Made by a program: the position numbers and the translations under genes
The notes under the pieces: model-generated
The model's database searches: none
The model's input: the letters and a program-made list of their open reading frames with translations, nothing else
Told to the model about the DNA's origin: nothing
Part shown: piece by piece, positions 1 to 44,575 of the stretch
Layout: each line of letters opens with the position of its first letter
How positions within the stretch are numbered: position 1 is the first letter of the stretch
DNA from: a virus
Lineage: Duplodnaviria; Heunggongvirae; Uroviricota; Caudoviricetes
DNA: 44,575 nucleotides
Direction: 5' to 3' (one strand)
Virus record (IMG/VR): IMGVR_UViG_2537561980_000012

Positions 1-774
1 TTACAACTTAAAGAGTTTCGCTTGCCCTGGATTAACAGCTTCGACGTAGTTTTTGACCCCTATTCTGTGCGGCTCATAATTGCTTGAATAGAAATCAATC
101 AGGAAGTCACTCATTTTCTGAGATGTGACTTTCATAACTCCCTTACTCAAAGTTAAATTAAACACGCTAATCTTTGACGATGGTGCCTGAGTTTTACTCA
201 TGTTGGCTTGATAACCAGATTTGCGCATTGCCACTAGTGCTTCGTCGTAAGCCGCTTGTAATTGGGCCAAATCGTTTGACGAGATGATCACATCATCCAT
301 AAACACACTTAGCTTGAGATCATGATGTTTGTTCAATCGGCGTAGTAAGCTACCAAAATAACTTTTATCTAAGCAGAGGGTTGCAAGTATTGGAGATTGA
401 ACAAAACCAAAAGGGAGGACATGCTTATGTGGACTATGGGACAAGTTTCTTACAGTTGAAAATGTTGAGATTTCCCGCGCTTGAGAATAGGTGAAGTAGC
501 TCTTTAGATCACGGGTGATACGACTACGGCTCGTTGACTGAAAAAATTGTTTAATATCAACAACGGCAAAAAAATCACTTTTTAAGTGTAATCTGGCAGC
601 TTTAAGATGCCCACCAGTTCTTAGATGGTAAAAATAGAGTGGCGGAATCCACTTGTTTCTGACAGCCTGAAGTATCTTCCCTCCGACTTTACGTGCCTCA
701 ACGCTTGGGACATAAACCCAAACCCCGGGCTTAATCTCAAATTTATCTTCCCACCTTTGAACTTCTATTGTCAT
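1..774 (-). CDS. Reverse transcriptase, retron-like, compact (257 aa); complete ORF with stop at 1-3
   Basis: RT motifs visible in translation: motif 1/2 'KPGVWVYVPSVEARKV..KILQAV', motif A 'VVDIKQFFQS' (cf. retron Ec86 'NIDLEDFFPS'), motif B' 'LPFGFVQSPILATLCLD' (cf. Ec86 'LPQGAPSSPKLANLICSKLD'), motif C 'FMDD' (plus 292-303). Low GC. Only about 14 aa precede motif 1, so the N-terminus is unusually short. Confidence 0.8.
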   Translation of the reverse strand: MTIEVQRWEDKFEIKPGVWVYVPSVEARKVGGKILQAVRNKWIPPLYFYHLRTGGHLKAARLHLKSDFFAVVDIKQFFQSTSRSRITRDLKSYFTYSQAREISTFSTVRNLSHSPHKHVLPFGFVQSPILATLCLDKSYFGSLLRRLNKHHDLKLSVFMDDVIISSNDLAQLQAAYDEALVAMRKSGYQANMSKTQAPSSKISVFNLTLSKGVMKVTSQKMSDFLIDFYSSNYEPHRIGVKNYVEAVNPGQAKLFKL

Positions 775-916
775 GAGTTAAATTGCTGTAGTTGAAGGCC
801 ATGTTAAGAACGGCGTAAACCGCACCAACTAAGCCAACAAACGCGGTTGCGCATTTGAGCATAGCGGTGATCAGTTCAACACGCGCCTTAACTAAGCCAA
901 GTTCGTTTGTATCCAT
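743..916 (-). CDS. Possible small hydrophobic protein (57 aa from second ATG) overlapping RT start; may be spurious within a structured non-coding leader
   Basis: ORF in six-frame track; second ATG has GGAGGAA 6 nt upstream; hydrophobic stretch 'AFVGLVGAVYAVLNMAF'; overlaps RT start by 32 nt. No homology recognised. Confidence 0.25.
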   Translation of the reverse strand: MDTNELGLVKARVELITAMLKCATAFVGLVGAVYAVLNMAFNYSNLTHDNRSSKVGR

Positions 917-1089
917 AACTTGTTCCTCCATAGATACCTGACGTCTCTTAGCGCAAGCGCATGGCCCTAACTAAATAAAAAATAACAACCAGTTAGCCCA
1001 GAAAGCTTAACAAGTCGGCGTCCGATTACATGGCAATCAGGTAATCGGTCCGCAGTCGCAAAGCGACAAACTACATATCTACGGAGTGG

Positions 1090-1099
1090 GGATAAATCC
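1090..1099. repeat. IS186 target-site duplication, left copy (ggataaatcc)
   Basis: Identical 10-mer at 2438-2447 directly flanking the IS; reconstructed target ggggataaatcccc fits the known IS186 G-run/N6/C-run preference. Confidence 0.85.
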
Positions 1100-2437
1100 C
1101 ATAAGCGCTAACTTAAGGGTTGAACCATCTGAAGAATGCGACGCCTCGGTGCCTCGTTAAGACGATGCCTCGCGTTCTTCAATTGCGTTTTGTAGGCTGT
1201 CAGGGATACTGTCCCACGAATGGCCACCTGTAAGCTCCAGATGACCATTTTTGTTATTCTCCACAACGAGTTAGTTCTTCTTTTCGGATCCGGCACTTCT
1301 GGGGGGGAAATCCAGCGATGGCTGGATTATGTCGTCAATTAAAAATGCGGCGAGTAGATTAGCAAATATCCACGCTTTCGCGAGTTCAGGTTCCTTTGCA
1401 CGCAAAGCATCCAGGTGCAGCAAACTTTTGAGCCGCTTAAAAGCCAGTTCAATTTGCCATCGCAGACGGTAACAATCAGCCACTTGCTCTGCTGAATATT
1501 CATCTTCCGGTAATGATGTTAGCAATAGCACATGGCCCGCTGCTTCCAGCGTTTCCGCCTGAACTACTCGTCCTTTTCGACGATTCTCGCTGAGCAGTCG
1601 GGTTTTACTGATTAATGCTTTTTCGGGAGGAAGTGATACGGCAATGAGACGTGCCGGAAAGGGAGCTCCGGCTTTTTTATTACCTGAATTGCCTATCATT
1701 ACAGTGGTTTCACCGTTCTTACCGCAATCCAGCCCGCGCAGAAAACCCATCATGTCAAAGCGCATTCCTTCTGCAGTTAACCAGCGCAATCCTCGCCAGT
1801 GAACCCGGACGATATAATCAGCTTCTCCAAAAGCAAGTGAGCGGATACATTCGGGACGCGAACCGAATCCCGGTCAGCAATGCGTATCTCGTCTGCCGTT
1901 TGCGCAAATCGGTCCAGCCGTTCAGCGTCTCTGCTGTCGGTTAGCTCAAAATCAGTGAACTGACAGGTATGAGGATCATATCCCATATGTAGTCGCCATT
2001 CAGCGCTGCCGCCCCCGGGCGCACTGATTGCTGTTCCATCGACAAGACGCAATCTCTTTCCGCTTGTACAACCCGTAACTGCGGCGCGTACAGCAAGTGT
2101 TTGTGCGGCAAGTATGCCAAACCAGTCGGCGGCATTCCGCAGCCGCTTCAGGAGAGCCACGTCAGATAATGTTGCAACGTCATGGAGCTGAGCCCATGCA
2201 GTGACTTCACGTAATGACATCCCCCCGGGGCCGTAAGCCAGCCCCAGACGTAGCAGAGTTGCAGCATCACGAATTTCGCGGCGGCGGGTTAGAGCCCCGG
2301 CATTACGTGCCGAAGTATCCAGTTCTTCGGGCTTACCAATATGGGCCAGAATTGCTGACCAGTTATCGTGAGAGTAATTCATCGGCACGTTAAATCATAT
2401 CAGGCGTAATACCACAACCCTTAAGTTAGCGCTTATG
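1100..2437 (-). mobile_element. IS186 insertion sequence (IS4 family), 1338 bp
   Basis: 23-bp terminal inverted repeats cataagcgctaacttaagggttg (1100-1122) and its reverse complement (2415-2437); length equals canonical IS186; internal ORFs match IS186 transposase. Confidence 0.95.
1271..2382 (-). pseudogene. insL: IS186 transposase, split by a 1-nt deletion in a G/C run (plus 1869-1871)
   Basis: Two ORFs (203 aa, 172 aa) together reproduce the IS186 transposase as I recall it ('MNYSHDNWSAILAHIGKPEEL...', '...RWLTAEGMRFDMMGFLRGL...'); adding one G in 'gaccgggattcgg' restores 'ADRGFGSRPE...HWRGLRWLTAEG'. Confidence 0.9.
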
Positions 2438-2447
2438 GGATAAATCC
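2438..2447. repeat. IS186 target-site duplication, right copy (ggataaatcc)
   Basis: Direct repeat of 1090-1099 immediately outside the right IR. Confidence 0.85.
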
Positions 2448-2525
2448 CCGCTAACGTCAGGCATTGTTAATTTAACCTCAACTTATAGAAAAGTATAGTT
2501 TTAAATCATGTAGTTATGTCGCCAT

Positions 2526-2744
2526 TTAAATCGGCAAACCCACCTGTTTAAATTTATGAGGATGCGGCTGAACCGGATTTGACTCTTTTGGCGTTGCAAT
2601 CGAACGAACAAAAGTTTCATGGGTAACAAAAGTATGGCTGCAGTTAATGTTCTGGCACTGGTTGTAACGCTCTTTGGTCAATGAAGATACCTGAAAACTG
2701 CTGCGAGTATGGGCGGCACTTCCACACAGTGGGCAAATCATCAT
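2526..2744 (-). CDS. ogr: Late-gene transcription activator, Ogr/Delta/186-B zinc-finger family (start at 'MMICPLCG')
   Basis: 'CPLCGSAAHTRSS...KERYNQCQNINCSHTF' matches P2 Ogr 'CPLCQHAAHARTS...KERYHQCQNVNCSATF'; sits after gene D as in P2. Confidence 0.85.
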   Translation of the reverse strand: MMICPLCGSAAHTRSSFQVSSLTKERYNQCQNINCSHTFVTHETFVRSIATPKESNPVQPHPHKFKQVGLPI

Positions 2745-2834
2745 TTTTCGAGTTCTCCCCATTTTTGCTAAATTCACAATAATGATATCGCATTATTCCA
2801 TTTTTCAAACTTAAAAGTTCTCCATTGTAAAGAA

Positions 2835-3935
2835 TCATTCCATTTCGAGATCATCAACCTTCACTTCAAGCTCAAGACTGGTCGTAAAACCATTATCCGG
2901 GCTGACGGTATGTGTCAGAGTCGTAATGGTCCATTCCGCATCATCTATCGGCTGTTTAAAGCCACTGACTTTCACTGGCATTTCCGTGTAGAGATCTGCC
3001 CGCCCTTCCGCCAGTTGTAGCGAGAATGACGCAACGCCGCGTTGCAGGCGTTCCCACTGCATTTTCGCTGCCCGTTCGGCGTTACTCCGATTGGCATAGG
3101 TGCGATTGAGTACCAGCACGTTTTCATCCGTACCCACCAGGTAATCGCCCTGCTTCGCTTCCGGCTCTTTCTTCTGATTCTTCGTTCTGCGCTTACGCTT
3201 CACCGTAGTGCTTTCTTTCTTCGCGGGTTCGCGGGTATGCAACCAGCTGGCAATTACGCCCGTGTAGGCTCCGCGATCTGCCAGGGTAAAGCGGTGACTG
3301 TCGCCGTCCTTGCGTGTGATAGTGATCACCGGCAGTGGTTTACCGCTGGCGCTTTTACCCTGTCCCTGCCGGATGAATAACAGATTGCCATTTTTCACCG
3401 ACGCAATAGCACCGTACTGGCGCGCCAGCCGCATCAGAAAACTGCCGTCACTCTCATTGGTCTGGTCTATATGTTCCACGGGCTTATCCGACAGGTCTTT
3501 ACCCAGTGCCATCTTCAGCTTATGCCGCGAGGCTATTTCCTTCACCACTTCCCCAACGGTGGTCTTGTGCCACGACTTTTCACGGCGGGTATTCAGCGTT
3601 TCACGAAAATCAGCACTTCGCGCCCGGATAGTCAGGCGGTCCGGTGCGCCAGTGTGTTCAATCTCGTCCACCGTGAATGCCCCTTTAGGGAAAAGCGGCT
3701 GCCCCTTCCAGCCCAGCGCCAGCGTAATGACCGCACCACGGCGCGGCAGCACGATTTTTCCGTCGGCGTCGTCCAGCTCCAGATCAAGCTGGTCCGCTTC
3801 AAAGCCCCGATTGTCCGTCAGAGTCAAACTCATCAGGCGGTTATCCAGCACAGTGTTGATATCCCTGCCCTCAATACTGATGCTGAATGCGGGAGTTTTG
3901 TTGCCTTTGTTAAGCAGTTCAGAGCTGAAATTCAC
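2835..3935 (-). CDS. D: Tail protein D (late control gene D)
   Basis: 366 aa, P2 gpD-like; position between U and ogr. Confidence 0.9.
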   Translation of the reverse strand: MNFSSELLNKGNKTPAFSISIEGRDINTVLDNRLMSLTLTDNRGFEADQLDLELDDADGKIVLPRRGAVITLALGWKGQPLFPKGAFTVDEIEHTGAPDRLTIRARSADFRETLNTRREKSWHKTTVGEVVKEIASRHKLKMALGKDLSDKPVEHIDQTNESDGSFLMRLARQYGAIASVKNGNLLFIRQGQGKSASGKPLPVITITRKDGDSHRFTLADRGAYTGVIASWLHTREPAKKESTTVKRKRRTKNQKKEPEAKQGDYLVGTDENVLVLNRTYANRSNAERAAKMQWERLQRGVASFSLQLAEGRADLYTEMPVKVSGFKQPIDDAEWTITTLTHTVSPDNGFTTSLELEVKVDDLEME

Positions 3936-4417
3936 GACAGCAGCCCTCCCACCGTTTTACTGATATCACTTAAGGCAGATGTTGCCGTGTCCTGCAGATT
4001 ATTCAGCTGCGTACTGAGATCACCGAACATATCGGACAGGGATTCATCCACCCGTTTGAGCGACAGGGTGAACTCAATCCGGCGCGGCATACCGTCGCGG
4101 AAAAACTCCGTTTTAGTCAGATTCAGTCCCTCAATCACATACATGCCGTAAATCGTGCCGCTGCCTTCAATCAGGGGCCATGCTTTTCCCTGTTCTGCCA
4201 TCTGCTCCAGAGCCAGCAACGACAGCCTGCCGCCCGTTATCTCCGGCATAAGAACACCAGAAAGCGTCAGCATGTCGTTGTCCGGTCCCAGAAACTGCGT
4301 GGACGGACGACGGTTTACCCGGCTGTTTGCCGCATGTCGCCAGCTGCGTTGATACTGCAGTTCCTGATACGGAACGGTGCGCAGCATAAACACGTACAAT
4401 CCCAGCACCATCATCAT
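3932..4417 (-). CDS. U: Tail protein U
   Basis: 161 aa, gpU-like; ATGA-type overlaps with T and D. Confidence 0.9.
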   Translation of the reverse strand: MMMVLGLYVFMLRTVPYQELQYQRSWRHAANSRVNRRPSTQFLGPDNDMLTLSGVLMPEITGGRLSLLALEQMAEQGKAWPLIEGSGTIYGMYVIEGLNLTKTEFFRDGMPRRIEFTLSLKRVDESLSDMFGDLSTQLNNLQDTATSALSDISKTVGGLLS

Positions 4418-7400
4418 GCGTCGTATCCCCCCTGATCGCTGTAGTTACTCCTGGCTTTTGCCTTCAGCCTGCGTTCACGTTCATCAAGCTGGCGTGCCAC
4501 CTCCCGCGCAATATCCTGCGCACTTTGTCCTGGCTGCGTCTGAATGATGATCTGCGTCGGTGCCTCAATCCGGTGAACGGGCGGCACAGTGGCTGCACGA
4601 CTCACCATCGCTTCGCCGCCTTTCGCGGGAAGTGCCAAAGGATGCAACGGTGGAAGCTCTGCAGGCGCGGCAGCAACGCCCATCATTCCGGCAACAACGG
4701 CAGCCAGTGCAGCTGTATTTCTCCGGCTGGTCACATTTGCCGGGCCGTTAACAATTTCCGGCCCGTTTTCACCGACGATGCCAAACTGCCCGCGCGGGAT
4801 ATAGCCGCCGCTGTCATACATCCCCGCAAAGCCATATCCCCATGACGGAAAACCACCCGATGGCATCATCACTTTACCGTCTGCATTCACCGTCGCAGGT
4901 TGCTGACGCGTCACTCTTTCCGGCAATTTCGCCTTTGCAGCCTCTTTACTGACAATGCCGAGTTTCTCCAGCAACCAGGAAACGCCGGATTTCAGGGAGT
5001 CCAGCGGATGCATGACCATATTCAGCCCTTCCGCCAGTGCCTCCCCGAATCGTCGCCCCATTGCCGCTGCGCTCTGCAGTTCGGCAGAGGTCGACTTAAC
5101 GGGCGTCAGCAGATCAGTAAACCAGCCCCACAACGCCTGCACTTTGTCGCCAATCCACTGAAACACAGGCTTAAGTGGTTCGAATGCTGCACTGATGGGA
5201 CCTGCCGCCGCTTTGAATCCTTCCACCACACCAGCGAGAAATGCGGTGATGGGTTGCCAGTATTTCCAGACAACCAGCGCCACGCCCGCCAGTGCAGTAA
5301 CCACAAGACCTATCGGACTGAGCAGAGCACCTAACAGACCCGATATGGCATACAGGGCAACGCGCAGCATCGCCAGCGGACCGGATGCCAGTACTCGCAG
5401 CACCGCGCCTGCGGCAGCCAGTCCACCGCGTAGTGCTGCCAGTGGATTCATAAACATCACAGCAACAGCACGTAAACCGGATAATCCAGACCGCAACAGT
5501 GCAACCGGCACACCTACTACAGTTTTCAGGACATTCCCCGTCAGTGATGCCGTGCGGCGCAAAGACGACAACGGCGCAGTAAGTAAACCCGCTGCGTTGC
5601 CCGATGAAGCAAGCCCGCGTCGCAGCAGTGCCAGTGGAGCGCCAGCTAACCAGGACAACGCGCTGCTGGTTCGTGTTACTGCTGCCGTAACGGAAGGTAA
5701 CGTTTTGATACCCAGCACAGAGAATCCCAGACGGATGACTGCCAGCGGCCCCAGCACTGCAGCCAGCGCCACCACTAAGGTGCCGAGGCCTACGGTAACC
5801 GCAGCCACAACAGCCGCTACTTTCATCAGTGTGCCTGTCAGTTCCGGGTTAGCTTCCACCCAGCGGCGCAACGCCCCCGTGATGCTTTTCACCGTGTACA
5901 GAATATCCATCAGCGGCTGGCGCAGCGTTTCGCCCAGGCTGCTGAAGGTGTTCTGCGCTCCGGTTTTGACCAGTAACCACTGAGCAGAAAGTGAGTCCTT
6001 ATTGATGTCGGATTCTTTCTGCATGGAGCCGAGCGCATCATTGCCCGCTGTCAGTTTTAACTGACGCTGCAGTTCCGGCAGGTTGTTTGCCAGTTTCGCC
6101 GCGTCATCGCCAAACTCTTTACCAAACAACATGGTCATGGCAGACAGACGCTTGTCCTGCGGCAGTGCGTTCACCTTCTCCAGCACACGCTGGATAGTTC
6201 CCATCGCATCCTTCGTCATCTGCTTTTCAATCACTTCAGGATTGAGTTTCAGCAGATTCATCCCTTCAAAGAAACTCTTGCTCTGCATGGTGGCAATGGA
6301 CAATTCACGCACCATCGCGTTTGCTGCACTGGCTGCAACCTCCGGCGCAGCGCCCAGTGTCAGGAAGGTGGAACCCAGCACCGCCGCTTTACGATAATCC
6401 AGACGGTCAGCCACACCGCCCAGACGTTGCATCACATCAATGATGTCCGCCCCTTTCGACATGGCGTTATCATCCAGATAGTTCAGCGCATCGCCGAGCT
6501 GTTCAATATTGCGGGTTGGTATTTTGTAGAGCTGGGCGATTTTCCCCAGACTTTCTGACAGTTCATCCGCTGGCAGCTCAAAGGCTGTTGCCGCCTTTGC
6601 TGCCGTACTGGCGAAGGCCAGCAGGTCACGTTTCTGGTCTTCCCAGCTGTCGTCAGGGTTTGCGACGTTCATGCGCGCACCACCTTCAACCAGTGCAGCG
6701 AAGTCCACCGCACCGTTTTCCATCGGCAACTGTTCGCTGGCAGCCTTGATGGCATCCTGCATTTCATAAAAACGTGCAGTGCGGTTGCCATTATCGTCAC
6801 GCAGACCATTGACCTGCTTTGCCACACCTTTCATGGCATCTTCCATGCTGGTATAGCTTTTTACTGCCGCCATCACTGGCGCACCCATTGCCAGCCCTGC
6901 AGCCGTGGTAGTGGCTCCGGCTCCTGCGATGCGATCGCGCACTTCAAGCCGTCTTGAGTATTGTTCTCTGGCAGCGTTCATCCGTGCCTGTTGTTCACCC
7001 AGACGTTTAAGTGCTTTTTGCTGGCCCTCCAGTGCCTGCCTTGTTTCTTCAGCATTTTTCTTAAGTTCTCGCTGGGCACTACTGAGTTGTCTGGTATCAA
7101 TCCCTGATTCTTTAAGTGCCTGACGTTGTCTCTGGACCGCCCCCAACAAGCCGTTATAGGTCTGCTGAAGTTCCTGTACTCGTGTTTTGGCCTGACTGAA
7201 TAACTTTGCCTGCGCGGCGGTTGGCCTGTTAGTGGCAGCAAATTGTGTGGCGAGTTTTGCCGCCTCTTCGCGGGCTGCGTTCAGGTTGTTGGCTGTTATG
7301 GCTAGTTGCGAGCGCGTCTTGCGAAATTCATCAATTCTGCCAGCCTGCTTATTCAGTTCTTTGAGGCTGTTTCGGGTATTCTGAATTGCGCCAGCCAGCT

Positions 7401-7491
7401 CTTTCGAACTGGCCTGTGCAGCACGGAATGGGCGGGTGAGTTTGTCAACCGCATTAAGAATGACCTGCAGGCGCAGGTTATTATCACTCAT
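4414..7491 (-). CDS. T: Tail tape measure protein
   Basis: 1025 aa, coiled-coil N-terminal half and Ala/Gly/Leu-rich hydrophobic repeats; downstream of E/E'. Confidence 0.9.
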   Translation of the reverse strand: MSDNNLRLQVILNAVDKLTRPFRAAQASSKELAGAIQNTRNSLKELNKQAGRIDEFRKTRSQLAITANNLNAAREEAAKLATQFAATNRPTAAQAKLFSQAKTRVQELQQTYNGLLGAVQRQRQALKESGIDTRQLSSAQRELKKNAEETRQALEGQQKALKRLGEQQARMNAAREQYSRRLEVRDRIAGAGATTTAAGLAMGAPVMAAVKSYTSMEDAMKGVAKQVNGLRDDNGNRTARFYEMQDAIKAASEQLPMENGAVDFAALVEGGARMNVANPDDSWEDQKRDLLAFASTAAKAATAFELPADELSESLGKIAQLYKIPTRNIEQLGDALNYLDDNAMSKGADIIDVMQRLGGVADRLDYRKAAVLGSTFLTLGAAPEVAASAANAMVRELSIATMQSKSFFEGMNLLKLNPEVIEKQMTKDAMGTIQRVLEKVNALPQDKRLSAMTMLFGKEFGDDAAKLANNLPELQRQLKLTAGNDALGSMQKESDINKDSLSAQWLLVKTGAQNTFSSLGETLRQPLMDILYTVKSITGALRRWVEANPELTGTLMKVAAVVAAVTVGLGTLVVALAAVLGPLAVIRLGFSVLGIKTLPSVTAAVTRTSSALSWLAGAPLALLRRGLASSGNAAGLLTAPLSSLRRTASLTGNVLKTVVGVPVALLRSGLSGLRAVAVMFMNPLAALRGGLAAAGAVLRVLASGPLAMLRVALYAISGLLGALLSPIGLVVTALAGVALVVWKYWQPITAFLAGVVEGFKAAAGPISAAFEPLKPVFQWIGDKVQALWGWFTDLLTPVKSTSAELQSAAAMGRRFGEALAEGLNMVMHPLDSLKSGVSWLLEKLGIVSKEAAKAKLPERVTRQQPATVNADGKVMMPSGGFPSWGYGFAGMYDSGGYIPRGQFGIVGENGPEIVNGPANVTSRRNTAALAAVVAGMMGVAAAPAELPPLHPLALPAKGGEAMVSRAATVPPVHRIEAPTQIIIQTQPGQSAQDIAREVARQLDERERRLKAKARSNYSDQGGYDA

Positions 7492-7920
7492 CGTTGGCCC
7501 CGCTTCTCTGAATCGCTTTATACCGCCATTCCAGCACTTCGGTCAGCGGCATAACGTCAGTAACGGATGGCGGCCAGTGAAAGATGGTGGCGATATCAGC
7601 CACCAGATCGTCAACCGTCAGGCTGTCGGTAAACCGGCAAGTACCGACTTCTTCAACAAAAAAGTGACAACCTCAACCGACATAGCGGTGAGATCTGCCG
7701 GGTCCATCTCTGCAATTTCCTGTGCAGTCAGTGCCGGGCTGGAGATGCGGGGGATCACGGTCATCATCGCGTTCACATCCATATCCATAATAGCCTGCAG
7801 GCGTGTACCGCGCAGTGCACCGGACTGCGGTTTACGCAGCACAATTTCGGTGATTTCCGTTTTACCGCGCTTGATAGGGGTATCCAGTTGAATGGTCTTT
7901 TCAGTCTGCTTATCGCTCAT
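7484..7920 (-). CDS. E': Tail assembly chaperone E+E' made by programmed -1 ribosomal frameshift
   Basis: Slippery T_TTT_TTG in zero-frame phase (plus 7657-7663); the -1 frame stays open for 57 codons and ends at TGA (7484-7486) overlapping the T start codon, as in P2. Confidence 0.7.
7618..7920 (-). CDS. E: Tail assembly chaperone E
   Basis: 100 aa gpE-like, upstream of T; contains slippery heptamer near its 3' end. Confidence 0.85.
   Translation of the reverse strand: MSDKQTEKTIQLDTPIKRGKTEITEIVLRKPQSGALRGTRLQAIMDMDVNAMMTVIPRISSPALTAQEIAEMDPADLTAMSVEVVTFLLKKSVLAGLPTA
7657..7663 (-). promoter_or_regulatory. -1 programmed frameshift slippery heptamer (T TTT TTG) for E/E'
   Basis: Heptamer in phase with the E reading frame; conserved mechanism in P2/lambda tail chaperones. 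Confidence 0.7.
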
Positions 7921-7974
7921 TTTTCTGTCCTGTAAATTGGGTTCTGGCGCGGAATCCCGCGCCGTTCAGATACA

Positions 7975-8490
7975 TCAGAGGCCGAGGGCGTTGCGGTGCG
8001 CTTCCATCAGGTCCACGCCGTCCACAATTTCCACCATGTTGATAAGGTCCACTTCATAGAGCACCTCACCATTGATAGTCAGCTTCGCGTAGCTGTTGGT
8101 ACTGGTCACTTTGGTGGTGTTGCTTTCGCCCGTCTTCCACTCGCCGGAATCCACTTCTTTGTGACGTCCACGCACCACAAGCTCCACGGCCTGCACTTCC
8201 CCGGTATCGTCACGCTGAATAGAGCCGGTAAAGCGCAACTGGATACCATCCACCGTGGCTTTGCCCATCTGCTTAAACAGCAGCAGTTCAGTACCACCAA
8301 TGGAAAATTCTGTGTCCAGCGCACTATCATCCAGCCCCAGATCCACATCCACTGCACCCGGCATTCCGCCACCGCGATACTTCTCATATTTGCGGGTGAA
8401 TTTCGGCAGCGTCAGCGACTCAACGATCCCCTGCCAGTTGTTCCCGTCGTTAAACAGGTTCAGGTGTTTTAATTTGCGTGGTAAAGCCAT
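7975..8490 (-). CDS. FII: Tail tube protein FII
   Basis: 171 aa, gpFII-like, directly downstream of sheath gene. Confidence 0.9.
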   Translation of the reverse strand: MALPRKLKHLNLFNDGNNWQGIVESLTLPKFTRKYEKYRGGGMPGAVDVDLGLDDSALDTEFSIGGTELLLFKQMGKATVDGIQLRFTGSIQRDDTGEVQAVELVVRGRHKEVDSGEWKTGESNTTKVTSTNSYAKLTINGEVLYEVDLINMVEIVDGVDLMEAHRNALGL

Positions 8491-8499
8491 GTTGTCCCC

Positions 8500-9671
8500 T
8501 TACGCGCTGACCTGGCTGGAGAAATTCACCAGGTACTGATCGGTGATGCGCTGACGCAGCATCAGGTTTTCAAGTGGCGGCACTGGTGTGTAGTCGTAGT
8601 CGATGGTGAGTTTTCCAGCTTTCAGAGTGTCTTTGTCGTTCACCGACTCATCCAGCCAGCAATCGCCACCAATGAGATAGCCCTGACTGATCAGGCTGCG
8701 CATTTTGGCGCGGATACCTTCGATAATGTCGCGGGCCAGCGACGGATTCAGCGGTTTGTCGACCGCCCACATTGGCGCTTCTGCCATCGTGTCCATCAGC
8801 ACCTGCGCCGTGCGGGTGTAGTTTTCGAAGGCAAAGAGTGGGTCATCACTCAGGCAGCGGGAACCCCAGAAGCGAAAGCCGTCTTTGCGGATAAGTGTGG
8901 TAACATCGTTCTGGTTAAGCAGTCCCGCATCAGTTGCCGGGTCCTGCAGATCCCAGAACACATCAGCAGAAATTCCGGTGACACCGTTCACGCCCACGTT
9001 GGACAGGCTTTTGTGCCACCCTGTCTGCTCATCAATTTTGGCACGCAGACCAAGCGCACGGGCGGTGGCATATGCCGTTGCGTCGGCATTCAGCACCGTG
9101 TCCCAGCCAGTAAAGTCAGGCCAGATCAGCATCCCTTCACGCTGACTGAAGTTTTCACGGTAAGTGATCGCCTCCTGCACCGTCTTGCAGCCATACGCTG
9201 ACAGGTAAGCAAACCCACGCAGGCTTTGCGCCACGCCCAGCAACTCAGTAGCAACGGCTTTATTATCGTGCCCCGGCACGCCGAGAATGCGCGGTTTAAC
9301 ACCGAGCTGTGACTGGGCAGATAACAGGGCTTTCATACCAGTTTTTTACCTTCAGCAGTCACTGCGCCGATGATATTGGTCGTGGTTTCTTCTTCCGTTT
9401 CACCCTGCGGCACACGCACAACAACGGTCACGGGTTTTGCCTGGTCAGCGATGGCATCCAGCGAACGGGCCAGCGTACCGGATTCACCCGCCTTACCGCT
9501 GGCAGTAAGCACATCAGTGATCAGCACGGGTTTATTAAGAGGGAACATTTTTGCATCGGCATCATCGCCCGTGCAGACCATGCCCACGATGGCGGTGCTC
9601 ACCGTGGTAATGGATCGAGTGCCTTCGTTGACTTCAACAACGCGCACTCCGTGGTGGTAATCCTGAGCCAT
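8500..9671 (-). CDS. FI: Contractile tail sheath protein FI, interrupted by a 1-nt deletion in a T6/A6 run (plus 9342-9347)
   Basis: Two ORFs (112 + 278 aa) are colinear with P2 FI; adding one A gives '...[29 protein letters not shown]', matching P2 '...[24 protein letters not shown]'. Confidence 0.85.
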
Positions 9672-9747
9672 AGTGGCGAACCTCCTGATTGGATTAGGCT
9701 TCGCCCTATGTTGAAGTGATTGTGTCTGACAAGCAGCTAAGCGCAGT

Positions 9748-9765
9748 TGTACCGTTATTCACACA
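9748..9765. promoter_or_regulatory. Ogr-box-like dyad TGT-N12-ACA upstream of FI (late promoter P_F)
   Basis: 'tgtaccgttattcacaca' lies 77-94 bp upstream of the FI start; P2 late promoters carry a TGT-N12-ACA activator site near -55. Confidence 0.55.
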
Positions 9766-9777
9766 AAATGACGGTAT

Positions 9778-10191
9778 TTATCTGCTTGCAGGGAAAACAG
9801 GCCAAATAATATCAGGTGCGGTGCTGGTATTTGTTGCCGTCACAGCCTCGATATAATCCAGCACAACGTTAAGTCGGGTAGTTTCCTCTTGCGTCAGTTT
9901 GCGCCCGGCCTGCAGCTTTAACTGAATCACGCTGATATTGGCCATTGCTGCGTCTAACAGCGACTGTTTTTTCTGTTCAGCGTCAGCTACCAGTTCATCA
10001 TGAGAACGTTCCTGAGTGGGTGGTGCAGTAAATCCCCCGTCTGAATAAACCCAGCCGATTCCGGGCTGCTCACTGATATCAGAAATATTAATGAGCTGCT
10101 GATTATCCGGCACTGTGAATTCAGCCTCGCCATCCCAGACAATGACATTCACAACCATCCCATTTTCAATAACTGCATATGACGTATTCAT
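9778..10191 (-). CDS. G: Tail fibre assembly protein (chaperone)
   Basis: 137 aa from ATG at 10189-10191, which overlaps the H stop as TAATG; position after H as in P2. Confidence 0.8.
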   Translation of the reverse strand: MNTSYAVIENGMVVNVIVWDGEAEFTVPDNQQLINISDISEQPGIGWVYSDGGFTAPPTQERSHDELVADAEQKKQSLLDAAMANISVIQLKLQAGRKLTQEETTRLNVVLDYIEAVTATNTSTAPDIIWPVFPASR

Positions 10192-12110
10192 TATGCAAAC
10201 TCCTCGATAATACAAATCCCTGAAGCGCCTTTCCCGCCCGTCATACTGGTTCCGCTATAACCGGCATCGTATGCGCCACCTCCGCCTGAACCATATGCTT
10301 TACCGATAACACCACCGCCAGCGCCTGCACGTCCACCGCCGCCCCAGTGCGATGTTCCGCCTTCACCGCTGACGCTGATATTTCCGGACTGACCGTCGCC
10401 TCCATCTCCACCAGTGATGCGGATATCGCCAGTACTCGGCACACCTCCGTTACCGCCGTTTGTGTTTGTAACACCCGCTTTCCCGCCACCTTCGCCACCA
10501 GGAGCAATTAACGATGCGAATACGCTATTCCCGCCCCTGGTGCCGTTCGTCGCACTAACACCACCGGCCCCACCTGCGCCGATAGTGACTGGATAACTAT
10601 TCTGTGTCGGGGTCATTATTGAAATTATTGTTCCACCGGCCCCACCGCCAGCACCGAAAAACGTTTCATTATTGGATGCAGCCTTGCAGCCGCCCCCTCC
10701 GCCACCGCCGCCCGTTATTGTGACCCTGATCCGTTTTGTTCCTGGCGTCGGGGTGTATGTACCTGATGAGGTGAAAACCCGGGTATTCAGCCAGCGTCCA
10801 ACGTATCCACTTGCATCGCTCAGACCAAGATATTGAATAACCGCCTGTGTGCTTGCTTTAGCCAGAATATTCCGTCCAACGTTAGTCAGGGTTGTCAGGC
10901 TGGCTGTATCATTCCCCGTAAAATACGGAAGTTTGTCTGCCGCAGTGGCAAGGCCTGCCAGTGCGGTCAGTGTGGCGTCGGCAGGTTGTTTTCCATTGGC
11001 AAGGTCATATACAGCCTTCACGGCTTTTGGTGTGGCAGCCTGCGTTTCTGACGTGCTGTTAGTGGCGCTGCTGAGTTGCACGGTACCTTTTACCGTCAGT
11101 GAAGCTGCAGGCACATCCGATATCTGGCTCCACGGGTGCGTGTGACTGACAGGTGCCTTACCTGCTGCAAGGTCATATGCCGCCTTCACTGCCTTTGGTG
11201 TGGCAGCCTGCGTTTCTGACGTGCTGTTAGTGGCGCTGCTGAGTTGCACGGTGCCTTTTACCGTCAGTGAAGCTGCAGGCACATCCGTTATCTGATTCCA
11301 CGGGTGTGTGTGACTGACAGGTGCCTTACCTGCTGCAAGGTCATATACAGCCTTCACTGCCTTTGGAGTGGCAGCCTGCGTTTCTGATGTGCTGTTAGTG
11401 GCGCTGCTGAGTTGCACAGTGCCTTTTACCGTCAGCGAGGCTGCAGGTACACCTGTTATCTGATTCCACGGGTGTGTGTGACTGGCGGATGCTTTACCTG
11501 CTGCAAGATCATATGCAGCCTTCACAGCCTTCGGTGTTGCGGCCAGTATTTCGGATTCACTGTTGGTCGCACTGCTTAACTGAGTAAAACCTTTTGCAGT
11601 CAGCGAGGCGTCCGGGTGACGTCGTGACTGTTCGTGCTCTGATATTTTGTCATCCACATACTTGCGGGTTGCCAGCACTACAGCAGGGTCGATTTTCAGG
11701 ATGATATTGTCCGTACTACTGGTAATCAGCACCATGCGCACGGTCTGGGTACGCCCACTGCCTTCAGCCAGTTGCGGCTTATAGCTTTCCGGGCAGTTAC
11801 CCACGGCAATCAATGCCCCGGACTCATCAAACAAGCCCACTTCACGTATCCACCAACCGCCCTCGTTTTCAGGGATCACCTGTTCAGCAATAATCTGGCT
11901 GCTGTTCTGCGGGTCGATATAGAGCATATTCAGCGCAGCCCGGCGTTTCTCATTTACCAGTGCTGTCTGCTTTGCGCCCGGCGTTGGTAATGTTCCGCCG
12001 CCATCGCCGACCGCCATATGGGTAATTTTTAAAGGCACACCGAGCGCGGCGGCGCTGGCAAGTTTCGCCGCGCCAATATCCGTCAGCAGGGTATAAAATT
12101 TTGTGCTCAT
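10191..12110 (-). CDS. H: Tail fibre protein H with internal tandem repeats and Gly-rich C-terminal domain
   Basis: N-terminus 'MSTKFYTLLTDIGAAKLA' like P2 H; 52-aa unit '...SHTHPWNQIT.VPAASLTVKGTVQLSSATNSTSETQAATPKAVKA.YDLAAGKAP.' repeated about 4 times. Confidence 0.9.
   Translation of the reverse strand: MSTKFYTLLTDIGAAKLASAAALGVPLKITHMAVGDGGGTLPTPGAKQTALVNEKRRAALNMLYIDPQNSSQIIAEQVIPENEGGWWIREVGLFDESGALIAVGNCPESYKPQLAEGSGRTQTVRMVLITSSTDNIILKIDPAVVLATRKYVDDKISEHEQSRRHPDASLTAKGFTQLSSATNSESEILAATPKAVKAAYDLAAGKASASHTHPWNQITGVPAASLTVKGTVQLSSATNSTSETQAATPKAVKAVYDLAAGKAPVSHTHPWNQITDVPAASLTVKGTVQLSSATNSTSETQAATPKAVKAAYDLAAGKAPVSHTHPWSQISDVPAASLTVKGTVQLSSATNSTSETQAATPKAVKAVYDLANGKQPADATLTALAGLATAADKLPYFTGNDTASLTTLTNVGRNILAKASTQAVIQYLGLSDASGYVGRWLNTRVFTSSGTYTPTPGTKRIRVTITGGGGGGGGCKAASNNETFFGAGGGAGGTIISIMTPTQNSYPVTIGAGGAGGVSATNGTRGGNSVFASLIAPGGEGGGKAGVTNTNGGNGGVPSTGDIRITGGDGGDGQSGNISVSGEGGTSHWGGGGRAGAGGGVIGKAYGSGGGGAYDAGYSGTSMTGGKGASGICIIEEFA
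10990..11600. repeat. Coding tandem repeats (about 156-bp unit, roughly 3.5 copies) inside tail fibre gene H
   Basis: Near-identical 156-bp blocks starting around 11150, 11306 and 11462 with single-base differences. Confidence 0.8.
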
Positions 12111-12712
12111 GGATTCACTCTCATTGTGTCAATAACATGGACCGCCCCGCCTTCATGCGCGGTGCCGCCGGAAATAATTGTTTCGTTGATATACGGATAG
12201 ATCGTGATTTCTTCGCCAAGATAACTGGCGGCTCCCACCCAATGCGGGCCGCTGGTCTGCAGATTGATGGACATGCCGATCATGTGACGGCTGCAGGGTT
12301 TGGCATCGCTTATCAGTCGCTCAAGTTCCAGATAGGTATCTTCAGTGATGCCCTGATCCTGCACGCCGATATCCAGGCGAAACGTGCCTGGTGTTTCTCC
12401 GGTCTGCCACCACTCAATAATGCGGATCAGGAAGCCGAACGGTTCCACTACCCGCCGCACGGCACTGGTGGTTCCTTTATGCTGATGAATATAAAAAGCA
12501 TCCTTCACCACCTGGCGTTTGACACTTTCCGTCCAGTCCTCGTCCCAGCGATCCACAGAGAACGCCCAGGCGAGATAAGGCAGGAAACTGACCGGACAGG
12601 TCGTTGGATTCCACAAGTCACGCAGCGGCACCTGCAAATCAGAAATCCCGCTGCAGGTTTGCGCCAGTCGGCGCTCCAGTGAAGTTGAACCCGGTGGCAG
12701 CAGACTATTCAT
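12107..12712 (-). CDS. I: Baseplate/tail protein I
   Basis: 201 aa gpI-like; overlaps J and H ends. Confidence 0.85.
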   Translation of the reverse strand: MNSLLPPGSTSLERRLAQTCSGISDLQVPLRDLWNPTTCPVSFLPYLAWAFSVDRWDEDWTESVKRQVVKDAFYIHQHKGTTSAVRRVVEPFGFLIRIIEWWQTGETPGTFRLDIGVQDQGITEDTYLELERLISDAKPCSRHMIGMSINLQTSGPHWVGAASYLGEEITIYPYINETIISGGTAHEGGAVHVIDTMRVNP

Positions 12713-13613
12713 CCGTTCCTCCGTTGGTTACGCTCCACTGCGTACATGATGCCGCCTGTGTTTTGTTCAGGACCACATCCGCCAGCGGCGAAGCCAGCTC
12801 CACACGCTGCACACCCTCAACATGCAGGGCGGCAAAGATGGCGCTACGGCGAATATCCCGGCCAAGACGCGTCTGACTGGCGATGTACTTCTGCAGACTG
12901 GCTTTTGCCGCTGCCATTACCGGCTCTGCTTCCGGTCCCGGATAGAGAAAAATGGTGGCTTCCACGCGGTACGGGATGATTTCTGCGCTGCGAACCGTCA
13001 GACGGTCAGCCACCGGGCGGACGTTCTCACTGTTCAGGGCGTTCTCCACCACATCCAGCAGGTCTTTTTCTGCTGTTCCGTCGCCTTCGCGACTCAGGAC
13101 AGTCAGCACCACCTCTGCAGGGGCCGGACTGGTTGCACTGGCATCCGCCACCCGACCGTCGGCGCTTCGGGCATGAAATTCATAAGCTGCAGTTGGCCCC
13201 GCAACTGAAAGCCCCTCAAAGGCTGCAGGCACACGCAGGCGTAACGCTTCATCGCTTTCCATCACAGCCGCAACGGGCGGCACAGCGTCATCATCAGCAG
13301 GTATCACCGTCAGGCGTTTCACGTTGTAATTGGCGGCGAGCTGGTCCAGATCGCCGCCCATCGCATAAGCCACCATCACCGCCTGCGCGGCTTCGTTAAT
13401 GCGCTGGCGCAGAAGCAGCTCACGATAAGCGTTCTCCTGCAGCAATTTGGTGACGGGTTCAGATTCCAGTTCCAGCGTGCGGATCACTGCTTCCTGCTCA
13501 TCTTTCGGATGAAGCGCAACAAATTCGGCCTTGCGTTCGGCAAGCAGCGTCTCAAAGTCCGGCACATCGACAATCTGCGGCGCAGGCAACTGCGAAAGGT
13601 CAATCACTGCCAT
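12705..13613 (-). CDS. J: Baseplate protein J
   Basis: Start taken at 'MAVIDLSQLPAP' (P2 J begins 'MPIIDLNQLPAP'). Confidence 0.85.
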   Translation of the reverse strand: MAVIDLSQLPAPQIVDVPDFETLLAERKAEFVALHPKDEQEAVIRTLELESEPVTKLLQENAYRELLLRQRINEAAQAVMVAYAMGGDLDQLAANYNVKRLTVIPADDDAVPPVAAVMESDEALRLRVPAAFEGLSVAGPTAAYEFHARSADGRVADASATSPAPAEVVLTVLSREGDGTAEKDLLDVVENALNSENVRPVADRLTVRSAEIIPYRVEATIFLYPGPEAEPVMAAAKASLQKYIASQTRLGRDIRRSAIFAALHVEGVQRVELASPLADVVLNKTQAASCTQWSVTNGGTDE

Positions 13614-13959
13614 TCTCTGCTCCTGTTGATACGGAAAGGGAAACAGGCACACCGTTATTACGCCGCCCGGTCAGCTCCACCACCATTGAACCGTCAAAAT
13701 TGCTGTTAATGGTGATGGAATCCAGCGTCAGCCGTGGCTCCCAGCGACTCAGCGCCACATACACTGCCGACATGACCTGCAGGCGTAATGCCGGATTTTG
13801 TGGCTGGTCTATCAGTGCCGACAGCAGGGAACCATATTCCCGACGGGCAATGCGGCTACCCTGCGGCGTCAGCAAAATGTCCCGCACCGACTGGCGCAGA
13901 TGGTCAATATCAGTAATGGCTTTACCGCTGGTATTGTTCATCCCGCTATAAAGCGTCAT
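13600..13959 (-). CDS. W: Baseplate wedge protein W
   Basis: 119 aa gpW-like. Confidence 0.85.
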   Translation of the reverse strand: MTLYSGMNNTSGKAITDIDHLRQSVRDILLTPQGSRIARREYGSLLSALIDQPQNPALRLQVMSAVYVALSRWEPRLTLDSITINSNFDGSMVVELTGRRNNGVPVSLSVSTGAENGSD

Positions 13960-14534
13960 ACCGGGCCTCCGGTTGTGTCGCCGCCTTTCAGGACGCCAGT
14001 ATGCTGATGTGCATCAACCACAATCCCGTTAGAACTCATCGCTCCGCCGCCCTGGGTAACGCCACCATTGATCACCACTTCGCTGTTAATGCGCGTGCGG
14101 TCAGCCTCCAGTACAAACTCACTGGTTTTCATGGTGATGTTATCAGCGGCCTCAATGACCATTGATTTGATGCCCCTGACATACCAGCGCCCGGTGGCGG
14201 GTTCATATTCAAACCAGCCACCGTCAGGATGTTCTGTCACGCAGGCGTCCGCCGACGTCGACGGCGGTGCAAACTGATTCGAATAGACAGCGGGCAGCGC
14301 AAAGGCTGTTTCCAGATTTCCGCCCAGACTCAGCAGCACCACCTGCTCACCTTCCGATGGTCGCCACCATGTCCGGGCATTCCCGGCACGCAGTGTCAGC
14401 CAGCTGATCCAGTTGGTTTCGAGGTCGCCCGTTTTCACCCGGCAAAGCCAGTTCTCCCGATCCACTTCGGTGACTATACCTGTGCGGATCAGGTTGGTGA
14501 TAAGGCGCATGATTTCGGTTAATTGTGCGTTCAT
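13956..14534 (-). CDS. V: Baseplate spike/assembly protein V
   Basis: 192 aa gpV-like. Confidence 0.85.
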   Translation of the reverse strand: MNAQLTEIMRLITNLIRTGIVTEVDRENWLCRVKTGDLETNWISWLTLRAGNARTWWRPSEGEQVVLLSLGGNLETAFALPAVYSNQFAPPSTSADACVTEHPDGGWFEYEPATGRWYVRGIKSMVIEAADNITMKTSEFVLEADRTRINSEVVINGGVTQGGGAMSSNGIVVDAHQHTGVLKGGDTTGGPV

Positions 14535-14580
14535 AGGGAAAGGTTGCCATCAGGGGAAGAAAGGCGGCAGTGCTGCAACT

Positions 14581-14598
14581 TGTATCAGTGCTGATACA
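14581..14598. promoter_or_regulatory. Ogr-box-like dyad TGT-N12-ACA upstream of V (late promoter P_V)
   Basis: 'tgtatcagtgctgataca' in the S-V intergenic region. Confidence 0.55.
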
Positions 14599-14602
14599 AA
14601 GA

Positions 14603-15049
14603 TCACCCCGCCAGCCATTGCAGAATCATGTCGCGGGTCATTGCCTCAACATCATCATTTACACCCAGCAGGCGGCGCTCTGCGTAACGGACTTCCGGTC
14701 CTTTGCGACTGACGCGATCACGCAGGCCGTAATGGTGAACACGGGCAATACGCTGCACCTTGCCTTCAAACTGTACGCTGGCAGAGTCGGCGCTGGCGGC
14801 AGTTTTCAGGTATTTTGTGGTGCGCAGCTTTGCAAACATCTGACGTTTGATGCGCCCCTTCTTGCTACGTGCTGTTACCCTGCGCGGTTCATAACTGCTG
14901 CCATCTGGATTGCGCTGCATCCTGATATTCTGCTGCTGTGTCCGGCGCAGTTCCTGCGCCAGCTGGCGCATCATGCGGCTTCTTGCGGCTGGCTCCAGAT
15001 TCGCCAGCAAGGCACTCAGCCAGTCGTCCACCTTCTGCAGTTCAGCCAC
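14603..15049 (-). CDS. S: Tail completion protein S
   Basis: 148 aa gpS-like. Confidence 0.85.
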   Translation of the reverse strand: MAELQKVDDWLSALLANLEPAARSRMMRQLAQELRRTQQQNIRMQRNPDGSSYEPRRVTARSKKGRIKRQMFAKLRTTKYLKTAASADSASVQFEGKVQRIARVHHYGLRDRVSRKGPEVRYAERRLLGVNDDVEAMTRDMILQWLAG

Positions 15050-15494
15050 GTTTCACCGTCCACATTTCTTCAGGTTCATCGGGTTCTGCTACAGCTTCAA
15101 CACTCGACACACTGCCGTCAGTACTGACCAGCACACGTTCCGTCAATTGCAGGTTAAGGCTGATATCACAGACATCGTTGCGCAAAATATCCACCTCAAA
15201 GGTGAATAGCTTTTCCCGTAACGCCGGGTTATTGATGGCATCGGGCTGGTTATCCCGAAGCCACAGCAAAACCGGGGCCATCAGCAGATTCTGGTCGCCG
15301 CTGAAATCCTCTATCACCACGTTCAGGGTATAGCGGTACTCCCATGACATGGAGCTGGCCCCCGTGGCAACCAGCGAACCGTTATCCACAAACAGATGCA
15401 GTTTGTCCGGGTTATTGCGGACATAAGGTACCGCTTTATTGAGGGCGTGGCGCAGGGATTGTGGTTTGTTCACTGTTTCGCTCCTGACACGCAA
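15042..15494 (-). CDS. R: Tail completion protein R
   Basis: 150 aa gpR-like ('...LHLFVDNGSLVATGASSMSWEYRYTLNVVIEDFSGD...'). Confidence 0.8.
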   Translation of the reverse strand: MRVRSETVNKPQSLRHALNKAVPYVRNNPDKLHLFVDNGSLVATGASSMSWEYRYTLNVVIEDFSGDQNLLMAPVLLWLRDNQPDAINNPALREKLFTFEVDILRNDVCDISLNLQLTERVLVSTDGSVSSVEAVAEPDEPEEMWTVKRG

Positions 15495-15726
15495 TAATCA
15501 TGTCCACTTTGTCTGCACAGACCGCCCAGGCGACCTCCGTTTCATCCAGCAATGCGTTCAGATCACCGTTAGTGCGCGGCGCTGCCTGCTCCAGCCGACA
15601 CGGCGTCACTCGCGGACAACCACTGACGGTAAGCTGCACCTCCGGTGAGTGCCGGACGTTCCCGCAGCCGGATAATGTCAGCAGGCAAAGGAGTATCAGC
15701 CCAGCGGCGTAAATCCTCGTTCTCAC
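15436..15726 (-). CDS. lysC: o-spanin LysC (Rz1-like lipoprotein) embedded in +1 frame of lysB
   Basis: Lipobox 'LTLSGC' after a signal peptide, Pro-rich; nested in lysB like P2 lysC / lambda Rz1. Confidence 0.6.
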   Translation of the reverse strand: MRTRIYAAGLILLCLLTLSGCGNVRHSPEVQLTVSGCPRVTPCRLEQAAPRTNGDLNALLDETEVAWAVCADKVDMIIACQERNSEQTTIPAPRPQ

Positions 15727-15997
15727 GTTTCAGTTCCTCCATCCGGCGTTGTCGTTGTCTCAGCAGTGCGCTGGTCTGTTCTGCTTCGGCGTAGAGCCGC
15801 GCCTGCTCCCGGTTGTTGGTTTCAGTCAGAATGGACAGGCTGATAAGCTGGCTGTTGCTCTTTGCCAGTGCCTGGCTTTTGCTCCGAAGCTCGTCTGCCT
15901 GCGTGCTGATGGTCTGGCTGGCATCAGCCAGCCGCCACGTCTGCCAGCCCAGCGCCGCCAGTAATAACGCCAGCACAACCAGCAGCAACCGGTTCAT
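15569..15997 (-). CDS. lysB: i-spanin LysB (Rz-like)
   Basis: N-terminal TM segment then coiled-coil-rich periplasmic domain; position after lysA. Confidence 0.7.
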   Translation of the reverse strand: MNRLLLVVLALLLAALGWQTWRLADASQTISTQADELRSKSQALAKSNSQLISLSILTETNNREQARLYAEAEQTSALLRQRQRRMEELKRENEDLRRWADTPLPADIIRLRERPALTGGAAYRQWLSASDAVSAGAGSAAH

Positions 15998-16371
15998 GCT
16001 GCTACCTGTTGCGCAATCTGATTACGGATCATCCAGAAGGCAATAACGGTCAGCAGATAAAAGACCAGGGTAATAGCCCACCCCGTCCAGGCGAAACTTA
16101 CGACAATCAGCAATCGCATCACCCAGCTGATAAATACGTTTTCTTTTCGGGTAATGGTCTTTAGCAAAGATGCCCTCAACTCCTGCCAGAGCGGGCCGTT
16201 CTTAATTGACGCAGCCAGTGCTACCGGAATTACCGCCCATGTCAGCAGACAGGCTACCCAGACACCGGACGCTGCCAGTACCGGAAAAATCCCCTGCGGA
16301 TACACCATTGCTGCGATCAACAGCGCCATCCATAACATCAGAAACAGCCCGCTGATTACTTTCTTTTTCAT
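15994..16371 (-). CDS. lysA: Lysis regulatory membrane protein LysA (start at 'MKKKVISG')
   Basis: Several hydrophobic helices; ATG at 16369-16371 abuts the K stop. Confidence 0.7.
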   Translation of the reverse strand: MKKKVISGLFLMLWMALLIAAMVYPQGIFPVLAASGVWVACLLTWAVIPVALAASIKNGPLWQELRASLLKTITRKENVFISWVMRLLIVVSFAWTGWAITLVFYLLTVIAFWMIRNQIAQQVAA

Positions 16372-16372
16372 T

Positions 16373-16885
16373 TCAGTTTGCTCCCTGTAAGCACCAGGCC
16401 ATCTCCCGCGCACGGCGGTTATCCAGCCCCTGATTAAAAACACCTTTCACATAAACCCAGCGCGGCAACTGTCGGCACGCATCCGCCCAGCGCCGCTGAT
16501 TGAGTAATTTCACCAGTGTGGAACTGCAGGCATTGCCCGTTCCCACGTTGAAGGCAAACGACACCGCAGCGTCATACACCTTCTGCGGCGGCTGTTGCTT
16601 CACACACCTTTCCAGCGCCCGCTCCACACGCAGCACGTTGGAGATCAGCCCTTCTGCTGCCTGTCGCTCCGTAATGGTTTTGCCGGGAATGACGCCCGAC
16701 GTATTACCAATGCCGTCGGTCCAGACACCCGCGCTGCACTGATACGGCTGCAGACGACAGCCTTCGTAATCAGCAATCAGTTTCAGCCCCTCCACGGAGG
16801 TGTGAAGCTGCTGAAAACCCGGCAGCGTGGCAGTAATAGCCAGCACGGCCCCGACAAGGCAGCGTTTAACGATTGATGGATTCAT
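16373..16885 (-). CDS. K: Endolysin (lysozyme-like) with N-terminal signal-anchor-release (SAR) segment
   Basis: Weakly hydrophobic Gly/Ala-rich N-terminus 'LVGAVLAITATLPG' followed by 'E-x8-C/D-x5-T' lysozyme catalytic region ('EGLKLIADYEGCRLQPY...TDGIGNT'). Confidence 0.85.
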   Translation of the reverse strand: MNPSIVKRCLVGAVLAITATLPGFQQLHTSVEGLKLIADYEGCRLQPYQCSAGVWTDGIGNTSGVIPGKTITERQAAEGLISNVLRVERALERCVKQQPPQKVYDAAVSFAFNVGTGNACSSTLVKLLNQRRWADACRQLPRWVYVKGVFNQGLDNRRAREMAWCLQGAN

Positions 16886-17081
16886 AGTCCTCCCGCGAGA
16901 TCTGCCCGTCGCGCAGAAGCTGGTAGGCTTTATGTTTGTAGTACCAGTTGATAGCCAGCATCAGCACACCAATCATCAGGCCGCCCAGCGTTGAGGCATC
17001 CTTGATGGACAAATCGCCCAGCCAGGCCAGCACGACGGCGATGCAATACGTGATAAAGGCGCTGATTCGCTCAAGCGTCAT
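16866..17081 (-). CDS. Y: Holin
   Basis: 71 aa, two TM helices and charged C-terminus; precedes endolysin. Confidence 0.8.
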   Translation of the reverse strand: MTLERISAFITYCIAVVLAWLGDLSIKDASTLGGLMIGVLMLAINWYYKHKAYQLLRDGQISREDYESINR

Positions 17082-17084
17082 AAT

Positions 17085-17288
17085 TCAGTCCCATAGCTGG
17101 ACGGTCTGCACGGTGGTGGTGGTCGGAATGTCCGGCAGCTCCACCTGCAGCCCGTGAGGTAAAAAGGGGCCGTATTCGGCAAGCCCCGGATTTGCCTTCA
17201 GTACCTGCTCCGTGACACCCTGCGTGCGCCCGTAATGACGCCAGCAAAGCGCGTCCACCGTGTCATACTGATGCGCACGCACTTTCAT
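17085..17288 (-). CDS. X: Tail protein X
   Basis: 67 aa gpX-like. Confidence 0.8.
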   Translation of the reverse strand: MKVRAHQYDTVDALCWRHYGRTQGVTEQVLKANPGLAEYGPFLPHGLQVELPDIPTTTTVQTVQLWD

Positions 17289-17815
17289 CAGATAAGCTCC
17301 ACTGTGCAGTGCGGCGCGTCCTGCACCCGGCTGATGGCCCAGCGGGCGTCACGCCACAAATCACCGCTGGCTTCCGCCAGTTCCTCGCCCCGCTTCACAC
17401 CGGACGCCGTGGCGTCATAGTCCTGGTATCGTTCGTTGAGCATGGCGCGTGCCCAGCAGTAAACCGCGTTGAAATAGTGCTGAATGCGCTCACTTTTGCC
17501 GTCCAGCTGTTCCGCCGGAACCTCAGCCAGCGACACATATCCCAGCATCTGCTGACGTCTGCGAAACTCATACAGCTCTGCGTTGACCTCCGAAATTGCC
17601 GACAGGGCAACCTGCTTTAAACGCGGCTGCGTCACCGTGCCGTCAGTGCGCATCACGCTGCGAAACTCCGACAGGTCCACATCAGGCCAGAACGGCGTAT
17701 TTCTGATGATTTCCGCCTGTTCCGGTGCCTGTTCTGGCGCAACAAACTTCATGCTGCTTTCTCCTGAAATAGAGGGCGGTGGACGGGATTTTGATGTGGC
17801 TATGCCTTTCGCCAC
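17288..17815 (-). CDS. L: Head completion protein L
   Basis: gpL-like ('...NTPFWPDVDLSEF...DLWRDARWAISRVQ'); true start may be the internal ATG at 17752. Confidence 0.8.
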   Translation of the reverse strand: MAKGIATSKSRPPPSISGESSMKFVAPEQAPEQAEIIRNTPFWPDVDLSEFRSVMRTDGTVTQPRLKQVALSAISEVNAELYEFRRRQQMLGYVSLAEVPAEQLDGKSERIQHYFNAVYCWARAMLNERYQDYDATASGVKRGEELAEASGDLWRDARWAISRVQDAPHCTVELI

Positions 17816-17847
17816 CCCGTGCCGCCCGTGCGCGGGGGCACGTTCTG

Positions 17848-18498
17848 TCAGCGGCTGTCATTGCGCAGTCTGCGCTCCAGCTGCTGTTTGTCTTTTTTCA
17901 CGCCACAGCGGGGATCGAGCTGTAACGCATGGTTGAGATGATTAAGGGCGGAAGCCGGATTGCTTTCACTCAGGACAGCGCCAATCGCTTTATGCAGACG
18001 CGCCCGTGACTGGTCCGGCATATCCAGACCGTCTGTCAGCTCCAGCGTCTGCAGCAACAGATCGGCATCAAAGCCGGTAGCGGCAAGCATTGCGCTCTGC
18101 GCTGCATCTGCCATTTCCTCTGCCAGCACGGTCTGCACGTTGCGGTTACCCAGAGGCATCACCCAGCCATGACGCAGGGCATGACGCCCGATCTCCAGCG
18201 CCCCGGCATAATCTCCGGCATCAATGCGCCACAGCATCACGTACATCAGCACGTCATCCTGTTGAGCGCCTCCGGCAGCCAGGACGCCCTCCGCCCAGGC
18301 GGCATATTTCGGCAGCAGCTCCACCTTTATTTCCGCTTTTTTCACCGTGGACTGAACGCCCTTGAGACGGCGGCGGTCTTCCGACAGCTGCAGCAGCATC
18401 AGGTCATAGCCCGACGCGTGGCGAACACTGCCGCCCTCACGGGCGGCCTGTTCAGCCTGAACGCGCAGGCGATGCTGCCGTGCGGGACTCAGGCTCAT
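17848..18498 (-). CDS. M: Terminase small (endonuclease) subunit M
   Basis: 216 aa gpM-like. Confidence 0.85.
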   Translation of the reverse strand: MSLSPARQHRLRVQAEQAAREGGSVRHASGYDLMLLQLSEDRRRLKGVQSTVKKAEIKVELLPKYAAWAEGVLAAGGAQQDDVLMYVMLWRIDAGDYAGALEIGRHALRHGWVMPLGNRNVQTVLAEEMADAAQSAMLAATGFDADLLLQTLELTDGLDMPDQSRARLHKAIGAVLSESNPASALNHLNHALQLDPRCGVKKDKQQLERRLRNDSR

Positions 18499-18501
18499 GG
18501 T

Positions 18502-19560
18502 TTACGCTCCGGCTTCTGCTGCGGCGGCGCTGAAATCACCAATCTGGATGTTTTCCACCAGTGCGGCGCAGCGGTAGTCCTCAACCACATAGGCTTCATT
18601 AACGGATTCAAAGTTTTCAATCCGGTCACGTTTCGGGTTGTCGATAACTGAACGGCGGCGGGTGTCTTCCTGCCAGTAGATGGACAAGTTATCCAGACGG
18701 GTGATCAGCAGTGCATTCGGCGGGAAGAACGGCGCACGCACGGCCTGCAGGCCACCCATGCGTTTCTGACTGATGATCATATCGGCAGCGAGTTTTTCAC
18801 TGTTTTCCTGCTCTTTGTTGACCAGTGGGAAATACTTGTCAGACAACAGTTCACGACCGCAAATCACCACCAGATCGTCATCGTCCTGGTAGACCACGTC
18901 GATAAGCTCATTGACGGCATCCATCACCACGGCGTCCAGGTTGGCATATTCGCCACCTTTACCGACTTTCACCGCGCCCGGTGTGGTTTCACCGCCTGTG
19001 GTGGTGCTGCCCATGACGTGATCCGGTGCATCCTCACGGATTTTCTGCAGCCAGCCTTTGTTCACATCCTGCAGCAGCGGGTTTTCACTACGGTTGGAGG
19101 TTTTCGCACGCTTCACGCCGTTAAAGCCGATCATGATGCGGTCCAGTGCCTGACGTTTCACGATGGCGTCACGGATACGCACCTGGAAATCCTGAAATTT
19201 CGCCCACAGGTCCAGCTTCGCGTAGGTCAGCACCGTGTCAAAGTTGGTCTGCTCGCATTTGTATTCCACATCGACCATCAGCGTCGGATCGACAGGTTCA
19301 CGCTCTTTCGCGGTGGTATCAGTGGTTCCGGCAATGGTGCTGCCAACACCCAACCCCAGCAGCTGACCGGACTGCTCAGTCACTGGCGTGACGTTAATCA
19401 GCGTCAGGAAAGCGGCGGACTGCTGGATCTGGTCTTCCAGCGTCTGCTGTACAGACGGCTCCACGGTGAACTTGCTGGACAGTTCTTCAACTGCCACACC
19501 GTTCAGACGCGCCAGCTGCTGCAGGTAAGCGTTAAAAGCAAAGCGGGTATTCTTCTTCAT
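18502..19560 (-). CDS. N: Major capsid protein N
   Basis: 352 aa gpN-like. Confidence 0.9.
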   Translation of the reverse strand: MKKNTRFAFNAYLQQLARLNGVAVEELSSKFTVEPSVQQTLEDQIQQSAAFLTLINVTPVTEQSGQLLGLGVGSTIAGTTDTTAKEREPVDPTLMVDVEYKCEQTNFDTVLTYAKLDLWAKFQDFQVRIRDAIVKRQALDRIMIGFNGVKRAKTSNRSENPLLQDVNKGWLQKIREDAPDHVMGSTTTGGETTPGAVKVGKGGEYANLDAVVMDAVNELIDVVYQDDDDLVVICGRELLSDKYFPLVNKEQENSEKLAADMIISQKRMGGLQAVRAPFFPPNALLITRLDNLSIYWQEDTRRRSVIDNPKRDRIENFESVNEAYVVEDYRCAALVENIQIGDFSAAAAEAGA

Positions 19561-19576
19561 CAGGTTTTGTGCTCCA

Positions 19577-20410
19577 TCAGCAATTGGTCAGAGTGTCAGC
19601 GGGGGCGTTACCGCCTGTTGCACGCTGGCGGTAGTCCTGGCGGCTGTCTTCATGACTCAGCTTATTCACCAGTTCGTTAAAAGCGGTTTGCTGCTCCTGC
19701 AGAGCAGTCTCCAGTTCAGACAGGCGTTCTTCCTGCTCAGACAGGGATTTTTCGGTGCGTGCGCTCAGGTTCTGCTGCTCAGTGGCGACCAGCTCCACGG
19801 CCTTATGCACATCAGAGAACCGGGCATCATCGGACTGCTCTTTTTTGGTGAACAGCGCCGTGACACGGGCAAACAGGGACGGTTTGTCATCCTGGATTTC
19901 TTCCAGTTCGATCACCGTTTCCTCTGCAGCGGTAAAGAGATTGGCAGGATTCTGCTTGCGGCTTGCCAGCGGGTTATGGGCTGCACTGGCGCTGAATGTC
20001 AGCATTTCCGTACCCAGACTGGCTGGATCATCAGTGGCAGCCAGGCCGACCAGGTAGGCTTTGCCCGTATCAGCAAACTTCGGGCTGACTTCCATAGAGG
20101 TGAATAATTTCTGGCCTTTTTTCACCAGCTCCACCAGGGACTCCGTTGGCTCAACGTCGGCATACAGCGCCATCTTGCCTGCCAGCGGACCTTCCGTGAT
20201 TTCTTCAGCAAACAGCGCCGTCACCTTGCCGTAGCGGTTAAAGGTGCTGTCCGGCAGATAAGACTTGATGTGCTCAAGGTTAATCAGCGCGGTATACACC
20301 GCCGGGTTGTAGCTGGCTGCCATCTGTTCCAGCCATTCACGCTGGATTTCGCGTCCGTCGGTGGTGGCACCTTCCACCCCGATGCGAAAACGCTTTGCTT
20401 TCACTGTCAT
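19577..20410 (-). CDS. O: Capsid scaffolding protein O
   Basis: 277 aa gpO-like with coiled-coil C-terminus. Confidence 0.85.
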   Translation of the reverse strand: MTVKAKRFRIGVEGATTDGREIQREWLEQMAASYNPAVYTALINLEHIKSYLPDSTFNRYGKVTALFAEEITEGPLAGKMALYADVEPTESLVELVKKGQKLFTSMEVSPKFADTGKAYLVGLAATDDPASLGTEMLTFSASAAHNPLASRKQNPANLFTAAEETVIELEEIQDDKPSLFARVTALFTKKEQSDDARFSDVHKAVELVATEQQNLSARTEKSLSEQEERLSELETALQEQQTAFNELVNKLSHEDSRQDYRQRATGGNAPADTLTNC

Positions 20411-20488
20411 GAGCCGTGCTCCGTTAGAAAAAACTTACTGGAGCCTTATGGTTGCGGTGATGGGGGCAGTGAAACAATGCGCGGTATT

Positions 20489-20506
20489 TGTACCGACAAC
20501 CACACA
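20489..20506. promoter_or_regulatory. Ogr-box-like dyad TGT-N12-ACA in the divergent O/P late promoter region
   Basis: 'tgtaccgacaaccacaca' 47-64 bp upstream of the P start codon. Confidence 0.5.
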
Positions 20507-20552
20507 AACCGCAGGCGGGGAAAGCCTTCATTCAAGGCTGTAGGTTTGTGCC

Positions 20553-22319
20553 ATGAACACCACACTGACACCCGCAGATCTCGATCCCCGTCGGCAGGCC
20601 ATGCTGCTGTACTTTCAGGGATACCGCGTAGCCCGCATTGCTGAAATGCTGGGCGAGAAAGTTGCAACCGTTCACAGCTGGAAAAAACGCGACAAGTGGG
20701 GTGACTATGGGCCGCTGGATCAGATGCAGCTCACCACCGCCGCACGCTACTGCCAGCTCATTATGAAGGAGCACAAAGAAGGGAAAGATTTCAAAGAGAT
20801 TGACCTGCTGGCGCGCCAGTCGGAGCGCCACGCGCGGATCGGCAAGTTTAACAATGGCGGCAACGAATCCGACTTAAACCCTAACGTCGCCAACCGCAAC
20901 AAAGGCCCGCGCCGTCAGCCGGAAAAGAATGTTTTCACCGATGAGCAGATTGAGAAGCTGGAAGAAATCTTCCATTCCTCCATGTTCAACTACCAGCGCC
21001 ACTGGTGGGAAGCCGGAAAAACCAACCGCATCCGCAACCTGCTGAAGTCACGCCAGATCGGCGCGACCTTTTACTTTGCCCGTGAAGCCCTGATTGACGC
21101 TCTGCTTACCGGACGTAACCAGATTTTTCTTTCCGCCAGCAAGGCACAGGCTCACGTCTTTAAGCAGTACATCATAGACTTCGCCAAAGAAGTCGAGGTG
21201 GAGCTGAAAGGCGATCCGATGGTGCTTCCTAACGGAGCCACGCTTTACTTCCTCGGCACCAATGCCCGCACGGCCCAGAGTTACCACGGCAACCTGTATC
21301 TGGATGAATATTTCTGGATACCGAAATTCCAGGAGCTGCGCAAAGTGGCTTCTGGTATGGCTATTCACAAAAAATGGCGACAAACCTATTTTTCCACGCC
21401 ATCCAGCCTGACACACAGTGCTTATCCGTTCTGGTCCGGTGCGCTGTTCAACCGTGGGCGCAATAAAGCCGATAAGGTGGACATCGACCTGTCCCACAGC
21501 AATCTGGCCCCCGGCCTGCTGTGCGCAGACGGGCAATACCGCCAGATAGTCACCGTGGAAGATGCAGTGCGCGGCGGATGTAACCTTTTCGACCTCGATC
21601 AGTTGCGCATGGAGTACAGCCCGGACGAATACCAGAACCTGCTGATGTGCGAGTTTGTGGACGATCTCGCGTCCGTGTTCCCGCTCAGCGAGCTGCAGGC
21701 GTGCATGGTGGACAGTTGGGAAGTCTGGACCGACTTTCATGCACTGGCCCTGCGCCCGTTTGGCTGGCGCGAAGTGTGGATCGGTTATGACCCGGCAAAA
21801 GGTACGCAAAACGGCGACAGCGCCGGGTGCGTGGTGGTGGCACCGCCAGCCGTGCCGGGCGGTAAGTTCCGCATTCTTGAGCGTCACCAGTGGCGCGGGA
21901 TGGACTTCCGCGCCCAGGCTAACGCCATCAAAAAACTGACTGAACAGTACAACGTGACATACATCGGTATCGACTCAACCGGCGTCGGTCACGGGGTTTA
22001 CGAGAACGTGAAAGCGTTTTTTCCTGCCGTCCGGGAGTTTGTCTACAACCCCAACGTTAAAAACGCCCTGGTACTCAAGGCCTACGACATTATTAGCCAC
22101 CGCCGCCTGGAGTTTGACGCCGGGCACACCGACATAGCGCAGTCCTTTATGGCAATCCGTCGCGCCACCACTGCCAGCGGCAACCGCCCGACCTATGAGG
22201 CCAGCCGCAGCGAAGAAGCCAGCCACGCCGATCTGGCCTGGGCAACAATGCACGCACTGTTTAACGAACCGCTGCAGGGCGAGTCCGCCAATACCAGCAA
22301 TATTGTGGAGATTTTTTGA
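20553..22319 (+). CDS. P: Terminase large (ATPase) subunit P
   Basis: 588 aa gpP-like; divergent from O as in P2. Confidence 0.9.
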   Translation: MNTTLTPADLDPRRQAMLLYFQGYRVARIAEMLGEKVATVHSWKKRDKWGDYGPLDQMQLTTAARYCQLIMKEHKEGKDFKEIDLLARQSERHARIGKFNNGGNESDLNPNVANRNKGPRRQPEKNVFTDEQIEKLEEIFHSSMFNYQRHWWEAGKTNRIRNLLKSRQIGATFYFAREALIDALLTGRNQIFLSASKAQAHVFKQYIIDFAKEVEVELKGDPMVLPNGATLYFLGTNARTAQSYHGNLYLDEYFWIPKFQELRKVASGMAIHKKWRQTYFSTPSSLTHSAYPFWSGALFNRGRNKADKVDIDLSHSNLAPGLLCADGQYRQIVTVEDAVRGGCNLFDLDQLRMEYSPDEYQNLLMCEFVDDLASVFPLSELQACMVDSWEVWTDFHALALRPFGWREVWIGYDPAKGTQNGDSAGCVVVAPPAVPGGKFRILERHQWRGMDFRAQANAIKKLTEQYNVTYIGIDSTGVGHGVYENVKAFFPAVREFVYNPNVKNALVLKAYDIISHRRLEFDAGHTDIAQSFMAIRRATTASGNRPTYEASRSEEASHADLAWATMHALFNEPLQGESANTSNIVEIF

Positions 22320-23344
22320 TGGGAAAGAGTAAGAAAAACCGCGCTGCGGCGACGAATCAGCTCAAGCATAAAAGCCAAACTTCAGCCGAAGCATTCAGCT
22401 TTGGCGATCCCGTTCCTGTTCTGGACCGCCGTGAACTGCTGGACTATGTGGAATGCGTACAGATGGACCGCTGGTATGAGCCGCCCGTCAGCTTTGACGG
22501 ACTGGCACGAACCTTCCGCGCCGCCGTGCATCACAGCTCACCAATTGCGGTGAAATGCAACATTCTGACCAGTACCTACATCCCTCACCCGCTGCTCAGC
22601 CAGCAGGCTTTTTCACGTTTTGTGCAGGACTATCTGGTATTTGGTAACGCCTACCTGGAGAAACGCACGAACCGCTTCGGTGAAGTTATCGCCCTTGAGC
22701 CTGCTCTGGCAAAATACACCCGACGCGGGTTAGACCTGGATACCTACTGGTTTGTGCAATACGGTATGACAACCCAGCCGTATCAGTTCACGAAAGGCAG
22801 CATTTTTCATCTGATGGAACCGGACATCAACCAGGAGATCTACGGCCTGCCAGGTTATCTTTCTGCCATTCCATCAGCCCTGCTCAACGAGTCCGCCACG
22901 CTGTTCCGCCGCAAGTATTACATTAACGGCAGTCATGCAGGCTTCATCATGTACATGACCGATGCCGCGCAGAACCAGGAGGATGTGAACAACCTCCGCA
23001 ATGCGATGAAAAGCGCCAAAGGCCCTGGCAACTTCCGCAACCTGTTTATGTACTCGCCTAACGGCAAAAAGGACGGGCTTCAGATCATCCCGTTGTCAGA
23101 AGTCGCGGCGAAGGATGAGTTTCTGAATATCAAAAATGTCAGCCGCGATGACATGATGGCAGCGCATCGTGTGCCGCCGCAAATGATGGGGATTATGCCG
23201 AATAATGTTGGGGGGTTTGGGGATGTGGAGAAGGCAAGCCGTGTGTTTGTTCGTAACGAACTAATACCATTGCAAAAAAGATTGGATGAGTTAAATAATT
23301 GGTTAGACGATAAAATAATAACATTTAACACATACAATTTTTAA
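22316..23344 (+). CDS. Q: Portal protein Q (last ~28 codons are AT-rich, cargo-like)
   Basis: 342 aa gpQ-like; ATGA overlap with P; abrupt composition change from about 23250. Confidence 0.9.
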   Translation: MMGKSKKNRAAATNQLKHKSQTSAEAFSFGDPVPVLDRRELLDYVECVQMDRWYEPPVSFDGLARTFRAAVHHSSPIAVKCNILTSTYIPHPLLSQQAFSRFVQDYLVFGNAYLEKRTNRFGEVIALEPALAKYTRRGLDLDTYWFVQYGMTTQPYQFTKGSIFHLMEPDINQEIYGLPGYLSAIPSALLNESATLFRRKYYINGSHAGFIMYMTDAAQNQEDVNNLRNAMKSAKGPGNFRNLFMYSPNGKKDGLQIIPLSEVAAKDEFLNIKNVSRDDMMAAHRVPPQMMGIMPNNVGGFGDVEKASRVFVRNELIPLQKRLDELNNWLDDKIITFNTYNF

Positions 23345-23345
23345 A

Positions 23346-23371
23346 GCAAGCCCTCAATCGAGGGCTTTTGA
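23346..23371. terminator. Hairpin terminator shared by convergent Q and the three-gene cargo operon
   Basis: Stem 'agccctc'/'gagggct' with loop 'aatc', followed by 'ttttg' on plus and 'gcttt' on minus. Confidence 0.6.
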
Positions 23372-23374
23372 AAA

Positions 23375-23896
23375 TCAGTTAATCAGTTTATTTAATGACT
23401 TAGACCACTTCTGTCCCAAATCATCAATATCAAAATCACCATCTCGCTGCTGCCATTTAAAAACTAAGGCTATAAGTTCACTCTTGAGGATTCTTTTATA
23501 ATAATCCTTAGATTTTAATTGCTCAAGTATATGTTCACCAACCTCAGCAAGCTTTCTATGATTTAATTCTGACAGATCTCGATGCAAATGGTTAACTGAT
23601 TTATACAAAGTATTTCCTTCAGTACGAGAAATATCAATACCTTTATCTTCAAACCATTGTGAATCAAGCCAAACCAAATCTATCGTAGCTGGCTCTGACA
23701 TCGTGGTGGCAAGGGCAACAATAATTTTCTCTACCGATTCATCTTGAAAATCGATAGAGTCAGAAACCCAAACTGACAAGGTGTTATTAGAGGTCCTTGT
23801 GCAACCTGTTATCGCGTCTGCGGATATATTGTCAGGTGCTCTACCTTTATTACATTCCCATTTACTATGGGATATTTTACGCAATAAATATGTCAT
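23375..23896 (-). CDS. Hypothetical protein, third gene of AT-rich cargo operon (173 aa)
   Basis: ATG overlaps the upstream stop as TAATG; low GC; no recognisable motif. Confidence 0.7.
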   Translation of the reverse strand: MTYLLRKISHSKWECNKGRAPDNISADAITGCTRTSNNTLSVWVSDSIDFQDESVEKIIVALATTMSEPATIDLVWLDSQWFEDKGIDISRTEGNTLYKSVNHLHRDLSELNHRKLAEVGEHILEQLKSKDYYKRILKSELIALVFKWQQRDGDFDIDDLGQKWSKSLNKLIN

Positions 23897-24543
23897 TATA
23901 GACTTCTCAAATATCCTATAACTGCTTCTTTATATTCTTCCACCCAATCAGCATCAAATTTCCTCATTCTTTCAAGGACTGGAATAAATGATTTTTCCCC
24001 CCAAGACTCAACTGCACGGATCGCTGCCTCAAATATAAGTTCATTCTCAAGAGAACAAACTCCCATAATCATAGCGTCAGCTTTATTACCTAACCATTCA
24101 TATTCAATAGTCGATGCAAAATTAATGAAGTTCTTTACATGTTGATCATTCATTCTGTACAATTGTACCCATGTCCTTTGAAAGGACTCTTGGAATAAAT
24201 CCTGATTTTTATCATACAAGAACTCCATGTAAATCTGTGTCTTGCTTATCTCGCCTTCAATGTAATCTTCTGAACATGTTAACTCAATTAGTCTAGAGGT
24301 ACATTTTGAAACCTGAATTTCAAAGTTCTGCTTAGTTGACGAACCTTGATTTATTGACTCAGTCTCTAATTGAAAGCCACCATTTGTTTTGCTATGTGAC
24401 AGCTCATTTCTTTTAATATCAGCGTAAATGATATTGTTACCATCATAATAATCAGAAAATGCACCTATTGAACTTACCCCATTTTTAAACTTAGGTAAGC
24501 CAAAAGGCTTTTCATCACTTATTATAAAACTATTCTTTACCAT
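23896..24543 (-). CDS. Hypothetical protein, second gene of AT-rich cargo operon (215 aa)
   Basis: Starts 9 nt after the upstream stop with 'aggtga' RBS; no recognisable motif. Confidence 0.7.
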   Translation of the reverse strand: MVKNSFIISDEKPFGLPKFKNGVSSIGAFSDYYDGNNIIYADIKRNELSHSKTNGGFQLETESINQGSSTKQNFEIQVSKCTSRLIELTCSEDYIEGEISKTQIYMEFLYDKNQDLFQESFQRTWVQLYRMNDQHVKNFINFASTIEYEWLGNKADAMIMGVCSLENELIFEAAIRAVESWGEKSFIPVLERMRKFDADWVEEYKEAVIGYLRSL

Positions 24544-24552
24544 AGCATCACC

Positions 24553-25248
24553 TTACAGAGAAGTGTAGCGTTGTAAATTATCAATAGTTTTAAGATTGTC
24601 CTGACACAATAACTCTAGCACGCGGATATATTCATCCCAACCAAACCGCATATATCCATTTTGAGGAAGAGTATTAGTATCAGTTTCAAATAATACGCAA
24701 TCACTTGGCATACCATTATTCAAAAATGGAGCTGAAATTTCAGCGCGTCTAATTGTACTAATACTATTAATTTCTTCCTGATACTCTTCAATATTTTTCC
24801 TTACAGCTATACGATTGTCCCACTCAAATGGATTAACACCTTTATAGGTAAACAAAGCATTGTAAAGCGAAAAGTAAACAGATTCATCCCCTTGATAGAT
24901 ACGTGAATTCAGAACAGCTATCCTATTTCCTTTTTTCATCGGAAATACGTTTTGTAGTTCCCTAGATATAGATAGAACCATTTCTGAAAACGCTTGAGGT
25001 TCCCCCCCCAAACCATTAAAAATGATTCCATGGCTAGGAAACTCGACTCTTACTGTTTGATTGGTATCTACCATGATAAGAATTTGCTTTTTCTCACCAG
25101 TGATGGCATTAATCTCCTGACCAAAAGTAGGTACAAATCCAAATTTTCCAATCTTATCAAGCATAGATCCAATAGTTAGTGTATTTGGAACTATATCATT
25201 ATTATTTGTGAAAAAATTAATCTGATGCGTCTGTTCAATCAATTTCAT
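24553..25248 (-). CDS. Hypothetical protein, first gene of AT-rich cargo operon (231 aa)
   Basis: ATG start with AGGAG 6 nt upstream; no recognisable motif. Confidence 0.7.
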   Translation of the reverse strand: MKLIEQTHQINFFTNNNDIVPNTLTIGSMLDKIGKFGFVPTFGQEINAITGEKKQILIMVDTNQTVRVEFPSHGIIFNGLGGEPQAFSEMVLSISRELQNVFPMKKGNRIAVLNSRIYQGDESVYFSLYNALFTYKGVNPFEWDNRIAVRKNIEEYQEEINSISTIRRAEISAPFLNNGMPSDCVLFETDTNTLPQNGYMRFGWDEYIRVLELLCQDNLKTIDNLQRYTSL

Positions 25249-25385
25249 AATTGCTCCTTGTTCAAAAAAACACCACCGCTCAGTGGTTCCTCTCTGTTAA
25301 AATATTCTAGTTCAACTTACTCTCAATATGAATCAAAGCTTAACCCTGGTTGGTAATTAAGTCACACTTTTCTTCATAGTAAGGG

Positions 25386-25404
25386 ATTTCGCGCGCTCGT
25401 ATCC
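25386..25404. other. cos-like cohesive-end site (P2/186 type)
   Basis: Minus strand reads 'GGCGTGGCGGGGATACGAG'; first 13 nt match the 186/P2 19-nt cohesive end as I recall it (GGCG[T/A]GGCGGGGAAAGCA). Confidence 0.5.
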
Positions 25405-25459
25405 CCGCCACGCCTGCCCGCTTTATGTAGTGGTTTTCATGCACCTGCATGAGCTACGC

Positions 25460-25483
25460 AAAAGCCCGCCAGTTCTGGCGGGC
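25460..25483 (-). terminator. Rho-independent terminator downstream of the DinI-like gene
   Basis: Stem 'gcccgccag'/'ctggcgggc' followed by a T-run on the minus strand. Confidence 0.6.
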
Positions 25484-25618
25484 CTTAGCAAAAACGATCC
25501 TCAAACGATCATGCGATCTCATGCGGCATAGACATGCACTACAGAGCTAACGCCTCGCAAGGGCTCGTTGTTCAACCTTGCTGACGCCAGAAGCAAGTTC
25601 AGACGCCAGCAACGTTTC

Positions 25619-25849
25619 TTAATGCAGCCAGCTGTCGTCTTCCCACACCTTCTGCATAATTTTCATCACTTGTTTTCTTTCTTCGTCCAGTTGCAGTCCG
25701 GTTAGTTCCACACCGTTAGAGCTACCTTTGCGAATGCGAATTACCGTTTTGGGATACAGGGGGCGCAGATTGCGGTAAAGCTCGGATTCAAGGGCGTCCA
25801 GGGTAGACTGGCTAATCTTCTGCTCTTTATCGATCATTATTTCAATGCG
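25619..25849 (-). CDS. DinI-family protein (Tum-like antirepressor C-terminal module)
   Basis: 'MRIEIMIDKEQ...LDALESELYRNLRPLYP...VWEDDSW' resembles E. coli DinI ('MRIEVTIAK...AGELSRRIQYAFP...TWESADDW'); GAGGTGA RBS before the ATG. Confidence 0.7.
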   Translation of the reverse strand, partial: RIEIMIDKEQKISQSTLDALESELYRNLRPLYPKTVIRIRKGSSNGVELTGLQLDEERKQVMKIMQKVWEDDSWLH

Positions 25850-25862
25850 CATAAAAGTCACC

Positions 25863-26051
25863 TCAGCTGATGACATCCATTGAGCGGTTGTATTCGTGGG
25901 TTCTGATTTTTGCCATGAGTTCATCAGTCAATTCAGAAACCCACTGCAGAGCCAGCCCCTTCTCTTCATCACTACACTCACTAGCCGCTACAAGCTTAAG
26001 AAAAAAATCAATGCGCTGGAGCTTCAAAGACTCCAAAAAATAGTCCTGCAT
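25863..26051 (-). CDS. Small SOS-regulated protein (62 aa), co-transcribed with the DinI-like gene
   Basis: ATG at 26051 with GGAGG RBS; LexA box about 45 bp upstream; its stop overlaps the RBS of the next gene. Confidence 0.5.
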   Translation of the reverse strand: MQDYFLESLKLQRIDFFLKLVAASECSDEEKGLALQWVSELTDELMAKIRTHEYNRSMDVIS

Positions 26052-26092
26052 CTTTCCTCCTATGACACCACACGCAATACTGTATGTATAAC

Positions 26093-26112
26093 CACTGTTT
26101 ATATTTACAGTA
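26093..26112. promoter_or_regulatory. LexA operator (SOS box) CTGT-N8-ACAG
   Basis: 'cACTGTttatatttACAGTa', perfect to the core consensus, overlapping an AT-rich -10-like region. Confidence 0.75.
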
Positions 26113-26204
26113 TATAATAATCTTACTGATGTAAAACGTTTTTTTACATTCATCAGCCTGATATGCCTGGTATTATTAAGAGCACGAATTGTTAACCCGC
26201 GTAA

Positions 26205-28618
26205 TTAATACAGGTTCCGCCACTGATCATCTTCCTGCAAACGCTGGCTCCGATAGAAGATACGCAGGCCTGCTCCTGACGGAATACTGCCTCCGCGAAG
26301 GAGTAAATCGACCTCTTTCTCGCTGCCATCAAATCCTCTGGACTTCAGCTCATACACGAGCTGCAGTCGCTGATGGTCTGTAATTCGCTGTTTGTAGTCT
26401 TTACGCCGTTTCGGTTTCACCAGGCATAACCTTGCTGCCAGTTCCCGGCGCTCTTTTTTGCTCATACTGTGCAGGTAATCGTGCAACTCCTTGTCATCCA
26501 TGCTGGTAATGTCCGTTCTGGGGTCCCCATCAGCTGATTTATCTTTCTCCTGTTGGTTCAAATTTTCAGCAAGGGGACAGTTATTGCCACGAGTCCAAGG
26601 GGCGCAAGCGCCCTGGTCGGCTGCCGCCTCCTGAACGTCAACGGCTTTACGAACCATTTTCCACTTCACTGCATGAGTGCAGATCTTGCCCTCTGCAATG
26701 GGTGACCAGATGCCATAAATACGAATACCGTGATCGCCATAGGCGGTCGGCTCTTCGTTGATTTCATAAGCGGTTCTGATGAGGTGATATTTACGGGGAA
26801 CCAGTACGCCGCCCTGCTTCATGATGTAGGTGGCAAAGCAACCAGCATCAGCTGCAGCCAGAATGGCATCAAGGCGCTGGTTATCCAGTACCGGCGCACC
26901 TGCTTTTTTGTCACCCTGTTGCCTTGCCGCCTGACCAGCCAGCAATCGCAGTTCACGGTAAGCCTGACGCCCCGGAATGCCAAAGAAGCGGAATTGCTGA
27001 ACACGATGCAGAGACGCCCAGGCATTAACGTATTCAGCGTTATCACGCAGAGATTTACCCGTTTCCTTGCTGATCTCGCCAGCCAGACCACGCCCGTCAA
27101 TGTTCTTACTGATATATTTCGCGATGTAGCTTGTCGGCGTTCCTTTGCGCGGGTTAATCAACTCAGACTTAAAGCGCGGCCCAGTGTTATTGCCCAGCTC
27201 CTCGCGGTCTTCACGGATGGCAAACTTACGCAGTAATGCAGTGATGGCGCGGCGGCTTTTTTGCGCATAAAACACAACAGGTGCCAGTGAACTGTACCGT
27301 CATGATGCGGCTCAGCCACCCGCACGCCATACCAGCGCAATCCGGCTTTGTGCATCGCCTTACGAAATGCAGCAAACATGCCGACCAGATAGTCGCTGCT
27401 TTGTCTTACCGTCGAGTTTGTCCAGGTCGGGTTGGGTCTGCCGTTATTGAGCGTGGAATGGAAACGCGACGGACAGGTGATAGTGTAGAAAACGGCGCAG
27501 TCACCGCGCATTTCCGCGATAAGCTCCAGACCTTTAACACAGGCCATCATCTCATTGCGGCGATGCGCCGGGTTGCTGCTGCTGGCGTTTACCACATCTT
27601 CCATATCCAGCGTGTCGCCGTCTTCGTTCACCAGTTCATGAGAACGGAAAAACTCCAGCGACTTACGGCGCTGCTCACGTTTATGCATCACGGCTTCATA
27701 GCTGACATAGGGGGATGCTTTTTTGCTGACCAGGCAGACAGCACGCAACTGCTCTTCCCGCCATTCGCAACGCATCTTCCATAATTTCCGATACCACCAG
27801 TCGGCACACAACATACGCGCCAGCGAACCCGGAATGAGTTCATAGGGCACGGGTTTACGGCGGTTTCTTTTCCGACGGAGTTGCTCAAACGCAGGCGGAA
27901 TAACATCCAGACGCAGGGTTTCCGCTGCCACCTTTTCCCATGTTTTGCGGATTTCTTCTGGCTTAACGTCATCGGTGGCATACAAATCACCACAAGCGGC
28001 ATCAAGGCACATGCTCATATGCGCAGCGACAAGGGTGGACAGGCGCTTCACCTGATCCTGACTCATTTCAGGCAGGATAAGCAGGCCATCCAGCCCTTCA
28101 TGGCTTGCCATAAAGCGAAAAGAAGTGGATAGCTGACAGTCGCGGACATGCTCCAGTCGTTCCAGACATGGCTTAATCGTCTCACGCAAATAGCGGGAAT
28201 AAGCCTTTGGCCTGCCCAGGCTGCTGAAATATTCAATACGTTGCATCAGCGGCTTGCTGATATGGGAAGGCTGGGCGTTGACGTCAGCCAGAATGACCAT
28301 GTCCGGATTAAAACGCTGCTGCTCATGCGCCAGCTTTGCCCGGCTAATGAGCTTATCCTGCTCCATTTCGCGCTGGACAGGATCACGGGATTCATTAAAG
28401 AAATAACGCTCCCAGACCTGATCACTCAGTGCCTCGCGGCGCAGTTGTTCCTGCTCGTTATCGGCAGCGTACAGAGTGATCAGGTTTGAAAGTGCAGAAA
28501 CCGGCGCAACTTCCGCCGGGTCCAGATAAGGGTTAATGGCCTTTTTTGGGCTGTTCCATGAGAATGCTGCGGCGACCTCGTTAAAGCCGCTGCAGTTGTT
28601 CATATCAGCATGGCTCAT
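26205..28618 (-). CDS. A: Replication initiation protein A (rolling-circle HUH endonuclease), interrupted by a 1-nt deletion in a T6/A6 run (plus 27257-27262)
   Basis: '[17 protein letters not shown]' then, after a frame change, '[12 protein letters not shown]...[12 protein letters not shown]', colinear with P2 A; adding one A in 'cgcaaaaaagcc' restores the frame. Confidence 0.85.
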
Positions 28619-29472
28619 GCACGCACTCCGTACACGGCGGAACAATCCACGCCACGCGAAGGATCAAATCCTATCCAGCAGCGCGGCCCGGCAACAGCAA
28701 TGATTTCTGTTGCAGATTTACTCTCACCAGCTGCCACGCCGATGCTGCGTTTTGCCTTGATGTAGTGGTGAGTAAAATTGCGATACAGCGAACGGATCAG
28801 GGATGTGTCACTGTTAGAAATAATGACCGGATATCCTTCTGATGACCAATGTTCAAGAACAGATGCCAGGTGATACTGGTCATCTTCAGTGAAACCATCA
28901 GTGTGATAGCCGGAAAACGTACCGTCATAAGGCGGATCGCAATACACCACATCCCCCGCGTGCAACATCGCCAGCGTTTCATCGAAGCTGGCGCAGATAA
29001 ACGTTGCCCGCTGGGCTTTTACTGCAAATGCACGAATTTCTTTTTCAGGAAAATACGGATTTTTATAATTACCGTAGGGAATGTTGAAATGCCCGCTCTT
29101 GTTATAGCGACATAAACCACGGTAACCGTGACGATTGAGATACAGGAAATATATCGCTTTCATAAAATCAGTAATTTCAGTTGAGTAATTAAACTCCTGC
29201 CTTATGTTGTAATAATCCATCTCCCTGTTTGCGTTCTCAAATAAAACTCTGGCGCGAGATATAAACGATTCACAATCAGCGGCAACCTTTTTATAGAGGT
29301 TGATTAAATCAGGATTAATATCCGCAACCAGATAGCTGGGATAATCCGTCTCCATCATCACAGCACAGGAACCCGCGAAAGGTTCAACCAGTCGCGGGCC
29401 AGCAGGAAGATGTTTTTTCAGTTCGGACATTATGGCAGTTTTATTTCCCGCCCATTTCAGGATGGTGCTCAT
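28615..29472 (-). CDS. dam: DNA adenine methyltransferase (Dam family)
   Basis: 'LKWAGNK' and 'DPPY' motifs; ATGA-coupled to the upstream zinc-finger gene and to A. Confidence 0.85.
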
Positions 29473-29696
29473 ACAGCACCTCCGTTGTAATGTTTGCCTT
29501 TCAGCTCTGCGATTTCCTGACAGGTAATGCAAAGCTGCACACCCGGAATGGCACGGCGGCGTGCTGGCGGAATTGGCGCTTCACACTCAATGCAAAGCAC
29601 GCGGGACACGCCCGGCGTTTTGGCACGGGCAGCACGGATATGGCGTTGGCGTTCTTCTTCAACGCGCTGCTGTACGAGATCCATTGCATCAGCCAT
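29469..29696 (-). CDS. DksA/TraR-family C4 zinc-finger protein
   Basis: 75 aa with 'CIECEAPIPPARR...CITCQ' four-Cys motif. Confidence 0.75.
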   Translation of the reverse strand: MADAMDLVQQRVEEERQRHIRAARAKTPGVSRVLCIECEAPIPPARRRAIPGVQLCITCQEIAELKGKHYNGGAV

Positions 29697-29935
29697 TAGT
29701 GGATCTCCTGCGCTTCGTTCTGGATTGCTTCAGCAGTCACACGAAGCAGTTCTGCCGCTTCCACGTGGTTTAGCTGGCGGGATGAGATATGACACGCCAG
29801 GCTATCAAGGCGAGCTGCCATTGCTTCAGCCCTTGCCCGGCGTTCTTCCAGACGAGCCTCTGTCAGTAAAATATTAAGCCCTGCGTCAGCCGGTCCGGTT
29901 TTGGTCGAGAGGGTTTCAATATTACGCATAATCAA
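29696..29935 (-). CDS. Hypothetical early protein (79 aa)
   Basis: First ORF of the coupled early cluster; no motif recognised. Confidence 0.5.
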   Translation of the reverse strand: MIMRNIETLSTKTGPADAGLNILLTEARLEERRARAEAMAARLDSLACHISSRQLNHVEAAELLRVTAEAIQNEAQEIH

Positions 29936-29996
29936 TTCTCCTGAATTTAGATAAAGGGATGCCCGGCGGGTTTACGCCATTAATTTCATTAGTTGG

Positions 29997-30338
29997 TTAA
30001 TTCGGCATGGTTAGCCGTCTGGGGAATAAGCTCACCACTGCACGAAAATGATTCATTGCTTTAATCAACTCCCGCTTTTCGTCAGTGGTCAGCTCATTAA
30101 TGCTGATGCTATGACGTTCAGCTGGAATTTTTGCCATAAAGAATATGGCAGCCAGTGCCCGTTTATTTTGTTCGCTATTAATATCGCGTGGATCACGCAT
30201 ATCTTTAATAAACCGTTCAAGCTCTGACTCAATATTCAGACCAAAAACTTTCGCCCTTAACTCCGCAATGTGATTAAGTCCATTCAGGCGTTCACCGGGG
30301 CCTAATGGAACAGTCGCCGCAGCGCCATTAATTGCCAT
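29997..30338 (-). CDS. Hypothetical early protein (113 aa)
   Basis: ORF in early operon; no motif recognised. Confidence 0.5.
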   Translation of the reverse strand: MAINGAAATVPLGPGERLNGLNHIAELRAKVFGLNIESELERFIKDMRDPRDINSEQNKRALAAIFFMAKIPAERHSISINELTTDEKRELIKAMNHFRAVVSLFPRRLTMPN

Positions 30339-30360
30339 AATTCATATTCCCAAAACGCAA

Positions 30361-30752
30361 CTATCGCTCTTTGTTCTTACGGTAACGCTCAAGAGGAGAT
30401 ATATTTTTTCGTATCATCTCTTTAACCTGCTCTCCCCGTAAAAACGTCCCATCCTTTAGCGTGAAAAAGTAACTGCCATCGCCCGACAACGACGGATAAC
30501 AACAGAGCAAATCATCTTCAGATACTGAATAACTCTCCCCTCTGTAACGAAACTGATAAACCACTTCACTTTCCGCTGCATACATTTTGACTTTCTTCGT
30601 ATCCCCGTGGTCAATTCAGACAGCAATTCATCTTGTGAACGGCACGGATGCCAGCGTTTACCATCCTCACCCATGATCCAGCCGTGACCGTAGTGCATTG
30701 CCGGGCTTTGTTTTACCAGCAGCGATGCAAATGATGGTTCTTTCGTCAGCAT
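30361..30752 (-). CDS. Hypothetical early protein, apparently frameshifted at a C4/G4 run (plus 30603-30606)
   Basis: Two overlapping ORFs; adding one G in 'acggggata' joins 'MLTKEPSFASLLVKQ...ELTTG' to 'DTKKVKMYAAESEVVYQF...' as one ~130-aa ORF; the unjoined tail is Cys/Arg-rich and looks non-coding. Confidence 0.5.
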
Positions 30753-30759
30753 AAGCACC

Positions 30760-31269
30760 TCACAGCAAACCGAATGAAGCACCGAGGCCAGTCACGGTAT
30801 CAACTGCACTCGCCATCGCAGGATTAGCCTGTAAACGGGCCTGCAATGAAACAGCAGCCAGCGCCATCAGTCGTGTTACAGAGTTAATGCTGCTGATAGC
30901 ATCACGACGACCTGCACTGGTTTTTACATCGCCAGATACCGCACCTGCAGCAACACGCCCGATCTCTGCGGTTGCACTCATGACGTAATGTGGCAGTTTC
31001 TCTTTTGCCACCTCATTAATCGGTACACATGGCAGACAATGAATCTGTGCCAGAAAACCATCTATCAGCGTTGAGTCTTCTGTCAGATCGGTAAGCAGCC
31101 AGATTTCTGGCGCATTGAGCTGATGCGGTTGATCTGGGTTGAGTTTGTTTCGCAGTGTCTGAACATTCATTCCTGCACGTTCTGCCAGCTTCGCCATATT
31201 GTGACGTAGTGCAAAAGCTCTACAGGCTTCATCAAAATACGGATGTTTGGAAATCTTGTAATCAAACAT
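30760..31269 (-). CDS. cII: CII-like lysogeny-establishment transcription factor (186 type)
   Basis: 169 aa; first long gene of the lytic-direction operon after the apl-like gene, divergent from cI. Confidence 0.7.
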   Translation of the reverse strand: MFDYKISKHPYFDEACRAFALRHNMAKLAERAGMNVQTLRNKLNPDQPHQLNAPEIWLLTDLTEDSTLIDGFLAQIHCLPCVPINEVAKEKLPHYVMSATAEIGRVAAGAVSGDVKTSAGRRDAISSINSVTRLMALAAVSLQARLQANPAMASAVDTVTGLGASFGLL

Positions 31270-31384
31270 GCTGCCCCCTTAGAAAGTTCCCATAATTGAA
31301 CTTACTTACCAACAATGACGCGGAAGTTGGAATGTCCGAGGGATTCACGGACCTGATCAGTTTTGTACATCAGATAACGCAGAC

Positions 31385-31543
31385 TTACGCGGCCTTTGTT
31401 TTTTCTTTCTTGACCATGTACTTAGCAAGTTGACCATGGTGAATTTTTTGGTAAACAGAGCCGCGGGAAATGCCCTCCCACTCTGCGAACTCTGCAGGTG
31501 TTGCCATCTCTTTTGGTACACGAATTGAAATATCAGTACTCAT
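31385..31543 (-). CDS. apl: Apl/Cox-like excisionase and repressor (52 aa as read; possibly truncated by a homopolymer indel)
   Basis: Not in the ORF track (<60 aa); HTH-like 'ATPAEFAEWEGISRGSVYQKIHHGQL'; first gene divergent from cI; A6 run near its 3' end. Confidence 0.5.
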   Translation of the reverse strand: MSTDISIRVPKEMATPAEFAEWEGISRGSVYQKIHHGQLAKYMVKKEKTKAA

Positions 31544-31589
31544 AGTGCAGTATCTCTTACTTTGTGTGCGTGTTAGTTCGTTTTAGCCC

Positions 31590-31616
31590 GTCTCTTAAAC
31601 TCTCACATCAAGAGAC
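31590..31616. promoter_or_regulatory. Inverted repeat GTCTCTT-N13-AAGAGAC in the cI/apl switch region (putative operator)
   Basis: Seen directly in the 121-bp divergent intergenic region. Confidence 0.45.
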
Positions 31617-31630
31617 AAGAAAACATTACG

Positions 31631-31645
31631 ATCTTGATTCAAGAT
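31631..31645. promoter_or_regulatory. Palindrome ATCTTGA-T-TCAAGAT just upstream of cI (putative operator)
   Basis: Perfect 7-bp arms, 20 nt upstream of the cI ATG. Confidence 0.45.
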
Positions 31646-31664
31646 TGTCAAATGGAGATTACCA

Positions 31665-32297
31665 ATGTTAAACATCAGAATGGGTTCCGATACGGGAGGT
31701 AAAGCAGCTATTGAGAGGCTGCTTGCGGCTTATGGATTCACAACTAAGCAGGCATTAAGTGAGCACCTGAATGTCTCAAAAAGCACTATGGCAAACAGAG
31801 TGTTACGTGACAGCTTTCCTGCTGACTGGATAATTCAGTGCGCACTAGAAACCGGTGTTTCGTTGCTTTGGTTAGCTACAGGACAGGGAAGCATGAAAGC
31901 AGGATCTGAGACTGAAAAAAGATCTCATAATGAGAACAAACAAGCAATTAAACCGTTATCTAAACTCATAACTCCATCTATTCCTAAAGGAACCTTGGAG
32001 AATGGACAACTCAGTATTGATGAAGAGATTTTCCTAGACCACAGCATATTACCTGCAAATTATGAAGAATCGATGTTCTTAGAAACCCCTACTGATTGTT
32101 ATCTCATCGATAAATCAGTTAAACAAGTCAGCAATGGATTCTGGCTTATCAATATTGATGGAATGATTATTATTGCAAAAATTATGCGGATTCCCGGCAA
32201 TAAGATTGTAGTAAATCAAGATGAAGCGTCTTTCGAGTGCTCTGCTGATGATGTGGAAGTTATTGGGCGTGCAGTCAAAGTAATAAAGAGTATCTAA
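31665..32297 (+). CDS. cI: CI repressor (186 type, HTH N-terminus plus oligomerisation domain)
   Basis: 210 aa with HTH 'TTKQALSEHLNVSKSTMANRV'; immediately followed by int in the same orientation, as in phage 186. Confidence 0.8.
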   Translation: MLNIRMGSDTGGKAAIERLLAAYGFTTKQALSEHLNVSKSTMANRVLRDSFPADWIIQCALETGVSLLWLATGQGSMKAGSETEKRSHNENKQAIKPLSKLITPSIPKGTLENGQLSIDEEIFLDHSILPANYEESMFLETPTDCYLIDKSVKQVSNGFWLINIDGMIIIAKIMRIPGNKIVVNQDEASFECSADDVEVIGRAVKVIKSI

Positions 32298-32299
32298 AC

Positions 32300-33316
32300 A
32301 TGACTGTCAGAAAACAGCCAAACGGCAAATGGTTGTGTGAGTGCTATCCCAATGGACGCAATGGCAAGCGCGTGCGTAAGCAATTTGCTACGAAAGGAGA
32401 AGCCATTGCTTTTGAAAGCTTCACAATGGAAGAAGTGAATAAAAAACCGTGGCTAGGTGAAAAGGATGATCGGCGACGCCTATCAGAATTAATTGAGCTT
32501 TGGTATTCCCTGTATGGCCAGACACTCGCAGACCCCAAGCGCCTCATGGCGAAACTTAGAATTATCTGTAATGGTCTAGGCGACCCCATCGCCTCAGAAC
32601 TGACAGCCGGTGACTTTACAAAATACCGCGAAGCACGGTTAAAAGGCGACGTTCGTAACGAAGACGGCACACTAATGTCGCCAGTAAAACCACGCACGGT
32701 GAATCTTGAGCAACGTAACCTATCATCGGTTTTCGGCACATTGAAAAAACTAGGCCACTGGTCAGCACCAAATCCTCTCGCCGGGCTGCCAACATTTAAA
32801 ATCGCTGAGGGGGAACTGGCGTTCCTGACCTCGGAAGAAATTAAACGTCTGCTAGATGCCTGCGCTGATTCTCAAAACCCCAGTCTGCTTTTGATTGCAA
32901 AAATATGCCTGGCCACCGGCGCACGCTGGAGTGAAGCCGAAAACCTGCAGGGCCATCAGTTATCTAAATACCGCATCACTTATACCAAGACGAAGGGCAA
33001 GAAAAACCGCACCGTGCCGATATCTCAAGATCTGTATGACGAACTCCCCAAGAACAGAGGGAAGCTATTCACCCCGTGCAGAAAAGCCTTTGAACGGGCA
33101 GTAAAGCGAGCTGGCATCGAGCTGCCAGAGGGCCAATGCACTCACGTGCTACGTCATACATTCGCCAGTCATTTTATGATGAATGGCGGAAACATACTGG
33201 TCCTACGCGATATTCTGGGCCATGCCGATATAAAAATGACGATGATTTACGCCCACTTTTCGCCGGATCATCTTGAAGATGCAGTTACTAAAAACCCTTT
33301 ATGCAACTTAAGATAG
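32300..33316 (+). CDS. int: Tyrosine integrase (P2/186 family)
   Basis: C-terminal catalytic region 'HVLRHTFASHF...LGHADIKMTMIYAHF'. Confidence 0.9.
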   Translation: MTVRKQPNGKWLCECYPNGRNGKRVRKQFATKGEAIAFESFTMEEVNKKPWLGEKDDRRRLSELIELWYSLYGQTLADPKRLMAKLRIICNGLGDPIASELTAGDFTKYREARLKGDVRNEDGTLMSPVKPRTVNLEQRNLSSVFGTLKKLGHWSAPNPLAGLPTFKIAEGELAFLTSEEIKRLLDACADSQNPSLLLIAKICLATGARWSEAENLQGHQLSKYRITYTKTKGKKNRTVPISQDLYDELPKNRGKLFTPCRKAFERAVKRAGIELPEGQCTHVLRHTFASHFMMNGGNILVLRDILGHADIKMTMIYAHFSPDHLEDAVTKNPLCNLR

Positions 33317-33632
33317 AGTAACTTATGAAAATAAACTCAAATTATTTACAAATATAATATTCAGCAGGTTATCCATTCTTATTTAACTCTTCAGACTGAG
33401 ATTAGATTTTATTTATAGAATAAGATAATTTCATATCACAAAAAACCTGTAAGCCCTCATCTTTGTTGTATAAAAACATAAAAGATGCCATATTTAAAAA
33501 AGTAGAAAAGCATTGCAATGCAACATTAAAAATAAACCAATAAAAACCAGTCATTAGAAAATGAAAAAAAAACAAAAACATTTTTTATCAAAGCTTCAGT
33601 CTGACTACTAGTTGGACTCTGCAATTAACTAT

Positions 33633-33662
33633 CAAGATGATCAATATTTATTGATCATCTTG
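33633..33662. repeat. 30-bp near-perfect palindrome containing two GATC sites
   Basis: 'caagatgatcaata tt tattgatcatcttg', 14-bp arms; 34 nt downstream of the deaminase gene stop. Confidence 0.6.
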
Positions 33663-33695
33663 AAGTTGCCCTCAGGAAAGATGAGTATAATATTT

Positions 33696-35438
33696 CTACT
33701 CAAGAAGATATTCTAACTCATCTTTTATCGGGATAACTTGCTCATAAAGTCGGTGATATGACTTCCCAATTGCGCCTCTGAATTGTATTAACTTTGGTGG
33801 CTTGTTACCTATATTAATAATATGGTCTTGAGCTATACCTGGGTAGGGATCAATAAATACAATTTCAGATATACCTAACTGATAAGCTTTTTTCGCACAC
33901 AGCTCACAGGGACTGGCAGTTGTATATAACCTCCCCCCCTGAACGCCAATGCCACCATATTTTGCAAGTTGTAAAAATGCGTTTTCCTCAGCATGTAATG
34001 CACGTGTATGAACTTGATTACCTTTTTTATCTTTATCAAGATCATTATGTATATCTTTAAAACAATAAGATAAGTTCCTGCCTCTATAAATATCACCAGT
34101 TTTATCTATCGCCCTAAAATTTAATAGTTTCTCATTAGCTTTAATTCTGAAAGAACTATTATTTCTCTCATAATGACTGTACACTTTTTCATCAAAGTCG
34201 TTCATTAGGCCATCTAGCGATCTCATAGAGCAAGGAATCTGACCGTTGGCGACATCATTCCAACCCACTGATTTTATTGAATTTTCACCATCAGTTACTA
34301 CAGCTCCCACCTGTCTAGATATACAACCAGAGTTTAATTTTACCGTATACGCAACTTGCATAACCCTTTCCATTGCAGTAGGTGTTATCAGACCAGGATG
34401 CTTCATCAGTGCGATGTACCACGCTAATTGTGCTTTTAAAATATTGTCATTATCAAATTCATTTTTTGGGTTAAAAATGTGTATATCTGATAGTTCAATG
34501 CATTTAGTTACATTTGGATTAGTGAGATGTTTGTAAGAGTTATCACCTTTACCTGACTCTACAGAATCTATTTCCTCTATCTGCTTTTCAGAAAACTTAT
34601 GTAGTTTCCGCAAATAGTTTGTTCGATGTTCATCTGGGGCATTTATTGACATTAAATGAAATGCAGAATATCTATCCTTAAAAAATTTTGCTTCATATGG
34701 ATTTCTAATAGCATCTATGACAATTAATGCGTTATCTCTTTTGCTTTTTCTTATTAATTTAATAACCCTATTAATAGTTTCCGGCAAATGAAAAACAGAT
34801 TTAGGTATAAACTCTTTATCTTCAAAATCGACTTCAATACGCCCACGGCGTCTAATTGACTTACCTGCTAACTGATAGACTGAAACATATAAATTTGAGT
34901 TTATCGCATTTAGTTCAGCTTTGAATTCCTTAGTAAATTTTCTAACTAACCTCAAAATTGATATAAATTTATTAATCGTTTTTTCATTAAGCTTCAATTC
35001 ACTATTATGATCAAGCAAATTCTCAATTACATTTTTAAATCTTGTTAAAATGAGATTATCTGAAAATACACCAAAAGTTAATACATTATCTAAATGCTCT
35101 TTACTGATAGATTTATTAGATGATAGAATAAACTCAGAAGCTTCTTCAACTGTTAACATCAAAAGATACGCTGAGATTAGGTCACTCACCTTAATTGAGT
35201 AAAAATTTTCCCAGTGATTTTCTGCGAATTTTTTAACTATATTATAACGATGGACATCCAATCCCTTGTAAAAACCCTGTAATTTACTTACATCAGGGAA
35301 GACTGTTTTTTCGTTTTCAAGAATATTAGCTGTTGTTGTGCAACCAGAACCAGTTCGACCTGTCAAACCGACTAAAATAAACTGCCCATTTTCAAGGAAA
35401 AGCTCACTAACGAATTTTTTTCTTTCATCACGTCCCAC
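33696..35438 (-). CDS. P-loop nucleotide kinase fused to cytidine/dCMP deaminase (AvcD / defensive dCTP-deaminase type)
   Basis: N-terminal Walker-A-like 'GLTGRTGSGCTTT'; C-terminal zinc-deaminase motifs 'HAEENAF' and 'PCELCAKKA'. Very low GC. ORF as given starts at GTG; an ATG at 35426-35428 becomes in-frame if the T7 run at 35415-35421 is one base short. Confidence 0.75.
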   Translation of the reverse strand: MGRDERKKFVSELFLENGQFILVGLTGRTGSGCTTTANILENEKTVFPDVSKLQGFYKGLDVHRYNIVKKFAENHWENFYSIKVSDLISAYLLMLTVEEASEFILSSNKSISKEHLDNVLTFGVFSDNLILTRFKNVIENLLDHNSELKLNEKTINKFISILRLVRKFTKEFKAELNAINSNLYVSVYQLAGKSIRRRGRIEVDFEDKEFIPKSVFHLPETINRVIKLIRKSKRDNALIVIDAIRNPYEAKFFKDRYSAFHLMSINAPDEHRTNYLRKLHKFSEKQIEEIDSVESGKGDNSYKHLTNPNVTKCIELSDIHIFNPKNEFDNDNILKAQLAWYIALMKHPGLITPTAMERVMQVAYTVKLNSGCISRQVGAVVTDGENSIKSVGWNDVANGQIPCSMRSLDGLMNDFDEKVYSHYERNNSSFRIKANEKLLNFRAIDKTGDIYRGRNLSYCFKDIHNDLDKDKKGNQVHTRALHAEENAFLQLAKYGGIGVQGGRLYTTASPCELCAKKAYQLGISEIVFIDPYPGIAQDHIINIGNKPPKLIQFRGAIGKSYHRLYEQVIPIKDELEYLLE

Positions 35439-35623
35439 TTATGAATGTAAGAATATTCAACATATTAATTATAATTTATTAACTCATTTTGTTCTAGATA
35501 CTTGATGTAATGGCGGCACTTTGGCGACGGAGCATTAAAAACGCGTAAGACGAGCAAATACAACAAAACACTAACACATTGTTTTTAAATATAAATAGCT
35601 GTTTTTACTATACTAAAAATGGT

Positions 35624-35661
35624 ATGTAGGAATTTCGGACGCGGGTTCAACTCCCGCCAGC
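35624..35661 (+). other. 38-nt copy of the ssrA (tmRNA) 3' end: attachment-site remnant
   Basis: 'atgtaggaatttcggacgcgggttcaactcccgccagc' matches the E. coli ssrA 3' end as I recall it but lacks the terminal 'tccacca' and all upstream ssrA sequence. Confidence 0.8.
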
Positions 35662-35823
35662 CAATCATGATTGGACGGTATAAGGACAACACCAATAAAA
35701 ACAGTAAGTTAGCAGTCTCAGCAGGACACCGACCAGACGGTGAAGAGACATAAAAGGATACGCAAAGGAGCCGCGGCTCCTGGTGACATGAAAGCCCACA
35801 GATGTGGGCTTTTTCGTTGATGG

Positions 35824-38800
35824 TCAGAACGACCAGTTCACACCAGCTACCCCGTTCCACGGGGATTCCACACCGGCACCATGGCTATACCCCACCCCAA
35901 GATGCCCGCTTAACGTACTGCTGAATGAGGCTTTAATACCTGCCTGGTATATTCCACGTCTGCCCGACAAATCATTGACGAAATTACCGTCACTATTCAC
36001 TTTCACCCGGTTATCATCGACAAATTCTTTGCGCACAGCCGCCTTCAGCCACGGCTCAACTTCCATACCGTTCCCCAGACGCATGTTGTAACTCAGCGTT
36101 GCACCCAGTTCACGATATAAACTGCGGGTATCGACTGATTTCGATTCCATGCCATTGGATAAATGATATTCAGGGTTATCAGCGGTGAACCCCCGTTAAC
36201 GATGCATACGGCGTCAGGTTCCAGTTACCATCGGTAAATCGCATCCCGGTTTCAATGTGACCGCCCAGCCCGTAGCTGCGATAACTGCCGTTGGCGGCTC
36301 CACCGCTGCCAACCGTGGAGTCGCGAGCTTCGGTACCTGCTAATACCAATAAATTACCGCCATTTTCCAGCAACATATTGGTCGCTAAATTGCCGGAAAT
36401 GGAAAAAGTGCCGTACTGGTGAGTACCGCTGATTTCAATACCGTTAGCCGTGCTCGTCTGGAGAGCGGCACCGCTGTTCTGGACGATATCTGTCGCTTTG
36501 CCATTATCGTTAACTGTCAGCGTACCGCCTTCATTGATCTTTGTTTTTATTGCCTCTCCGTTAGCTGAAACTGTTTGTATTCCGCCGTCGTTAATCGTTG
36601 TCTCATTCGCCACCCCCTCGACGATTTGTTCGCCGCCGGTGAGCGTCGTGCCTGTCGCAGTGGCTTTTGTTTTGACGATCTCCCGTCCGCCCGTATTGAC
36701 CTGTGTTTTGTCAGAAGAGGTGTCTGACTCCACGGTTAACACGCCGCCATTTGCCAGCAGGATATTGTTCGCCGCACCCTGCTCGATGCTGAACGCGACG
36801 CCATCCGCGCGTGTTCCTGTGACCCGCGTCGCCCTGGTGGTTGCAACCAAAGCGCCCTGGCTACTCTGCTGTATCCCCGTTGCGCTGCCTTTCTCCCGCA
36901 CATCGAGTGTGCCGCCGTCATTAAGCACCGAGTTTTCAGCCAGACCGCCCTCATTAACTACCTGTGAACACCCATTAATAATGGAACCTTCCGCTATCCC
37001 GTTTGCCATAATTTGTTGTAGGCCAGAGACGATATCGGTATTGATCGCCTTACCATAATTCTGAACGGTTTGTGTGCCGCCATTGATGTGCGTTTTGTCA
37101 GTTGACCCACCATCAACAATTTGTTCACCACTTTCAATATTTGCCTCAGTGGCTAAACCATATACCGTTTGCTTGCCACCTTTGATATTTGCTTTATCAG
37201 AAGTGGCACTGGCATATATTGTTTGGGTGCCAGCACTATTAAGTACAGTGCCAACATCTTTTCCATAAACATCCATTTTGCCGTTGGCATTAATAATCGT
37301 ATCAACTGCCCGGGAACCAGTGACGACTGTTAATGAGCCAGCGTTTTCCAGCACTACATTTTTAGCTTCTGAATTCCTGATGTAGAAAGCATCACCATAA
37401 CTGTTGGTTCCTTCGATAAGGGTTCCGGAAGTTGTGGAAGCAATTAATGCGCCGCCGGATTGTTGCTCAACATGCTTAGCCTCACCACCGTCCTGAACCT
37501 CCAGAACGCCACCATTATTAAGTCTGGTGGTATCTGTTTTAGCCTCCTTCTGGACAATCAGCTTACCGCCAGCATCAACGGTAGTATTTTTCGCCGAGGT
37601 TTTAGCCACTACCGTCAGTTCGCCGGTATTTTCCAGCACAACATAATTAGCCTCCCCTCCGGTAATAGTGAAGTGAGAGAGCTTGTTGTATCCTTCAATA
37701 TCAGTCCCTGCGCCCGTGTTGGCAACTAAAGCACTGCCCGTCTCCTGGTTAACCCCATGTGCAATACCGCCGGTATAGACAATCAGCGAGCCTCCGGCGC
37801 TAATATTGCTGCCAATTGCCGTACCATCTTTCTCAACAACTTGCTGGCTCCCGGAGGATATAATTGTTGTGTCAGCTTTCCCACCGCTTTTGATATTTTG
37901 CGTTCCGCTGTTGATATTGGTGCCTGTGGCTATGCCATAATTATTAAGATTCTGTGTGCCACCATTAATTATGGTATTTGTCGCGTTTCCTGCAACATCC
38001 ATAACCCCGCCATTATCTATTCGGGTCGCATCAGCTTTAGCATTCGTTAAAACTGACATTGTTCCTTTATCTTTAATAATCGTCTTGTTTGCGGAATGAG
38101 ATACTTCTAAATGGCCTCCATTTTCCAGCAACACATTGTCTTCCACTTTATTGTGGATGGAGAATGCACCTTCACTATTCGTACCGCTCACCGTCGTACC
38201 GTTAGTGTTTGTTTTTAAAATTGCACCATCGTGCTGGGTAACATTTGTTGCCGTACCACCACTAACATCAAGCACGCCACCGGAATAAACTTCAATAACA
38301 TCCGAGGTGCTGGTGTTATTAACAATTTGCGTGCCACCAGAATAGATCTGCGTAATTTTTGCCGTTGACTTACTATTCAGAGACTGAGTTCCGCCTTCAA
38401 TCGTCGTGTCCAGCGCACGGCTCTCATATACTCTTTGCTCACCGCCATTTTTAATGGTTGTTGTTTCTACTGTGCTCTGTTCAACATACTGTCGACCACC
38501 ATTTATGGTTGTGTTCGTTGCCAGACTTCCTTGTACTACGTCCTGAGAGCCAGACTTATTTATCGTTGTACCATCAGCATGCCCTTGAACTTTTACTATC
38601 TGGCTACCACCATCAATGAGTATTCCATTCGCACTCCCTCCCTCTACGCGTGAAGCACCGCCCTTAATTGTCGTTCCATTGCTGATACCCCCTTTATAAA
38701 CGTCCTGATTGCCACTCTCGATTGTCGTACCTGTGGAAATACCCCCGTCATGAATTGACTGTCTGCCACCGTTAATGGTTGTATTATTAGCCTGCCCCAC

Positions 38801-39088
38801 AAAATTGTTATGACTTCCTATATCTTGATATCCACCAGATTCAATAAGACTTCCATTAGATACCCCGCCATGAACATTCTGCTGGCCATGGTTGATAATA
38901 TGAGTGTTATTTGTTGTACCTCGTTCATCCACTTTTTGGTTGCCATCTACAGTCTCATCGTTTACCACACCAATAACATCAGGAGTGAAGGCCGCCATAC
39001 CGGGCGGGGCATATATCAAGGCAGATATCAATAAGGAAAGTACTGAGCGGCGACAATAATGGGGACTGGTCCTGTTCATAAATTTCAT
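35824..39088 (-). CDS. Autotransporter adhesin (repeat-rich passenger plus C-terminal beta-barrel), frameshifted at a C5/G5 run (plus 36190-36194)
   Basis: Extended signal peptide ('MKFMNRTSPHYCRRSVLSLLISALIYA'), Gly/Thr/Asn-rich passenger repeats, barrel ending in terminal 'NWSF'; removing one G joins the 1009-aa ORF to the 108-aa C-terminal ORF. Resembles the ypjA neighbourhood of E. coli K-12. Confidence 0.85.
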
Positions 39089-39417
39089 CCTCTGAAAAGT
39101 GAATACTGAGTAGCGTTTAAGCGACCTTAGCTCTGCTGCAACATCAGCCCACAGGCACCAGACCAGGGGATTCATCCTGAAGAGACAGCGCAAGTGTATT
39201 GTGTTCACCGCTCATCAAAGACATCATGATGAAATGATGATATTCCACATAAGAAAGAAGCATTTTTTAAACGCAGTGCGCTGAAGTATGGTTGGATAAA
39301 AAAGTCAATCTATTCAGGGAATACGGGGGTATTCTTTTCTTTCGACAATCAGGTCGTCGGCAAAATAAAATGATTTACATAATCGTTTCTGATGAATATC
39401 TTCTGCTCACATAAAAA

Positions 39418-39657
39418 TCACACAATAACTTTGAGATCGCAGATTCTTTTACTTTTACAGCATTCGTCCCCCCATTGTTGGGCAAATATAGATTGGGCCA
39501 GAGCACGAAAGTTAATACCACGTTTGCACAGCTCCTCCAACAGCACGACAAGATGCCACATACTGCGCCCCAGTCGGTTCGGTTTACAGACTACCCGTGC
39601 GTCCACCGCCGATAATGTCCTGAGCAGTTTTTTCAGTCCGGACCTCCTGCCACGGTT
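39418..39657 (-). pseudogene. Serine DNA invertase (Pin/Hin family) fragment
   Basis: 'GLKKLLRTL...RVVCKPNRLGRSMWHLVVLLEELCKRGINFRALAQSI' matches Pin 'GLKRALKRL...[37 protein letters not shown]'; no intact N-terminal catalytic region or C-terminal HTH. Confidence 0.75.
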
Positions 39658-39991
39658 TTACGTTGAAGAGGTAACCCTGAGCACGCAGTTCATCAGTCAG
39701 GCGTGGTGTACCGTAACCCTATTATTGATGGGTAAGATCAAAAAAACTTTCAGGCAGCTAAGGAAAGTTGAACCAGACATTAGAATAAATATTTCAACCA
39801 ATTACAGCACCAATTCAGACACCGCCAGCTCAACAAATAAATCAAGGGGTTACGTGAAAGCGTAGCCCCTTTTTCTTTGGTAGTGGCAGCAAAATGGTTG
39901 TAGTGTAAAAAATAATCCCGTTTAATCAATCAATAATACATATTGTTTCAATCTACGTTATTATCTCTTTGTAAAAATAGCCATTTATTAA

Positions 39992-41365
39992 TCATTGAAA
40001 ACTGCTTTTAGAACTTGATACAACGGGACTAGTCACAACAGGACTATTCTCAACGGGATCATCCTCAGAGGAACTATCATCAAAGTCATCATCCATAAAT
40101 AAAATATCATCGAATGGTGCCACGCCCGTGATGAGTTTTATTTTATTATTACGATCAGTCAAGACTCCACTTAAACCGTTTTCGCTCACAGGTTTTAATG
40201 ATTTTTCATTACTCTTGTTGTAAGCAGGCGCATTAAAAATACACGGAGTATCAAGATCAAACAATGACGTTCCCCAGTTCACATATTGAATATCATAGTT
40301 ACTGAAGTTCTGTCCAGAAAAGAAGCATCCCTTAAAATCCAATCCACCTAAATTATATAAACCATCCTCTTCTTTTTGGAGAGTAATGTTAATTTTGGCT
40401 ATCTCCCGGACATCATCGCCATTTTTATATTTGAATACCGTTTCAAGATTTTCCCCACACAGTTTGACTTCTGGAAATAATTTGAAATCAAAGCCTATAT
40501 TATTATGTATCAACGTAGATGAACAAAAGATGGAGAAAGCTTGCAGTGCTGAATTATAGCTTTCGATTTTATCCTGAGGCTGCGCTCTTGGTAAAAACTC
40601 ATAGCAACATTCATAAAAATTAAGTAGAAACTCTGAAGACCTTCCATTTTTATCAAATAATATCCCCTTGAACTCATTCACAAACGCATCTTTTTTTTCT
40701 TGAATATCTATGGGGTGTTCCTTTGACTCTGACAAAGATGAAATCTCATCTATTTTGTTTTCATATGAATTACGTGATTCCATACAGACATTTGGCGGCG
40801 TTTCTAAAATAACACTACGCGTACTACTTGGCTTAAGTAAACCAACATGAAAATCACTTTTTCTTATATTATCGAAAAGGTTCTGTTCATTTCTTTTAGC
40901 GCATTCAAAAAACTGATCGGCATTATTTTTATTCGATAATTTTTTAGTTTCAGAAAACACATTTTCATTGTTTTCCAGCTTTAGTTTAATGAGAAGATTT
41001 TCCCAGGCCTGCTTGCTTAAACATATTACGTCAGGCTCACCAGAACTAACTAACTCGTGATTATTATTAAAGTGTACGTTGAATACCTTTAAGTTATTTT
41101 CACCAACTTCATATTTAATACGTTTTAATTGTTCTCCAGCTCCCATAATGACAAAGGCGTTGCCTTCTTGATATATACATTCAGACATCATTTTTTGTAA
41201 AGTTTCAAGAGCACCGCGATACGTCTCTGATGCAGCTTCCTTACAAATTAATTTTAAAATACTATGAGCTAGTAGCTCCATGTGTTTAGAAGATTTATTT
41301 TCATTATAACTTCCACTACCCAAAACTGCGCTAGCGTTAAATCCGTTGCTTTTACTAACTAACAT
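39992..41365 (-). CDS. Hypothetical AT-rich protein (457 aa) with acidic C-terminal tail
   Basis: Long ORF, low GC, Asn/Lys-rich; no catalytic motif recognised. Confidence 0.6.
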   Translation of the reverse strand: MLVSKSNGFNASAVLGSGSYNENKSSKHMELLAHSILKLICKEAASETYRGALETLQKMMSECIYQEGNAFVIMGAGEQLKRIKYEVGENNLKVFNVHFNNNHELVSSGEPDVICLSKQAWENLLIKLKLENNENVFSETKKLSNKNNADQFFECAKRNEQNLFDNIRKSDFHVGLLKPSSTRSVILETPPNVCMESRNSYENKIDEISSLSESKEHPIDIQEKKDAFVNEFKGILFDKNGRSSEFLLNFYECCYEFLPRAQPQDKIESYNSALQAFSIFCSSTLIHNNIGFDFKLFPEVKLCGENLETVFKYKNGDDVREIAKINITLQKEEDGLYNLGGLDFKGCFFSGQNFSNYDIQYVNWGTSLFDLDTPCIFNAPAYNKSNEKSLKPVSENGLSGVLTDRNNKIKLITGVAPFDDILFMDDDFDDSSSEDDPVENSPVVTSPVVSSSKSSFQ

Positions 41366-42116
41366 TGTCTATTCCTCAATTAATGTCTACATGGCTATTT
41401 TTAATTTTATTATTGTTTGTCACTATAAAAAATCGCTCATTTGAGACAATTGCTGGCATTAACAGCTTCATATGCTATACATGGTACTTTTAATTAAATT
41501 AGCACAAGAATGTTAAATTTAATAAACAAAAAGTTATTTCGCTGTATGATAAAAACCACCCGTTATAATTTATTAGTGAAATTCGTTTTTCGAGTGTTAG
41601 AAATTTATATCTCAATAGCGTTGGTTAATGAGCATAGCCACGCTCCTGTAACGCTCACAAAACTCATCTGCCTGCGGCGGGTGTTCTGGTCAGTAGTAGA
41701 TGTTTAAGGCGTGGCAGAGACATTTCATCCTTACTCTACGGCATTGTTCTACATACATTGGTTGTGGTACTCACTCATCATCAGTGAGCGAACAGAGAAT
41801 AGTTCAGTGATTTGAGTAATTAACCTGATTAAATTAAGGGGTATAATAAATGATAATACTCTGGCTTTATCGTTAATTACTTAATTCCACATGTAAGCAA
41901 TTTGCCCGCTTGGCATAGCGGGCATTTTTTCCAGGTACTTTTGAATGAGTACTGATGGATAAATACATTGCAGTGGCGTGCCACGTACCAAAACACCAGC
42001 CCTCATTCGAAACAACCCACCGCACTTCTTCCTTGAAATGGCGTTAGTCATGAAATATAGACCGCCATCGAGTACCCCTTGTACCCTTAACTCTTCCTGA
42101 TACGTAAATAATGATT

Positions 42117-42192
42117 TGGTGGCCCTTGCTGGACTTGAACCAGCGACCAAGCGATTATGAGTCGCCTGCTCTAACCACTGAGCTAAAGGGCC
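42117..42192 (-). tRNA. ileY: tRNA-Ile2 (anticodon CAU, ileX/ileY type)
   Basis: Minus strand reads 'GGCCCTTTAGCTCAGTGGTTAGAGCAGGCGACTCATAATCGCTTGGTCGCTGGTTCAAGTCCAGCAAGGGCCACCA'; cloverleaf with CAT anticodon and encoded CCA. Confidence 0.9.
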
Positions 42193-42751
42193 TTGAGTGT
42201 GCAATAACAATACTTATAAACCACGCAATAAACATGATGATCATATGATGTAAATAACAGATTTTTATGCGTTCTCATTCATCCTTGCTCGTCATTACAC
42301 GCGACATAAAACCCGACACCGCTTCCATTCGCAAAGTCGATACTCGCAGTCAACAAGCAAATGTTAATAATTAGCACTATCTATAGTTATCATCGATTCA
42401 ATGATACTTTGTAATGATTTTGTATCTAATAATATAAGTTTATTACATTAACTGAAGAGTTTTCGCATCATTATGATATCTGTTACTTTTCACTCCATAA
42501 AAATAAACTTCGTATAGCAATATATTCTTTCATAGATCTTATTCTGCTAATCATTAGTTTCGTATGAGCGATTTTTGACAGTTGCCTCTCCAGACCACAT
42601 CGATAATTAATAAAACAGATTTAAGCATTATCCTTTTCCATATAAATATTGGATAAAAGTAGGACATCTGTTTGCAATTACTTTCACAACAATTAAACAT
42701 TTTTATGTTTCCGTATACATCATATTACTCTACCATTAGAGGAACTTTATT

Positions 42752-44575
42752 ATGTTTTCTATAAAACCAGGACCCAGAAATTTACCTATCGACAACCCCA
42801 CATTGTTATCATGGAACATTACTGACGGGGATCTAAATTCCAAATTAAATACATTAGAATATCTAAACTGTATAACAAATATTATTAATTCTTGTGGAGT
42901 TTACCCTCAAGGATTAAAAGACAGAGAAATTATATCAACTTTTCACGCAGAAAAAGTTATTAATGATCTGTTAAAAAACGATTATAAAATTTCCCTTTCT
43001 CCAGATACAACTTATCGAGAGTTGAATAAAGCAGCACAGCGTAGCATTACAGCGCCAGACAGGATAGGAGAAGGAAAATCATGGGTTTATCAAAGAGATA
43101 CAATGATTGAAAGAGGTGATAACAGCGGTGTTCATCAGTATGGTCCTGCTGAACATTTCACCCACATTATATCTGACAAACCGTCCCCAAAAGATGAGTA
43201 TATTGCATATGCTATTAACATTCCTGACTATGAGCTGGCAGCCGATGTATATAATATTAACGTGACGTCACCTTCCGAACAGCAAGAAACATTTAAAATA
43301 CTAATCAATCCAGAACATCTACGGCAAACACTTGAGCGTAAATCTCTTACTGCTGTTCAGAAATCACAATGTGAAATCATAACCCCCAAAAAACCTGGCG
43401 AAGCGATTCTTCATGCTTTTAATGCCACCTACCAGCAAATCAGGGAAAATATGTCTGAGTTTGCACGTTGCCATTATGGGTATATACAAATCCCTCCAGT
43501 GACAACTTTCCGCGCCGACGGACCAGAAACTCCCGAAGAAGAAAAGGGTTACTGGTTTCATGCTTATCAACCCGAAGATCTTTGTACCATCCATAATCCA
43601 ATGGGAGATTTGCAGGATTTTATTGCATTGGTTAAAGATGCTAAAAAATTTGGTATCGATATCATTCCTGATTATACCTTTAACTTTATGGGAATTGGGG
43701 GTAGTGGTAAAAATGACCTGGATTATCCCTCTGCTGATATACGAGCGAAGATCAGTAAAGATATAGAAGGTGGTATCCCTGGCTATTGGCAAGGTCAGGT
43801 TTTGATTCCATTCATTAAAGATCCAGTAACAAAAGAACGTAAACAAATCCATCCAGAAGATATACATCTCACTGCAAAAGACTTCGAAGCAAGTAAAGAT
43901 AACATCTCTAAGGATGAATGGGAAAACCTCCATGCATTAAAAGAAAAGCGTTTAAATGGAATGCCTAAAACAACACCCAAAAGTGACCAGGTTATTATGT
44001 TGCAAAATCAATACGTTCGTGAAATGCGAAAATATGGCGTACGAGGTTTACGTTATGATGCGGCAAAACACTCAAAACATGAACAAATAGAAAGATCAAT
44101 AACCCCACCGCTTAAAAATTATAATGAGCGGTTACACAATACTAACTTATTTAACCCAAAATATCATAAAAAAGCCGTTATGAATTACATGGAATATCTG
44201 GTAACTTGTCAGTTGGATGAACAACAAATGTCATCACTGCTTTATGAAAGAGATGATTTAAGCGCCATTGATTTTTCATTGCTCATGAAAACGATAAAAG
44301 CCTTTTCATTTGGTGGAGATCTTCAAACCCTTGCATCAAAACCGGGTTCCACAATCTCAAGTATCCCATCAGAAAGACGGATATTGATTAACATTAACCA
44401 CGATTTTCCTAACAATGGTAATCTTTTCAATGACTTTCTATTTAACCATCAACAAGATGAACAATTAGCAATGGCATATATAGCCGCTCTGCCGTTCAGC
44501 AGGCCTTTAGTTTACTGGGATGGCCAAGTACTGAGAGATCCCCTCATAATTTCCCCAAAGCGTAACCATGTGTGA
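42752..44575 (+). CDS. Alpha-amylase-like (GH13 family) protein, 607 aa
   Basis: 'GVRGLRYDAAKH' resembles GH13 region II 'GFRLDAAKH'; 'GIDIIPDYTFNFMG' resembles region I; low GC; context matches the ygaQ region next to ileY in E. coli K-12. Confidence 0.6.
   Translation: MFSIKPGPRNLPIDNPTLLSWNITDGDLNSKLNTLEYLNCITNIINSCGVYPQGLKDREIISTFHAEKVINDLLKNDYKISLSPDTTYRELNKAAQRSITAPDRIGEGKSWVYQRDTMIERGDNSGVHQYGPAEHFTHIISDKPSPKDEYIAYAINIPDYELAADVYNINVTSPSEQQETFKILINPEHLRQTLERKSLTAVQKSQCEIITPKKPGEAILHAFNATYQQIRENMSEFARCHYGYIQIPPVTTFRADGPETPEEEKGYWFHAYQPEDLCTIHNPMGDLQDFIALVKDAKKFGIDIIPDYTFNFMGIGGSGKNDLDYPSADIRAKISKDIEGGIPGYWQGQVLIPFIKDPVTKERKQIHPEDIHLTAKDFEASKDNISKDEWENLHALKEKRLNGMPKTTPKSDQVIMLQNQYVREMRKYGVRGLRYDAAKHSKHEQIERSITPPLKNYNERLHNTNLFNPKYHKKAVMNYMEYLVTCQLDEQQMSSLLYERDDLSAIDFSLLMKTIKAFSFGGDLQTLASKPGSTISSIPSERRILININHDFPNNGNLFNDFLFNHQQDEQLAMAYIAALPFSRPLVYWDGQVLRDPLIISPKRNHV

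Follow-up and report, generated by a model that had tools for sequence, protein, structure and literature searches.

The viral record IMGVR_UViG_2537561980_000012, whose 44,575 nucleotides were analyzed as one stretch and are called the window here, begins with a gene for a reverse transcriptase (RT), which raises the question to what kind of system this enzyme belongs, where its RNA is located and which effector it may control. The original prediction was a retron or related defense RT, with the non-coding RNA (ncRNA) at 775-1099 and any effector left of position 1. A retron-like RT and an ncRNA were supported by our analyses, whereas the effector location proved wrong. With a probability of roughly 60%, we propose that positions 1-1099 together with 2438-2525 constitute a phage-borne three-part module, in which a promoter and a structured leader RNA of approximately 190 nt are followed by the genes of a small protein (SP) and of a compact, retron-like RT, and which by analogy may function by a type VI-like mechanism. 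At the sequence level, its closest resemblance is to the type VI retrons, a recently described group of phage-defense systems, minus the repressor protein, and our verdict is that it probably represents a new, HTH-less variant of type VI-like retron.

Classification of the reverse transcriptase

The RT gene (1-774; this and all following features are on the minus strand unless stated otherwise) encodes a protein of 257 amino acids that contains the sequences VVDIKQFFQS, LPFGFVQSPILATL and the catalytic site FMDD, all of which had been listed in the original prediction. The locus had been thought to lie partly outside the window, but the RT itself is complete, with the ATG at 772-774 and the TAA stop codon at 1-3, and is left uncut by the window edge. 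Pfam RVT_1 recognized the protein with E=2e-21 and 77 bits (cut-off 29.6). When a profile of the RT family was compared with the PDB, the top 13 matches were all retron RTs, and family positions 11-247 could be aligned with residues 60-295 of Ec86 (E=2.4e-12); the likeness to Ec86, which had been called striking, is thus real but remote. Among the PADLOC models, retron RT_VI was the best for all 20 family members tested (best value 1.9e-24). However, with 63-85 bits, the RT_VI scores of the family were only marginally ahead of those for types I-B, IX and II-A, which ranked next, and the RT of the window, with 63 bits, remained far under the level of members. The best NCBIfam model was retron St85, with 49.5 bits against a cut-off of 235. 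A general retron HMM from another study yielded at least 114 bits for all 1928 reference retron RTs, which gives scale only, as it is a different model from those used here. With retron RTs as nearest relatives in three independent libraries, the family appears to be retron-like but unclassified, and a place in the monophyletic type VI clade (clade 3 of retron RTs) is tentative at such close profile scores.

In a search of 1.84 billion proteins, the family comprised 158 representatives, defined as clusters at 50% identity, at E<=1e-30, a number that rose to 320 when values up to E<=1e-10 were allowed. It is a discrete family with lengths of about 250-265 amino acids throughout. In nearly all of 80 loci, in-frame stop codons 10-30 codons upstream of the RT start close the reading frame, indicating that the small number of residues before motif 1, which had been noticed before, is a family trait. 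The catalytic residues D73, D160 and D161 are invariant. The equivalent of the NAXXH motif reads A59-(A/L)-x-x-H63, with N replaced by A, an invariant H63 and a nearly invariant A59. The VTG triplet of retron RTs aligns with VFN, in which F205 and N206 were invariant in 53 sequences. The G of VTG has been described as the most conserved residue of the triplet in retron RTs, and judging from the alignment, the family has a conserved, but different motif at this place. Motif C has the form Y/F-M-DD, and an equivalent of RT7 is present, about 50 residues after which the protein ends. A structure model obtained from the single sequence had a pLDDT of 32 and was unusable.

P2-like coliphages are known to carry Abi-P2, and the CRISPR-associated RT model of PADLOC matched the generic core of the RT with 59 bits, both of which could be taken to indicate that the enzyme belongs to another RT class of mobile elements or P2 phages, such as group II introns, DGRs or Abi-P2. 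We consider this extremely improbable. The group II maturase model TIGR04416 scored 23 bits against a cut-off of 300, in agreement with the earlier preference for retrons over group II introns and DGRs, no Rfam intron was detected in the locus, and the UG/DRT models of PADLOC scored under every retron type. Moreover, 257 amino acids leave no room for a maturase, an endonuclease or a C-terminal Abi domain. Abi-P2 is likewise an RT carried as accessory cargo by E. coli P2-like prophages, with a presumed role in phage exclusion (Odegrip et al. 2006), but it belongs to a class with Y(R/V)DD (YRDD in Abi), a long variable C-terminal domain and no RT7, none of which fits the RT described here with its Y/F-M-DD and RT7 region. 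Assignments to group II introns, DGRs, Abi-P2 or UG/DRT were therefore ruled out on scores and architecture.

Genomic context and distribution

In the allele without IS186, the gene order is ogr, 260 bp, SP, RT, 108 bp and ssrA, and the ogr-ssrA interval spans approximately 1.2 kb. The distance of 108 bp between the RT stop codon and ssrA (tmRNA) was determined in about 30 E. coli genomes that lack IS186. All that follows these 108 bp is the ssrA terminator and the tmRNA gene, which is the attachment site of the P2-like prophage and marks the prophage end. The host element is thus a P2/186-like prophage with the module as its last genes. In 13 genomes of P2-like Klebsiella phages, the RT gene was likewise the terminal one, and many viral contigs of IMG/VR have it as their last gene. 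Clustering of the neighboring genes of 80 loci did not reveal any that recurs, a Pfam search with 92 flanking ORFs did not detect a recurrent family, and neither approach uncovered an HTH gene as recurrent partner. An ordinary retron with its msr-msd at 775-1099 and an effector gene beyond the left edge of the window, as originally predicted, would agree with the general resemblance of the RT and its upstream RNA to retrons. This arrangement is very improbable in view of the ssrA terminator and gene at the same distance in all genomes examined, of the lack of a recurrent downstream gene in the 80 loci, of the terminal position of the RT in viral contigs and of the coding function of 775-916.

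Instead, SP was retained in essentially all of approximately 130 related loci and is the only conserved partner of the RT. Leader RNA, SP and RT co-occur across Proteobacteria and in prophages, and no other gene is consistently associated with them; the leader RNA and the RT were found together in about 100 loci from three proteobacterial classes and phages. The 1.2-kb module is widespread, ranging over gamma-, beta- and alphaproteobacteria and P2-like phages, and is missed by current classifiers of defense systems and retrons. In RefSeq, the RT and SP are named 'reverse transcriptase domain-containing protein' and 'hypothetical protein', respectively. With the module, the ogr-att junction of P2/186-like prophages emerges as a site for cargo, which is separate from the cos-adjacent hotspot described in the P2 hotspot preprint. 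For Abi-P2, a passage of a review gives the location as 'a highly variable region' of P2 prophages.

Structure and conservation of the leader RNA

The original prediction of an ncRNA at 775-1099, the 325 bp between the RT start and IS186 (which begins at 1100), was correct in that an RNA is encoded there, but 775-916 is coding sequence of SP. The leader RNA corresponds to approximately 917-1099 plus 2438-2461, the latter part being detached by IS186, and it has the expected a1/a2 inverted repeats, which covary and stand in a retron-type arrangement. Its native promoter region (2462-2525) extends from the ogr stop codon to a1 and contains a -10-like TAAATT that ends 7 nt before a1. Most of 38 loci have a -10-like hexamer 7-8 nt upstream of a1, and -10 scores of at least 6 were obtained for 42% of the loci compared to 4.5% in the background. 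The promoter-proximal a1 repeat forms the 5' end of the leader and pairs with a2. In the detached part (2438-2461), TAGCG (2449-2453) with the invariant TAG comes next after a1 (CCTGACGT, 2454-2461) and precedes the first hairpin, of which this part holds the 5' half; an invariant AG, embedded in UAGG or UAGC, is located 3-5 nt 3' of a1 throughout the family. The first msr-like hairpin, GGGGATTTATCCCC, holds the left copy of the IS186 target duplication (1090-1099, no strand assigned) in its 3' half. A second short, conserved and msr-like hairpin, GTCGC-TTT-GCGAC (1055-1067; family consensus GTCACnnnGTGAC), is 92.6% paired and shows a double change from A-U to G-C in the E. coli clade. It is followed by a variable region (989-1054) of imperfect hairpins with an msd-like stem-loop, in which the previously recognized hairpin ccgattac-N11-gtaatcgg is located at 1022-1048. 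Further towards the 3' end are a conserved single-stranded motif, TGGTTGTT (984-991; family consensus TGTTGGTT), and, just 5' of a2, a near-invariant hairpin, CATGCGC-TT-GCGCTAAG (947-963; family consensus CATGCGCnnnGCGCTAGG), whose GCGC/GCGC stem is 100% paired with a near-constant sequence in gamma- and betaproteobacteria. UAGG nearly always precedes a2 by 3 nt, and a2 itself (ACGTCAGG, 937-944) is 98.1% paired with a1, and 6 of the 7 pairs show compensatory changes.

The structure as a whole was 84% paired, compared to 30-46% with slid partners, and none of 500 shuffles reached this value. For the E. coli leader, an MFE of -69.1 kcal/mol was calculated (z = -3.3). A hairpin in the variable region was present in nearly all of the 38 leaders despite unrelated sequences (mean z = -1.27). 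Compared with an msd, this hairpin is short, and it is only modestly more stable than shuffled sequence. A covariance model of the leader matched in more than 60 genomic loci and in 40 of 42 independent viral loci, with E-values down to 1e-40 for the best matches and from 1e-30 to 4e-9 for 14 genomic loci outside the seed. Rfam contained no family, introns included, that matched the leader or the locus, except for RsmY on the opposite strand with 11.7 bits and E=8.

By general definition (Mestre et al. 2020, PMC7736814), retron ncRNAs are contiguous and have terminal a1/a2 repeats that frame an msr with one to three short hairpins and an msd with a long variable one. The a1/a2 helix, the pair of short conserved hairpins and the variable hairpin give the leader, as far as can be judged from its sequence, the layout of a retron msr-msd RNA. 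In retrons, a conserved branching G ends the a1/a2 stem and its 2'-OH primes cDNA synthesis, and the product is msDNA, a single-stranded cDNA linked to RNA (PMC7736814). If the leader is a retron template, the hairpin at 947-963 would be the first stretch to be copied.

Small protein, SD masking and translational coupling

The 57-aa hydrophobic ORF with a good ribosome binding site (RBS) that had been noticed upstream of the RT encodes SP (743-916). Its ATG is preceded at a distance of 8 nt by a GGAGG (925-929), and its 3' end shares 32 nt with the start of the RT gene. SP consists of a basic N-terminus and a hydrophobic helix, carries a conserved LNMAFNY motif and is a putative membrane-acting effector. 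It matched nothing in Pfam, PADLOC or NCBIfam. Across loci, the core had a median length of 37.5 aa, the median KD19 was 1.84 and the N-terminal charge +2.5; the NY of the (L)NMAFNY motif is invariant. The same ORF of 57 aa is annotated by RefSeq in other genomes. A version of 62 aa starting at 929-931 is unlikely, because its ATG falls inside the SD sequence; homologues and RefSeq use the second ATG.

The SD strand (925-936), composed of GGAGG and the upstream bases of TATCTATGGAG (926-936), pairs with an anti-SD segment, CTCCGTAGATA (1076-1086), that is located between the two short hairpins of the leader. In 38 leaders, both strands formed a contiguous helix with a median of 9 bp, and the anti-SD covaries with the SD of SP: the pairing score was 20.0 with the own partner and 13.3 with swapped partners, and none of 2000 permutations reached the score of the own partner. 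Because the SD sequence is located just 3' of a2, the anti-SD:SD and a1/a2 helices cross, and for this reason the anti-SD helix was left out of the covariance model. A fully nested fold that holds both helices is impossible; they cross as a predicted pseudoknot and can, according to this prediction, stack on the a2-SD strand. A strong SD was found at 86% of the SP starts and at 9% of the RT starts, with a background of 7%, and the overlaps between SP and RT mostly measure 4-40 nt. Since the RT gene without an SD of its own overlaps the SP stop codon, both proteins depend on a single, masked SD. RT translation thus appears coupled to SP translation and some SP would be made whenever RT is made, which is difficult to reconcile with a toxin that is fully silent.

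The masking of the SD is the best-supported functional feature of the RNA, and this raises the question whether the leader merely controls the translation of a small toxin in cis, as an operator that is not reverse-transcribed, while the RT acts in untemplated or protein-primed synthesis, on another RNA or as a regulator that binds the leader. SP, with its core of about 38 aa, its basic N-terminus and its single hydrophobic helix, indeed resembles type I toxins such as hok, tisB, ldr and shoB, which are peptides of 30-60 aa that combine a basic end with one hydrophobic helix and whose translation is similarly blocked by intramolecular SD pairing, with a long-range 5'-3' interaction as part of it. 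The VTG motif that is said to direct retron RTs to the msr is missing from the RT, and type VI retrons did not yield detectable msDNA in standard tests. We nevertheless regard a pure operator as unlikely: masking requires neither covarying a1/a2 repeats that enclose two conserved hairpins and a longer variable one, nor the invariant UAG by a1 and the near-invariant hairpin by a2. In addition, the RNA and the RT stay together over some 100 loci, and the catalytic aspartates of the RT are invariant. Unlike in the type I toxins, the SP gene overlaps an RT gene in one operon with a retron-type leader, and an antisense RNA gene is not readily apparent.

The coupling, by which SP and RT would be made together, would also suit a role of SP as subunit or cofactor that replaces missing N-terminal and thumb parts of the truncated RT, which relative to the Ec86 RT is shorter by about 50 residues N-terminally and about 20 C-terminally; in that case, the cDNA itself or a host factor would serve as effector. 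The invariant NY and the (L)NMAFNY motif constitute more constraint than is usual in pure membrane peptides. However, the hydrophobic, N-terminally basic design together with a masked SD is typical of toxic peptides, and SP is the toxic effector in the nearest characterized systems, so that we consider a cofactor function rather improbable and continue with SP as putative effector.

The IS186 insertion in the window

In the copy of the module in the window, IS186 (1100-2437, 1338 bp), with its transposase split into two ORFs, is inserted inside the first leader hairpin. The target duplication GGATAAATCC has 10 bp, with copies at 1090-1099 and 2438-2447, and the splitting of the leader became evident when the sequence was aligned with the intact allele, which is present, for example, in E. 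coli CV839-06 (NZ_CP025753.1, about 3217100-3218460 from the ogr stop codon to ssrA). Among 5426 complete E. coli genomes, the junction is shared by just 3. The insertion separates the promoter and the first 24 nt or so of the leader, including a1 (both at 2438-2500), from the remaining RNA, and for this reason the copy is probably disabled; the score of the covariance model decreases from 90.7 bits for the intact leader to 57.5 bits. As predicted from the sequence, the a1/a2 priming helix cannot form locally in this copy, whereas the anti-SD:SD clamp is intact. The window thus most likely contains a silenced, non-functional allele.

Comparison with type VI retrons and Ec86

In type VI retrons, an ncRNA is followed by a small toxin gene with its RBS hidden in the basal stem, derepression depends on cDNA and msDNA was undetected in standard tests (bioRxiv 10.1101/2025.10.22.683967; 10.64898/2026.04.27.721009). 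A Cro/C1-type HTH gene is located upstream of the RT gene or overlaps it in about 78% of the catalogued entries, and its product is the antitoxin in Sen3. Two type VI systems only have been dissected, of which Vpa2 is controlled at the level of translation and Sen3 post-translationally via the HTH protein. The order of promoter, structured ncRNA, small hydrophobic protein and RT in Retron-Vpa2, Retron-Eco12 and Retron-Sen3 is the same as in the module described here, in which SP is likewise placed between ncRNA and RT with a sequestered RBS, buried in basal pairing of the ncRNA in type VI and masked by the RNA here. Type VI RTs are compact as well (the RT_VI model of PADLOC has 279 positions), and both systems reside on mobile elements. 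In contrast to type VI, in which an HTH protein neutralizes SP, the module lacks the Cro/C1-type HTH gene; SP overlaps the RT gene directly in every locus, which leaves no space for another gene between the two. The leader of about 190 nt is shorter than its type VI counterparts, which measure about 280 nt ahead of SP in Sen3 and, as a hybrid RNA, about 470 nt in Vpa2. Type VI also has a long-range pairing around the SP coding sequence (hybrid RNA of Vpa2, IR1-IR2 of Sen3); in the family described here, the pairing analysis covered the region upstream of the SP start codon, where a2 precedes the SD, whereas a2 follows the SP coding sequence in Vpa2. The four SP clusters described for type VI have no reported (L)NMAFNY motif.

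With Ec86/Retron-Eco1 (PDB 7v9u, 7v9x, 8qbk), the module shares the RT core, the terminal a1/a2 repeats, short hairpins of the msr type, a long hairpin that is variable and the UAG context that comes after a1, and Ec86 likewise resides in a P2-like prophage remnant. The RT described here is about 65 residues shorter than the Ec86 RT and differs by the changes from VTG to VFN and from NAXXH to A(A/L)XXH. The putative effector is a peptide of approximately 40-60 aa encoded between ncRNA and RT, whereas Ec86 has a separate gene of the nucleoside deoxyribosyltransferase type. Also unlike in Ec86, masking of the SD is built into the ncRNA.

Possible mechanism of the module

By analogy with Retron-Vpa2 and Retron-Sen3, SP may be a membrane-acting toxin that is held untranslated. 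The RT would bind the leader and copy it from the G of the invariant UAG by a1, beginning just 5' of a2. Upon phage infection, cDNA would accumulate, and if it extended into the anti-SD and stayed hybridized, the SD would be freed. SP and more RT could then be produced, and the infected cell would be killed. Type VI is the one retron type that departs from the 'msDNA as antitoxin' logic, and an HTH-free lineage in which toxin and RT depend on one RNA-masked RBS offers a minimal test bed for finding out if a toxin can be gated by nothing but reverse transcription.

More tentatively, and with less confidence than doubt, the module might be a self-contained, unclassified two-gene retron lineage and the smallest known immune module of the retron type, in which no protein antitoxin is involved, the RNA pseudoknot clamps the SD and the 3' end of the cDNA, hybridized to the anti-SD, triggers a feed-forward burst of toxin and RT synthesis. 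The components of such a lineage would measure about 255 aa for the RT, about 40 aa for the core toxin and about 190 nt for the RNA. A very small RT with a short template RNA could also be of interest for retron-based DNA writing.

Position of the locus

The reverse transcriptase ORF (RT; 257 aa, complete, RVT_1 domain E=2e-21) occupies positions 1-774 of the minus strand, with its ATG at 772-774 and its TAA at 1-3. Its start is overlapped by 32 nt by a hydrophobic 57-aa ORF, the small protein (SP, 743-916, minus strand), 5' of which are a GGAGG (925-929, minus strand) and the hairpin ccgattac-N11-gtaatcgg (1022-1048). These elements and the RT strings quoted in the original prediction were all found in the window. 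An IS186 copy (1100-2437) and ogr, the P2 late activator gene (2526-2744), follow, and beyond them lie D, U and further tail genes. DNA of the locus is present in 33 of 5426 complete E. coli genomes, about 28-30 of them without IS186. In two annotated examples of the uninterrupted locus, 260 bp separate ogr from the gene of a 57-aa hypothetical protein, the RT comes next, and 108 bp further on is ssrA (tmRNA) with a terminator; the cassette therefore lies last among the cargo of a P2/186-like prophage whose integration site is ssrA. The RT is likewise the terminal gene in 13 Klebsiella P2-like phage genomes (99.6% identical), and in many IMG/VR viral contigs no gene separates it from the contig end. 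The original prediction, which read the RT as that of a retron or a related defence RT, placed any effector beyond it, left of position 1, but in the two annotated genomes the 108 bp before ssrA and its terminator leave no room for one; a downstream-effector retron is highly improbable.

A compact, retron-like RT family

A word-indexed search gave 72 clusters of the RT family. When 1.84 billion representatives were scanned exhaustively with HMMER, 158 passed E≤1e-30 and 320 passed E≤1e-10, and relaxing the threshold to E≤1e-3 brought the number to only 519; almost every member is 250-265 aa long. Because in-frame stops 10-30 codons upstream close the RT frame across 80 genomic loci, sampled from gamma-, beta- and alphaproteobacteria and a few other phyla, compactness is, judged from the sequences, a trait of the family and not a truncation. 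Retron RT_VI was the best PADLOC model for all 20 members tested (best 1.9e-24), with types I-B, IX and II-A scoring close behind, and the best NCBIfam model, retron St85, reached 49.5 bits against a cut-off of 235. When the family profile was compared with PDB sequences, places 1-13 were all taken by retron RTs, and family positions 11-247 aligned with Ec86 residues 60-295. The catalytic aspartates are invariant, in the motif FMDD in the E. coli clade versus YMDD as family consensus. NAXXH and VTG, hallmarks of retron RTs (Mestre et al., 2020; PMC7736814), have as counterparts A-(A/L)-x-x-H, with invariant H, and V-F-N, with invariant F and N. On sequence grounds, we conclude that the RT is retron-like, outside the current type models and nearest to type VI by model scores; membership in another RT class is extremely improbable.

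The small protein

At essentially every locus, the last 4-40 nt of an ORF of 40-65 aa lie within the RT gene. Its core, which begins at Met and extends to an invariant NY, is 37.5 residues long in the median; a basic N-terminus (mean +2.5 over 12 residues) leads into a hydrophobic helix (Kyte-Doolittle over 19 residues with a median of 1.84 and reaching at least 1.6 in 70% of cores), ending in (L)NMAFNY in gamma- and betaproteobacteria and in SKVVNYG in alphaproteobacteria. Since a strong SD precedes the SP start at 86% of loci versus the RT start at 9%, the latter equal to background, we infer that translation of the RT is coupled to that of SP. When all flanking ORFs were clustered, only antisense shadows and close-species synteny emerged and no further recurrent neighbour gene, and in a Pfam scan of 92 flanking ORFs no family occurred in more than three loci and no HTH recurred.

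A structured leader RNA

Side-by-side reading of the upstream regions revealed a conserved leader RNA 5' of SP. From 5' to 3', it consists of a1 (consensus YCYGRC), one of two terminal inverted repeats; a purine, one variable base and UAGG(C); a first hairpin; an anti-SD stretch; the hairpin GUCACnnnGUGAC; a variable region of ~50-90 nt that folds into its own hairpin; UGUUGGUU; CAUGCGCnnnGCGCUAGG; three bases and the second repeat, a2; and finally two to six bases, the SD and the start codon of SP. In most loci, a -10-like hexamer, often of the extended TGn form, lies 7-8 nt 5' of a1, which places the RNA 5' end at a1.

Applied to a MAFFT alignment of 38 non-redundant leaders, RNAalifold recovered a1/a2 together with the GUCAC and GCGC hairpins. 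By pair counting on the leader alignment, a1/a2 cells were paired in 98.1%, with compensatory changes in six of seven pairs, and the whole structure in 84.2% versus 30-46% with partners slid; none of 500 shuffles matched the observed covariation. The anti-SD:SD helix was scored per sequence because MAFFT misaligns it: it has a median of 9 contiguous pairs and scored 20.0 with its own partner versus 13.3 with partners swapped among loci, and 0 of 2000 permutations reached the own-partner score. As a1, anti-SD, a2 and SD succeed each other in this order, the two helices cross; the continuous a2-SD strand would allow them to stack one upon the other, end to end, and the 5' end of the transcript lies where they meet. 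In the E. coli leader (911-936, minus strand), the SD-strand segment UAUCUAUGG has an alternative partner in the start-codon region UUAUGGAUA; the MFE fold picks this local hairpin, which might possibly mask the start site a second time.

With a covariance model based on the nested helices, the leader was found in 14 genomic loci outside the seed (E 1e-30 to 4e-9). Of 42 independent viral loci, 40 contained it, in each case immediately 5' of the RT. No Rfam family matched the leader. Alphaproteobacterial loci were matched weakly (E about 1e-4), with the same layout and a different a2-proximal hairpin. In these loci (L062-L082), ~230 nt upstream of SP, a1-GAUAGC, a2 (GCCGG) and the overall layout are kept, and CUCUCAGUUGACG(A/G)CUCC...GGAGYUGC takes the place of the CAUGCGC hairpin and UGUUGGUU.

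Comparison with type VI retrons and possible function

The closest analogue is the type VI retron, with the order ncRNA, SP, HTH, RT and with SP as the toxic effector, its RBS buried in the ncRNA (bioRxiv 10.1101/2025.10.22.683967; 10.64898/2026.04.27.721009). According to these preprints, SP translation of Retron-Vpa2 is derepressed only with phage-induced cDNA, SP of Retron-Sen3 is neutralised by the HTH protein, and the HTH gene is absent from about 22% of catalogued type VI entries. Our module has ncRNA, SP and RT in the same order and the SP RBS masked likewise, but it lacks the HTH. The recent retron literature searched contained no two-gene, HTH-less system of this kind, and RefSeq holds only generic names for SP and RT. 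Because about a fifth of type VI entries do without HTH, the family may have gone unnoticed within type VI or next to it. A role of SP as cofactor of the RT would fit the overlap of their genes and, with an RBS masked like that of a toxic effector, is unlikely.

From this anatomy and by analogy, we infer priming, cDNA synthesis, toxicity and defence, and give a probability of roughly 60% to a retron-like model in which the RT copies the leader, the cDNA frees the SD and SP aborts infection. The RT would bind the two conserved short hairpins, prime from a G of the invariant UAG adjoining a1 and copy the RNA from just 5' of a2 toward the anti-SD. Phage functions would let the cDNA accumulate, its 3' end staying base-paired with the anti-SD, just as msDNA and msr of classical retrons stay paired at their 3' ends; the freed SD would permit synthesis of SP and of more RT, and SP would damage the membrane and abort the infection. 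Against this model, coupling implies that some SP is made with any RT, and the VTG motif is replaced in the RT. The anti-SD:SD helix would also suit a leader that is purely cis-regulatory for a type I-like toxin, a reading that we regard as unlikely.

IS186 insertion and further prophage features

Alignment with the intact allele, which lacks IS186, places the insertion in the GGGGATTTATCCCC hairpin, the first of the leader, flanked by a 10-bp duplication. IS186 prefers sites of a G-rich/AT/C-rich kind, to which this hairpin belongs. Promoter, a1 and UAG context now lie at 2449-2500, and the anti-SD, remaining hairpins, a2, SD, SP and RT at or below 1099; the covariance model score drops from 90.7 bits in the intact allele to 57.5 bits in the window. 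The a1/a2 helix should thus be unable to form locally while the SD clamp is kept, and the window copy is therefore probably a disabled allele. Only three of the 5426 complete genomes share this junction.

The far attachment site is marked at 35624-35661 by 38 bp that repeat the ssrA 3' end (ATGTAGGAATTTCGGACGCGGGTTCAACTCCCGCCAGC), so the ssrA-integrated element, a complete 186/P2-like prophage, runs from left of position 1 to ~35.66 kb. It encodes a CI-type repressor (31665-32297) and an integrase (32300-33316). Only a ~5-kb remnant occupies the ssrA site in strain FDN-24. Between integrase and far att repeat lies a 580-aa dCTP-deaminase-type anti-phage gene (33696-35438, minus strand; PADLOC dCTPase 4e-145, Pfam dCMP_cyt_deam_1), so defence cargo is present at both element ends. 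Three consecutive ORFs (173, 215 and 231 aa; 23375-25248, minus strand), with no Pfam or PADLOC match, have portal gene Q (22316-23344) on one side and replication gene A on the other; as they occupy the cos-adjacent P2 hotspot, a known clustering site of defence systems, they are candidate unknown cargo. Gene A (26205-28645, minus strand) is split into two overlapping ORFs of 356 and 495 aa, and the IS186 transposase (1271-2388, minus strand) into ORFs of 172 and 203 aa. The transposase differs from the intact FDN-24 copy by a 1-nt indel near 1872; the two splits reflect either prophage/IS decay or sequencing errors. The early region also encodes a Dam-like orphan N6-adenine methyltransferase (28615-29532, minus strand; Pfam MethyltransfD12 9e-77, PADLOC orphan MTase 2e-110).

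Follow-up and report, generated by a model that had tools for sequence, protein, structure and literature searches.

Sequence analysis of a 44,575-nt stretch of Caudoviricetes DNA (IMG/VR record IMGVR_UViG_2537561980_000012; hereafter, the window) indicated that an IS186 element has probably inserted into hairpin P1 of a retron-like leader RNA, splitting this RNA and most likely inactivating the reverse transcriptase (RT) module that it heads. Taken alone, the IS186 event is routine and ordinary; its position draws attention to a compact RT module (~1.3 kb) whose structured leader is unusually well conserved. Judging from locus comparison, the leader, a small protein (SP), and the RT form a self-contained three-part cargo module, the RT being nearest to retron RTs. 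No description of such a module was found in Rfam, PADLOC, NCBIfam, or the literature searched; the literature search likewise returned no relevant link between retrons and IS186 and no mention of a "type XIV" retron.

The element occupies positions 1100–2437 (1338 bp) on the minus strand, with its transposase gene, insL, co-directional with the RT operon. Compared with IS186A of Escherichia coli K-12, which measures 1339 bp when delimited in the same way, 1338 of 1339 positions were identical and one base was deleted. The terminal inverted repeats, located at 1100–1122 (the end distal to the insL start) and 2415–2437 (the proximal end), consist of CATAAGCGCTAACTTAAGGGTTG and match each other over 23 bp with no mismatch. 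Immediately outside them lie the left (1090–1099) and right (2438–2447) copies of the target-site duplication GGATAAATCC, a direct repeat of 10 bp, or of 12 bp (1089–1100 and 2437–2448) if it is extended to include the terminal G and C, whose assignment is ambiguous. These coordinates agree with a preliminary description of the sequence, which had reported a full-length IS186 of 1338 bp whose 23-bp inverted repeats are perfect, together with a duplication of 10 bp, lying 88 bp from the ogr stop codon (2526–2528) and 326 bp from the RT start (1100 − 774 = 326).

The insL gene (1271–2388, minus strand) carries a −1 frameshift. Because CCC replaces the CCCC of the reference at 1869–1871, InsL is split into two ORFs of 203 aa (1777–2388) and 172 aa (1271–1789), both of which matched DDE_Tnp_1. 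The unbroken InsL found in locus L003 and in K-12 comprises 370 aa; the window copy, in contrast to K-12 IS186A, does not encode an intact DDE transposase. Either a genuine mutation or a sequencing error in the homopolymer could account for the 1-bp deletion, and the element is, by its sequence, a member of IS186 (IS4 family) that is non-autonomous as sequenced. Of 5426 complete E. coli genomes, 2221 carried IS186 at 99.9% identity. Neither the transposase frameshift nor the 57-aa ORF between the leader and the RT (743–916) had appeared in the preliminary description.

Removal of the IS and one repeat copy restored the target GTGGGGATAAATCCCCGC, which was 100% identical to the uninterrupted site of E. 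coli CV839-06 and other strains. The target palindrome is GGGGATAAATCCCC, of the GGGG-N6-CCCC type that constitutes the published consensus target of IS186, with GGATAAATCC occurring twice. No second GGGGN6CCCC site was found anywhere in the window (0.42 expected). All three IS186 copies of K-12 sit in the same register (GGGG-N6-CC, IS, GG-N6-CCCC), and this common register, together with the motif, bears out the earlier designation of the site as a canonical hot-spot target.

A comparison with IS-free relatives, which had been suggested as a check, was possible through the uninterrupted site present in 25 complete E. coli genomes; IS-free carriers include CV839-06 and ETEC1731, and WP4-S18-ESBL-08 is an IS-bearing carrier. 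The remaining seven of the 32 carrier genomes had IS186 at the identical base pair with the same duplication, three in the orientation of the window and four inverted. Because these seven genomes carry IS186 at the same position in both orientations, the site is, on genome comparison, a true IS186 hot spot. Along 4.95 kb of flanks, the window was 100% identical to the IS-free strain CV839-06, whereas strain FDN-24, which carries the IS in the same orientation, differed by 71 mismatches. The insertions found in the seven carriers represent at least two independent events and probably three or more, and the recurrence of IS186 here may reflect pure mutational bias rather than selective value. 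It is practically inconceivable that the placement is an assembly artefact arising from a collapsed or misplaced repeat: IS186 is multicopy and the 1-bp homopolymer deletion raises some doubt about the quality of the sequence, but a clean 10-bp duplication is present at each junction and the same junctions recur in seven independent complete genomes. IS186 also lies beside a "reverse transcriptase" in another match (H8), which was discarded as an unrelated group II intron remnant.

A comparable hot spot is the lon promoter of E. coli B and K-12, into which IS186 is reported to insert at one base pair in either orientation (PMC3045373). The insertions at lon and those of IS186A, IS186B, and IS186C in K-12 share with the window insertion the same element, target, 10-bp duplication, and register; the lon insertions, however, strike a host promoter, whereas the window insertion lies in the GC clamp of a conserved prophage-borne RNA hairpin.

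This hairpin was defined by comparison of 80 related loci, which revealed a leader of ~200 nt with the order promoter, a1, UAG, P1, P2, a2, and a helix sequestering the Shine–Dalgarno sequence; a variable region follows P2 and precedes a conserved segment CAUGCGCUUGCGCUAAG and a2. In the window, the leader lies on the minus strand in two fragments. The 5′ fragment (2438–2462), now severed and delimited by alignment A2, RNAalifold, and pair counts, contains the a1 arm CCUGACGU (2461→2454), the invariant UAG that follows it (2453→2451), and the 5′ half of the P1 hairpin GGGGAUUUAUCC (2449→2438). The 3′ fragment (913–1099), identified by an nhmmer match (1090→913; profile positions 27–170), contains the 3′ half of P1 (1099→1088), b1 (1086→1076), the hairpin P2 (GUCGC-UUU-GCGAC; 1067→1055), CAUGCGCUUGCGCUAAG (963→947), the a2 arm ACGUCAGG (944→937), and b2 with the Shine–Dalgarno sequence (936→925), which pairs with b1.

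Several lines of evidence supported this structure. The a1/a2 closing helix (7–9 bp) was 97% paired, with compensatory changes at five of seven pairs, and covariation was also observed in P2 and b1/b2. Overall, 95% of cells were paired, compared with 86.6% after shuffling and 32–43% when the partners were slid, and double-change cells numbered 60 against an expected 17.7, a value reached by none of 500 shuffles. The P1 hairpin occurred in 31 of 31 sequences, although its base sequence varied; the UAG, albeit invariant, falls within the P1 stem and is paired in most relatives. The b1:b2 duplexes had a mean energy of −13.8 kcal/mol, compared with −9.1 kcal/mol for mismatched partners (p = 2e-10), and the reconstructed IS-free RNA folded at −62.9 kcal/mol (z = −3.6). 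The a1/a2 and b1/b2 helices cross, forming either a pseudoknot or alternative folds. A profile of the leader gave one match per locus at 52 of the 80 RT loci, all on the RT strand and ending 100–183 nt (in one case, 325 nt) upstream of the RT, with no off-target match in 0.79 Mb. The match was full-length at the reconstructed empty site and lacked profile positions 1–26 in the window. On this comparative evidence, the hairpin targeted by IS186 is stem-loop P1 of a conserved structured leader, and the GC clamp of the P1 RNA hairpin would itself create the IS186 hot spot, which would explain why the site has been hit repeatedly and independently in E. coli, with the IS in either orientation.

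A sigma-70-type promoter, conserved in position, is predicted on the ogr side of the IS. The pattern TTGNNN-N16-18-TANNNT ended 6–7 nt before the first base of the leader in 13 of 32 relatives, and any other offset yielded only two matches. The corresponding element in the window (2469–2497, minus strand), assigned by position only, consists of a −10 box TAAATT (2474→2469) and a weak −35 box TATACT (2497→2492), and it is weak relative to consensus in E. coli (three of six positions at −35 and four of six at −10). A simple sigma-70 scan called no minus-strand promoter in the E. coli intergenic region, and an Rfam scan of the interrupted window (1–3000) and of an uninterrupted locus (L002) recovered tmRNA only, with nothing at the leader. 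These two results would suit a functionless spacer between ogr and the RT, in which a neutral insertion shows the target preference of IS186 alone. Such a spacer is nonetheless very unlikely, given that the site lies inside an element conserved in sequence and structure that occurs once per locus at the 52 RT loci, spans Gamma- and Betaproteobacteria, and shows compensatory base changes.

Downstream of the leader, SP (57 aa; 743–916, minus strand) consists of one hydrophobic helix with a conserved L-N-M-A-F-N-Y motif and overlaps the RT start by 32 nt. An SP-like small ORF was found at the same position in most related loci. SP is annotated as hypothetical in RefSeq and matched nothing in Pfam, PADLOC, NCBIfam, or PHROGs. 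The RT (257 aa; 1–774, minus strand) is compact, with the active site FMDD and a match to RVT_1 at 2e-21, and its family comprised 72 protein clusters and 80 genomic loci. The best PADLOC match was the retron model RT_VI (6.6e-18, 63 bits, 194 of 279 profile positions), although scores across retron types were close (63, 54.5, 51.8, and 47.8 bits) and no type stood out. The best 13 PDB profile matches were all retron RTs, as were the best NCBIfam matches; against every curated retron model, however, the RT scored far below the family cut-off (49.5 vs 235 bits). Alignment with the Ec86 RT extended across residues 61–296 and showed that VTG is replaced by V-F-N, in which F and N are invariant, and that NAxxH retains His alone. 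Inspection of 47 loci revealed no conserved third gene after the RT, and a literature search on WP_000151541 returned nothing meaningful. The RT of phage KS5, which is 339 aa long and adjoins an HTH gene, belongs to a different system.

We tentatively propose, as a serious possibility, that the module may represent an undescribed minimal retron type. It would comprise an ncRNA closed by a1/a2, a hydrophobic effector of ~50 aa with an RNA-masked ribosome-binding site (RBS), and an RT of ~255 aa, with no HTH or enzymatic effector; it would be widespread in Proteobacteria, att-proximal on P2/186-like prophages of Enterobacterales, and subject in E. coli to a recurrent, tolerated knock-out by IS186. 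We infer that the leader would undergo retron-like reverse transcription and that SP is a putative toxin.

The closest parallel is provided by type VI retrons (Retron-Vpa2, Retron-Sen3, and Retron-Eco12), in which a small toxin, kept under translational repression, is fused to the ncRNA (bioRxiv 10.1101/2025.10.22.683967; 10.64898/2026.04.27.721009). As in these retrons, a structured ncRNA is contiguous with a downstream small toxin-like ORF with a hydrophobic core, the RBS of this ORF appears to be sequestered by RNA (here, by b1/b2), and a putative retron-clade RT, for which RT_VI is the top PADLOC model, is last in the operon. In contrast to type VI retrons, the Cro/C1 HTH gene is missing and SP directly overlaps the RT; an HTH gene is, as the Sen3 preprint reports, likewise absent from about 22% of the type VI entries. 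Moreover, SP-like proteins are 40–65 aa long here rather than 75–79 aa, SP has no match among the models, the RT has only ~255 aa and a score (63 bits) barely above those for other retron types, and the closing helix lies upstream of SP instead of being wrapped around it.

The retrons Ec67, Ec73, and Ec86 are carried by P2/186/P4-type prophages. They resemble the module in combining an RT with an upstream ncRNA bearing terminal inverted repeats and in being prophage cargo. They differ in that the RT described here has no VTG, keeps only the His of NAxxH, and is shorter by about 60 N-terminal and 25 C-terminal residues; furthermore, no enzymatic effector gene accompanies it, and any msDNA of the module is putative.

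A resemblance to the hok/sok loci of K-12 was also observed. In both cases, a small hydrophobic ORF of toxin type is placed under long-range mRNA pairing and IS186 occupies an adjacent GC-rich palindrome; two of the three K-12 copies, IS186A and IS186B, follow the stop codons of hokC and hokE at a distance of 19 bp. At these loci, the IS comes after the toxin ORF, whereas here it lies in the 5′ leader, no antisense RNA is evident, and the operon includes an RT gene. This resemblance is compatible with a different interpretation, in which the leader is a cis-acting 5′ UTR controlling translation of a small membrane toxin, as in a hok-like type I mRNA, with neither an RT template nor a retron; the IS would still sever the UTR from its promoter. 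The coverage of the SP Shine–Dalgarno sequence by the b1/b2 helix fits such a UTR, as do the incomplete canonical retron motifs and the UAG, a candidate branching G that, unlike the canonical one of retrons, is base-paired in most relatives. We consider it possible but somewhat doubtful, since the leader shows strict linkage to the RT, which has only retron RTs as its closest relatives, and a closing helix around an internal variable region is the msr-msd layout of retrons. The two interpretations are not exclusive, as type VI retrons unite both functions in one "hybrid RNA", and the leader of the proposed minimal retron would similarly join retron-like and type-I-toxin-like RNA logic.

The preliminary description had suggested that the RT locus may be cut off by the IS from its promoter or ncRNA; the comparative evidence agrees with this suggestion and places the IS inside the RNA element itself. 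The ogr side of the IS keeps the predicted promoter and about 25 nt of leader (a1, UAG, and the first half of P1), and the RT side, 1.35 kb away, keeps ~185 nt of leader, SP, and the RT. The proposed sequence of events begins with transposition of IS186 into a GGGG-N6-CCCC target with a 10-bp duplication, the target palindrome presumably being the DNA that encodes hairpin P1 of the leader heading the SP/RT module. In the intact RNA, the a1/a2 helix would enclose P1, P2, and the variable region, and the long-range b1/b2 helix would occlude the SP Shine–Dalgarno sequence. After insertion, the closing helix would no longer be able to form locally and the module would be parted from its own promoter. 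With the predicted promoter, a1, and UAG severed from the rest, the module is most likely inactivated and the system silenced, use of the promoter and loss of function both being deduced from sequence features. The b1/b2 helix would remain intact and keep the putative toxin SP untranslated, so that the knock-out would be tolerated.

SP and the RT could still be expressed through read-through from ogr or through transcription across or out of IS186. Were transcription from insL or through the IS to drive SP and the RT without a1, the insertion would rewire the module, with constitutive or altered activity. In favor of such rewiring, insL is co-directional with SP and the RT in the window, and a terminator scan of the minus strand of the IS found none convincing between insL and the IS end, promoter and terminator counts being at chance level. 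Rewiring is nevertheless unlikely: four genomes carry the IS in the opposite orientation, making a gain of function tied to orientation less plausible, the scan revealed no promoter-like site directed outward, and the occlusion of the SP RBS by b1/b2 is kept.

Should the module function in defence or abortive infection, it would be among the smallest retron-type systems and attractive both for mechanistic study and for retron-based editing tools. Pairs of IS-free and IS-bearing strains, such as CV839-06 and the window with their identical flanks, would then serve as ready isogenic controls. The locus would also exemplify how sequence constraints on an RNA hairpin can give rise to a mutational hot spot at which a cargo gene of a prophage is disabled again and again.

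Finally, we examined the prophage context. The gene ogr (72 aa; 2526–2744, minus strand; Ogr_Delta at 6.7e-22) is the last backbone gene of a P2/186-like prophage, and similarity to other P2-like prophages, in partial matches at query positions 712–1152, stops near 2560. Beyond int (32300–33316), a displaced copy of the ssrA 3′ end (35624–35661, plus strand; 38 nt, 100% identical to ssrA nt −45 to −8) represents the far att junction; BLAST with a longer query located two partial ssrA 3′ core copies, at 35624–35661 and 39822–39897. An exact or near-exact search of the window for the last 26 nt of ssrA returned nothing, and no ssrA repeat was present between the RT and ogr or near 1090–2447. The empty site, for which a check for an att core or a promoter had been suggested, has a predicted promoter on its ogr side and no att core. 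IS-free relatives have the RT module between ogr and the ssrA 3′ end. Based on these sequence comparisons, the module is cargo of a P2/186-like prophage that has integrated at ssrA, and it is flanked by ogr and the att end of this prophage.

The preliminary description had alternatively suggested that the IS may mark the prophage/att boundary, which would place the RT locus outside the prophage, as host DNA or as an islet of its own. The RT is indeed the last gene before ssrA in CV839-06, and the loss of similarity to other P2-like prophages just past ogr points the same way. Such a boundary is, however, extremely improbable, because the ssrA 3′ core copies lie elsewhere and the module stays with ogr in other settings. 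It remains beside ogr in a prophage at a different chromosomal site, next to ybjL, is attached to gpD-ogr in Klebsiella michiganensis and Kalamiella, and lies at the end of 13 Klebsiella phage records (35.5-kb).

IS186, a sequence-specific element, has inserted into the only consensus site of the window, which corresponds to a hairpin in the structure of a conserved leader RNA upstream of the reverse transcriptase (RT). The IS186 copy occupies 1100-2437. As stated in the preliminary description, its 23-bp termini (1100-1122 and 2415-2437) are perfect inverted repeats of each other, and a 10-bp direct repeat, GGATAAATCC, is found on either side (1090-1099 and 2438-2447). The distances to the ogr stop (2526; 88 bp) and to the RT start (774; 326 bp) were also correct, and the observation of the insertion is confirmed. 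Compared with E. coli K-12 IS186A, the copy lacks one base and is identical at all other positions (reference length with the same delimiters, 1339 bp), and among 5426 complete E. coli genomes, 2221 contained copies matching it at 99.9%. Positions 1869-1871 read CCC as opposed to CCCC in K-12 IS186A and at least 2700 other IS186 copies. This change frameshifts the InsL transposase, leaving ORFs of 203 and 172 aa in place of 370 aa, and could be either a true mutation or a homopolymer sequencing error.

Deletion of IS186 together with one repeat copy reconstructed the empty site GGGGATAAATCCCC. All three K-12 copies are inserted in the same register as that of the window (GGGGATCACTCCCC, GGGGAGTAATCC, and GGGGATAATTCCCC), and SaiSree and colleagues reportedly published a target consensus for IS186 in 2001. 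No further GGGGN6CCCC site was found in the 44.6-kb window (chance expectation 0.42). Comparison with IS-free relatives, as had been proposed, revealed the uninterrupted empty site in 25 complete E. coli genomes, with 100% identity in three of them; the window flanks (1-1099 and 2448-6300) were 100% identical to the IS-free strain CV839-06. Seven further genomes (7/32 carriers; 22%) contained IS186 at exactly the same position, flanked by an identical duplication; the orientation is that of the window in three and the opposite in four. The presence of both orientations at one position demands at least two independent insertion events, and because the backbone of the window matched the IS-free strain and showed 71 mismatches to the same-orientation strain FDN-24, a third event is suggested from sequence comparison. 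Insertion at a single base pair in either orientation is known for IS186 hot spots (PMC3045373), and the event in the window is ordinary in this respect. Two of the three K-12 copies (L085, 15387-16731; L087, from 608007) follow small toxin genes, hokC and hokE, at 19 bp from the stop codon, and the third lies within the nupC terminator hairpin; thus, IS186 targets tend to be GC-clamped RNA hairpins.

A small ORF, SP (57 aa; 743-916, minus strand), is preceded by GGAGG and shares 32 nt with the beginning of the RT gene. Small ORFs of 40-65 aa occupy the equivalent position in most of the 80 related loci, terminating at the RT start or running past it, with one hydrophobic helix and a conserved C-terminal L-x-M-A-F-N-Y (L-N-M-A-F-N-Y in the window). 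SP had no match in family libraries, and no conserved gene was found downstream of RT in the 47 loci inspected.

Upstream of the small ORF lies a conserved non-coding element. It starts with a sigma-70-like -35/-10 pair, followed after 6-7 nt by the motif YCYGRCRWUAG (containing the arm a1), a hairpin of variable sequence (P1), the pyrimidine-rich segment b1, the hairpin P2 (GUCAC-NNN-GUGAU; GUCGC-UUU-GCGAC in E. coli), and a variable region. The 3' part comprises UUGGUUUU...CAUGCGC-UUU-GCGCUAGG, the arm a2, which is the reverse complement of the 5' motif, and b2, which is complementary to b1 and includes the Shine-Dalgarno sequence. RNAalifold recovered a1/a2, the P1 base, P2, and the GCG/CGC stem. 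Across 31 sequences, 95% of cells were paired, as compared with 86.6% in column shuffles and 32-43% with slid partners, and double-sided changes numbered 60 cells against 17.7 expected (0/500 shuffles reached 60). The closing helix a1/a2 was 97% paired, with compensatory changes in five of seven pairs (e.g., UA:15/CG:15 and GC:21/AU:8), and a hairpin directly 3' of UAG was present in every sequence, albeit with unrelated stem sequences. In 13 of 32 sequences, a strict promoter pattern stopped 6-7 nt short of the leader's first base; other offsets gave two matches only. Of the 80 RT loci, 52 had a single match to the leader sequence profile, each on the same strand as RT and ending 100-183 nt (in one case, 325 nt) upstream of it; no match fell elsewhere in the 0.79 Mb searched. 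The b1/b2 duplex had a mean energy of -13.8 kcal/mol versus -9.1 for mismatched partners (p=2e-10). In the window, this helix (1076-1086 with 926-936, minus strand) covers the SP Shine-Dalgarno sequence, and it covaries across the family; as it crosses a1/a2, a pseudoknot or alternative folds would result, and this arrangement could serve to switch translation.

The E. coli P1 hairpin on the minus strand, GGGGAUUUAUCCCC, is the IS186 target itself; the insertion point, where a check for a functional element had been proposed, carries a structural part of the leader. The profile was full-length (positions 2-170; 62 bits) at the reconstructed empty site and in CV839-06, whereas only positions 27-170 were matched in the window (1090->913) and in two IS-bearing loci (L003 and L084). 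On the ogr side of IS186 remain the predicted -10 TAAATT (2474->2469), a1 CCUGACGU (2461->2454), and UAG (2453->2451) with half of P1; the RT side retains the other half, b1, P2, the variable region, the conserved 3' block, a2 (944->937), b2 with the Shine-Dalgarno sequence (936->925), SP, and RT. The reconstructed 177-nt RNA formed a 9-bp terminal helix (-62.9 kcal/mol; z=-3.6).

The insertion would take the module's own promoter away and block local formation of the closing helix, so that the RT module is most likely silenced. Read-through into the module from insL or the native promoter is possible; the E. coli leader promoter, assigned by positional homology only, is weak by consensus. The SP ribosome-binding site should stay masked because b1/b2 is intact, which would make the position of IS186 a tolerated place to break the system. 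In contrast, deletion of the entire non-coding part up to the ribosome-binding site is highly toxic in the type VI retron Vpa2 (bioRxiv 10.1101/2025.10.22.683967).

The RT (257 aa; RVT_1 at 2e-21) belongs to a family of ~250-260 aa that counts 72 protein clusters; representative genomes from the Gamma-, Beta-, and Alphaproteobacteria yielded 80 loci. PADLOC ranked RT_VI first (63 bits), followed by RT_I-B, RT_IX, and RT_II-A; the NCBIfam retron St85 model scored 49.5 bits against a cut-off of 235. In a PDB profile search, the best 13 matches were all retron RTs, with the Ec86 alignment spanning residues 61-296. Of the retron motifs, NAxxH is reduced to His and V-F-N replaces VTG. These comparisons point to retron RTs as the nearest relatives. 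At residue 158, the RT (1-774, minus strand) has FMDD as opposed to YMDD in nearly all relatives, and this F is common to the whole 198-member E. coli cluster. Distant alphaproteobacterial relatives (L058-L081; ~35% identity) were missed by the leader profile; several nevertheless show, 260-310 nt upstream, motifs of the GGCGAUAGCC type, together with a small ORF whose product ends in V-V-N-Y, suggesting that they probably carry a diverged version of the module.

By overall logic, the closest known system is the type VI retron, in which one structured RNA contains a putative template as well as a small hydrophobic toxin that is translationally masked, with an RT next in order. The RT module differs in lacking an HTH gene, in its shorter SP and RT, and in a closing helix located upstream of SP. 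None of 13 described retron types has its gene content (Mestre et al., 2020), and a literature search for the family found no paper. By analogy, the module may work like a retron or a type VI hybrid RNA, and it is a candidate rather than an established member of that family. The element disrupted by IS186 is a well-supported, apparently undescribed retron-like module, and would be of greater interest if proven to be a functional minimal retron.

The proposed separation of the RT locus from its promoter or ncRNA holds; the alternative proposal, that IS186 marks the prophage/att boundary, was not borne out. In IS-free genomes, the gene order is smpB, ssrA, 108 bp, RT(-), small ORF(-), intergenic region, ogr(-), D(-), and tail genes. 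The interval from RT to ogr contains no ssrA repeat. Other P2-like prophages cease to be similar shortly past ogr, near 2560. The module also adjoins ogr in Klebsiella michiganensis, in Kalamiella, and in a prophage whose integration site is next to ybjL, and 13 Klebsiella phage records (35.5 kb) carry it at their end. These four facts place the module inside the prophage, beside its att end, and IS186 is therefore not a boundary marker.

The CI repressor and integrase are encoded at 31665-33316. A perfect 38-nt copy of the ssrA 3' end (35624-35661) and a second, longer copy (39822-39897; 93.5% identical) indicate tandem islands at ssrA. A second cargo gene, located across attP, is a 580-aa ORF (33696-35438, minus strand) flanked by the integrase and the displaced ssrA fragment; it has a zinc-binding domain of dCMP/cytidine deaminases (PHROG 8118) and may serve in defence by nucleotide depletion. 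The interval between the two ssrA copies contains an AIDA-repeat autotransporter-like ORF (36179-39208), and a DUF5507/DUF5508 ORF (39992-41365) follows the second copy. In the IS-bearing FDN-24 locus (L084), the prophage is a remnant with a truncated tape-measure gene fused to ypjA, and a SIR2-family gene, not ssrA, lies beyond RT. The tRNA at 42117-42192 (minus strand) has a CAT anticodon and was called Met by ARAGORN, whereas RefSeq annotates the equivalent FDN-24 gene as tRNA-Ile.

Follow-up and report, generated by a model that had tools for sequence, protein, structure and literature searches.

Probable homopolymer miscalls at five sites of a P2-like prophage region in an Escherichia coli draft genome

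The reading that we favour, with a probability of about 0.85, is that five one-base deletions in the DNA analysed here are consensus errors, that the prophage they accompany is probably complete, that a C5 run in the neighbouring ypjA gene is real and that the fil gene is normal. The evidence comes from comparison with finished genomes of the same lineage, from sister drafts that are nearly free of SNPs and from core DNA on the same contig. The features concerned are listed in Table 1.

Table 1. Features discussed in the text, with positions in the whole analysed stretch
Feature	Position	Strand	Run or site	State
IS186/IS421 copy	1101..2436	-	C3, 1869-1871	Transposase split; canonical IS186 has C4
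E/E+E' slippery heptamer	7663-7657	-	T TTT TTG, at a T6 run	In phase
Tail sheath gene (FI homologue)	8500..9671	-	T6, 9342-9347	Split after residue 110; intact form has T7
Replication endonuclease gpA	26205..28618	-	T missing between 27255 and 27256; T6, 27257-27262	Frameshift after residue 454
orf74	30361-30585			Carried by an inserted module
fil (98 aa)	30456..30752	-	C4, 30603-30606	Unbroken
apl/cox-like regulator (80 aa when intact)	31302..31543	-	T6, 31399-31404	Frameshift after residue 48; intact form has T7
Intergenic run	33564..33572	+	A9	A8 in several sister drafts
Anti-phage dCTP deaminase	33696..35438	-	T7, 35415-35421	T7 instead of T8, within the first 5 codons
ypjA/EhaD autotransporter remnant	35824..39208	-	C5, 36190-36194	+1 frameshift; C4 in K-12
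ypjA deletion junction	36297-36309			In-frame 1320-bp deletion

The window and its finished relatives

The window, by which we mean the whole stretch of 44,575 nucleotides, belongs to the draft assembly of E. coli EPECa12, which dates from about 2012, and matches its contig AKNH01000046.1 at 100%. It contains a P2-like prophage adjoining the ssrA and ypjA region. Three independent finished genomes of the same lineage, CV839-06, ETEC1747 and ETEC1731, are 99.95% identical to it, and their genes are intact at the sheath, gpA, apl and deaminase sites. When the tail-fibre repeats are excluded, only 4 SNPs and 4 deletions of one base separate the window from all three; a fifth private deletion, in IS186, was scored against the canonical element and not against these relatives. 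The prophage of CV839-06, a P2-like member of the Peduoviridae located beside ssrA, is 99.95% identical in gene order and sequence from ogr to int and has the same flanks: an RT gene and ssrA adjoin one end, the dCTP deaminase and ypjA the other end. Unlike CV839-06, which lacks this copy of IS186/IS421, the window has the element inserted between ogr and the RT module, has a tail fibre with one 168-bp repeat unit fewer, in frame, and carries the one-base deletions. Collapse of the tail-fibre repeat by the assembler was considered and rejected, as the exact 639-aa protein is present on 57 contigs.

At each of the four sites that can be compared with these relatives, the allele of the window was found in none of the finished E. 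coli genomes that carry the region, including near-identical assemblies of high quality. For the sheath, 84 finished records at 99% identity or more yielded no exact match to the window allele, and the best 30 of the 84 all carry T7. For gpA the comparable number is 47 records, again with no exact match, and the best 20 of the 47 all possess the extra T, as do the sister drafts DEC7A and AFEB01. T7 is present in apl in all 13 near-identical finished genomes, and the deaminase has T8 in 20 of the 20 that carry the gene. Contig counts (the Logan look-up matches exact proteins only) present a similar picture, with 743 contigs for the intact sheath protein as against 15 for its broken fragment, and 346 for the intact gpA as against 1 for its fragment, from EPECa12 only. 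The broken N-terminal fragment of the IS186 transposase, 201 aa long, occurs on only 6 contigs, and the missing C is the sole difference from canonical IS186 over the whole element. In the deaminase the short run removes the ATG start, so that the 577-aa protein (468 contigs) becomes a 580-aa ORF read from an upstream GTG (6 contigs). The NCBI accessions listed for the 580-aa form all belong to the EGX, EHV and EIQ series of about 2011-2012, apart from one RefSeq WP entry, and the T7 allele was also found in SRR27829859, a run from 2024. Carriers of the short apl run are mostly drafts of 2011-2013, together with two single-contig assemblies of more than 5 Mb that have many other split genes; among them are assemblies of long-read style that also have split int, cII and gpA genes.

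The private indels are clustered at runs far beyond chance. Homopolymers at least 6 long account for 1% of the window, yet 3 of the 5 private indels lie inside them and a fourth touches one. There is also a steep dependence on run length, with 3 of the 13 runs whose true length is at least 7 affected, as against about 1 of 65 6-mers. The first-pass annotation had proposed that genes were broken exactly at seven runs, two of them as possible cases, and had placed all seven runs correctly. A one-base difference in length from the reference alleles is indeed found at 6 of the 7 sites; the fil site has no indel. The reading frame of gpA is broken as proposed, but not within the run: the alignment, GG-CTTTTTT in the window against GGTCTTTTTT, places the missing T one base before it. 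The suggestion that both insertions and deletions occur does not hold, as all five private lesions are deletions and the sole insertion, in ypjA, is a real allele.

Sister drafts and core DNA

Sister drafts that are 0-1 SNP apart nevertheless carry different subsets of these lesions. DEC7E has the sheath T6; DEC7C has apl T6 together with A9 and deaminase T8; AFEB01 combines apl T6 with A8 and deaminase T7; and DEC7A has apl T7, A8 and deaminase T7, as well as a private change from T8 to T7 in ypjCB and three stray insertions. These subsets are not tree-like and would require homoplasy and an indel-to-SNP ratio greater than 1 if they had been inherited. The intergenic A9 thus adds one more run of unstable length to those in these assemblies. 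Contigs assembled by Logan from SRR063724, probably the reads of EPECa12, are identical to the window and reproduce T6, T7 and A9; one of them begins exactly at the A9 run, which is no more than suggestive of miscalled lengths. The sheath T6 is common to EPECa12 and DEC7E, which are 100% identical across 17 kb, and this shared allele could equally be an inherited real mutation.

Lesions of the same class are present at similar density in core DNA of the same assembly, where 8.7 kb of chromosome on the same contig contain two more T-run deletions and one SNP. Thus all seven lesions, five in the window and two in core DNA, are deletions. One of the core deletions frameshifts the C-terminal tail of SmpB, and the exact 154-aa variant that results was found on 47 contigs. 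The accessions listed for this variant belong to the EGI, EGW, EHV and EHW series, the two source names shown are EPECa12 and Shigella boydii 3594-74, and these accessions and sources share the naming style 'ssrA-binding protein'. The accession series and the naming suggest that a single submitter produced the carriers in one era, as drafts of unrelated E. coli and Shigella strains, and the three GenBank accessions listed for the 580-aa deaminase are of that era as well. Recurrence of the smpB lesion in unrelated drafts, apparently products of a shared pipeline, points to a systematic sequencing error.

This pattern resembles that of known homopolymer consensus errors in several respects. Errors of flow-based platforms (454 and Ion Torrent) and of uncorrected long reads are likewise single-base events in or beside runs, rise steeply with run length and are biased toward under-calling; moreover, the same site, smpB, fails repeatedly in unrelated genomes, and the lesions are absent from finished ones. 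Less typical of such errors are the position of the gpA lesion beside its run and the occurrence of the IS186 lesion in a run of only 4. A chemistry that under-calls long homopolymers would account for consensus errors of C4 to C3 in IS186, T7 to T6 in the sheath gene and in apl, T8 to T7 in the deaminase, and loss of the T beside T6 in gpA. For that era, pyrosequencing is presumably the most likely platform of the EPECa12 assembly; a search of the literature for the platform used for EPECa12, the DEC7 strains and S. boydii 3594-74 yielded nothing usable. In the actual strain the five affected genes would then most likely be intact, and the P2-like prophage would probably be complete, like that of the near-identical finished genomes.

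Frame changes that are not errors

The same window holds frame changes of other kinds. The C5 run in ypjA, which the first-pass annotation had counted among its errors, is a genuine inherited frameshift and an instance of real decay at a homopolymer, because it recurs in hundreds of finished assemblies and on 1000 contigs or more. It is shared by the three finished relatives and by 324 finished records at 99% identity or more, and the separate 108-aa C-terminal ORF that it leaves occurs on at least 1000 contigs. This is the only lesion found in common among independent high-quality assemblies, as is expected of a pseudogene. Other ypjA/EhaD pseudogenes of E. coli likewise combine the C5 frameshift with a separate 108-aa beta-barrel ORF, and the RefSeq annotation of the relatives, 'incomplete; missing C-terminus', is consistent with the window. 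In K-12, by contrast, the gene (1526 aa) is intact, with a C4 run and a further 1320 bp of passenger sequence.

The fil site is of a different nature. The length there is the same in six other genomes and phages, alignment with CV839-06 and three other phage or plasmid genomes revealed no indel, and the G4 run arose by substitution. The 98-aa Fil ORF occurs on 401 contigs and the 74-aa ORF on 252, so that both are common full-length proteins. A mosaic junction lies at about 30620, where a module of about 282 bp carrying orf74 has been inserted. The fil gene is thus normal, with no frameshift, and lies at a recombination junction that explains its altered C-terminus. An ancient or programmed frameshift joining fil to orf74 was rejected, as the fused product adds no coverage of the Fil domain (in both frames Pfam matches positions 1-45 of 56); it is also disfavoured by related phages, which lack the orf74 module and have a Fil of 66 aa.

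A programmed -1 frameshift is a further genuine change of frame. The window resembles P2 in its tail chaperone genes E/E+E', with a slippery heptamer that is kept in all relatives, and P2 reportedly uses this motif (Christie et al. 2002). The heptamer is not among the seven suspected sites and, unlike E/E+E', none of the seven has a canonical slippery heptamer in phase.

Alternative explanations and implications

If the five deletions were real, they would reflect replication slippage at runs in the EPECa12/DEC7 clone, where a defective prophage and a defence gene would be decaying. Slippage prefers the same runs, and a lysogen can do without its prophage and defence genes, so that real frameshifts there would be tolerated. 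The ypjA lesion shows that real homopolymer frameshifts exist in this window, the sheath T6 is common to DEC7E, and apl T6 and deaminase T7 are common to some sister strains. The sheath T6 has also been found on diverged haplotypes in other samples, for example GCA_020148745.1, in which the prophage occupies a different attachment site and the other genes are unbroken, so that at least one otherwise clean assembly carries it. If the data behind GCA_020148745.1 or SRR27829859 are high-accuracy short reads, the short alleles exist in nature; many other carriers, however, are visibly error-prone assemblies. Under decay, nevertheless, 53 kb would have gained 7 indels but about 5 SNPs, alleles would have reverted or arisen more than once in strains 0-1 SNP apart, and the conserved SmpB tail would have suffered a frameshift that is found as well in unrelated strains of the same accession era and naming. 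It must also contend with the zero occurrences of the four non-IS alleles in finished genomes and with a gpA lesion seen in one assembly only, and we regard it as unlikely.

The non-tree-like combinations of alleles in near-clonal strains, and the recurrence of the same short alleles across many samples and haplotypes, would also be expected if the T and A runs were hypermutable contingency tracts, with run length varying between sub-populations and each assembly catching a different majority state. Correction of the frame at an A6 run would even yield the exact wild-type sheath sequence. It is scarcely to be expected, though, that the sheath, apl and deaminase runs are fast-switching tracts that turn P2-like prophages and the neighbouring defence gene on and off in clonal populations, with the sheath T6 perhaps partly rescued by -1 slippage on AAA AAA. 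In repair-proficient E. coli, tracts of 6-8 nt lack the length needed for a high rate of switching, the long state is uniform in the finished genomes, the assemblies of several carriers are visibly prone to error, and intergenic runs and smpB behave in the same way, so that no functional targeting is visible; phase variation is therefore very improbable. A mismatch-repair-deficient mutator, with real homopolymer indels throughout the EPECa12 genome, would explain the high indel-to-SNP ratio, the lesions in core DNA and the fact that transitions account for 3 of the 4 private SNPs. It would not explain the identical smpB lesion in unrelated strains, nor the private sets of lesions in sister drafts with essentially zero SNP differences, and far more transitions would be expected, relative to 5 indels, than 4 in 43 kb. 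This account, too, we consider hardly credible.

Miscalling at the five sites, rather than decay, thus agrees with the absence of these alleles from finished genomes, with their non-tree-like distribution in sister drafts and with the similar lesion in core smpB. Among the cases that the first-pass annotation held to be firm errors, those of IS186, sheath and gpA stand, while ypjA is real and fil unbroken; its two possible cases, apl and the deaminase, are supported by the T7 and T8 of finished genomes. After correction the prophage is probably intact, as had been suggested.

As a whole the finding is an ordinary one, because the five sites are best read as one-base errors of an old draft, ypjA carries a widespread real frameshift and fil contains no break. 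That a frame can be restored at a homopolymer is not by itself enough to tell error from biology, because the same window holds the real ypjA lesion, the fil mosaic junction and the programmed frameshift of E/E+E'. Pseudogenes should not be called from the ORF boundaries of this draft, nor probably from those of contemporary sister drafts, and the evidence here is no ground for scoring the prophage as defective.

Five private deletions

The window belongs to contig AKNH01000046.1 in the draft genome of E. coli EPECa12, as shown by look-ups of exact proteins and by a DNA match of 100% without gaps. It was compared with three RefSeq complete genomes, those of the pig ETEC strains CV839-06, ETEC1747 and ETEC1731. 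All three match window positions 10999-44530 at ~99.95%; in CV839-06 the match extends to the left part as well. With the repetitive tail-fibre segment set aside, four SNPs (24872, 33614, 38320 and 41007) and four single-base deletions are all that separates the window from the three genomes. The lesion in the IS186 transposase brings to five the lesions, each of them a deletion, that are private to the window assembly relative to the finished genomes. The first-pass annotation placed the homopolymer runs correctly, and the IS186, sheath, apl and deaminase frames do change exactly at a run; in gpA the missing T lies beside the run. Its statement that the errors included both insertions and deletions does not hold, as no insertion was found among the private lesions.

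Features of the window and its contig (breaks confirmed by translation)
Feature	Position	Description
Sheath FI	9342-9347	T7 to T6; frame broken after residue 110/390
gpA	T absent between 27255 and 27256	GG-CTTTTTT vs GGTCTTTTTT; broken after residue 454/804
apl	31399-31404	T7 to T6; broken after residue 48/80
Deaminase	35415-35421	T8 to T7; ATG start (MKEKKF...) lost, upstream GTG used instead
IS186 transposase	1869-1871	C4 to C3; broken after residue 171/370
smpB (EPECa12)	13085-13549 of L027, the window's contig with its outside part	Outside the window; T6 to T5 frameshift; 154-aa product, last 27 residues replaced
Tail-fibre gene	10191-12110	639 aa vs 695 aa in CV839-06, ETEC1747 and ETEC1731; one 168-bp repeat unit fewer, in frame
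Extra module with orf74 (74 aa)	30339-30620	~282 bp, between fil and the DUF5347 gene, vs related phages
Reverse-transcriptase gene (257 aa) and upstream 57-aa ORF	1-915	Between ogr and ssrA
Three hypothetical genes	23375-25248	173, 215 and 231 aa; between portal gene and early region
Tail-chaperone region genes	7618-7920 and 7491-7610	Minus strand; heptamer at 7657-7663
Alpha-amylase-family gene	42752-44575	Pseudogene with internal stop in annotation of all three finished relatives

The IS186 copy (1101-2436) differs from canonical IS186 by its one missing base; it is not present in CV839-06 and has inserted in the ogr-RT intergenic region. IS186 occupies the identical site in GPEC1201. The DEC7E draft (L012, 17220-18586) has an IS186-family copy there too, of another variant (6 mismatches, 2 indels) and in opposite orientation. 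This pattern reflects either independent insertions at a hot spot or arbitrary placement of repeats in drafts. In the tail-fibre gene, collapse of a repeat during assembly was considered and ruled out; an exact-protein look-up found the 639-aa allele on 57 contigs, and the difference is therefore a real copy-number variant.

Miscalls or inherited alleles

At the four sites in sheath, gpA, apl and deaminase, the window allele was found in no finished E. coli genome. For the sheath there were 0 exact matches in 84 finished records at >=99%, the best 30 of the 84 being 202-nt T7 matches, and for gpA 0 in 47 at the same threshold, the best 20 of the 47 carrying the extra T. All 13 near-identical finished records have T7 in apl, and 20 of 20 have T8 in the deaminase. 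The gpA lesion is in no further assembly (1 contig vs 346 with the intact protein). Among the GenBank accessions listed, 3 of 3 for the 580-aa deaminase and 3 of 4 for broken sheath fragments date to the era of the window's draft. Carriers of apl T6 are mostly drafts of 2011-2013; two further carriers, both single-contig assemblies of >5 Mb, also have split int, cII and gpA genes. The platform of the window's draft was presumably the pyrosequencing of that era; searches of the literature gave no platform for it.

The sister drafts, which are 0-1 SNP from the window, contain different subsets of the short alleles. DEC7C has apl T6, A9 (the intergenic A run at 33564..33572) and deaminase T8; DEC7A has apl T7, A8 and deaminase T7; AFEB01 has apl T6, A8 and deaminase T7. 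gpA is intact in DEC7A and AFEB01, and DEC7A has in addition a private T8 to T7 deletion splitting ypjCB and three stray single-base insertions. To obtain these subsets by descent, at least one reversal would be needed, along with an indel-to-SNP ratio well above 1.

Core DNA tells the same story. Over 8.7 kb past the window on the same contig, there are two further T-run deletions, one of them that in smpB, and one SNP with respect to CV839-06. The C-terminal tail of SmpB, which is altered in EPECa12, is needed for trans-translation. The identical variant occurs on 47 contigs, E. coli and Shigella drafts among them; the accessions listed belong to the EGI, EGW, EHV and EHW series, and the source names shown, EPECa12 and Shigella boydii 3594-74, are both styled "ssrA-binding protein". 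This suggests unrelated strains from a single submitter and era, a systematic technical error being a far better fit than the repeated loss of a conserved tail from the protein. All seven lesions, the five private ones and the two core T-run deletions, are under-calls, and the lesion rate climbs steeply with true run length (3 of 13 runs of >=7 in the window, about 1 in 65 six-mers).

It is improbable that some of the short alleles were inherited in EPECa12, the most plausible candidate being sheath T6, which DEC7E has in common with the window. Sheath T6 does occur on several diverged haplotypes from other samples, one of them a 2021 assembly whose prophage is at a different attachment site with no other gene broken, and deaminase T7 appears in a 2024 run. 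Should those other samples have been sequenced with accurate short reads, short alleles would exist in nature as occasional slippage products in dispensable genes, but EPECa12 itself need not have them.

The prophages with the same sheath break are those of that 2021 assembly (L011, GCA_020148745.1, 10001-11172) and of the further loci L013-L019; all are 96-98% identical to the window across their full aligned regions, and one adjoins ybjL-ybjM-grxA. Several come from Logan assemblies in which gpD is broken as well (T5 to T4). At these loci, either an error or slippage at a single hot spot has recurred.

Sites that are not miscalls

The early gene reported as broken at 30603-30606, fil, is unbroken: the site has equal length in the three relatives and in three phage or plasmid genomes at a greater distance, and the G4 of the coding strand arises by substitution (ACGGGGATACGA vs ACGAGGAAACGG). 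Phage vB_EcoM-813R9 has an annotated "FIL protein" with which the 98-aa Fil ORF is collinear; this ORF is found unchanged on 401 contigs, the overlapping 74-aa ORF on 252. The Pfam Fil match covers positions 1-45/56 with or without artificial fusion of the two ORFs. In related phages a 66-aa Fil is followed directly by the DUF5347 gene; here the orf74 module supplants the native Fil C-terminus, with its junction at ~30620, 15 nt from the C4 run. A frameshift in fil is thus ruled out in favour of a mosaic junction.

For ypjA, also attributed to sequencing error, the opposite holds. The run at 36190-36194 is C5 in the window and C4 in K-12, and the gene has in addition an in-frame 1320-bp deletion (junction 36297-36309). 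C5 is common to all three finished relatives, and finished genomes beyond them have it in their hundreds (324 records at >=99% with 201-nt matches, genomes with intact ypjA giving 200 nt); the 108-aa beta-barrel ORF that it leaves occurs on at least 1000 contigs. The frameshift at this homopolymer is real and inherited. The reading of miscall rather than decay thus stands for IS186, sheath, gpA, apl and deaminase, fails for ypjA and is moot for fil; the window's breaks are assembly artefact plus one known pseudogene.

The internal stop in the amylase gene is common to the relatives and hence a real lesion; it is unrelated to homopolymers. The tail-chaperone gene (gpE homologue) has an in-phase slippery heptamer, T TTT TTG, close to its end, with the same sequence in all relatives. 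The heptamer matches the site at which P2 E/E+E' undergoes programmed -1 frameshifting, and the frame change at this T6 run is genuine.

Prophage layout and integrity

From an ORF listing and similarity searches, the element is a P2-like prophage of E. coli that extends from ogr (~2.5 kb) to int (~33.3 kb), flanked on one side by the reverse-transcriptase gene adjoining ssrA and on the other by the anti-phage dCTP deaminase, ypjA, ypjCB and the amylase gene. The top PADLOC match of the reverse transcriptase is retron-type RT_VI, a weak one (63 bits), and the gene may be defence cargo of the prophage. The three hypothetical genes, none with a PADLOC match, lie at a cargo hot spot of P2-like phages; the third is split in ETEC1747 by a private C8 to C7 deletion at 25002. 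With the four phage lesions corrected, every phage gene matches the CV839-06 prophage, which has no pseudogene among its structural or replication genes. Because of this match, and because the IS186 copy is intergenic and the tail fibre is one unit shorter in frame, it is reasonable, judging from the sequence, that the prophage may be intact.

Follow-up and report, generated by a model that had tools for sequence, protein, structure and literature searches.

The 3' end of a phage portal gene raises the question of where accessory DNA stops and the phage backbone begins. In the stretch of 44,575 nt analysed here (the window; IMG/VR record IMGVR_UViG_2537561980_000012), the initial annotation pointed out that the last ~28 codons of the portal gene Q switch abruptly to AT-rich codons at 23250 and continue the composition of the downstream cargo. 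It proposed that the recombination junction that brought in this cargo lies inside Q, so that the portal would carry a chimeric C-terminus. Does the border of the cargo lie within an essential virion gene and, if so, what did this gene receive? As set out below, the region ~23240–25414 very probably constitutes one exchangeable cassette, whose portal tail is inherited with the cargo and would be swapped by a crossover in Q combined with an exchange at cos.

The locus and its prophage

The window carries an E. coli P2-like prophage (Peduoviridae) of the Fels-2/Elveevirus type, the map of which is reversed relative to P2. The gene order is gpO-gpP-gpQ-cargo-cos-DinI-gpA, followed by a Dam methylase gene. 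The context of Q is provided by gpO (19577–20410, minus strand) and by the terminase large subunit gene gpP (20553..22319, plus strand), a 588-aa ORF at a position where relatives are annotated as encoding terminase large subunit/gpP. Q itself (22319..23344, plus strand) starts at an ATG at 22319 that overlaps the gpP stop codon, the program-made ORF list starting it at a TTG at 22316. Its product is a member of the portal family PF04860 (Phage_portal; E 1.4e-17, 64.3 bits for a cut-off of 39.1), is 92–95% identical (aa) to annotated portal proteins of Elveevirus/Klebsiella/E. coli phages and is 61% identical to the Q proteins of P2 type. Three cargo ORFs on the minus strand (23375–25248) converge on Q. 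Beyond cos lie a DinI-family gene (25619..25924, minus strand; Pfam PF06183, E 1.3e-22, residues 38–100), which probably starts further downstream than listed, and the split replication gene gpA (26205–28645, minus strand).

The cargo is thus located between gpQ and gpA and adjoins cos, the flanks being conserved and the gene content variable, as in the hotspot known at this place in P2-like phages. Among 5,426 complete E. coli genomes, only four carry the locus stretch as a whole (99.9–100% identity), whereas 1,286 carry the flanks only, with other cargo (TIR, PIN, P-loop NTPase, DUF2971 and others). The same layout with another cargo is found in annotated relatives, namely 4LV2017 (retron), Cartapus (DUF4145), 813R9 (Ymh-domain) and Fels-2. 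In Cartapus, the annotated cos lies just beyond the DUF4145 cargo.

Two features of the prophage outside the locus were also observed. The gpA gene consists of two overlapping ORFs (356 and 495 aa) with a frame change near 27257–27278; a tblastn search with the intact gpA of phage 813R9 places the frame switch at these same positions, with 97–98% identity on both sides. The prophage may therefore be replication-defective, or the frameshift may be a sequencing error; in the relative CP019275, the endonuclease is likewise annotated as frameshifted. Furthermore, beyond the integrase/repressor end of the prophage, 33261–35541 and 40421–42931 contain long stretches in which the GC content of 96-nt windows is at most 0.30, and these may be other islands or accessory DNA of the host flank.

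A composition break near the end of Q

Two segments can be distinguished within Q. The body (22319–23236, plus strand) belongs to the phage backbone and ends with a conserved GGFGDVEKA motif, the last position of which is 23236. The remaining 35 codons and the stop codon (23237..23344, plus strand), hereafter the tail, go with the cassette; they are AT-rich from ~23249 and have a GC content of 0.278, compared with 0.532 for the body. The C-terminus of the protein reads ...ELIPLQKRLDELNNWLDDKIITFNTYNF, exactly as quoted in the initial annotation. The GC content of the last 96 nt of Q is 0.250, against a mean of 0.535 (sd 0.036, minimum 0.458) in the 96-nt windows upstream of 23237, and GC3 falls from 0.65 in the first 310 codons to 0.25 in the last 32 (Fisher p = 1.6e-5). 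In bins of 30 nt, the break is located at 23249, where GC drops from 0.57 to 0.33 and GC3 from 0.6 to 0.2. The switch reported at 23250 is therefore real and comprises 95 nt, i.e. ~31 codons plus the stop codon, close to the ~28 codons first reported. Its continuity with the cargo is also borne out, the 2 kb that follow Q having a GC content of 0.348, so that tail and cargo match in composition.

With a profile of Q proteins, the alignment to the HK97 portal (8cez, E 1.5e-4) reaches query position 317, which would make the tail the last helix and strand, following the conserved VPPxxxG...GxxE motif. A phmmer search of Q against PDB sequences gave no match, and a single-sequence AlphaFold model of Q (pLDDT 33) was not used.

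The tail follows the cargo and not the portal body

Relatives were examined at 160 fetched loci encoding Q relatives, in 136 of which Q, the GGFGDVEKA motif and cos could all be located. These comprise 126 cargo-bearing loci, falling into 76 cargo clusters, and 10 cargo-free loci with 142–243 nt between the Q stop codon and cos. The loci are not independent samples, and dereplication by cargo type was applied for some of the statistics only.

The tails of the cargo-free loci have a GC content of 0.43–0.61, like their own Q bodies, and those of P2 and 186, with their cargo on the opposite side of cos, have 0.51 and 0.54, respectively; all of them differ in sequence from the window tail. By comparison, the mean tail GC of the 126 cargo-bearing loci is 0.36 (Mann-Whitney p = 8e-7). 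When one locus is kept per cargo type (n = 76), the values are 0.356 for the tail, 0.366 for the cargo and 0.541 for the Q body. The GC contents of tail and cargo are correlated (Spearman 0.57 over the 76 types, 0.72 over all 136 loci).

The sequences themselves show the same association. In pairs of loci with different cargos (n = 7,779), tail identity has a median of 61.5% and a maximum of 82.5%, whereas in pairs with homologous cargos it tracks cargo identity (rho 0.90). Where the cargos are at least 99% identical, the tails are 92.5–100% identical even though the Q bodies differ by 2–8%; conversely, Q bodies that are 99.0–99.2% identical over 900 nt carry tails only 58–63% identical when their cargos differ. 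In whole-locus profiles, an island of 99–100% identity extends from the tail to cos between flanks at 94–97%. The window tail is found in only four of the 5,426 complete E. coli genomes, always with the window cargo, the next best E. coli matches being at most 79.5% identical over the first 83–98 nt. The linkage of tail and cargo is therefore not a one-off, as it holds for all 76 cargo types examined, and the proposal of a junction inside Q that yields a chimeric portal C-terminus is supported, the tail being specific to each of these types.

These data bear directly on the possibility that the AT-rich tail is a lineage feature of the portal gene, conserved whatever lies downstream and unrelated to the cargo. 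P2-like portals do all have a homologous C-terminal segment, even those of only 60% overall identity, and the tails of most relatives are AT-rich too. However, an AT-rich tail conserved in relatives devoid of cargo, which the initial annotation had named as evidence against its reading, was not found, the 10 cargo-free loci and P2/186 having GC-normal tails. The tail moreover differs with every cargo type even on 99% identical Q bodies, and that of the window occurs only with the window cargo. A mere lineage feature is hence hardly credible.

The tail is a diverged allele of the portal C-terminus

The 104 distinct tail peptides of the sample align in register, and the residues V3, F4, V5, R6, N7, E8, L9, P11, L12, Q13, K14, R15, N20, W22, I28, F30 and Y33 are kept among them. 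All residues conserved at 90% or more in this set are present in the window tail, which aligns to the other portal tails without gaps and has the same length (35 codons). Compared with the consensus, its replacements are G to D, E to K/D, V to I, R to T and P to T; as read from the sequence against this consensus, all of them run toward AT-rich codons. The tail has a pS of 0.86 and a pN of 0.24 (pN/pS 0.28), compared with 0.28 and 0.009 for the body, and its synonymous sites are saturated. The tail is thus under purifying selection. As the conserved residues are kept and pN/pS is 0.28, the change of tail amounts to a homologous allele swap: judged from its sequence, the tail is a genuine allele of the usual Q C-terminus that diverged long ago, and not a new sequence. 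The chimeric C-terminus that had been proposed therefore stands, with the refinement that the tail is a homologous portal allele of ancient divergence and not a sequence derived from the cargo.

Illegitimate recombination inside Q, by which foreign DNA would have supplied an unrelated but tolerated C-terminus, would explain that composition is continuous from the tail to the cargo, as well as the arrival of a copy of this block in a non-homologous context (the metagenomic contig described below). Nevertheless, the gapless alignment, the length of 35 codons shared with other tails and the retention of VFVRNEL-PLQKR, N20, W22, I28, F30 and Y33 leave next to no likelihood for such an event.

Another explanation is that the portal C-terminus is hypervariable under diversifying selection, imposed by portal-sensing defence or by satellite interference, its association with cargo being incidental. 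Portal proteins can trigger some defence systems, and diversity at first and second codon positions is ~0.33–0.36 in the tail compared with ~0.005 in the body, both of which speak in its favour. However, pN/pS and the synonymous saturation indicate that the divergence is old and constrained, identical tails are found on Q bodies differing by 2–8% whenever the cargo is identical, the shift in composition matches the cargo, and replacements toward AT-rich codons are those expected from mutation bias. Diversifying selection is consequently an unlikely cause, and the homologous swap of a tail allele along with its cargo is the reading retained here.

The left border inside Q

Two approaches were used to locate the left border. 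Along 48 close, dereplicated relatives, third-position diversity is ~0.15 over most of Q, rises to 0.27–0.37 at 23069–23219 and reaches 0.47–0.63 from 23219 through the tail, whereas diversity at first and second positions is near 0 up to 23219 and then rises to as much as 0.36. In addition, 26 pairs of loci that share one cassette on different Q bodies or backbones were compared, and the last mismatch before the shared cassette lies at window-equivalent positions 23131–23236 in 23 of them. In recent transfers, the left junction thus falls within the last ~100 nt before the tail. These results define a junction zone in Q (23120..23250, plus strand), which encodes an invariant peptide (...RDDMMAAHRVPPQMMGIMPNNVGGFGDVEKAS) but is, at the DNA level, a mosaic with pieces in common with different relatives.

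In the window itself, exact-match runs of 43–65 nt with relatives carrying other cargos persist to ~23241–23250; past this point, they are at most 26 nt long and soon shorter than 10. The identity of Q to its relatives therefore collapses where the initial annotation had predicted. Since all copies of this cassette in a P2 context are found in near-identical prophages, no transfer was observed and the window's own junction is placed by the onset of divergence, probably near 23240–23252. The recombination junction that had been postulated is inside Q as claimed, but as a mosaic zone (~23120–23250) rather than as a single clean point.

The G-rich stretch coding for GGFGDVEKA was considered as a specific recombination site, cos-like or other. 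This candidate was rejected, as third-position diversity is 0.34–0.47 in this stretch and synonymous positions are not conserved; on visual inspection, it bears little resemblance to cos.

The right border at cos and the segment beyond

The right border of the cassette is the cos region (25390..25446), which is 98% identical to the annotated putative cos of Cartapus. It includes a predicted 19-nt cohesive end (25396–25414; reverse complement GGCGTGGCGGGGATACGAG) that matches cosL of phage 186 at 15 of 19 bases, the cleavage position being predicted by homology. Right junctions were mapped in the cassette-sharing pairs by anchored ungapped comparison and whole-locus identity profiles. In ~20 of the 26 pairs, the first mismatch past the shared cassette lies 28–38 nt into the cos homology, i.e. 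4–14 nt past the predicted cohesive end; in five, identity runs for at least 80 nt past the start of this homology.

Several relatives sharing a cassette are fully different in the segment on the gpA/DinI side of cos (8001–9000 in L112, 8001–9250 in L140 and 7251–8500 in L153; the equivalent in the window, 25447–25618, is short). This segment looks like a second variable region that swaps independently, the counterpart of the old/tin side of P2, and its presence right of cos could on its own make identity stop there.

A single case gives information on the block as a unit. The 4,775-nt contig Ga0157359_1006604 (IMGVR_UViG_3300012997_000090, hereafter L169) encodes a lambda P-like helicase loader, DinI and NinB, which indicates a lambdoid context. 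It matches the window at 96% nucleotide identity over 23224–25408 only, this block spanning the three cargo genes and reaching 13 nt into the predicted cohesive end. In L169, a 75-aa ORF has the portal tail as its C-terminus, with no portal body upstream. A P2-type terminal cassette thus appears to have been transplanted into a phage of a different type, and this one case shows the block from tail to cos behaving as one piece that ends inside cos.

The cargo operon and its hairpin

Three genes make up the cargo, all on the minus strand: gene 1 (24553..25248, 231 aa; phrog_19817, E 3e-137), gene 2 (23896..24543, 215 aa; phrog_21208, E 6e-118) and gene 3 (23375..23896, 173 aa; phrog_10743, E 2e-89), the three phrog families being of unknown function. 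The proteins have nothing credible in Pfam (also at E up to 10) or NCBIfam, and they match no family of PADLOC-DB v2 at E up to 0.01, i.e. no known defence system of this database. It is by its location in the hotspot that the operon is a candidate for a role in defence, and a reasonable one. Upstream of it, two weak sigma-70-like promoter matches (9 of 12 consensus positions) are found at 25299..25332 on the minus strand, in a region where such matches are no more numerous than expected from shuffled sequence.

Between the converging Q and cargo genes, a GC-rich hairpin followed by TTTT (23348..23367; RNAfold -13.5 kcal/mol) is probably a bidirectional terminator specific to the cassette, although a scan for consensus terminators did not list it. 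P2 and 186 have the annotated terminators tQ/tW at the equivalent place. In five other loci (L001–L005) as in the window (23345–23374), a GC-rich hairpin follows the Q stop codon immediately, that of each cassette being unrelated to the others, which suggests that the terminator of the essential P-Q operon is also borne by the cassette.

A homologous operon is carried by a P2-like prophage from a human gut metagenome (contig OVHL01000098, hereafter L177; 2766–4700 in reverse-complement coordinates). Its proteins are 39–54% identical (aa) to those of the window, gene order and location between Q and cos being unchanged, and the gene 1 homologue (39%) heads the three-gene operon. The cargo would therefore represent a conserved family of three-gene operons resident in the hotspot and absent from PADLOC and Pfam. 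The tail of L177 (GC 0.29) is only 61% identical to that of the window, which is the background level, and ranks 122nd of 136 in similarity to it.

This last comparison is relevant to the idea that tail and cargo are functionally matched, the portal C-terminus of a cassette being tolerated or needed by its own cargo (self-immunity or activation). The one-to-one association of tails and cargos over 76 cargo types would be expected in such a case. However, it spans unrelated cargos (retron, TIR, PIN, P-loop NTPase, DUF4145, Abi), which favours generic linkage; at cargo nucleotide identities of ~0.61–0.65, tail identity is 0.59–0.68, again the background level; and the tail of L177 is, as stated, among the least similar to that of the window despite a homologous operon. 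Functional matching thus seems very unlikely. Likewise improbable is the related proposal that each cassette brings a tail matched to its cargo, for example one that keeps the prophage's own portal from triggering the system of the cassette, or lets the portal control this system, the whole forming a co-evolving unit.

The origin of tail and cargo was also searched for. No donor match was found in the phage collection, and plasmids gave a single weak match of 140 nt (Acinetobacter). In a tblastn search with the tail peptide, the closest tails elsewhere are at most 73% identical (aa), with no sign of an origin in AT-rich hosts. The AT-richness of the tail could result from import from such hosts, or from the drift of a non-recombining segment under AT-biased mutation.

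A model for the exchange of the cassette

Taking together the linkage of tail and cargo, their matching composition, the two borders and the purifying selection on the tail, we infer the following scenario. The cassette comprises the last ~35 codons of Q, the terminator hairpin and, on the other strand, the three-gene operon, and it stops at the predicted left cohesive end of cos. Its place between Q and cos corresponds to the far left end of the chromosome as packaged. Cassettes would move between related phages by homologous crossover just upstream of the tail, where a strong amino-acid constraint (PPQMMGIMPNNVGGFGDVEKAS, and the stretch encoding RDDMMAAHRVPPQMMGIMPNNVGGFGDVEKAS) would preserve the nucleotide identity that a crossover requires. 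At the other end, the border would form at cos or beside it, through a second crossover or through the annealing of compatible cohesive ends. Tails, being too diverged to recombine with other tails, would remain locked to their own cargo and would take on its AT-rich composition, the outcome being a functional chimeric portal.

If so, a concrete model of one crossover in Q and one exchange at cos becomes available for the locus, and delimiting the hotspot by genes, as the interval between gpQ and gpA, misplaces its true border. Portal C-termini could then be used as markers of cassette ancestry, and the relatives would amount to a natural collection of over 100 chimeric portal C-termini that are functional.

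Comparison with known systems

The cos-adjacent gpA-gpQ hotspot of P2-like phages has been described (Rousset et al. 2022, PMC9122126; NAR 2026, PMC13586616) and is also the subject of the iLund4u preprint (10.1101/2024.10.15.618418). The window resembles it in its variable, AT-rich accessory or defence cargo next to cos and in the fast swapping of this cargo between near-identical core genomes. In their available text, the first two papers leave open the mechanism of the very fast turnover of cassettes, PMC9122126 suggesting that cohesive ends seed exchange, and all three sources treat the locus as intergenic. No passage on a junction inside gpQ, or on a portal C-terminus linked to the cassette, was found in the accessible parts of PMC9122126, PMC13586616 and 10.1101/2024.10.15.618418, and a wider literature search gave nothing closer. 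P2 itself (old/tin) differs from the window in that its cargo lies on the gpA side of cos, its Q being directly followed by tQ and cos, whereas the window and the Fels-2/Elveevirus phages carry their cargo on the Q side.

The hitch-hiking of a flanking gene with a hypervariable locus is known from gnd, beside the O-antigen rfb cluster of E. coli. In both cases, a conserved gene shows a sharp, mostly synonymous divergence that decays away from the polymorphic locus, third-position diversity falling here from 0.6 to 0.15 over ~300 nt away from the cargo. Unlike gnd, the linked segment of the window lies inside an essential virion gene, is synonymously saturated and has the base composition of the cargo.

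The locus can also be compared with the morons and mosaic joints of lambdoid phages (Hendrix/Juhala model). The unit in the window differs in composition from the backbone genes between which it lies, carries a hairpin terminator and may have its own promoter. However, a moron leaves the neighbouring genes intact, whereas the left border of this unit is located in Q (~23240–23252), ~105 nt inside the upstream essential gene.

Finally, recombination focused at cos is said to have been described in phage lambda by Stahl and co-workers. The right border of recent transfers similarly lies often within ~15 nt of the predicted cohesive end, and the L169 block ends inside it; the positions of the borders could equally reflect two independent hotspots split by a conserved cos. 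The hotspot and its fast turnover were thus already known, and what is added here is the fine-scale border inside the portal gene and the portal tail linked to the cassette.

Follow-up and report, generated by a model that had tools for sequence, protein, structure and literature searches.

A predicted cos packaging site and the adjoining three-gene cargo cassette in a P2-family prophage of the Fels-2 type

Phages of the P2 family package their DNA from circular monomers. A cos-proximal hotspot for accessory genes between the genes for gpA and gpQ has been described (PMC9122126, PMC9519451) and was catalogued by Rousset et al. [quoted passage not shown] The gpA-gpQ hotspot of P2 is highly variable and often anti-phage in content (Rousset et al. 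2022; Vassallo et al. 2022), and its published definition does not tell the two sides of cos apart. The window, i.e., the whole stretch of 44,575 nucleotides that was analyzed here, shares this interval. However, the cargo of P2 itself (orf91, tin and old) is situated on the A side of cos with Q only 167 bp from cos, whereas the window has its cargo on the Q side and a minimal A side.

The same geometry has been described for retrons. In 186-related prophages, according to Dodd and Egan 1996 as summarized in PMC6868368, the DNA between cos and the terminator of the portal gene is replaced by retrons. The retrons Ec67 and Ec86 (PMC6868368, PMC5694545) thus occupy the position of the cargo in the window, likewise by replacement, while the window differs from them in having an uncharacterized three-gene cassette and no retron, a Fels-2-type backbone, and a cohesive-end tail that reads TACGAG instead of AAGCAT.

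Fels-2, SEN8 and Cartapus (Felsduovirus / Elveevirus) share with the window an identical 19-mer, the adjoining CGCGCG and the right-flank island. Their cargo is different from that of the window, with a hypothetical protein and an HNH endonuclease encoded between cos and the portal gene in SEN8 (two genes), a 565-aa hypothetical protein in Fels-2 and a DUF4145 protein in Cartapus (one gene each). SEN8 is a phage isolated as infectious particles and has its two genes between the 19-mer and the portal gene; its genome announcement names ggcgtggcggggatacgag as cos, an assignment made by annotation only.

The satellite P4 is packaged by the P2 terminase and only the cos core is common to both (PMC9122126). 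In the psu-int hotspot of P4, the cargo starts approximately 7 bp past the left-end cut and the conserved flank is present on the right-end side only, as in the window (PMC9122126), although P4 is a satellite without Q, unlike the window prophage. The lambda cos, consisting of the cosN nick site and a one-sided cosB, also combines staggered nicks with one-sided recognition elements in the way proposed below for the window, but the two have no sequence relationship and the lambda overhang is 12 nt instead of 19 nt. The arrangement with cargo between cos and the portal gene has been known since 1996, and its occurrence in the window is nothing new in kind.

The predicted cohesive end and the conserved cos island

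The window prophage belongs to the P2 family and is reversed relative to the standard P2 map. The plus strand carries the terminase large subunit gene P (20553..22319; Pfam Terminase_6N, Terminase_6C and Terminase_5) and the portal gene Q (22316..23344; Pfam Phage_portal; named 'phage portal protein' by PGAP in Escherichia coli CV839-06, where this region is identical). The scaffold, capsid and small-terminase genes are located upstream of P/Q on the minus strand, the last of them being the gpM homologue (17848..18498), which is annotated by PGAP as terminase endonuclease/small subunit in the identical CV839-06 region. A DinI/Tum-like gene (25619..25924, minus strand; Pfam DinI) is situated on the A side of cos, with gene A and the integrase gene further to the right. 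Gene A (26205-28645) was observed to be split near 27250 into two frames, with residues 13-459 of the Fels-2 A protein in frame -1 and residues 453-809 in frame -3. The split is caused by the loss of one base pair (CGGCGG-CTTTTTT) in comparison with E. coli CV839-06, whose A is annotated as intact. The deletion is either genuine, and then an inactivating frameshift, or an error of assembly.

By homology to mapped cohesive ends, a 19-nt cohesive end, GGCGTGGCGGGGATACGAG, is predicted at 25396..25414 on the minus strand, where it reads from 25414 down to 25396 and is followed directly by CGCGCG (25395 down to 25390). The preliminary description had located a cos-like 19-mer at 25386-25404; the 19-mer is real, but these coordinates are 10 nt too far to the left of the true 25396-25414 and cover only nine of its nucleotides in addition to CGCGCG and AAAT. 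The match of the first 13 nt to the cohesive end of 186 and P2, as given in that description, was borne out, with 13 of 13 positions identical to 186 and 12 of 13 to P2 (the annotated cohesive ends are GGCGTGGCGGGGAAAGCAT in the 186 record and GGCGAGGCGGGGAAAGCAC in the P2 record). Over the entire 19-mer, 15 positions are identical to 186. Four of the last six nucleotides are unlike 186, and the exact cut positions are therefore assumed; the predicted nicks would fall at 25415/25414 on the minus strand and at 25395/25396 on the plus strand.

The 13-mer GGCGTGGCGGGGA has a single occurrence in the window (25402-25414, minus strand). With up to one mismatch allowed, its chance expectation is 0.08 and at least one match was found in eight of 100 shuffles, so the 13-mer alone is modest evidence. 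A search of the window with the full 186/P2 19-mer at up to three mismatches returned no match, which is consistent with the four differences between the window variant and 186. Cohesive ends in the P2 family are G+C-rich, 19 nt long and start with GGCG(A/T)GGCGGGGA, and GGCGTGGCGGGGATACGAG has all of these features. The identical 19-mer occurs in Fels-2, in Cartapus and in SEN8, where positions 1..19 are annotated as 'putative cos site'. The window has a single predicted cos, with the portal gene Q on one side and the A/tum region on the other, and encodes the gpP and gpM terminase.

For P2, 186, P4 and SEN8, the right end was joined to the left end, and the products were aligned with the window and Fels-2. 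All six have in common TGCATnAAAACC(8 nt)AAGnGGGCn followed by the 19-mer and nGCGCG, and the window shows the core arrangement of the P2 family, namely a right flank TGCATnAAAACC..AAGCGGGC, the 19-mer and then GCGCGC. A 55-bp cos core of P2 and P4 was reportedly defined by Ziermann and Calendar. In the alignment, its equivalent in the window is a 56-bp core (25389..25444) to which SEN8 is identical at 54 of 56 positions, 186 at 43, and P2 and P4 at 42 each. The alignment to the P2 and 186 cos flanks that the preliminary description had proposed as a check thus succeeds, with 42-43 of 56 core positions identical, but the homology is one-sided, being strong towards the right end (A/tum) and limited between lineages to 6-7 bp (CGCGCG) on the Q side. 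When the 151-bp island was aligned by Smith-Waterman to the joined cos regions, the scores were 46 for 186, 38 for P4 and 31 for P2, compared with 9 +/- 1.4 (maximum 16) for the shuffles.

Among 70 distinct related loci, the identity per column does not fall below 90% between 25390 and about 25540, which delimits a conserved cos island (25390..25540) consisting of 6 bp, the 19-mer and approximately 126 bp of right-end flank. The boundary on the left is sharp, with identity at chance level beyond 25390, while to the right of about 25540 the identity is about 40%. The island in the window does not differ from the lineage consensus. As the island is at least 90% conserved while both flanks vary, purifying selection on a non-coding site is indicated. 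We consider it very probable that the island (25390-25540) represents the cos packaging site and that the prophage is a P2-family member of the Fels-2 type in which the Q-side spacer has been replaced by cargo, this being the explanation that best accounts for the observations as a whole.

Several shorter elements were annotated within the island. CGCGCG (25390..25395) is the sole conserved flank on the Q (left-end) side in the alignment of P2, 186, P4, SEN8, Fels-2 and the window; it mirrors GCGGGC across the 19-mer, and the two are possible half-sites for nicking. In the same way, GCGGGC and GCGCGC, each approximately 1 nt outside a nick, may serve as mirror half-sites for the nuclease. An inverted repeat, GCAAAAGCCCGCCAG / CTGGCGGGCCTTAGC, was found at 25458..25489 by repeat scan and alignment. 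Its CGCCAG..CTGGCG element also occurs in 186, SEN8 and Fels-2; in the alignment, P4 has a looser version (CGCGCC..GGCGCG) and P2 has none. This repeat could be a terminator for the transcript from the DinI side, a protein-binding site, or both. The direct repeat AAACGATC occurs twice at 25492-25510 (repeat scan), and three CATGC(G/A) repeats at 25510..25540 are accompanied by two more copies at 25438-25452. Clusters of TGCAT/GCATG are present at equivalent positions in P2, 186 and P4, and the TGCAT/CATGC repeats, above all the three at 25510..25540, are candidate binding sites for the small terminase subunit gpM.

Gene calls have also been placed over the island. A PGAP pseudo-CDS ('hypothetical protein, internal stop') spans approximately 25340-25522 in the identical region of CV839-06, and several phage records have a 'hypothetical protein' called over it. 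The pseudo-CDS is probably an annotation artefact that results from the strong conservation of the non-coding site.

Three other readings of the island were weighed. The first, which we regard as improbable, holds that the cos is genuine by descent but non-functional in a defective prophage copy, and is thus a fossil unless a helper supplies the functions. Gene A, lying in two reading frames through the 1-bp deletion relative to CV839-06, speaks for this, as the copy in the window may for that reason be unable to replicate, in which case its cos would remain unused unless a helper supplied the functions. On the other hand, the sequence of the cos island is that of the lineage consensus, the genes for terminase, portal and head are all intact, the difference in gene A is beside a homopolymer run and could be an assembly error, and the near-identical CV839-06 prophage has an intact A. 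The second reading takes the cos-like 19-mer for a relic or a chance match, with the functional packaging site elsewhere in the prophage. The modest improbability of the 13-mer (eight of 100 shuffles at up to one mismatch), the last six bases that are unlike 186 and P2, and the TACGAG-variant cos of SEN8, known by annotation only, would all fit such a reading. We nevertheless find it very hard to sustain, given that the match is the sole one in the window, that the homology to the 186/P2/P4 cos is far above the shuffles, and that at least 90% conservation in 70 distinct loci is confined between two variable flanks. Moreover, only 30 bp separate the Q stop codon from the next ORF, the first of the cargo, so there is no space for a cos beside Q. 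The third reading, in which the island is a small gene for a protein or sRNA instead of a cis-acting packaging site, finds some support in the gene calls mentioned above but can be practically dismissed, as there is no open reading frame over the island, its conservation is uniform without codon periodicity, a search of the island against Rfam gave no family, and it is homologous to experimentally defined cos ends.

Cargo slots on the two sides of cos

The distance from the Q stop codon (23344) to the 19-mer is 2,051 bp in the window, which agrees with the earlier estimate of about 2 kb with a three-gene operon in between. The corresponding gap between the 19-mer and the portal gene is 167 bp in the P2 record, close to the 160 bp or so that had been given for P2, and 176 bp in the 186 record. 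On the Q side, conservation is maintained up to the stop codon (23344) and is lost abruptly thereafter. As conservation ends at the Q stop and is resumed at 25390, the variable cargo slot corresponds to 23345..25389 (2,045 bp). The AT-rich 3' end of Q was considered as part of the inserted DNA and rejected, both because Q is 94-96% identical over all 342 residues and because nucleotide conservation continues up to the stop codon. A hairpin (AGCCCTC-AATC-GAGGGCT, followed by TTT) directly after the Q stop at 23349..23366 was read from the sequence and had not been flagged by the sequence scan; it is not conserved and was assigned to the cargo module.

Close relatives have the conserved flanks with unrelated content between them. 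Two of these loci (L032 and L084) are 'empty' and have a spacer of 161 bp with a terminator, for which no counterpart was found at 23300-25420 in the window. No trace of this spacer is left; the cargo has replaced the approximately 160 bp together with the terminator and is not a simple insertion. The placement of the cargo between the portal gene and cos, as inferred in the preliminary description, is supported, as a foreign block is found between Q and a sequence with homology to the cos sites mapped in 186, P2 and P4.

The lineage was sampled through the 80 best IMG/VR loci encoding a Q of the window type (94-96% identity). The 19-mer follows Q in 75 of the 80 loci, as CTCGTATCCCCGCCACGCC in 72 and as a variant starting with ATCG in three, and the remaining five loci end too soon to reach it. 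Two further sets of 80 loci each were obtained with the P2 Q and the 186 W portal proteins as queries and measured in the same way. The distance from the portal gene to cos is 159-161 bp in only two of the 75 Fels-2-type loci (L032 and L084) and 518-3,497 bp in the other 73, whereas it is 156-170 bp in 77 of 79 P2-type loci (longer in two) and 165-216 bp in 61 of 79 loci of the 186 type (380-1,680 bp in the other 18); since each set consists of the best 80 hits per query with near-duplicate prophages included, these are not independent samples and the counts show a tendency rather than a frequency. Cargo on the Q side is not peculiar to the window prophage but is the usual layout of the Fels-2-type lineage.

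On the other side of cos, the distance from cos to the end of gene A is 0.9-5.7 kb in the P2-type loci and 0.79-5.1 kb in the Fels-2-type loci (792-5097 bp in the relatives of the window), and the window is at the minimum with 791 bp. The A-side slot was observed to be variable in all three lineages. The gpA-gpQ hotspot therefore consists of two slots split by a cos island of approximately 150 bp, and the window prophage uses the Q-side slot only. The tail of the 19-mer also differs by lineage, being TACGAG in the Fels-2 type, AAGCAT or TAGCAC in the 186 type and AAGCAC in the P2 type.

A similar layout was found in P4-like satellites. Eighty such loci were collected by way of Psu, and in these the conserved right flank and the 19-mer give way to unrelated sequence directly after (T/C)GCGC(G/A)(C/T). 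As these satellites switch to variable DNA approximately 7 bp past the left-end cut, the left flank appears to be dispensable in the family. The TACGAG variant of the 19-mer, which in a satellite would have been independent evidence for a role in packaging, was absent from the 80 P4-like Psu loci sampled (L256-L335). The tails observed in P4-like satellites were AAGCAC (60 loci), GAGCAT (11 loci, nine with a GGCGT prefix and two with GGCGA), GGAGCAT (two loci) and others.

The three-gene cargo cassette

The cargo consists of three genes on the minus strand. Gene 1 (24553..25248) encodes 231 aa, gene 2 (23896..24543) starts 9 nt after the end of gene 1 and encodes 215 aa, and gene 3 (23375..23896) overlaps gene 2 by 1 nt and encodes 173 aa. 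Promoter-like hexamers, based on consensus matches only, were found upstream of the operon at 25299..25332 on the same strand, which is 64-97 bp inside the predicted left end of the genome. Between these hexamers and the start codon of gene 1, a terminator-like hairpin was observed at 25272-25287 on the minus strand (ACCACTGAGCGGTGGT, then GTTTTTTT), possibly serving as an attenuator or forming a leader structure. The cargo has a GC content of 33-37%, compared with 50-60% in the backbone, and is therefore considered foreign.

The three proteins matched the PHROGs families phrog_19817 (gene 1), phrog_21208 (gene 2) and phrog_10743 (gene 3), all of which lack an assigned function. Searches against PADLOC-DB 2.0 (E<=0.01), Pfam and NCBIfam gave no matches and sequence searches of the PDB gave nothing meaningful. 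The cargo includes several invariant residues (Arg, Glu and Asp), which may be taken as a lead only. At the DNA level, the cargo has no match in the 80 related IMG/VR loci, in which Q and the cos flanks are conserved, or in the phage collection. The complete cargo block was found in four of 5,426 complete E. coli genomes, these being from pigs and cattle, and the flanks with other content are present in about 1,283 of the 5,426.

Two of the three cargo proteins correspond to system 83 of Rousset et al. 2022 (Table S5B), which has 43 occurrences and no domain annotation and in which the gene 3 product is listed in a shorter form; we found no evidence in that study of system 83 being among the systems that were cloned and tested. 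A homologous three-gene cassette encoding 231, 188 and 180 aa was also observed in a chromosome of Acinetobacter baumannii (GCA_030449315.1; L092 6001-7788). Its first protein is 42% identical to that of the window, and it is surrounded by housekeeping genes, outside any phage context. The occurrence of the conserved three-gene unit outside phages in Acinetobacter marks it as an independently mobile cassette. For the cargo of the window, an accessory role is probable, and an anti-phage one most likely.

Proposed packaging arrangement and its implications

By homology, the gpP and gpM terminase would introduce staggered nicks to leave GGCGTGGCGGGGATACGAG as a 19-nt 5' overhang. The site would be asymmetric, with all of the conserved sequence on the right-end (A/DinI) side except for the 6-7 bp of CGCGCG at the left-end cut. 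The TGCAT/CATGC repeats, the inverted repeat and the 30-bp core flank on the right-end side may hold the recognition elements for the terminase, comparable to the cosB of lambda. The Q-side flank would then hold no packaging information, and the approximately 160 bp between the terminator of the portal gene and cos would constitute a free slot; we propose that the cargo can adjoin cos to within 6-7 bp because the Q-side flank is free of such information. In the window, this slot has been taken over by the low-GC three-gene operon, which is oriented to be transcribed from the cos side towards Q, so the cargo would form the first 2 kb, i.e., the extreme left end, of the linear virion DNA.

A bolder extension of this scheme is speculative and, in our judgment, rather unlikely. 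It would have the cos island of the Fels-2-type lineage act as a fixed joint between two independently exchangeable cargo slots. The sharp Q-side edge, 6-7 bp from the nick and likewise present in P4 satellites, would be produced by cohesive-end-mediated exchange (cutting and re-annealing of cos between co-resident elements, along with one homologous crossover in Q), and the cassette would be a new anti-phage system, the fold of its first protein being guanidino-kinase-like or TBP-like.

The annotation provides the packaging site of the prophage and delimits its accessory slot exactly (23345-25389). The lineages differ in the slot that is used, the Q side being occupied almost always in the Fels-2 type and almost never in P2, and this lineage bias in the side of cos is a minor refinement of the known hotspot. 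The cargo itself is a rare candidate defense cassette that is directly clonable.

Follow-up and report, generated by a model that had tools for sequence, protein, structure and literature searches.

A LexA-controlled tumA-tumB operon as the probable SOS induction switch of an Escherichia coli prophage of the Fels-2/186 type

The closest described relatives of the locus reported here belong to the phages 186, Fels-2, PSP3 and DuoHS, and it was in 186 that this type of switch was defined. Tum of phage 186 is required for SOS induction and acts by sequestering the repressor CI and thereby blocking its binding to the operators (PMC7708051; PMC3121763). The 186 record also carries a DinI-only product, which starts from an internal GTG and is annotated as ‘modulates SOS induction’. 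In Fels-2 and PSP3, tum is split by a stop codon, and the antirepressor activity has been assigned to the upstream gene in PSP3 (PMC3121763), an attribution that rests on a personal communication (PMC3121763). The GenBank record of PSP3 names the two genes tumA (‘UV induction of prophage’) and tumB, and these names are used below; a literature search under the names TumA and TumB returned irrelevant matches only. The split tum of Fels-2 is credited to Bunny et al. 2002 in PMC3121763, where, going by the title of a reference, Fels-2 is held responsible for the lethality of lexA-null mutations in Salmonella. Finally, deletions of dinI in the Gifsy phages had no effect on induction (PMC3121763).

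Genetic evidence comes from E. coli HS, in which either a tum deletion or a lexA(Ind-) allele leaves the prophage DuoHS without lytic replication after mitomycin C (PMC12055606). This work is part of the Phollow study (Nat Microbiol 2025; PMC12055606). According to its supplement, the primers for the HS tum deletion join ATAGGAGGAAAGATG directly to TGAGGTGACTTTTATGCGCATTG (PMC12055606). Each of the two has one exact occurrence in the window analysed here (the whole stretch of DNA, 44.6 kb), at the start and at the stop, respectively, of a 62-aa open reading frame (ORF). The HS deletion therefore removes the orthologue of the 62-aa ORF while leaving the DinI gene and its ribosome-binding site (RBS) untouched. 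The experiments proposed in the first-pass annotation of the window have thus in effect been done in E. coli HS, with the predicted outcome (PMC12055606).

The window holds an E. coli P2/186-like prophage that adjoins ssrA and is almost identical to a prophage of strain CV839-06. It is of the Fels-2/186 type (Peduoviridae), with the gene order int, cI, apl-like, cII, fil, ..., dam, A, tumA, tumB, a pseudogene remnant, three genes and the portal gene Q. The same order is seen in 186, Fels-2, PSP3 and DuoHS, and CV839-06 has the same annotated neighbours too. Colinearity between the window and CV839-06 is lost towards the end with the reverse-transcriptase gene. The replication gene A ends at 26205, and the module lies between gene A and the portal/cos end, with its LexA box, promoter, 62-aa ORF, DinI ORF and terminator all on the minus strand (Table 1). 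It had originally been placed in the tin/old slot, an assignment that we correct here: the module occupies the position of p95-tum in 186, and the variable cargo slot lies further downstream (23375-25248), where none of the genes matches a PADLOC or Pfam model. The idea that the module is itself a tin/old-like defence gene was likewise rejected, as TumA has no PADLOC match and the module is a regulatory SOS operon instead.

Table 1. Coordinates of the tumA-tumB module and of related features in the window
Feature	Position	Strand	Basis
-35 hexamer TTTACA of the putative SOS promoter (p95 equivalent)	26130..26135	-	read from sequence
Putative -10 hexamer TACTGT, inside LexA box 1	26107..26112	-	analogy with 186 p95
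LexA box 1, TACTGTAAATATAAACAGTG, core CTGT-N8-ACAG	26093..26112 (core 26095-26110)	-	consensus match and conservation
LexA box 2 (imperfect, candidate), GTGGTTATACATACAG	26080..26095	-	aligned with the single box of 186/PSP3
Shine-Dalgarno AGGAGG of tumA	26056..26061	-	sequence
tumA-type gene, 62 aa + stop, predicted antirepressor	25863..26051	-	homology, orthologue deletion primers
Shine-Dalgarno GAGGTGA of tumB, overlapping the tumA stop	25858..25864	-	sequence
tumB-type gene, 77 aa + stop, DinI family	25619..25852	-	Pfam DinI
Strong hairpin without U-tract, immediately 3' of tumB	25574..25616	-	RNA fold
Intrinsic-terminator-like hairpin, GC-rich, GGCCCGCCAG..CTGGCGGGC + TTTT	25459..25486	-	sequence and fold
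cI, 186-type repressor, presumed TumA target, intact in the window	31665..32297	+	Pfam
Variable tin/old-type cargo slot downstream of the module, three genes of unknown function	23375-25248		gene context

The core of LexA box 1 reads CTGTTTATATTTACAG at 26095-26110 (CTGTAAATATAAACAG when given as 26110-26095) and is the sole perfect CTGT-N8-ACAG within the window. Such a bare 16-mer is not significant alone, with 0.61 occurrences expected by chance and at least one found in 46 of 100 shuffled sequences. The surrounding 20-mer TACTGTAAATATAAACAGTG (26112-26093) agrees with the LexA consensus at 17/20 positions, and an equal match was obtained in 0/100 shuffles. A perfect box about 45 bp upstream of the 62-aa ORF had been described at first pass, and the distance from the core to the ATG is indeed 43 nt. 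The presence of the box thus stands, on the consensus match and the shuffles; what does not is the notion of one box only. Two 16-bp SOS boxes (26110-26095 for box 1, 26095-26080 for box 2) are found, which overlap by one base. With two mismatches in its core, box 2 may lack LexA binding; its occupancy in the scheme given below is presumptive. As read from the sequence, the operator is a double LexA box of the colicin type, which is an addition of the present analysis.

The operator, again by its sequence, overlaps the promoter just upstream of tumA. The hexamers TTTACA and TACTGT are separated by a 17-nt spacer, and TACTGT makes up the first six bases of the LexA 20-mer; its assignment as the -10 is putative and follows the analogy with 186 p95. 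A consensus promoter scan made no call for the TTTACA/TACTGT pair. The scan missed it because the -10 matches at only 3/6 positions.

For tumA, the ATG at 26051 is preceded by the Shine-Dalgarno sequence AGGAGG (26061-26056). A mechanically called ORF of 96 aa (start 26153) was rejected as an upstream over-extension, which would contain the promoter. The protein is 98% identical to STM2728 of Fels-2. Databases are otherwise of little help with it: no Pfam, NCBIfam or PADLOC model matches, its PHROG family (phrog_698) is listed as ‘unknown function’, and its RefSeq name is hypothetical protein. The first-pass annotation had called for an alignment with 186 Tum. For the 62-aa ORF, BLASTP against Tum gave nothing, and a low-diversity profile comparison was suggestive (P 0.0016). 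Since BLASTP was blank, the family of the ORF (ORF62) was gathered for profile comparison through an exhaustive profile search, with 484 cluster matches and 88 representatives at 50% identity. Almost all of these representatives stand alone as proteins of 50-75 aa, and the family is spread across the Enterobacterales. When the ORF62 profile was aligned by hhalign to a profile of the Tum N-terminal half, the latter having been gathered independently, the two matched over columns 4-44 on both sides with a probability of 96.7% and an E-value of 3.2e-10. With the ORF62 family profile as the query, hmmsearch scored residues 6-43 of 186 Tum at 33 bits. The homology became clear only once distant relatives had been gathered.

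The PHROG cross-matches go in the same direction. Residues 7-44 of 186 Tum hit phrog_698, the family of ORF62 (2.7e-5), and ORF62 in turn hits phrog_1993 and phrog_8554, both of which are also matched by Tum. The agreement between profiles and PHROGs identifies the 62-aa ORF as a TumA-type protein and, on these profile matches, as a homologue of the N-terminal half of Tum in 186. AlphaFold2 gives TumA a pLDDT of 88.6 with helices at residues 2-23 and 28-61, i.e., a predicted two-helix hairpin; a search for a solved structure in the TumA family found none. Natural fusions of ORF62 to DinI were not seen either, and no length in the table of the representative search fits a TumA-DinI fusion; in the two ORF62-family proteins that come near this size, the TumA part is C-terminal.

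The second gene follows closely. The tumA stop codon TGA (25865-25863) overlaps the Shine-Dalgarno sequence GAGGTGA (25864-25858), which is 5 nt before the ATG at 25852, so the overlap of stop codon and RBS noted at first pass is borne out; translational coupling of tumA and tumB is likely. The DinI-family assignment made there holds as well: the tumB protein matches Pfam DinI (PF06183) over residues 14-76 with an E-value of 6.6e-23 and 81.3 bits (cut-off 24.2), and its residues 1-75 align with residues 1-77 of the E. coli DinI structure 1GHH. Against the NCBIfam equivalog for chromosomal DinI, it scores 42.7 where the cut-off is 111, which places it in a paralogous phage subfamily. Its identity is 100% with STM2726.1 of Fels-2, 78% with PSP3 TumB and 41% with the C-terminal half of 186 Tum (residues 71-145), and the C-terminal motif VWEDDSW is conserved among the tumB protein, Tum, TumB and DinI. 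The proposed division of Tum into two cistrons is thereby recovered, with the 62-aa ORF corresponding to the N-terminal half and the DinI ORF to the C-terminal half.

Two hairpins lie downstream of tumB (Table 1). The one directly after the stop codon is possibly a partial terminator or an RNA stabiliser. The GC-rich one further on is the probable end of the operon; it was missed by the terminator scan because its tract consists of 4 T only. The ends of the tumA-tumB transcript would accordingly be read from these predicted signals and the putative promoter.

The module is widespread. Among 5,426 complete E. coli genomes, 1,280 have a match to its region, which in 870 of them spans 80% or more of the length, and a single E. 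coli genome can have up to four matching places; many phage records from Klebsiella, Salmonella and Yersinia contain it as well. For a cross-species survey, we compared 40 orthologous loci from different species of Enterobacterales with TumA identities of 65-100%, and scored a LexA box if it had at most one core mismatch and lay at most 160 nt upstream of tumA. Such a box is present in all 39 loci with enough upstream sequence (39/39) and is perfect in 29, compared with 62/1157 control windows (5.4%), of which 8 (0.7%) had a perfect box. Its position varies between loci, being distal, proximal or both, and the element TGGATATAnATACAG of the double operator is kept in most of the enterobacterial orthologues. 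A DinI gene follows tumA in 21/40 loci, 8-13 nt downstream, and is absent from the other 19/40; the two-gene module is therefore not obligatory. Across species, the conserved core is tumA with its LexA operator, and DinI is an optional partner.

The presumed target, the CI of the window, consists of the helix-turn-helix (HTH) domain PF07022 (5.7e-30) and the CI_C domain PF16452 (1.7e-30), and has no match to Peptidase_S24 in Pfam. Judged from this domain content, it is presumably not cleavable with the help of RecA. Direct RecA-mediated cleavage of CI was considered as the SOS route and rejected, since CI is without an S24 domain. A 186-type repressor lacking S24 would need an antirepressor in order to respond to the SOS signal.

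We therefore regard it as very probable that the tumA-tumB operon is the LexA-controlled SOS switch of this Fels-2/186-type prophage. A LexA-controlled antirepressor switch resembling 186 Tum was also what the first-pass annotation had put forward, and it is supported by the homologies, the operator and the type of CI. The mechanism that we propose is as follows. In the undamaged cell, LexA would occupy the strong box 1 and the weaker, overlapping box 2; the operator would cover the -10/start region of a sigma-70 promoter just after gene A, and the operon would be silent. Upon DNA damage, RecA would become active and LexA would cleave itself, allowing a short bicistronic mRNA to be made. TumA would then bind the non-cleavable 186-type CI stoichiometrically and draw it off its operators. 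With CI sequestered, the early lytic promoter would fire and the prophage would enter lytic growth. TumB, made by translational coupling, would most likely act on RecA filaments, which by its family membership it probably binds through an acidic C-terminal helix, and would tune the SOS signal there; its part in the switch is presumptive, and the switch would work without it.

Three other readings of the locus need to be weighed. The one that survives best, although we consider it unlikely, is that the prophage of the window is defective and the switch a relic, in which case SOS would turn on the early genes with no replication, excision or phage to follow. What raises this reading is a pair of 1-bp deletions relative to CV839-06, at ~27255 in gene A, where it splits the gene into ORFs of 495 and 356 aa, and at ~31398 in apl; neither deletion variant occurs in any of the 5,426 complete E. 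coli genomes. However, the four single-base gaps that separate the window from CV839-06 each consist of a missing A, the two that were examined lie in or beside A-runs, and the window's IS4-family transposase, too, is split. The missing-A pattern and the broken transposase make homopolymer sequencing error, not decay, the likeliest cause, and the deletions in gene A and apl are probably assembly or sequencing errors. The rest is intact, with 99.97% identity to the reference over a 12.9-kb regulatory segment. The frameshifts that A and apl show in the window make the productive induction of this very copy uncertain; should the deletions be genuine, firing of the switch would end in abortive induction.

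Considerably less probable is that the operon, while controlled by LexA, is not the switch. TumA would be blind to the divergent CI of the window, the DinI-like protein would be an SOS accessory, and induction of the prophage would be absent or would take another route. Such a reading is suggested by the type of CI: the repressor of the window shares 40% identity with DuoHS CI (68% in the N-terminal domain and 29% in the C-terminal domain) and, in a full-length comparison, 30% with 186 CI. Given the 40% identity to DuoHS CI, the action of TumA on the window CI is an extrapolation, and its binding to this CI is presumed. Moreover, LexA-controlled DinI-like genes exist in other prophages that have no detectable effect on induction (PMC3121763). 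Against these points stands the company that TumA keeps. Identical or 98%-identical TumA occurs with at least four CI types, and these CIs are 68-75% identical in the N-terminal domain as opposed to 29-58% in the C-terminal (oligomerisation) domain. One of them belongs to the isolated phage RE-2010, which pairs a CI 95% identical to that of the window with a TumA 98% identical, a pairing that supports the action of TumA on the window CI; a literature search on the inducibility of ELPhiS/RE-2010 yielded nothing usable. With a CI devoid of S24, no alternative SOS route is visible, and it is tumA with the LexA box, not DinI, that is kept as the core across species.

Scarcely credible is the remaining reading, by which the 62-aa ORF is a leader or spurious and the LexA box makes a phage-borne dinI only: it would fit the empty Pfam, NCBIfam and PADLOC results, the hypothetical status in RefSeq and the blank BLASTP comparison with 186 Tum, yet the protein of ~62 aa is conserved across the Enterobacterales in the 484 cluster matches and 88 representatives given above, has a strong RBS, a confident predicted fold and profile homology to the N-terminal half of Tum, persists together with the LexA box in the 19 loci without DinI, and has a DuoHS orthologue for which this reading is refuted by a precise in-frame deletion that abolishes induction (PMC12055606).

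Returning to the tumA-tumB operon as the SOS switch, the better conservation of the N-terminal domain among the CI partners of TumA provides a hint that this domain is the target. It is conceivable, though we put it forward with more doubt than conviction, that the Fels-2-type TumA is an antirepressor of broad specificity, with the N-terminal HTH, conserved among heteroimmune 186-type CIs, as what it recognises. If this were true, a single TumA made under SOS could act in trans and induce heteroimmune P2-like prophages of the same cell, and the threshold of damage for the collective decision would, owing to the colicin-type double LexA operator, be high and delayed. Of more immediate consequence is annotation. 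As TumA goes unannotated in databases and yet the module region has matches in 1,280 of 5,426 complete E. coli genomes, automated pipelines may overlook SOS-inducible P2-like prophages, and such overlooked inducibility bears on antibiotic-triggered phage release.

How does the locus compare with the known systems? The Gifsy operons dinI-gfoA/gftA share its general design, namely a LexA-controlled operon that encodes a DinI homologue and a small antirepressor against a non-cleavable repressor (PMC3121763). They differ in that dinI comes first, the antirepressors and repressors are of unrelated families, and the phages are lambdoid.

For phage 186, the likeness lies in the same position after gene A and in a LexA box that starts at the -10 hexamer TACTGT. 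In 186 p95, TTCACA is followed by an 18-nt spacer and by TACTGT, which likewise forms the first 6 nt of the LexA site. The CI proteins of 186 and of the window have the same two Pfam domains. On the other hand, 186 Tum (146 aa) has both halves fused in one frame, as opposed to two cistrons in the window, and its N-terminal half is ~20% identical to the window TumA. Furthermore, 186 has a single LexA box, which aligns with box 2 of the window, and orf97 follows in its operon, whereas in the window unrelated cargo comes after the terminator.

In the double operator, the window departs from 186 and approaches the Col plasmids. Colicin-like genes on small Col plasmids have promoters with 84-86% identity to the 42-nt element TACTGT..ACAGTGGTTATA..ATACAGTATT, which lies there ~44 nt before the start codon with the same spacing and one-base overlap as in the window. 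In the colicin sequences shown, box 2 also has two core mismatches, and the alignment with the window is column for column. Overlapping boxes of colicin genes bind two LexA dimers cooperatively, which makes induction tight and late. By analogy, cooperative LexA binding and tight, late induction might be expected at the operator of the window. The difference is in what is driven, an antirepressor in the window and a bacteriocin in the colicin version.

Closer still is PSP3, which has the two-cistron layout after gene A, a LexA box upstream and a TumB with 78% identity. Its TumA, however, is only 22% identical to that of the window and barely matches the family profile (E 0.009 in a search of 3 sequences), and its LexA box is a single one in the proximal position, aligning with box 2. 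Fels-2 differs from the window in its host species and in the cargo downstream; otherwise, its TumA (98%), its DinI-like protein (100%) and an almost identical promoter region are shared, including a LexA box 1 of the same sequence and a box 2 that differs at two positions.

The closest counterpart is DuoHS. Its gene order, LexA double operator and -35/-10 hexamers are identical to those of the window, its DinI-like protein is the same (WP_001217575.1), and its TumA differs by one residue. Dissimilar are the CI immunity type, the integration site and the cargo downstream of the module. Genetic proof that the switch is required thus exists for a prophage with an identical operator and a TumA one residue off. 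What the present analysis adds is the double operator, the LexA box across species, the optional nature of DinI, the location of the cargo slot and the deletions in A and apl. The switch itself is real but already known, and the window offers an ordinary example of the Fels-2/DuoHS tumA-tumB type.

Phages whose TumA, the 62-aa antirepressor, is identical or 98% identical carry at least four types of CI repressor, as judged by comparing the window's cI (31665-32297, plus strand) with those of the other phage loci L008 and L049-L052. Among these CI types the HTH domain is 68–75% identical, as opposed to 29–58% for the C-terminal domain. This disparity in conservation suggests that TumA would target the N-terminal domain of CI, and that it could work across immunity types. 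A profile search for distant TumA relatives revealed, in many of these distant members, a conserved glycine-rich C-terminal tail, ...KNPQxGGxxxGGxxLQ (examples are the proteins P0265, P0275, P0280, P0293, P0294, P0302 and P0308); TumA of the window is devoid of this tail.

Several differences were found between the window and the almost identical prophage of E. coli CV839-06. First, replication gene A (~27255) and the apl/cox-like gene (~31398) are both frameshifted in the window by single-base A deletions, and a search of 5,426 complete E. coli genomes found neither frameshift variant. Two more such deletions lie in the tail genes and in the dCTP deaminase gene, in the latter case near the gene start. 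All four indels relative to CV839-06 are missing A's and the two sites examined are in or beside A-runs, which suggests that the deletions stem from assembly errors. Second, the window has ~1.34 kb of extra DNA (1101-2436) between ogr and the reverse-transcriptase-domain gene. This insertion, which presumably resembles IS186, encodes an IS4-family transposase broken into ORFs of 203 and 172 aa. Third, BLAST alignments to CV839-06 overlap at ~10999-11576 in the tail-fibre region, indicating that the tail-fibre gene differs in repeat copy number or contains a variant segment.

Genes at the prophage ends and in the cargo slot are listed in the table. The reverse-transcriptase-domain gene (counterpart in CV839-06, locus L003, at 42625-43398) is placed past ogr at the prophage end, with a small ORF upstream; this gene is possibly a moron that encodes a retron or defence-type RT. 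The gene neighbouring the int end is annotated in CV839-06 as an anti-phage dCTP deaminase.

Genes and sites at the prophage ends and between tumB and Q
Feature	Window position	Strand	Location
Reverse-transcriptase-domain protein, ~257 aa	1-~774	-	Window edge, adjoins ssrA
dCTP deaminase gene	roughly 33700-35430	-	Just outside int end of prophage
Three cargo ORFs, 231, 215 and 173 aa	23375-25248	-	Between tumB terminator and portal gene Q
Promoter-like site TTCATA-17-TAGAAT	25332-25304		Directly upstream of the three cargo ORFs

The three cargo ORFs had no match in Pfam or PADLOC, and their PHROG families (phrog_19817, 21208 and 10743) are all of unknown function. They could constitute an uncharacterised anti-phage system; their place is the variable cargo slot that is occupied by tin/old in P2.

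Follow-up and report, generated by a model that had tools for sequence, protein, structure and literature searches.

The window, a 44,575-nt stretch of DNA from a Caudoviricetes record (IMGVR_UViG_2537561980_000012), contains the P2/186-like genes int, CI, terminase gpP, portal gpQ and GpA, together with a long open reading frame in the interval between int and att (Table 1). The first-pass annotation had placed a kinase–deaminase fusion of 580 aa in an AT-rich segment directly after int and before an ssrA remnant, and both its location and its composition were borne out: the gene is flanked by int on one side and by a partial tmRNA hit on the other, and GC content is 0.32–0.37 across the deaminase segment, compared to ~0.55 for the prophage backbone. 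Related prophages, with integrases 91–94% identical, carry other genes in the same int–att interval, such that the cargo between int and att is variable, as in a P2-like int–att hotspot. This interval has been described as a minor P2 defence hotspot (PMC13586616, NAR 2026), and the deaminase occupies the same position as the defence cargo reported there, with no difference in kind. The deaminase gene points away from att and towards int, whereas the unknown cargo genes at the related loci L002 and L003 are co-directional with int.

Table 1. Features of the deaminase module and its surroundings (positions in the window).
Feature	Position	Strand	Observation
Tyrosine integrase, 186/P2-like prophage	32300..33316	+	Pfam Int_N and Phage_integrase; convergent with deaminase gene
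AT-rich non-coding 3′ spacer of module	33317..33695	-	Restricted to the 20 genomes that carry this allele
dCTP-deaminase ORF as read here	33696..35438	-	RefSeq WP_000660070.1 'anti-phage dCTP deaminase', 577 aa
Native CDS	33696-35428	-	ATG start; 577 aa in sister alleles
Zinc-deaminase catalytic motifs HAEEN ... PCELC, C-terminal	33897..33995	-	Pfam dCMP_cyt_deam_1, E=1.3e-14
P-loop GLTGRTGSGCTT, N-terminal NMP-kinase-like domain	35334..35369	-	Cys at canonical Lys position
Poly-A run	35415..35421	-	A7 in window, A8 in 20/20 sister alleles; ATG at 35426-35428 out of frame
Module-specific upstream DNA (82 nt)	35429..35510	-	Boundary by alignment A2; perfect -10 TATAAT 35468-35473, weak -35, SD-like GTGGGA before ATG
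Prophage backbone beside att core, read as attP arm (~110 nt)	35511..35620	.	Kept whatever cargo the prophage carries
att core, ssrA (tmRNA) 3′-end remnant	35621..35667	+	Rfam tmRNA partial hit 35597-35667; exact 33-nt core 35629-35661

The combination of an N-terminal P-loop with a C-terminal HAE...PCxxC signature in one protein, originally read from the letters alone, was confirmed by the motif and Pfam assignments. As the first-pass annotation had proposed, profile HMMs were used to place the protein within the deaminase families, and both the NCBIfam equivalog NF041025 ("anti-phage dCTP deaminase") and the PADLOC dCTPase model matched, the former at 423.6 bits, only just above its curated cutoff of 400, and the latter at 4.1e-145. 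A match to phrog_8118 spans the protein end to end. The protein not only exceeds the family cutoff score, but also possesses the zinc domain (HAE, PCxxC), the G-S-G-C P-loop and an experimentally validated relative, which supports the original assignment to the anti-phage dCTP-deaminase family. The allele occurs in 20 of 5,426 complete E. coli genomes, of which 19 carry near-identical copies under the RefSeq name 'anti-phage dCTP deaminase', and any relative detectable by nucleotide search (~65% identity or more) occurs in 38 of the 5,426, always on mobile elements. A scan of genome contigs (alignment A1) recovered 27 loci at 41–72% identity; AvcD of V. cholerae or V. parahaemolyticus was absent from these 27 because the peptide patterns used are clade-specific. 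Similarly, the protein homology search did not reach the AvcD clade, the matches listed all being at 57% identity or more, and nucleotide searches did not recover avcD of E. coli H10407. The PDB holds no full-length relative, and no relevant structural or mechanistic work on the clade of 576/577-aa proteins was found in the literature from 2023 onwards.

Two members of this clade provide an opportunity to relate the locus to experiment. In Table S1 of Tal et al., the proteins of E. coli U09 (577 aa) and AW1.7 (576 aa) are listed as 'validated experimentally', and a construct synthesized from U09 was shown to be protective. Over the 399 nt of the U09 construct visible in Table S5, the sequence is identical to the sister allele L039 at 392 of 392 positions, and to the window at 367 of 393 (93%). 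The L039 and window coding sequences are 97.5% identical, with 16 non-synonymous sites and pN/pS ~0.16. The U09 gene has the same protein length as the window's sister alleles and occupies the same locus and genomic slot (ypjA-side flank, ssrA remnant, arm, promoter, gene); it differs in belonging to the other sub-clade, with 16–18 non-synonymous differences, and in lacking a frameshift at codons 3–5 that is the window's own. AW1.7 (WP_045268677.1) is more distant, being 72% identical over its full length, although the P-loop (GRTGSGC) and the zinc motifs are identical; it resides on a different mobile element, with a different integrase, adjoining tRNA-Phe. For the AW1.7 homologue, dCTP is depleted on T7 infection and both domains are required, with defence lost in a kinase-motif mutant (G29A and C30A together) and in zinc-site mutants (Tal et al. 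preprint); escape occurs through T7 gp5.7 and gp0.7 (Tal et al.). The P-loop Cys, which the earlier reading had flagged as an oddity in a Walker A motif, is no anomaly: it is invariant in 32 relatives, and it is one of the two residues substituted in the AW1.7 mutant that lost defence.

On the basis of these sequence comparisons, the locus is very probably a single-gene anti-phage dCTP deaminase of the 576/577-aa 'Tal-type' clade, namely an allele of the validated U09 gene, carried as AT-rich cargo in the integrase–att interval of an ssrA-integrated P2/186-like prophage. Both the gene, as a prophage-borne and laboratory-tested type of nucleotide-depletion defence, and its cargo slot are already known, making this an ordinary result for annotation. 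The comparisons presented here show the family to which the protein belongs, its architecture, how nearly identical it is to the tested allele, where the cargo begins and ends, and whether its reading frame is intact, while biochemical activity and trigger are taken from the literature. Judging from its homologues U09 and AW1.7, the enzyme, an NMP-kinase-like P-loop domain joined to a zinc dCMP/dCTP deaminase, would be produced by the lysogen under a promoter of its own ~40 nt 5′ of the ATG and may be inactive while the cell is uninfected. Shutdown of host transcription by an infecting phage would then be the trigger, upon which dCTP (and dCMP) would be converted to deoxyuridine nucleotides and phage DNA replication starved, with both domains presumably needed.

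How such an enzyme might be restrained before infection is a separate matter. The first-pass annotation suggested that the ~190 bp upstream of the gene (35439-35623) may encode an RNA antitoxin similar to AvcI; in such a type III toxin–antitoxin pair, an RNA on the same strand and 5′ of the gene would inhibit the deaminase until phage-induced transcription shut-off allowed the RNA to decay. The suggestion has precedent in AvcID (V. cholerae VC0175/AvcD with AvcI, and the E. coli H10407 plasmid p58 protein WP_000951932.1), since members of the AvcD clade, including that of H10407, are inhibited by a 152–174-nt RNA located directly 5′ in the same orientation (10.1101/2021.03.31.437871; PMC10511110). 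AvcD belongs to the same NCBIfam equivalog (470 bits for H10407 and 424 here), and the two systems appear alike in their two-domain logic, in having a non-canonical P-loop and in depleting dC nucleotides. In addition, many relatives of the window gene have 250–520 nt of AT-rich non-coding DNA upstream, and the protective U09 construct takes in the whole of 35439-35623. However, H10407 AvcD, the E. coli protein with a demonstrated RNA antitoxin, is just 26% identical over 427 aa, with 532 aa rather than 577 and the P-loop GFAGCGMKT. The H10407 gene is also preceded by an annotated small ORF of 186 nt (the AvcI region), 12 nt upstream and inside a 536-nt intergenic region, whereas the window has no such element.

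The upstream interval itself exists as originally described, but is composite rather than a unit of the module. Approximately two-thirds of it, at 35511-35620, is prophage backbone, which is found at 75–84% identity in >100 E. coli genomes without the deaminase, among them related prophages that carry other cargo, and which travels with int (the integrases of prophages having this arm are 91–94% identical). Only the 82 nt at 35429-35510 are module DNA, which falls short of the minimal 152–174 nt and is filled by a -10 element and a ribosome-binding site; an RNA of ~150 nt or more that is part of the module, on the same strand and directly 5′ of the gene is thus not supported. The -10 element was assigned by eye and was not flagged by a consensus promoter/terminator scan, which found nothing in 35439-35623. 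Divergence of the upstream DNA between sub-clades is 0.09–0.10, compared with a pS of 0.07, and so provides no sign of constraint, corresponding instead to an approximately synonymous or neutral rate. The predicted fold is no better than that of shuffled sequence (z=+0.99). Rfam searches, at E up to 1 on 31000-37000 and at the gathering threshold on the whole window plus 20 related loci, returned only the tmRNA remnant near the gene, and there was no match to the validated H10407 AvcI region; AvcI RNAs lack mutual sequence similarity, so the missing homology is weak evidence. The three prophage-borne variants have coding sequences 72–74% identical but show no conservation in the proximal upstream region. 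Likewise, the upstream region of AW1.7 is unrelated, with ~220 nt conserved across genera in its own clade and none in common with the window. The AW1.7 construct begins only 83 nt 5′ of the ATG, yet the enzyme is inactive before infection. Taken together, these observations make an AvcI-like RNA in this interval very unlikely.

It is possible, though tentative, that the U09/AW1.7 clade is instead controlled without an AvcI-type upstream RNA, either by the kinase-like domain or by a very short leader. The 82 nt of module-specific upstream DNA, their neutral evolution and the 83 nt retained in the AW1.7 construct are all compatible with such control. Alternatively, an RNA inhibitor could overlap the 5′ UTR or the coding sequence, or be encoded elsewhere. 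If control without an AvcI-type RNA holds, the type III toxin–antitoxin logic shown for the 532-aa AvcD clade would not extend to anti-phage dCTP deaminases as a whole. For annotation, an "anti-phage dCTP deaminase" should not always be taken to imply an AvcI-type RNA upstream of it, and in prophage-borne alleles of the U09 type the upstream interval is mostly phage attachment-site DNA.

The reading frame required closer attention. The open reading frame of 580 aa was confirmed on the minus strand, read from GTG 35438, but its length is not the native one. In all 20 sister alleles the start is the ATG equivalent to window position 35428, followed by an A8 run, and 577 aa are encoded by the 19 of the 20 that are unbroken; judging from these alleles, the native protein is not the 580-aa reading. 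The window has A7 in place of A8 at codons 3–5, and the native frame does not remain intact from its start codon: it breaks after four codons, so that reading from the ATG runs into a stop after 18 codons, with MKEKNSLVSFSLKMGSLF as the product. The long frame is open only from GTG 35438, which is directly preceded by TAA and overlaps the SD-like GTGGGA, such that full-length protein from the window copy would need either this SD-less GTG or slippage on the A-run. Restoration of A8 has essentially no effect on family assignment (423.7 bits against NF041025). Since the contraction breaks the native frame, the copy represents either a homopolymer mis-assembly or a disabled or attenuated allele, and the missing A could be an assembly error. 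The A7 state of the window is a new detail.

A second broken allele, ETEC1731, begins at the native ATG, and its coding sequence ends early owing to a G7-to-G6 frameshift at codon 497; an N-terminal truncation was considered for this allele and rejected, with the native ATG present and the lesion lying at codon 497. Two contracted alleles, the A7 of the window against the A8 of 20 sister alleles, and the formal resemblance of A_AAA_AAT in the ATG frame to the X_XXY_YYZ slippery pattern, as read from the sequence, might suggest that the A-run is a slippage-prone on/off switch. In this scenario, phase variation or programmed -1 frameshifting would tune a potentially costly defence enzyme, and A7 would be a biological 'off' or 'low' state. 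However, A7 occurs in just one of 21 alleles, both lesions are single-base homopolymer contractions of the kind typical of long-read assembly error, and that of ETEC1731 lies elsewhere and deletes the zinc ligands, resembling decay or error rather than a switch. Tracts of seven or eight A residues are also short for efficient slippage. A switch is accordingly very improbable, and is still less likely than AvcI-free control of the U09/AW1.7 clade. With the window copy and one sister allele each broken by a one-base homopolymer contraction, finding the gene in an assembly is no assurance that the defence works.

The idea that the gene encodes a pyrimidine-salvage enzyme, a housekeeping ComEB/dCMP deaminase located in a prophage by chance, is effectively refuted: although an alignment to dCMP deaminases is obtained for the C-terminal domain and some databases call relatives 'ComE operon protein 2' or 'deoxycytidylate deaminase', the match to TIGR02571 (ComEB) reaches 37.1 bits where the cutoff is 219.45, the 577-aa protein has two domains, of which the kinase-like one is obligatory, rather than a single domain of ~150 aa, its spread is sporadic and confined to mobile elements, and the tested alleles protect against phage.

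Several minor features of the module and its borders were also apparent. At the acceptor end of the att core, the window has a 5-nt gap relative to three of five sister alleles compared (L037, L038 and L040); L041 has four of the five bases, and the gap is shared by L001 and L039. In the 3′ spacer, a 59-aa ORF at 33402-33581 was rejected as a gene, with no family match and with indels that break the frame in sister alleles, and miRNA hits at 33612-33739 were discarded as hairpin noise. An imperfect direct repeat of 34 nt flanks the module (33356-33389 and 35452-35485, 71% identity), and is probably a chance occurrence in AT-rich DNA. Finally, a perfect 15-bp palindrome at 33632-33663, ~33 nt past the stop codon, is unchanged in all alleles and is possibly a terminator.

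The 580-aa protein encoded between int and the ssrA remnant had been described in the first-pass annotation, from its motifs, as a kinase-deaminase fusion of the anti-phage dCTP deaminase family, and profile searches bear this out. Pfam detects dCMP_cyt_deam_1 (E=1.3e-14) together with a P-loop match that is sub-threshold only, the PADLOC dCTPase model matches at 4.1e-145, at 423.6 bits the protein passes the curated cutoff (400) of the NCBIfam equivalog NF041025 ('anti-phage dCTP deaminase'), and PHROG 8118 matches end to end. Agreement among these four resources confirms the fusion architecture, and the translation carries both the N-terminal GLTGRTGSGCTT and the C-terminal HAEEN...PCELC. 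The protein is therefore a member of this family, with its two folds and the conserved catalytic and P-loop residues. The alternative of a ComEB identity was rejected (37 bits against the NCBIfam cutoff of 219), and no full-length relative was found among solved structures. The protein evolves under purifying selection (pN/pS ~0.16).

This is a known gene with prior experimental validation. Near-identical copies bear the RefSeq name 'anti-phage dCTP deaminase', and of 5,426 complete E. coli genomes, 20 carry the window-type allele, in every case between the same integrase and ssrA remnant. Two family members were cloned by Tal et al., from E. coli U09 (577 aa; synthesized sequence in their Table S5) and AW1.7 (576 aa), both marked 'validated experimentally' (10.1101/2021.04.26.441389). 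The U09 construct starts in the ypjA-side flank (~window 35824) and continues through the ssrA remnant and the same upstream region into the gene. Its visible 399 nt are identical to the sister allele of strain CAVP773 at 392/392 positions and to the window at 367/393; since the CAVP773 coding sequence is 97.5% identical to that of the window (pS 0.073, pN 0.012), the window carries a near-identical allele of a phage-defence gene validated in E. coli. The AW1.7 protein, at 72% identity to the window-type protein, eliminates dCTP after T7 infection; T7 escapes it through mutations in gp5.7, a host RNA polymerase inhibitor, and gp0.7 mutations are reported in dGTPase escapers (Tal et al., 10.1101/2021.04.26.441389). 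By extension from Tal et al. and Hsueh et al., the deaminase would be present yet inactive in the lysogen, would be activated by phage-induced loss of host transcription, and would then deaminate dCTP (and dCMP) to deoxyuridine nucleotides, halting phage DNA synthesis.

The Cys at the canonical Lys position of the Walker A motif, previously flagged as anomalous, is instead a required family trait and no defect. Six E. coli variants (57-75% identity) keep this Cys without exception, as do 32/32 relatives from Enterobacterales, Vibrio, Pseudomonas, Vogesella, Nitrosomonas and others. Defence and dCTP depletion by AW1.7 are abolished by G29A and C30A, which affect the same two residues in native numbering of the window protein (Tal et al., 10.1101/2021.04.26.441389); in V. 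cholerae AvcD the corresponding residue is Ser, and S52K inactivates the protein (10.1101/2021.03.31.437871).

The genomic setting also agrees with the first description of a very AT-rich segment beside int: GC is 0.32-0.37 in the deaminase segment compared to ~0.55 in neighbouring phage genes. The element is identified as a P2/186-like prophage by its terminase, portal and GpA genes in other parts of the window, and because a second att core and a tmRNA gene (Rfam) are both absent from the window, the other prophage end lies beyond the left edge. The deaminase is cargo in the P2-like int-att slot, a minor defence hotspot accounting for ~3% of P2-borne systems (PMC13586616).

Features of the deaminase module, its prophage setting and other cargo (window positions)
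Feature	Coordinates	Strand	Basis or remarks
Reverse-transcriptase gene	1-774	-	Cut by window left edge; RVT_1 2e-21
Two ORFs adjoining reverse transcriptase	1271-2388	-	Jointly resemble split DDE transposase; IS remnant
Three co-directional ORFs (173, 215, 231 aa)	23375-25248	-	GC 0.34-0.39; between portal gene (gpQ) and GpA
CI-type repressor	31665-32297	+	ORF and domain match; left of deaminase
Tyrosine integrase (int)	32300-33316	+	ORF and domain match; left of deaminase
Spacer, deaminase stop to int			379 nt; only in the 20 genomes with window-type allele
Perfect 15-bp palindrome TCAAGATGATCAATA aa TATTGATCATCTTGA	33632-33663		~33 nt after deaminase stop
Deaminase ORF, 580 aa	33696..35438	-	ORF listing of window
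Perfect TATAAT (-10)	35468-35473		Read by eye
ssrA 3' fragment	35597-35667		Rfam tmRNA, partial match; right of deaminase
att core	35629-35661		Exact 33 nt, within ssrA remnant

In the AvcD clade, the inhibitory RNA AvcI (DifV) comprises 152-174 nt directly 5' of the gene, on the same strand and in one operon, with a full-length transcript of ~280 nt and no sequence similarity between species (10.1101/2021.03.31.437871; PMC10511110). It had been proposed that 35439-35623 encodes such an RNA antitoxin, and we examined this region for cargo boundary, content, constraint, structure, homology and the function of the nearest characterised relative. The ~115 nt adjoining the att core are matched at 75-84% in >100 E. 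coli genomes without the deaminase, two of which (L002 and L003) carry the same prophage type with unrelated cargo in the int-att slot. In an upstream alignment of five prophages with integrases 91-94% identical, the conserved block stops at 'GCCGCCAT' (window ~35510) in 5/5, regardless of cargo. Given this independence from cargo and the similarity of the integrases, 35511-35620 is read as a putative attP arm co-travelling with int, on the basis of position and co-inheritance, and the module-specific upstream DNA of the deaminase is confined to 35429-35510 (82 nt). By eye, this stretch holds the -10 element, preceded at a distance of 17 nt by a weak -35 element, and an SD-like GTGGGA that 4 nt separate from the ATG, so that the leader would be ~30-40 nt, too short for an RNA of at least 150 nt. 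Between the two sub-clades of the allele, the arm differs at 11/110 positions and the module-specific part at 7-8/82; this is close to the synonymous divergence of the coding sequence (0.07), indicating that the upstream DNA evolves at about the neutral rate. The 192-nt upstream sequence folds no better than shuffled controls (z=+0.99), and the region matches no Rfam family.

In the validated E. coli AvcID locus, found on H10407 plasmid p58, the intergenic region before avcD (532 aa) spans 536 nt and contains, 12 nt upstream of the gene, a 186-nt small ORF (2618-2803); nhmmer found no match between the AvcI region of this locus and window 33200-35900. The H10407 AvcD (P-loop GFAGCGMKT) is 26% identical to the window-type protein, although both exceed the NF041025 cutoff. 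Furthermore, the AW1.7 construct starts only 83 nt upstream of the ATG, and its dCTP depletion still occurs after infection only (Tal et al., 10.1101/2021.04.26.441389). Taken together, the six lines give no support to an AvcI-type RNA encoded in 35439-35623, which we consider improbable; an inhibitor overlapping the short leader or coding sequence, or encoded elsewhere, is possible. Upstream non-coding gaps range from none to 919 nt among 32 relatives, and the clade therefore has no uniform upstream anatomy. In the AW1.7 clade (Escherichia, Buttiauxella, Pseudocitrobacter, Erwinia and Yersinia; L005, L010-L013), ~220 nt of AT-rich upstream DNA accompanies the gene across genera, with 72-75% identity to the Yersinia sequence, whereas Tal et al. 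included the proximal 83 nt only in their functional AW1.7 construct.

The 580-aa protein first annotated corresponds to a real ORF, but its start codon required correction and this copy is frameshifted. RefSeq gives a 577-aa protein whose start is the ATG corresponding to window 35428. The poly-A run GTGATGAAAGAAAAAAATTCG is A7 in the window (35415-35421) versus A8 in all 20 sister alleles in the database, six of them read from an alignment. The 1,730-nt query is matched over 1,731 nt in 19 of these copies; ETEC1731, the remaining one, is likewise A8 at the run and has a deletion at another place. In the window, the ATG frame meets a stop after 18 codons, and the 580-aa ORF is open only through an SD-less GTG at 35438, in the shifted frame, directly after a TAA and overlapping the SD-like sequence. 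The A7 run may reflect an error of assembly or mark a disabled allele. ETEC1731 (NZ_CP122816.1) represents a second broken allele, in which G7->G6 at codon 497 yields a 517-aa product that loses the PCELC zinc ligands and is named 'deoxycytidylate deaminase' by PGAP, not 'anti-phage dCTP deaminase'. For two homopolymer contractions in 21 alleles, the likeliest reading is long-read assembly error or sporadic decay, and a slippage-based switch at the A-run, formally possible at A_AAA_AAT, is very improbable by comparison.

The spacer diverges at about the neutral rate, and a 59-aa ORF within it was rejected as a gene, being broken by indels in sister alleles and having no family match. The palindrome is identical in all alleles compared, in surroundings that vary by 6-7%, and may be a terminator or protein-binding site; no U-tract follows it. 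An imperfect 34-nt direct repeat (71% identity; 33356-33389 and 35452-35485) lies just inside both module ends and could have arisen by chance, given the AT-rich DNA, or be left over from cargo acquisition. At 35658-35667, 5 nt (GGTGG/GTGGA) from the acceptor end ...CCAGCTCCACCA are missing from the ssrA remnant; they are kept in 3/5 sister alleles compared (L037, L038, L040) and in L002, L003, L006 and L007; sister allele L041 lacks one of the five, and L001 and CAVP773 share the deletion of the window.

Other cargo was also apparent. The three ORFs between gpQ and GpA occupy the canonical P2 defence hotspot, have no Pfam or PADLOC match, and are candidate uncharacterised cargo. The best PADLOC match of the reverse transcriptase is retron-type RT_VI (6.6e-18), and the gene could represent a second, retron-like defence cargo within this prophage region. 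In the related ssrA-integrated 186-like prophages, the unrelated int-att cargo is co-directional with int (L002 4111-6487, 397 and 375 aa; L003 4114-5145, 343 aa), and these proteins, for which Pfam gives no match, may represent unknown defence genes. Finally, a Saccharospirillaceae contig (L027) carries an Rfam sRNA-Xcc1 match at 4375-4461 (68.8 bits, above the gathering score), ~160 nt downstream of its deaminase homologue.
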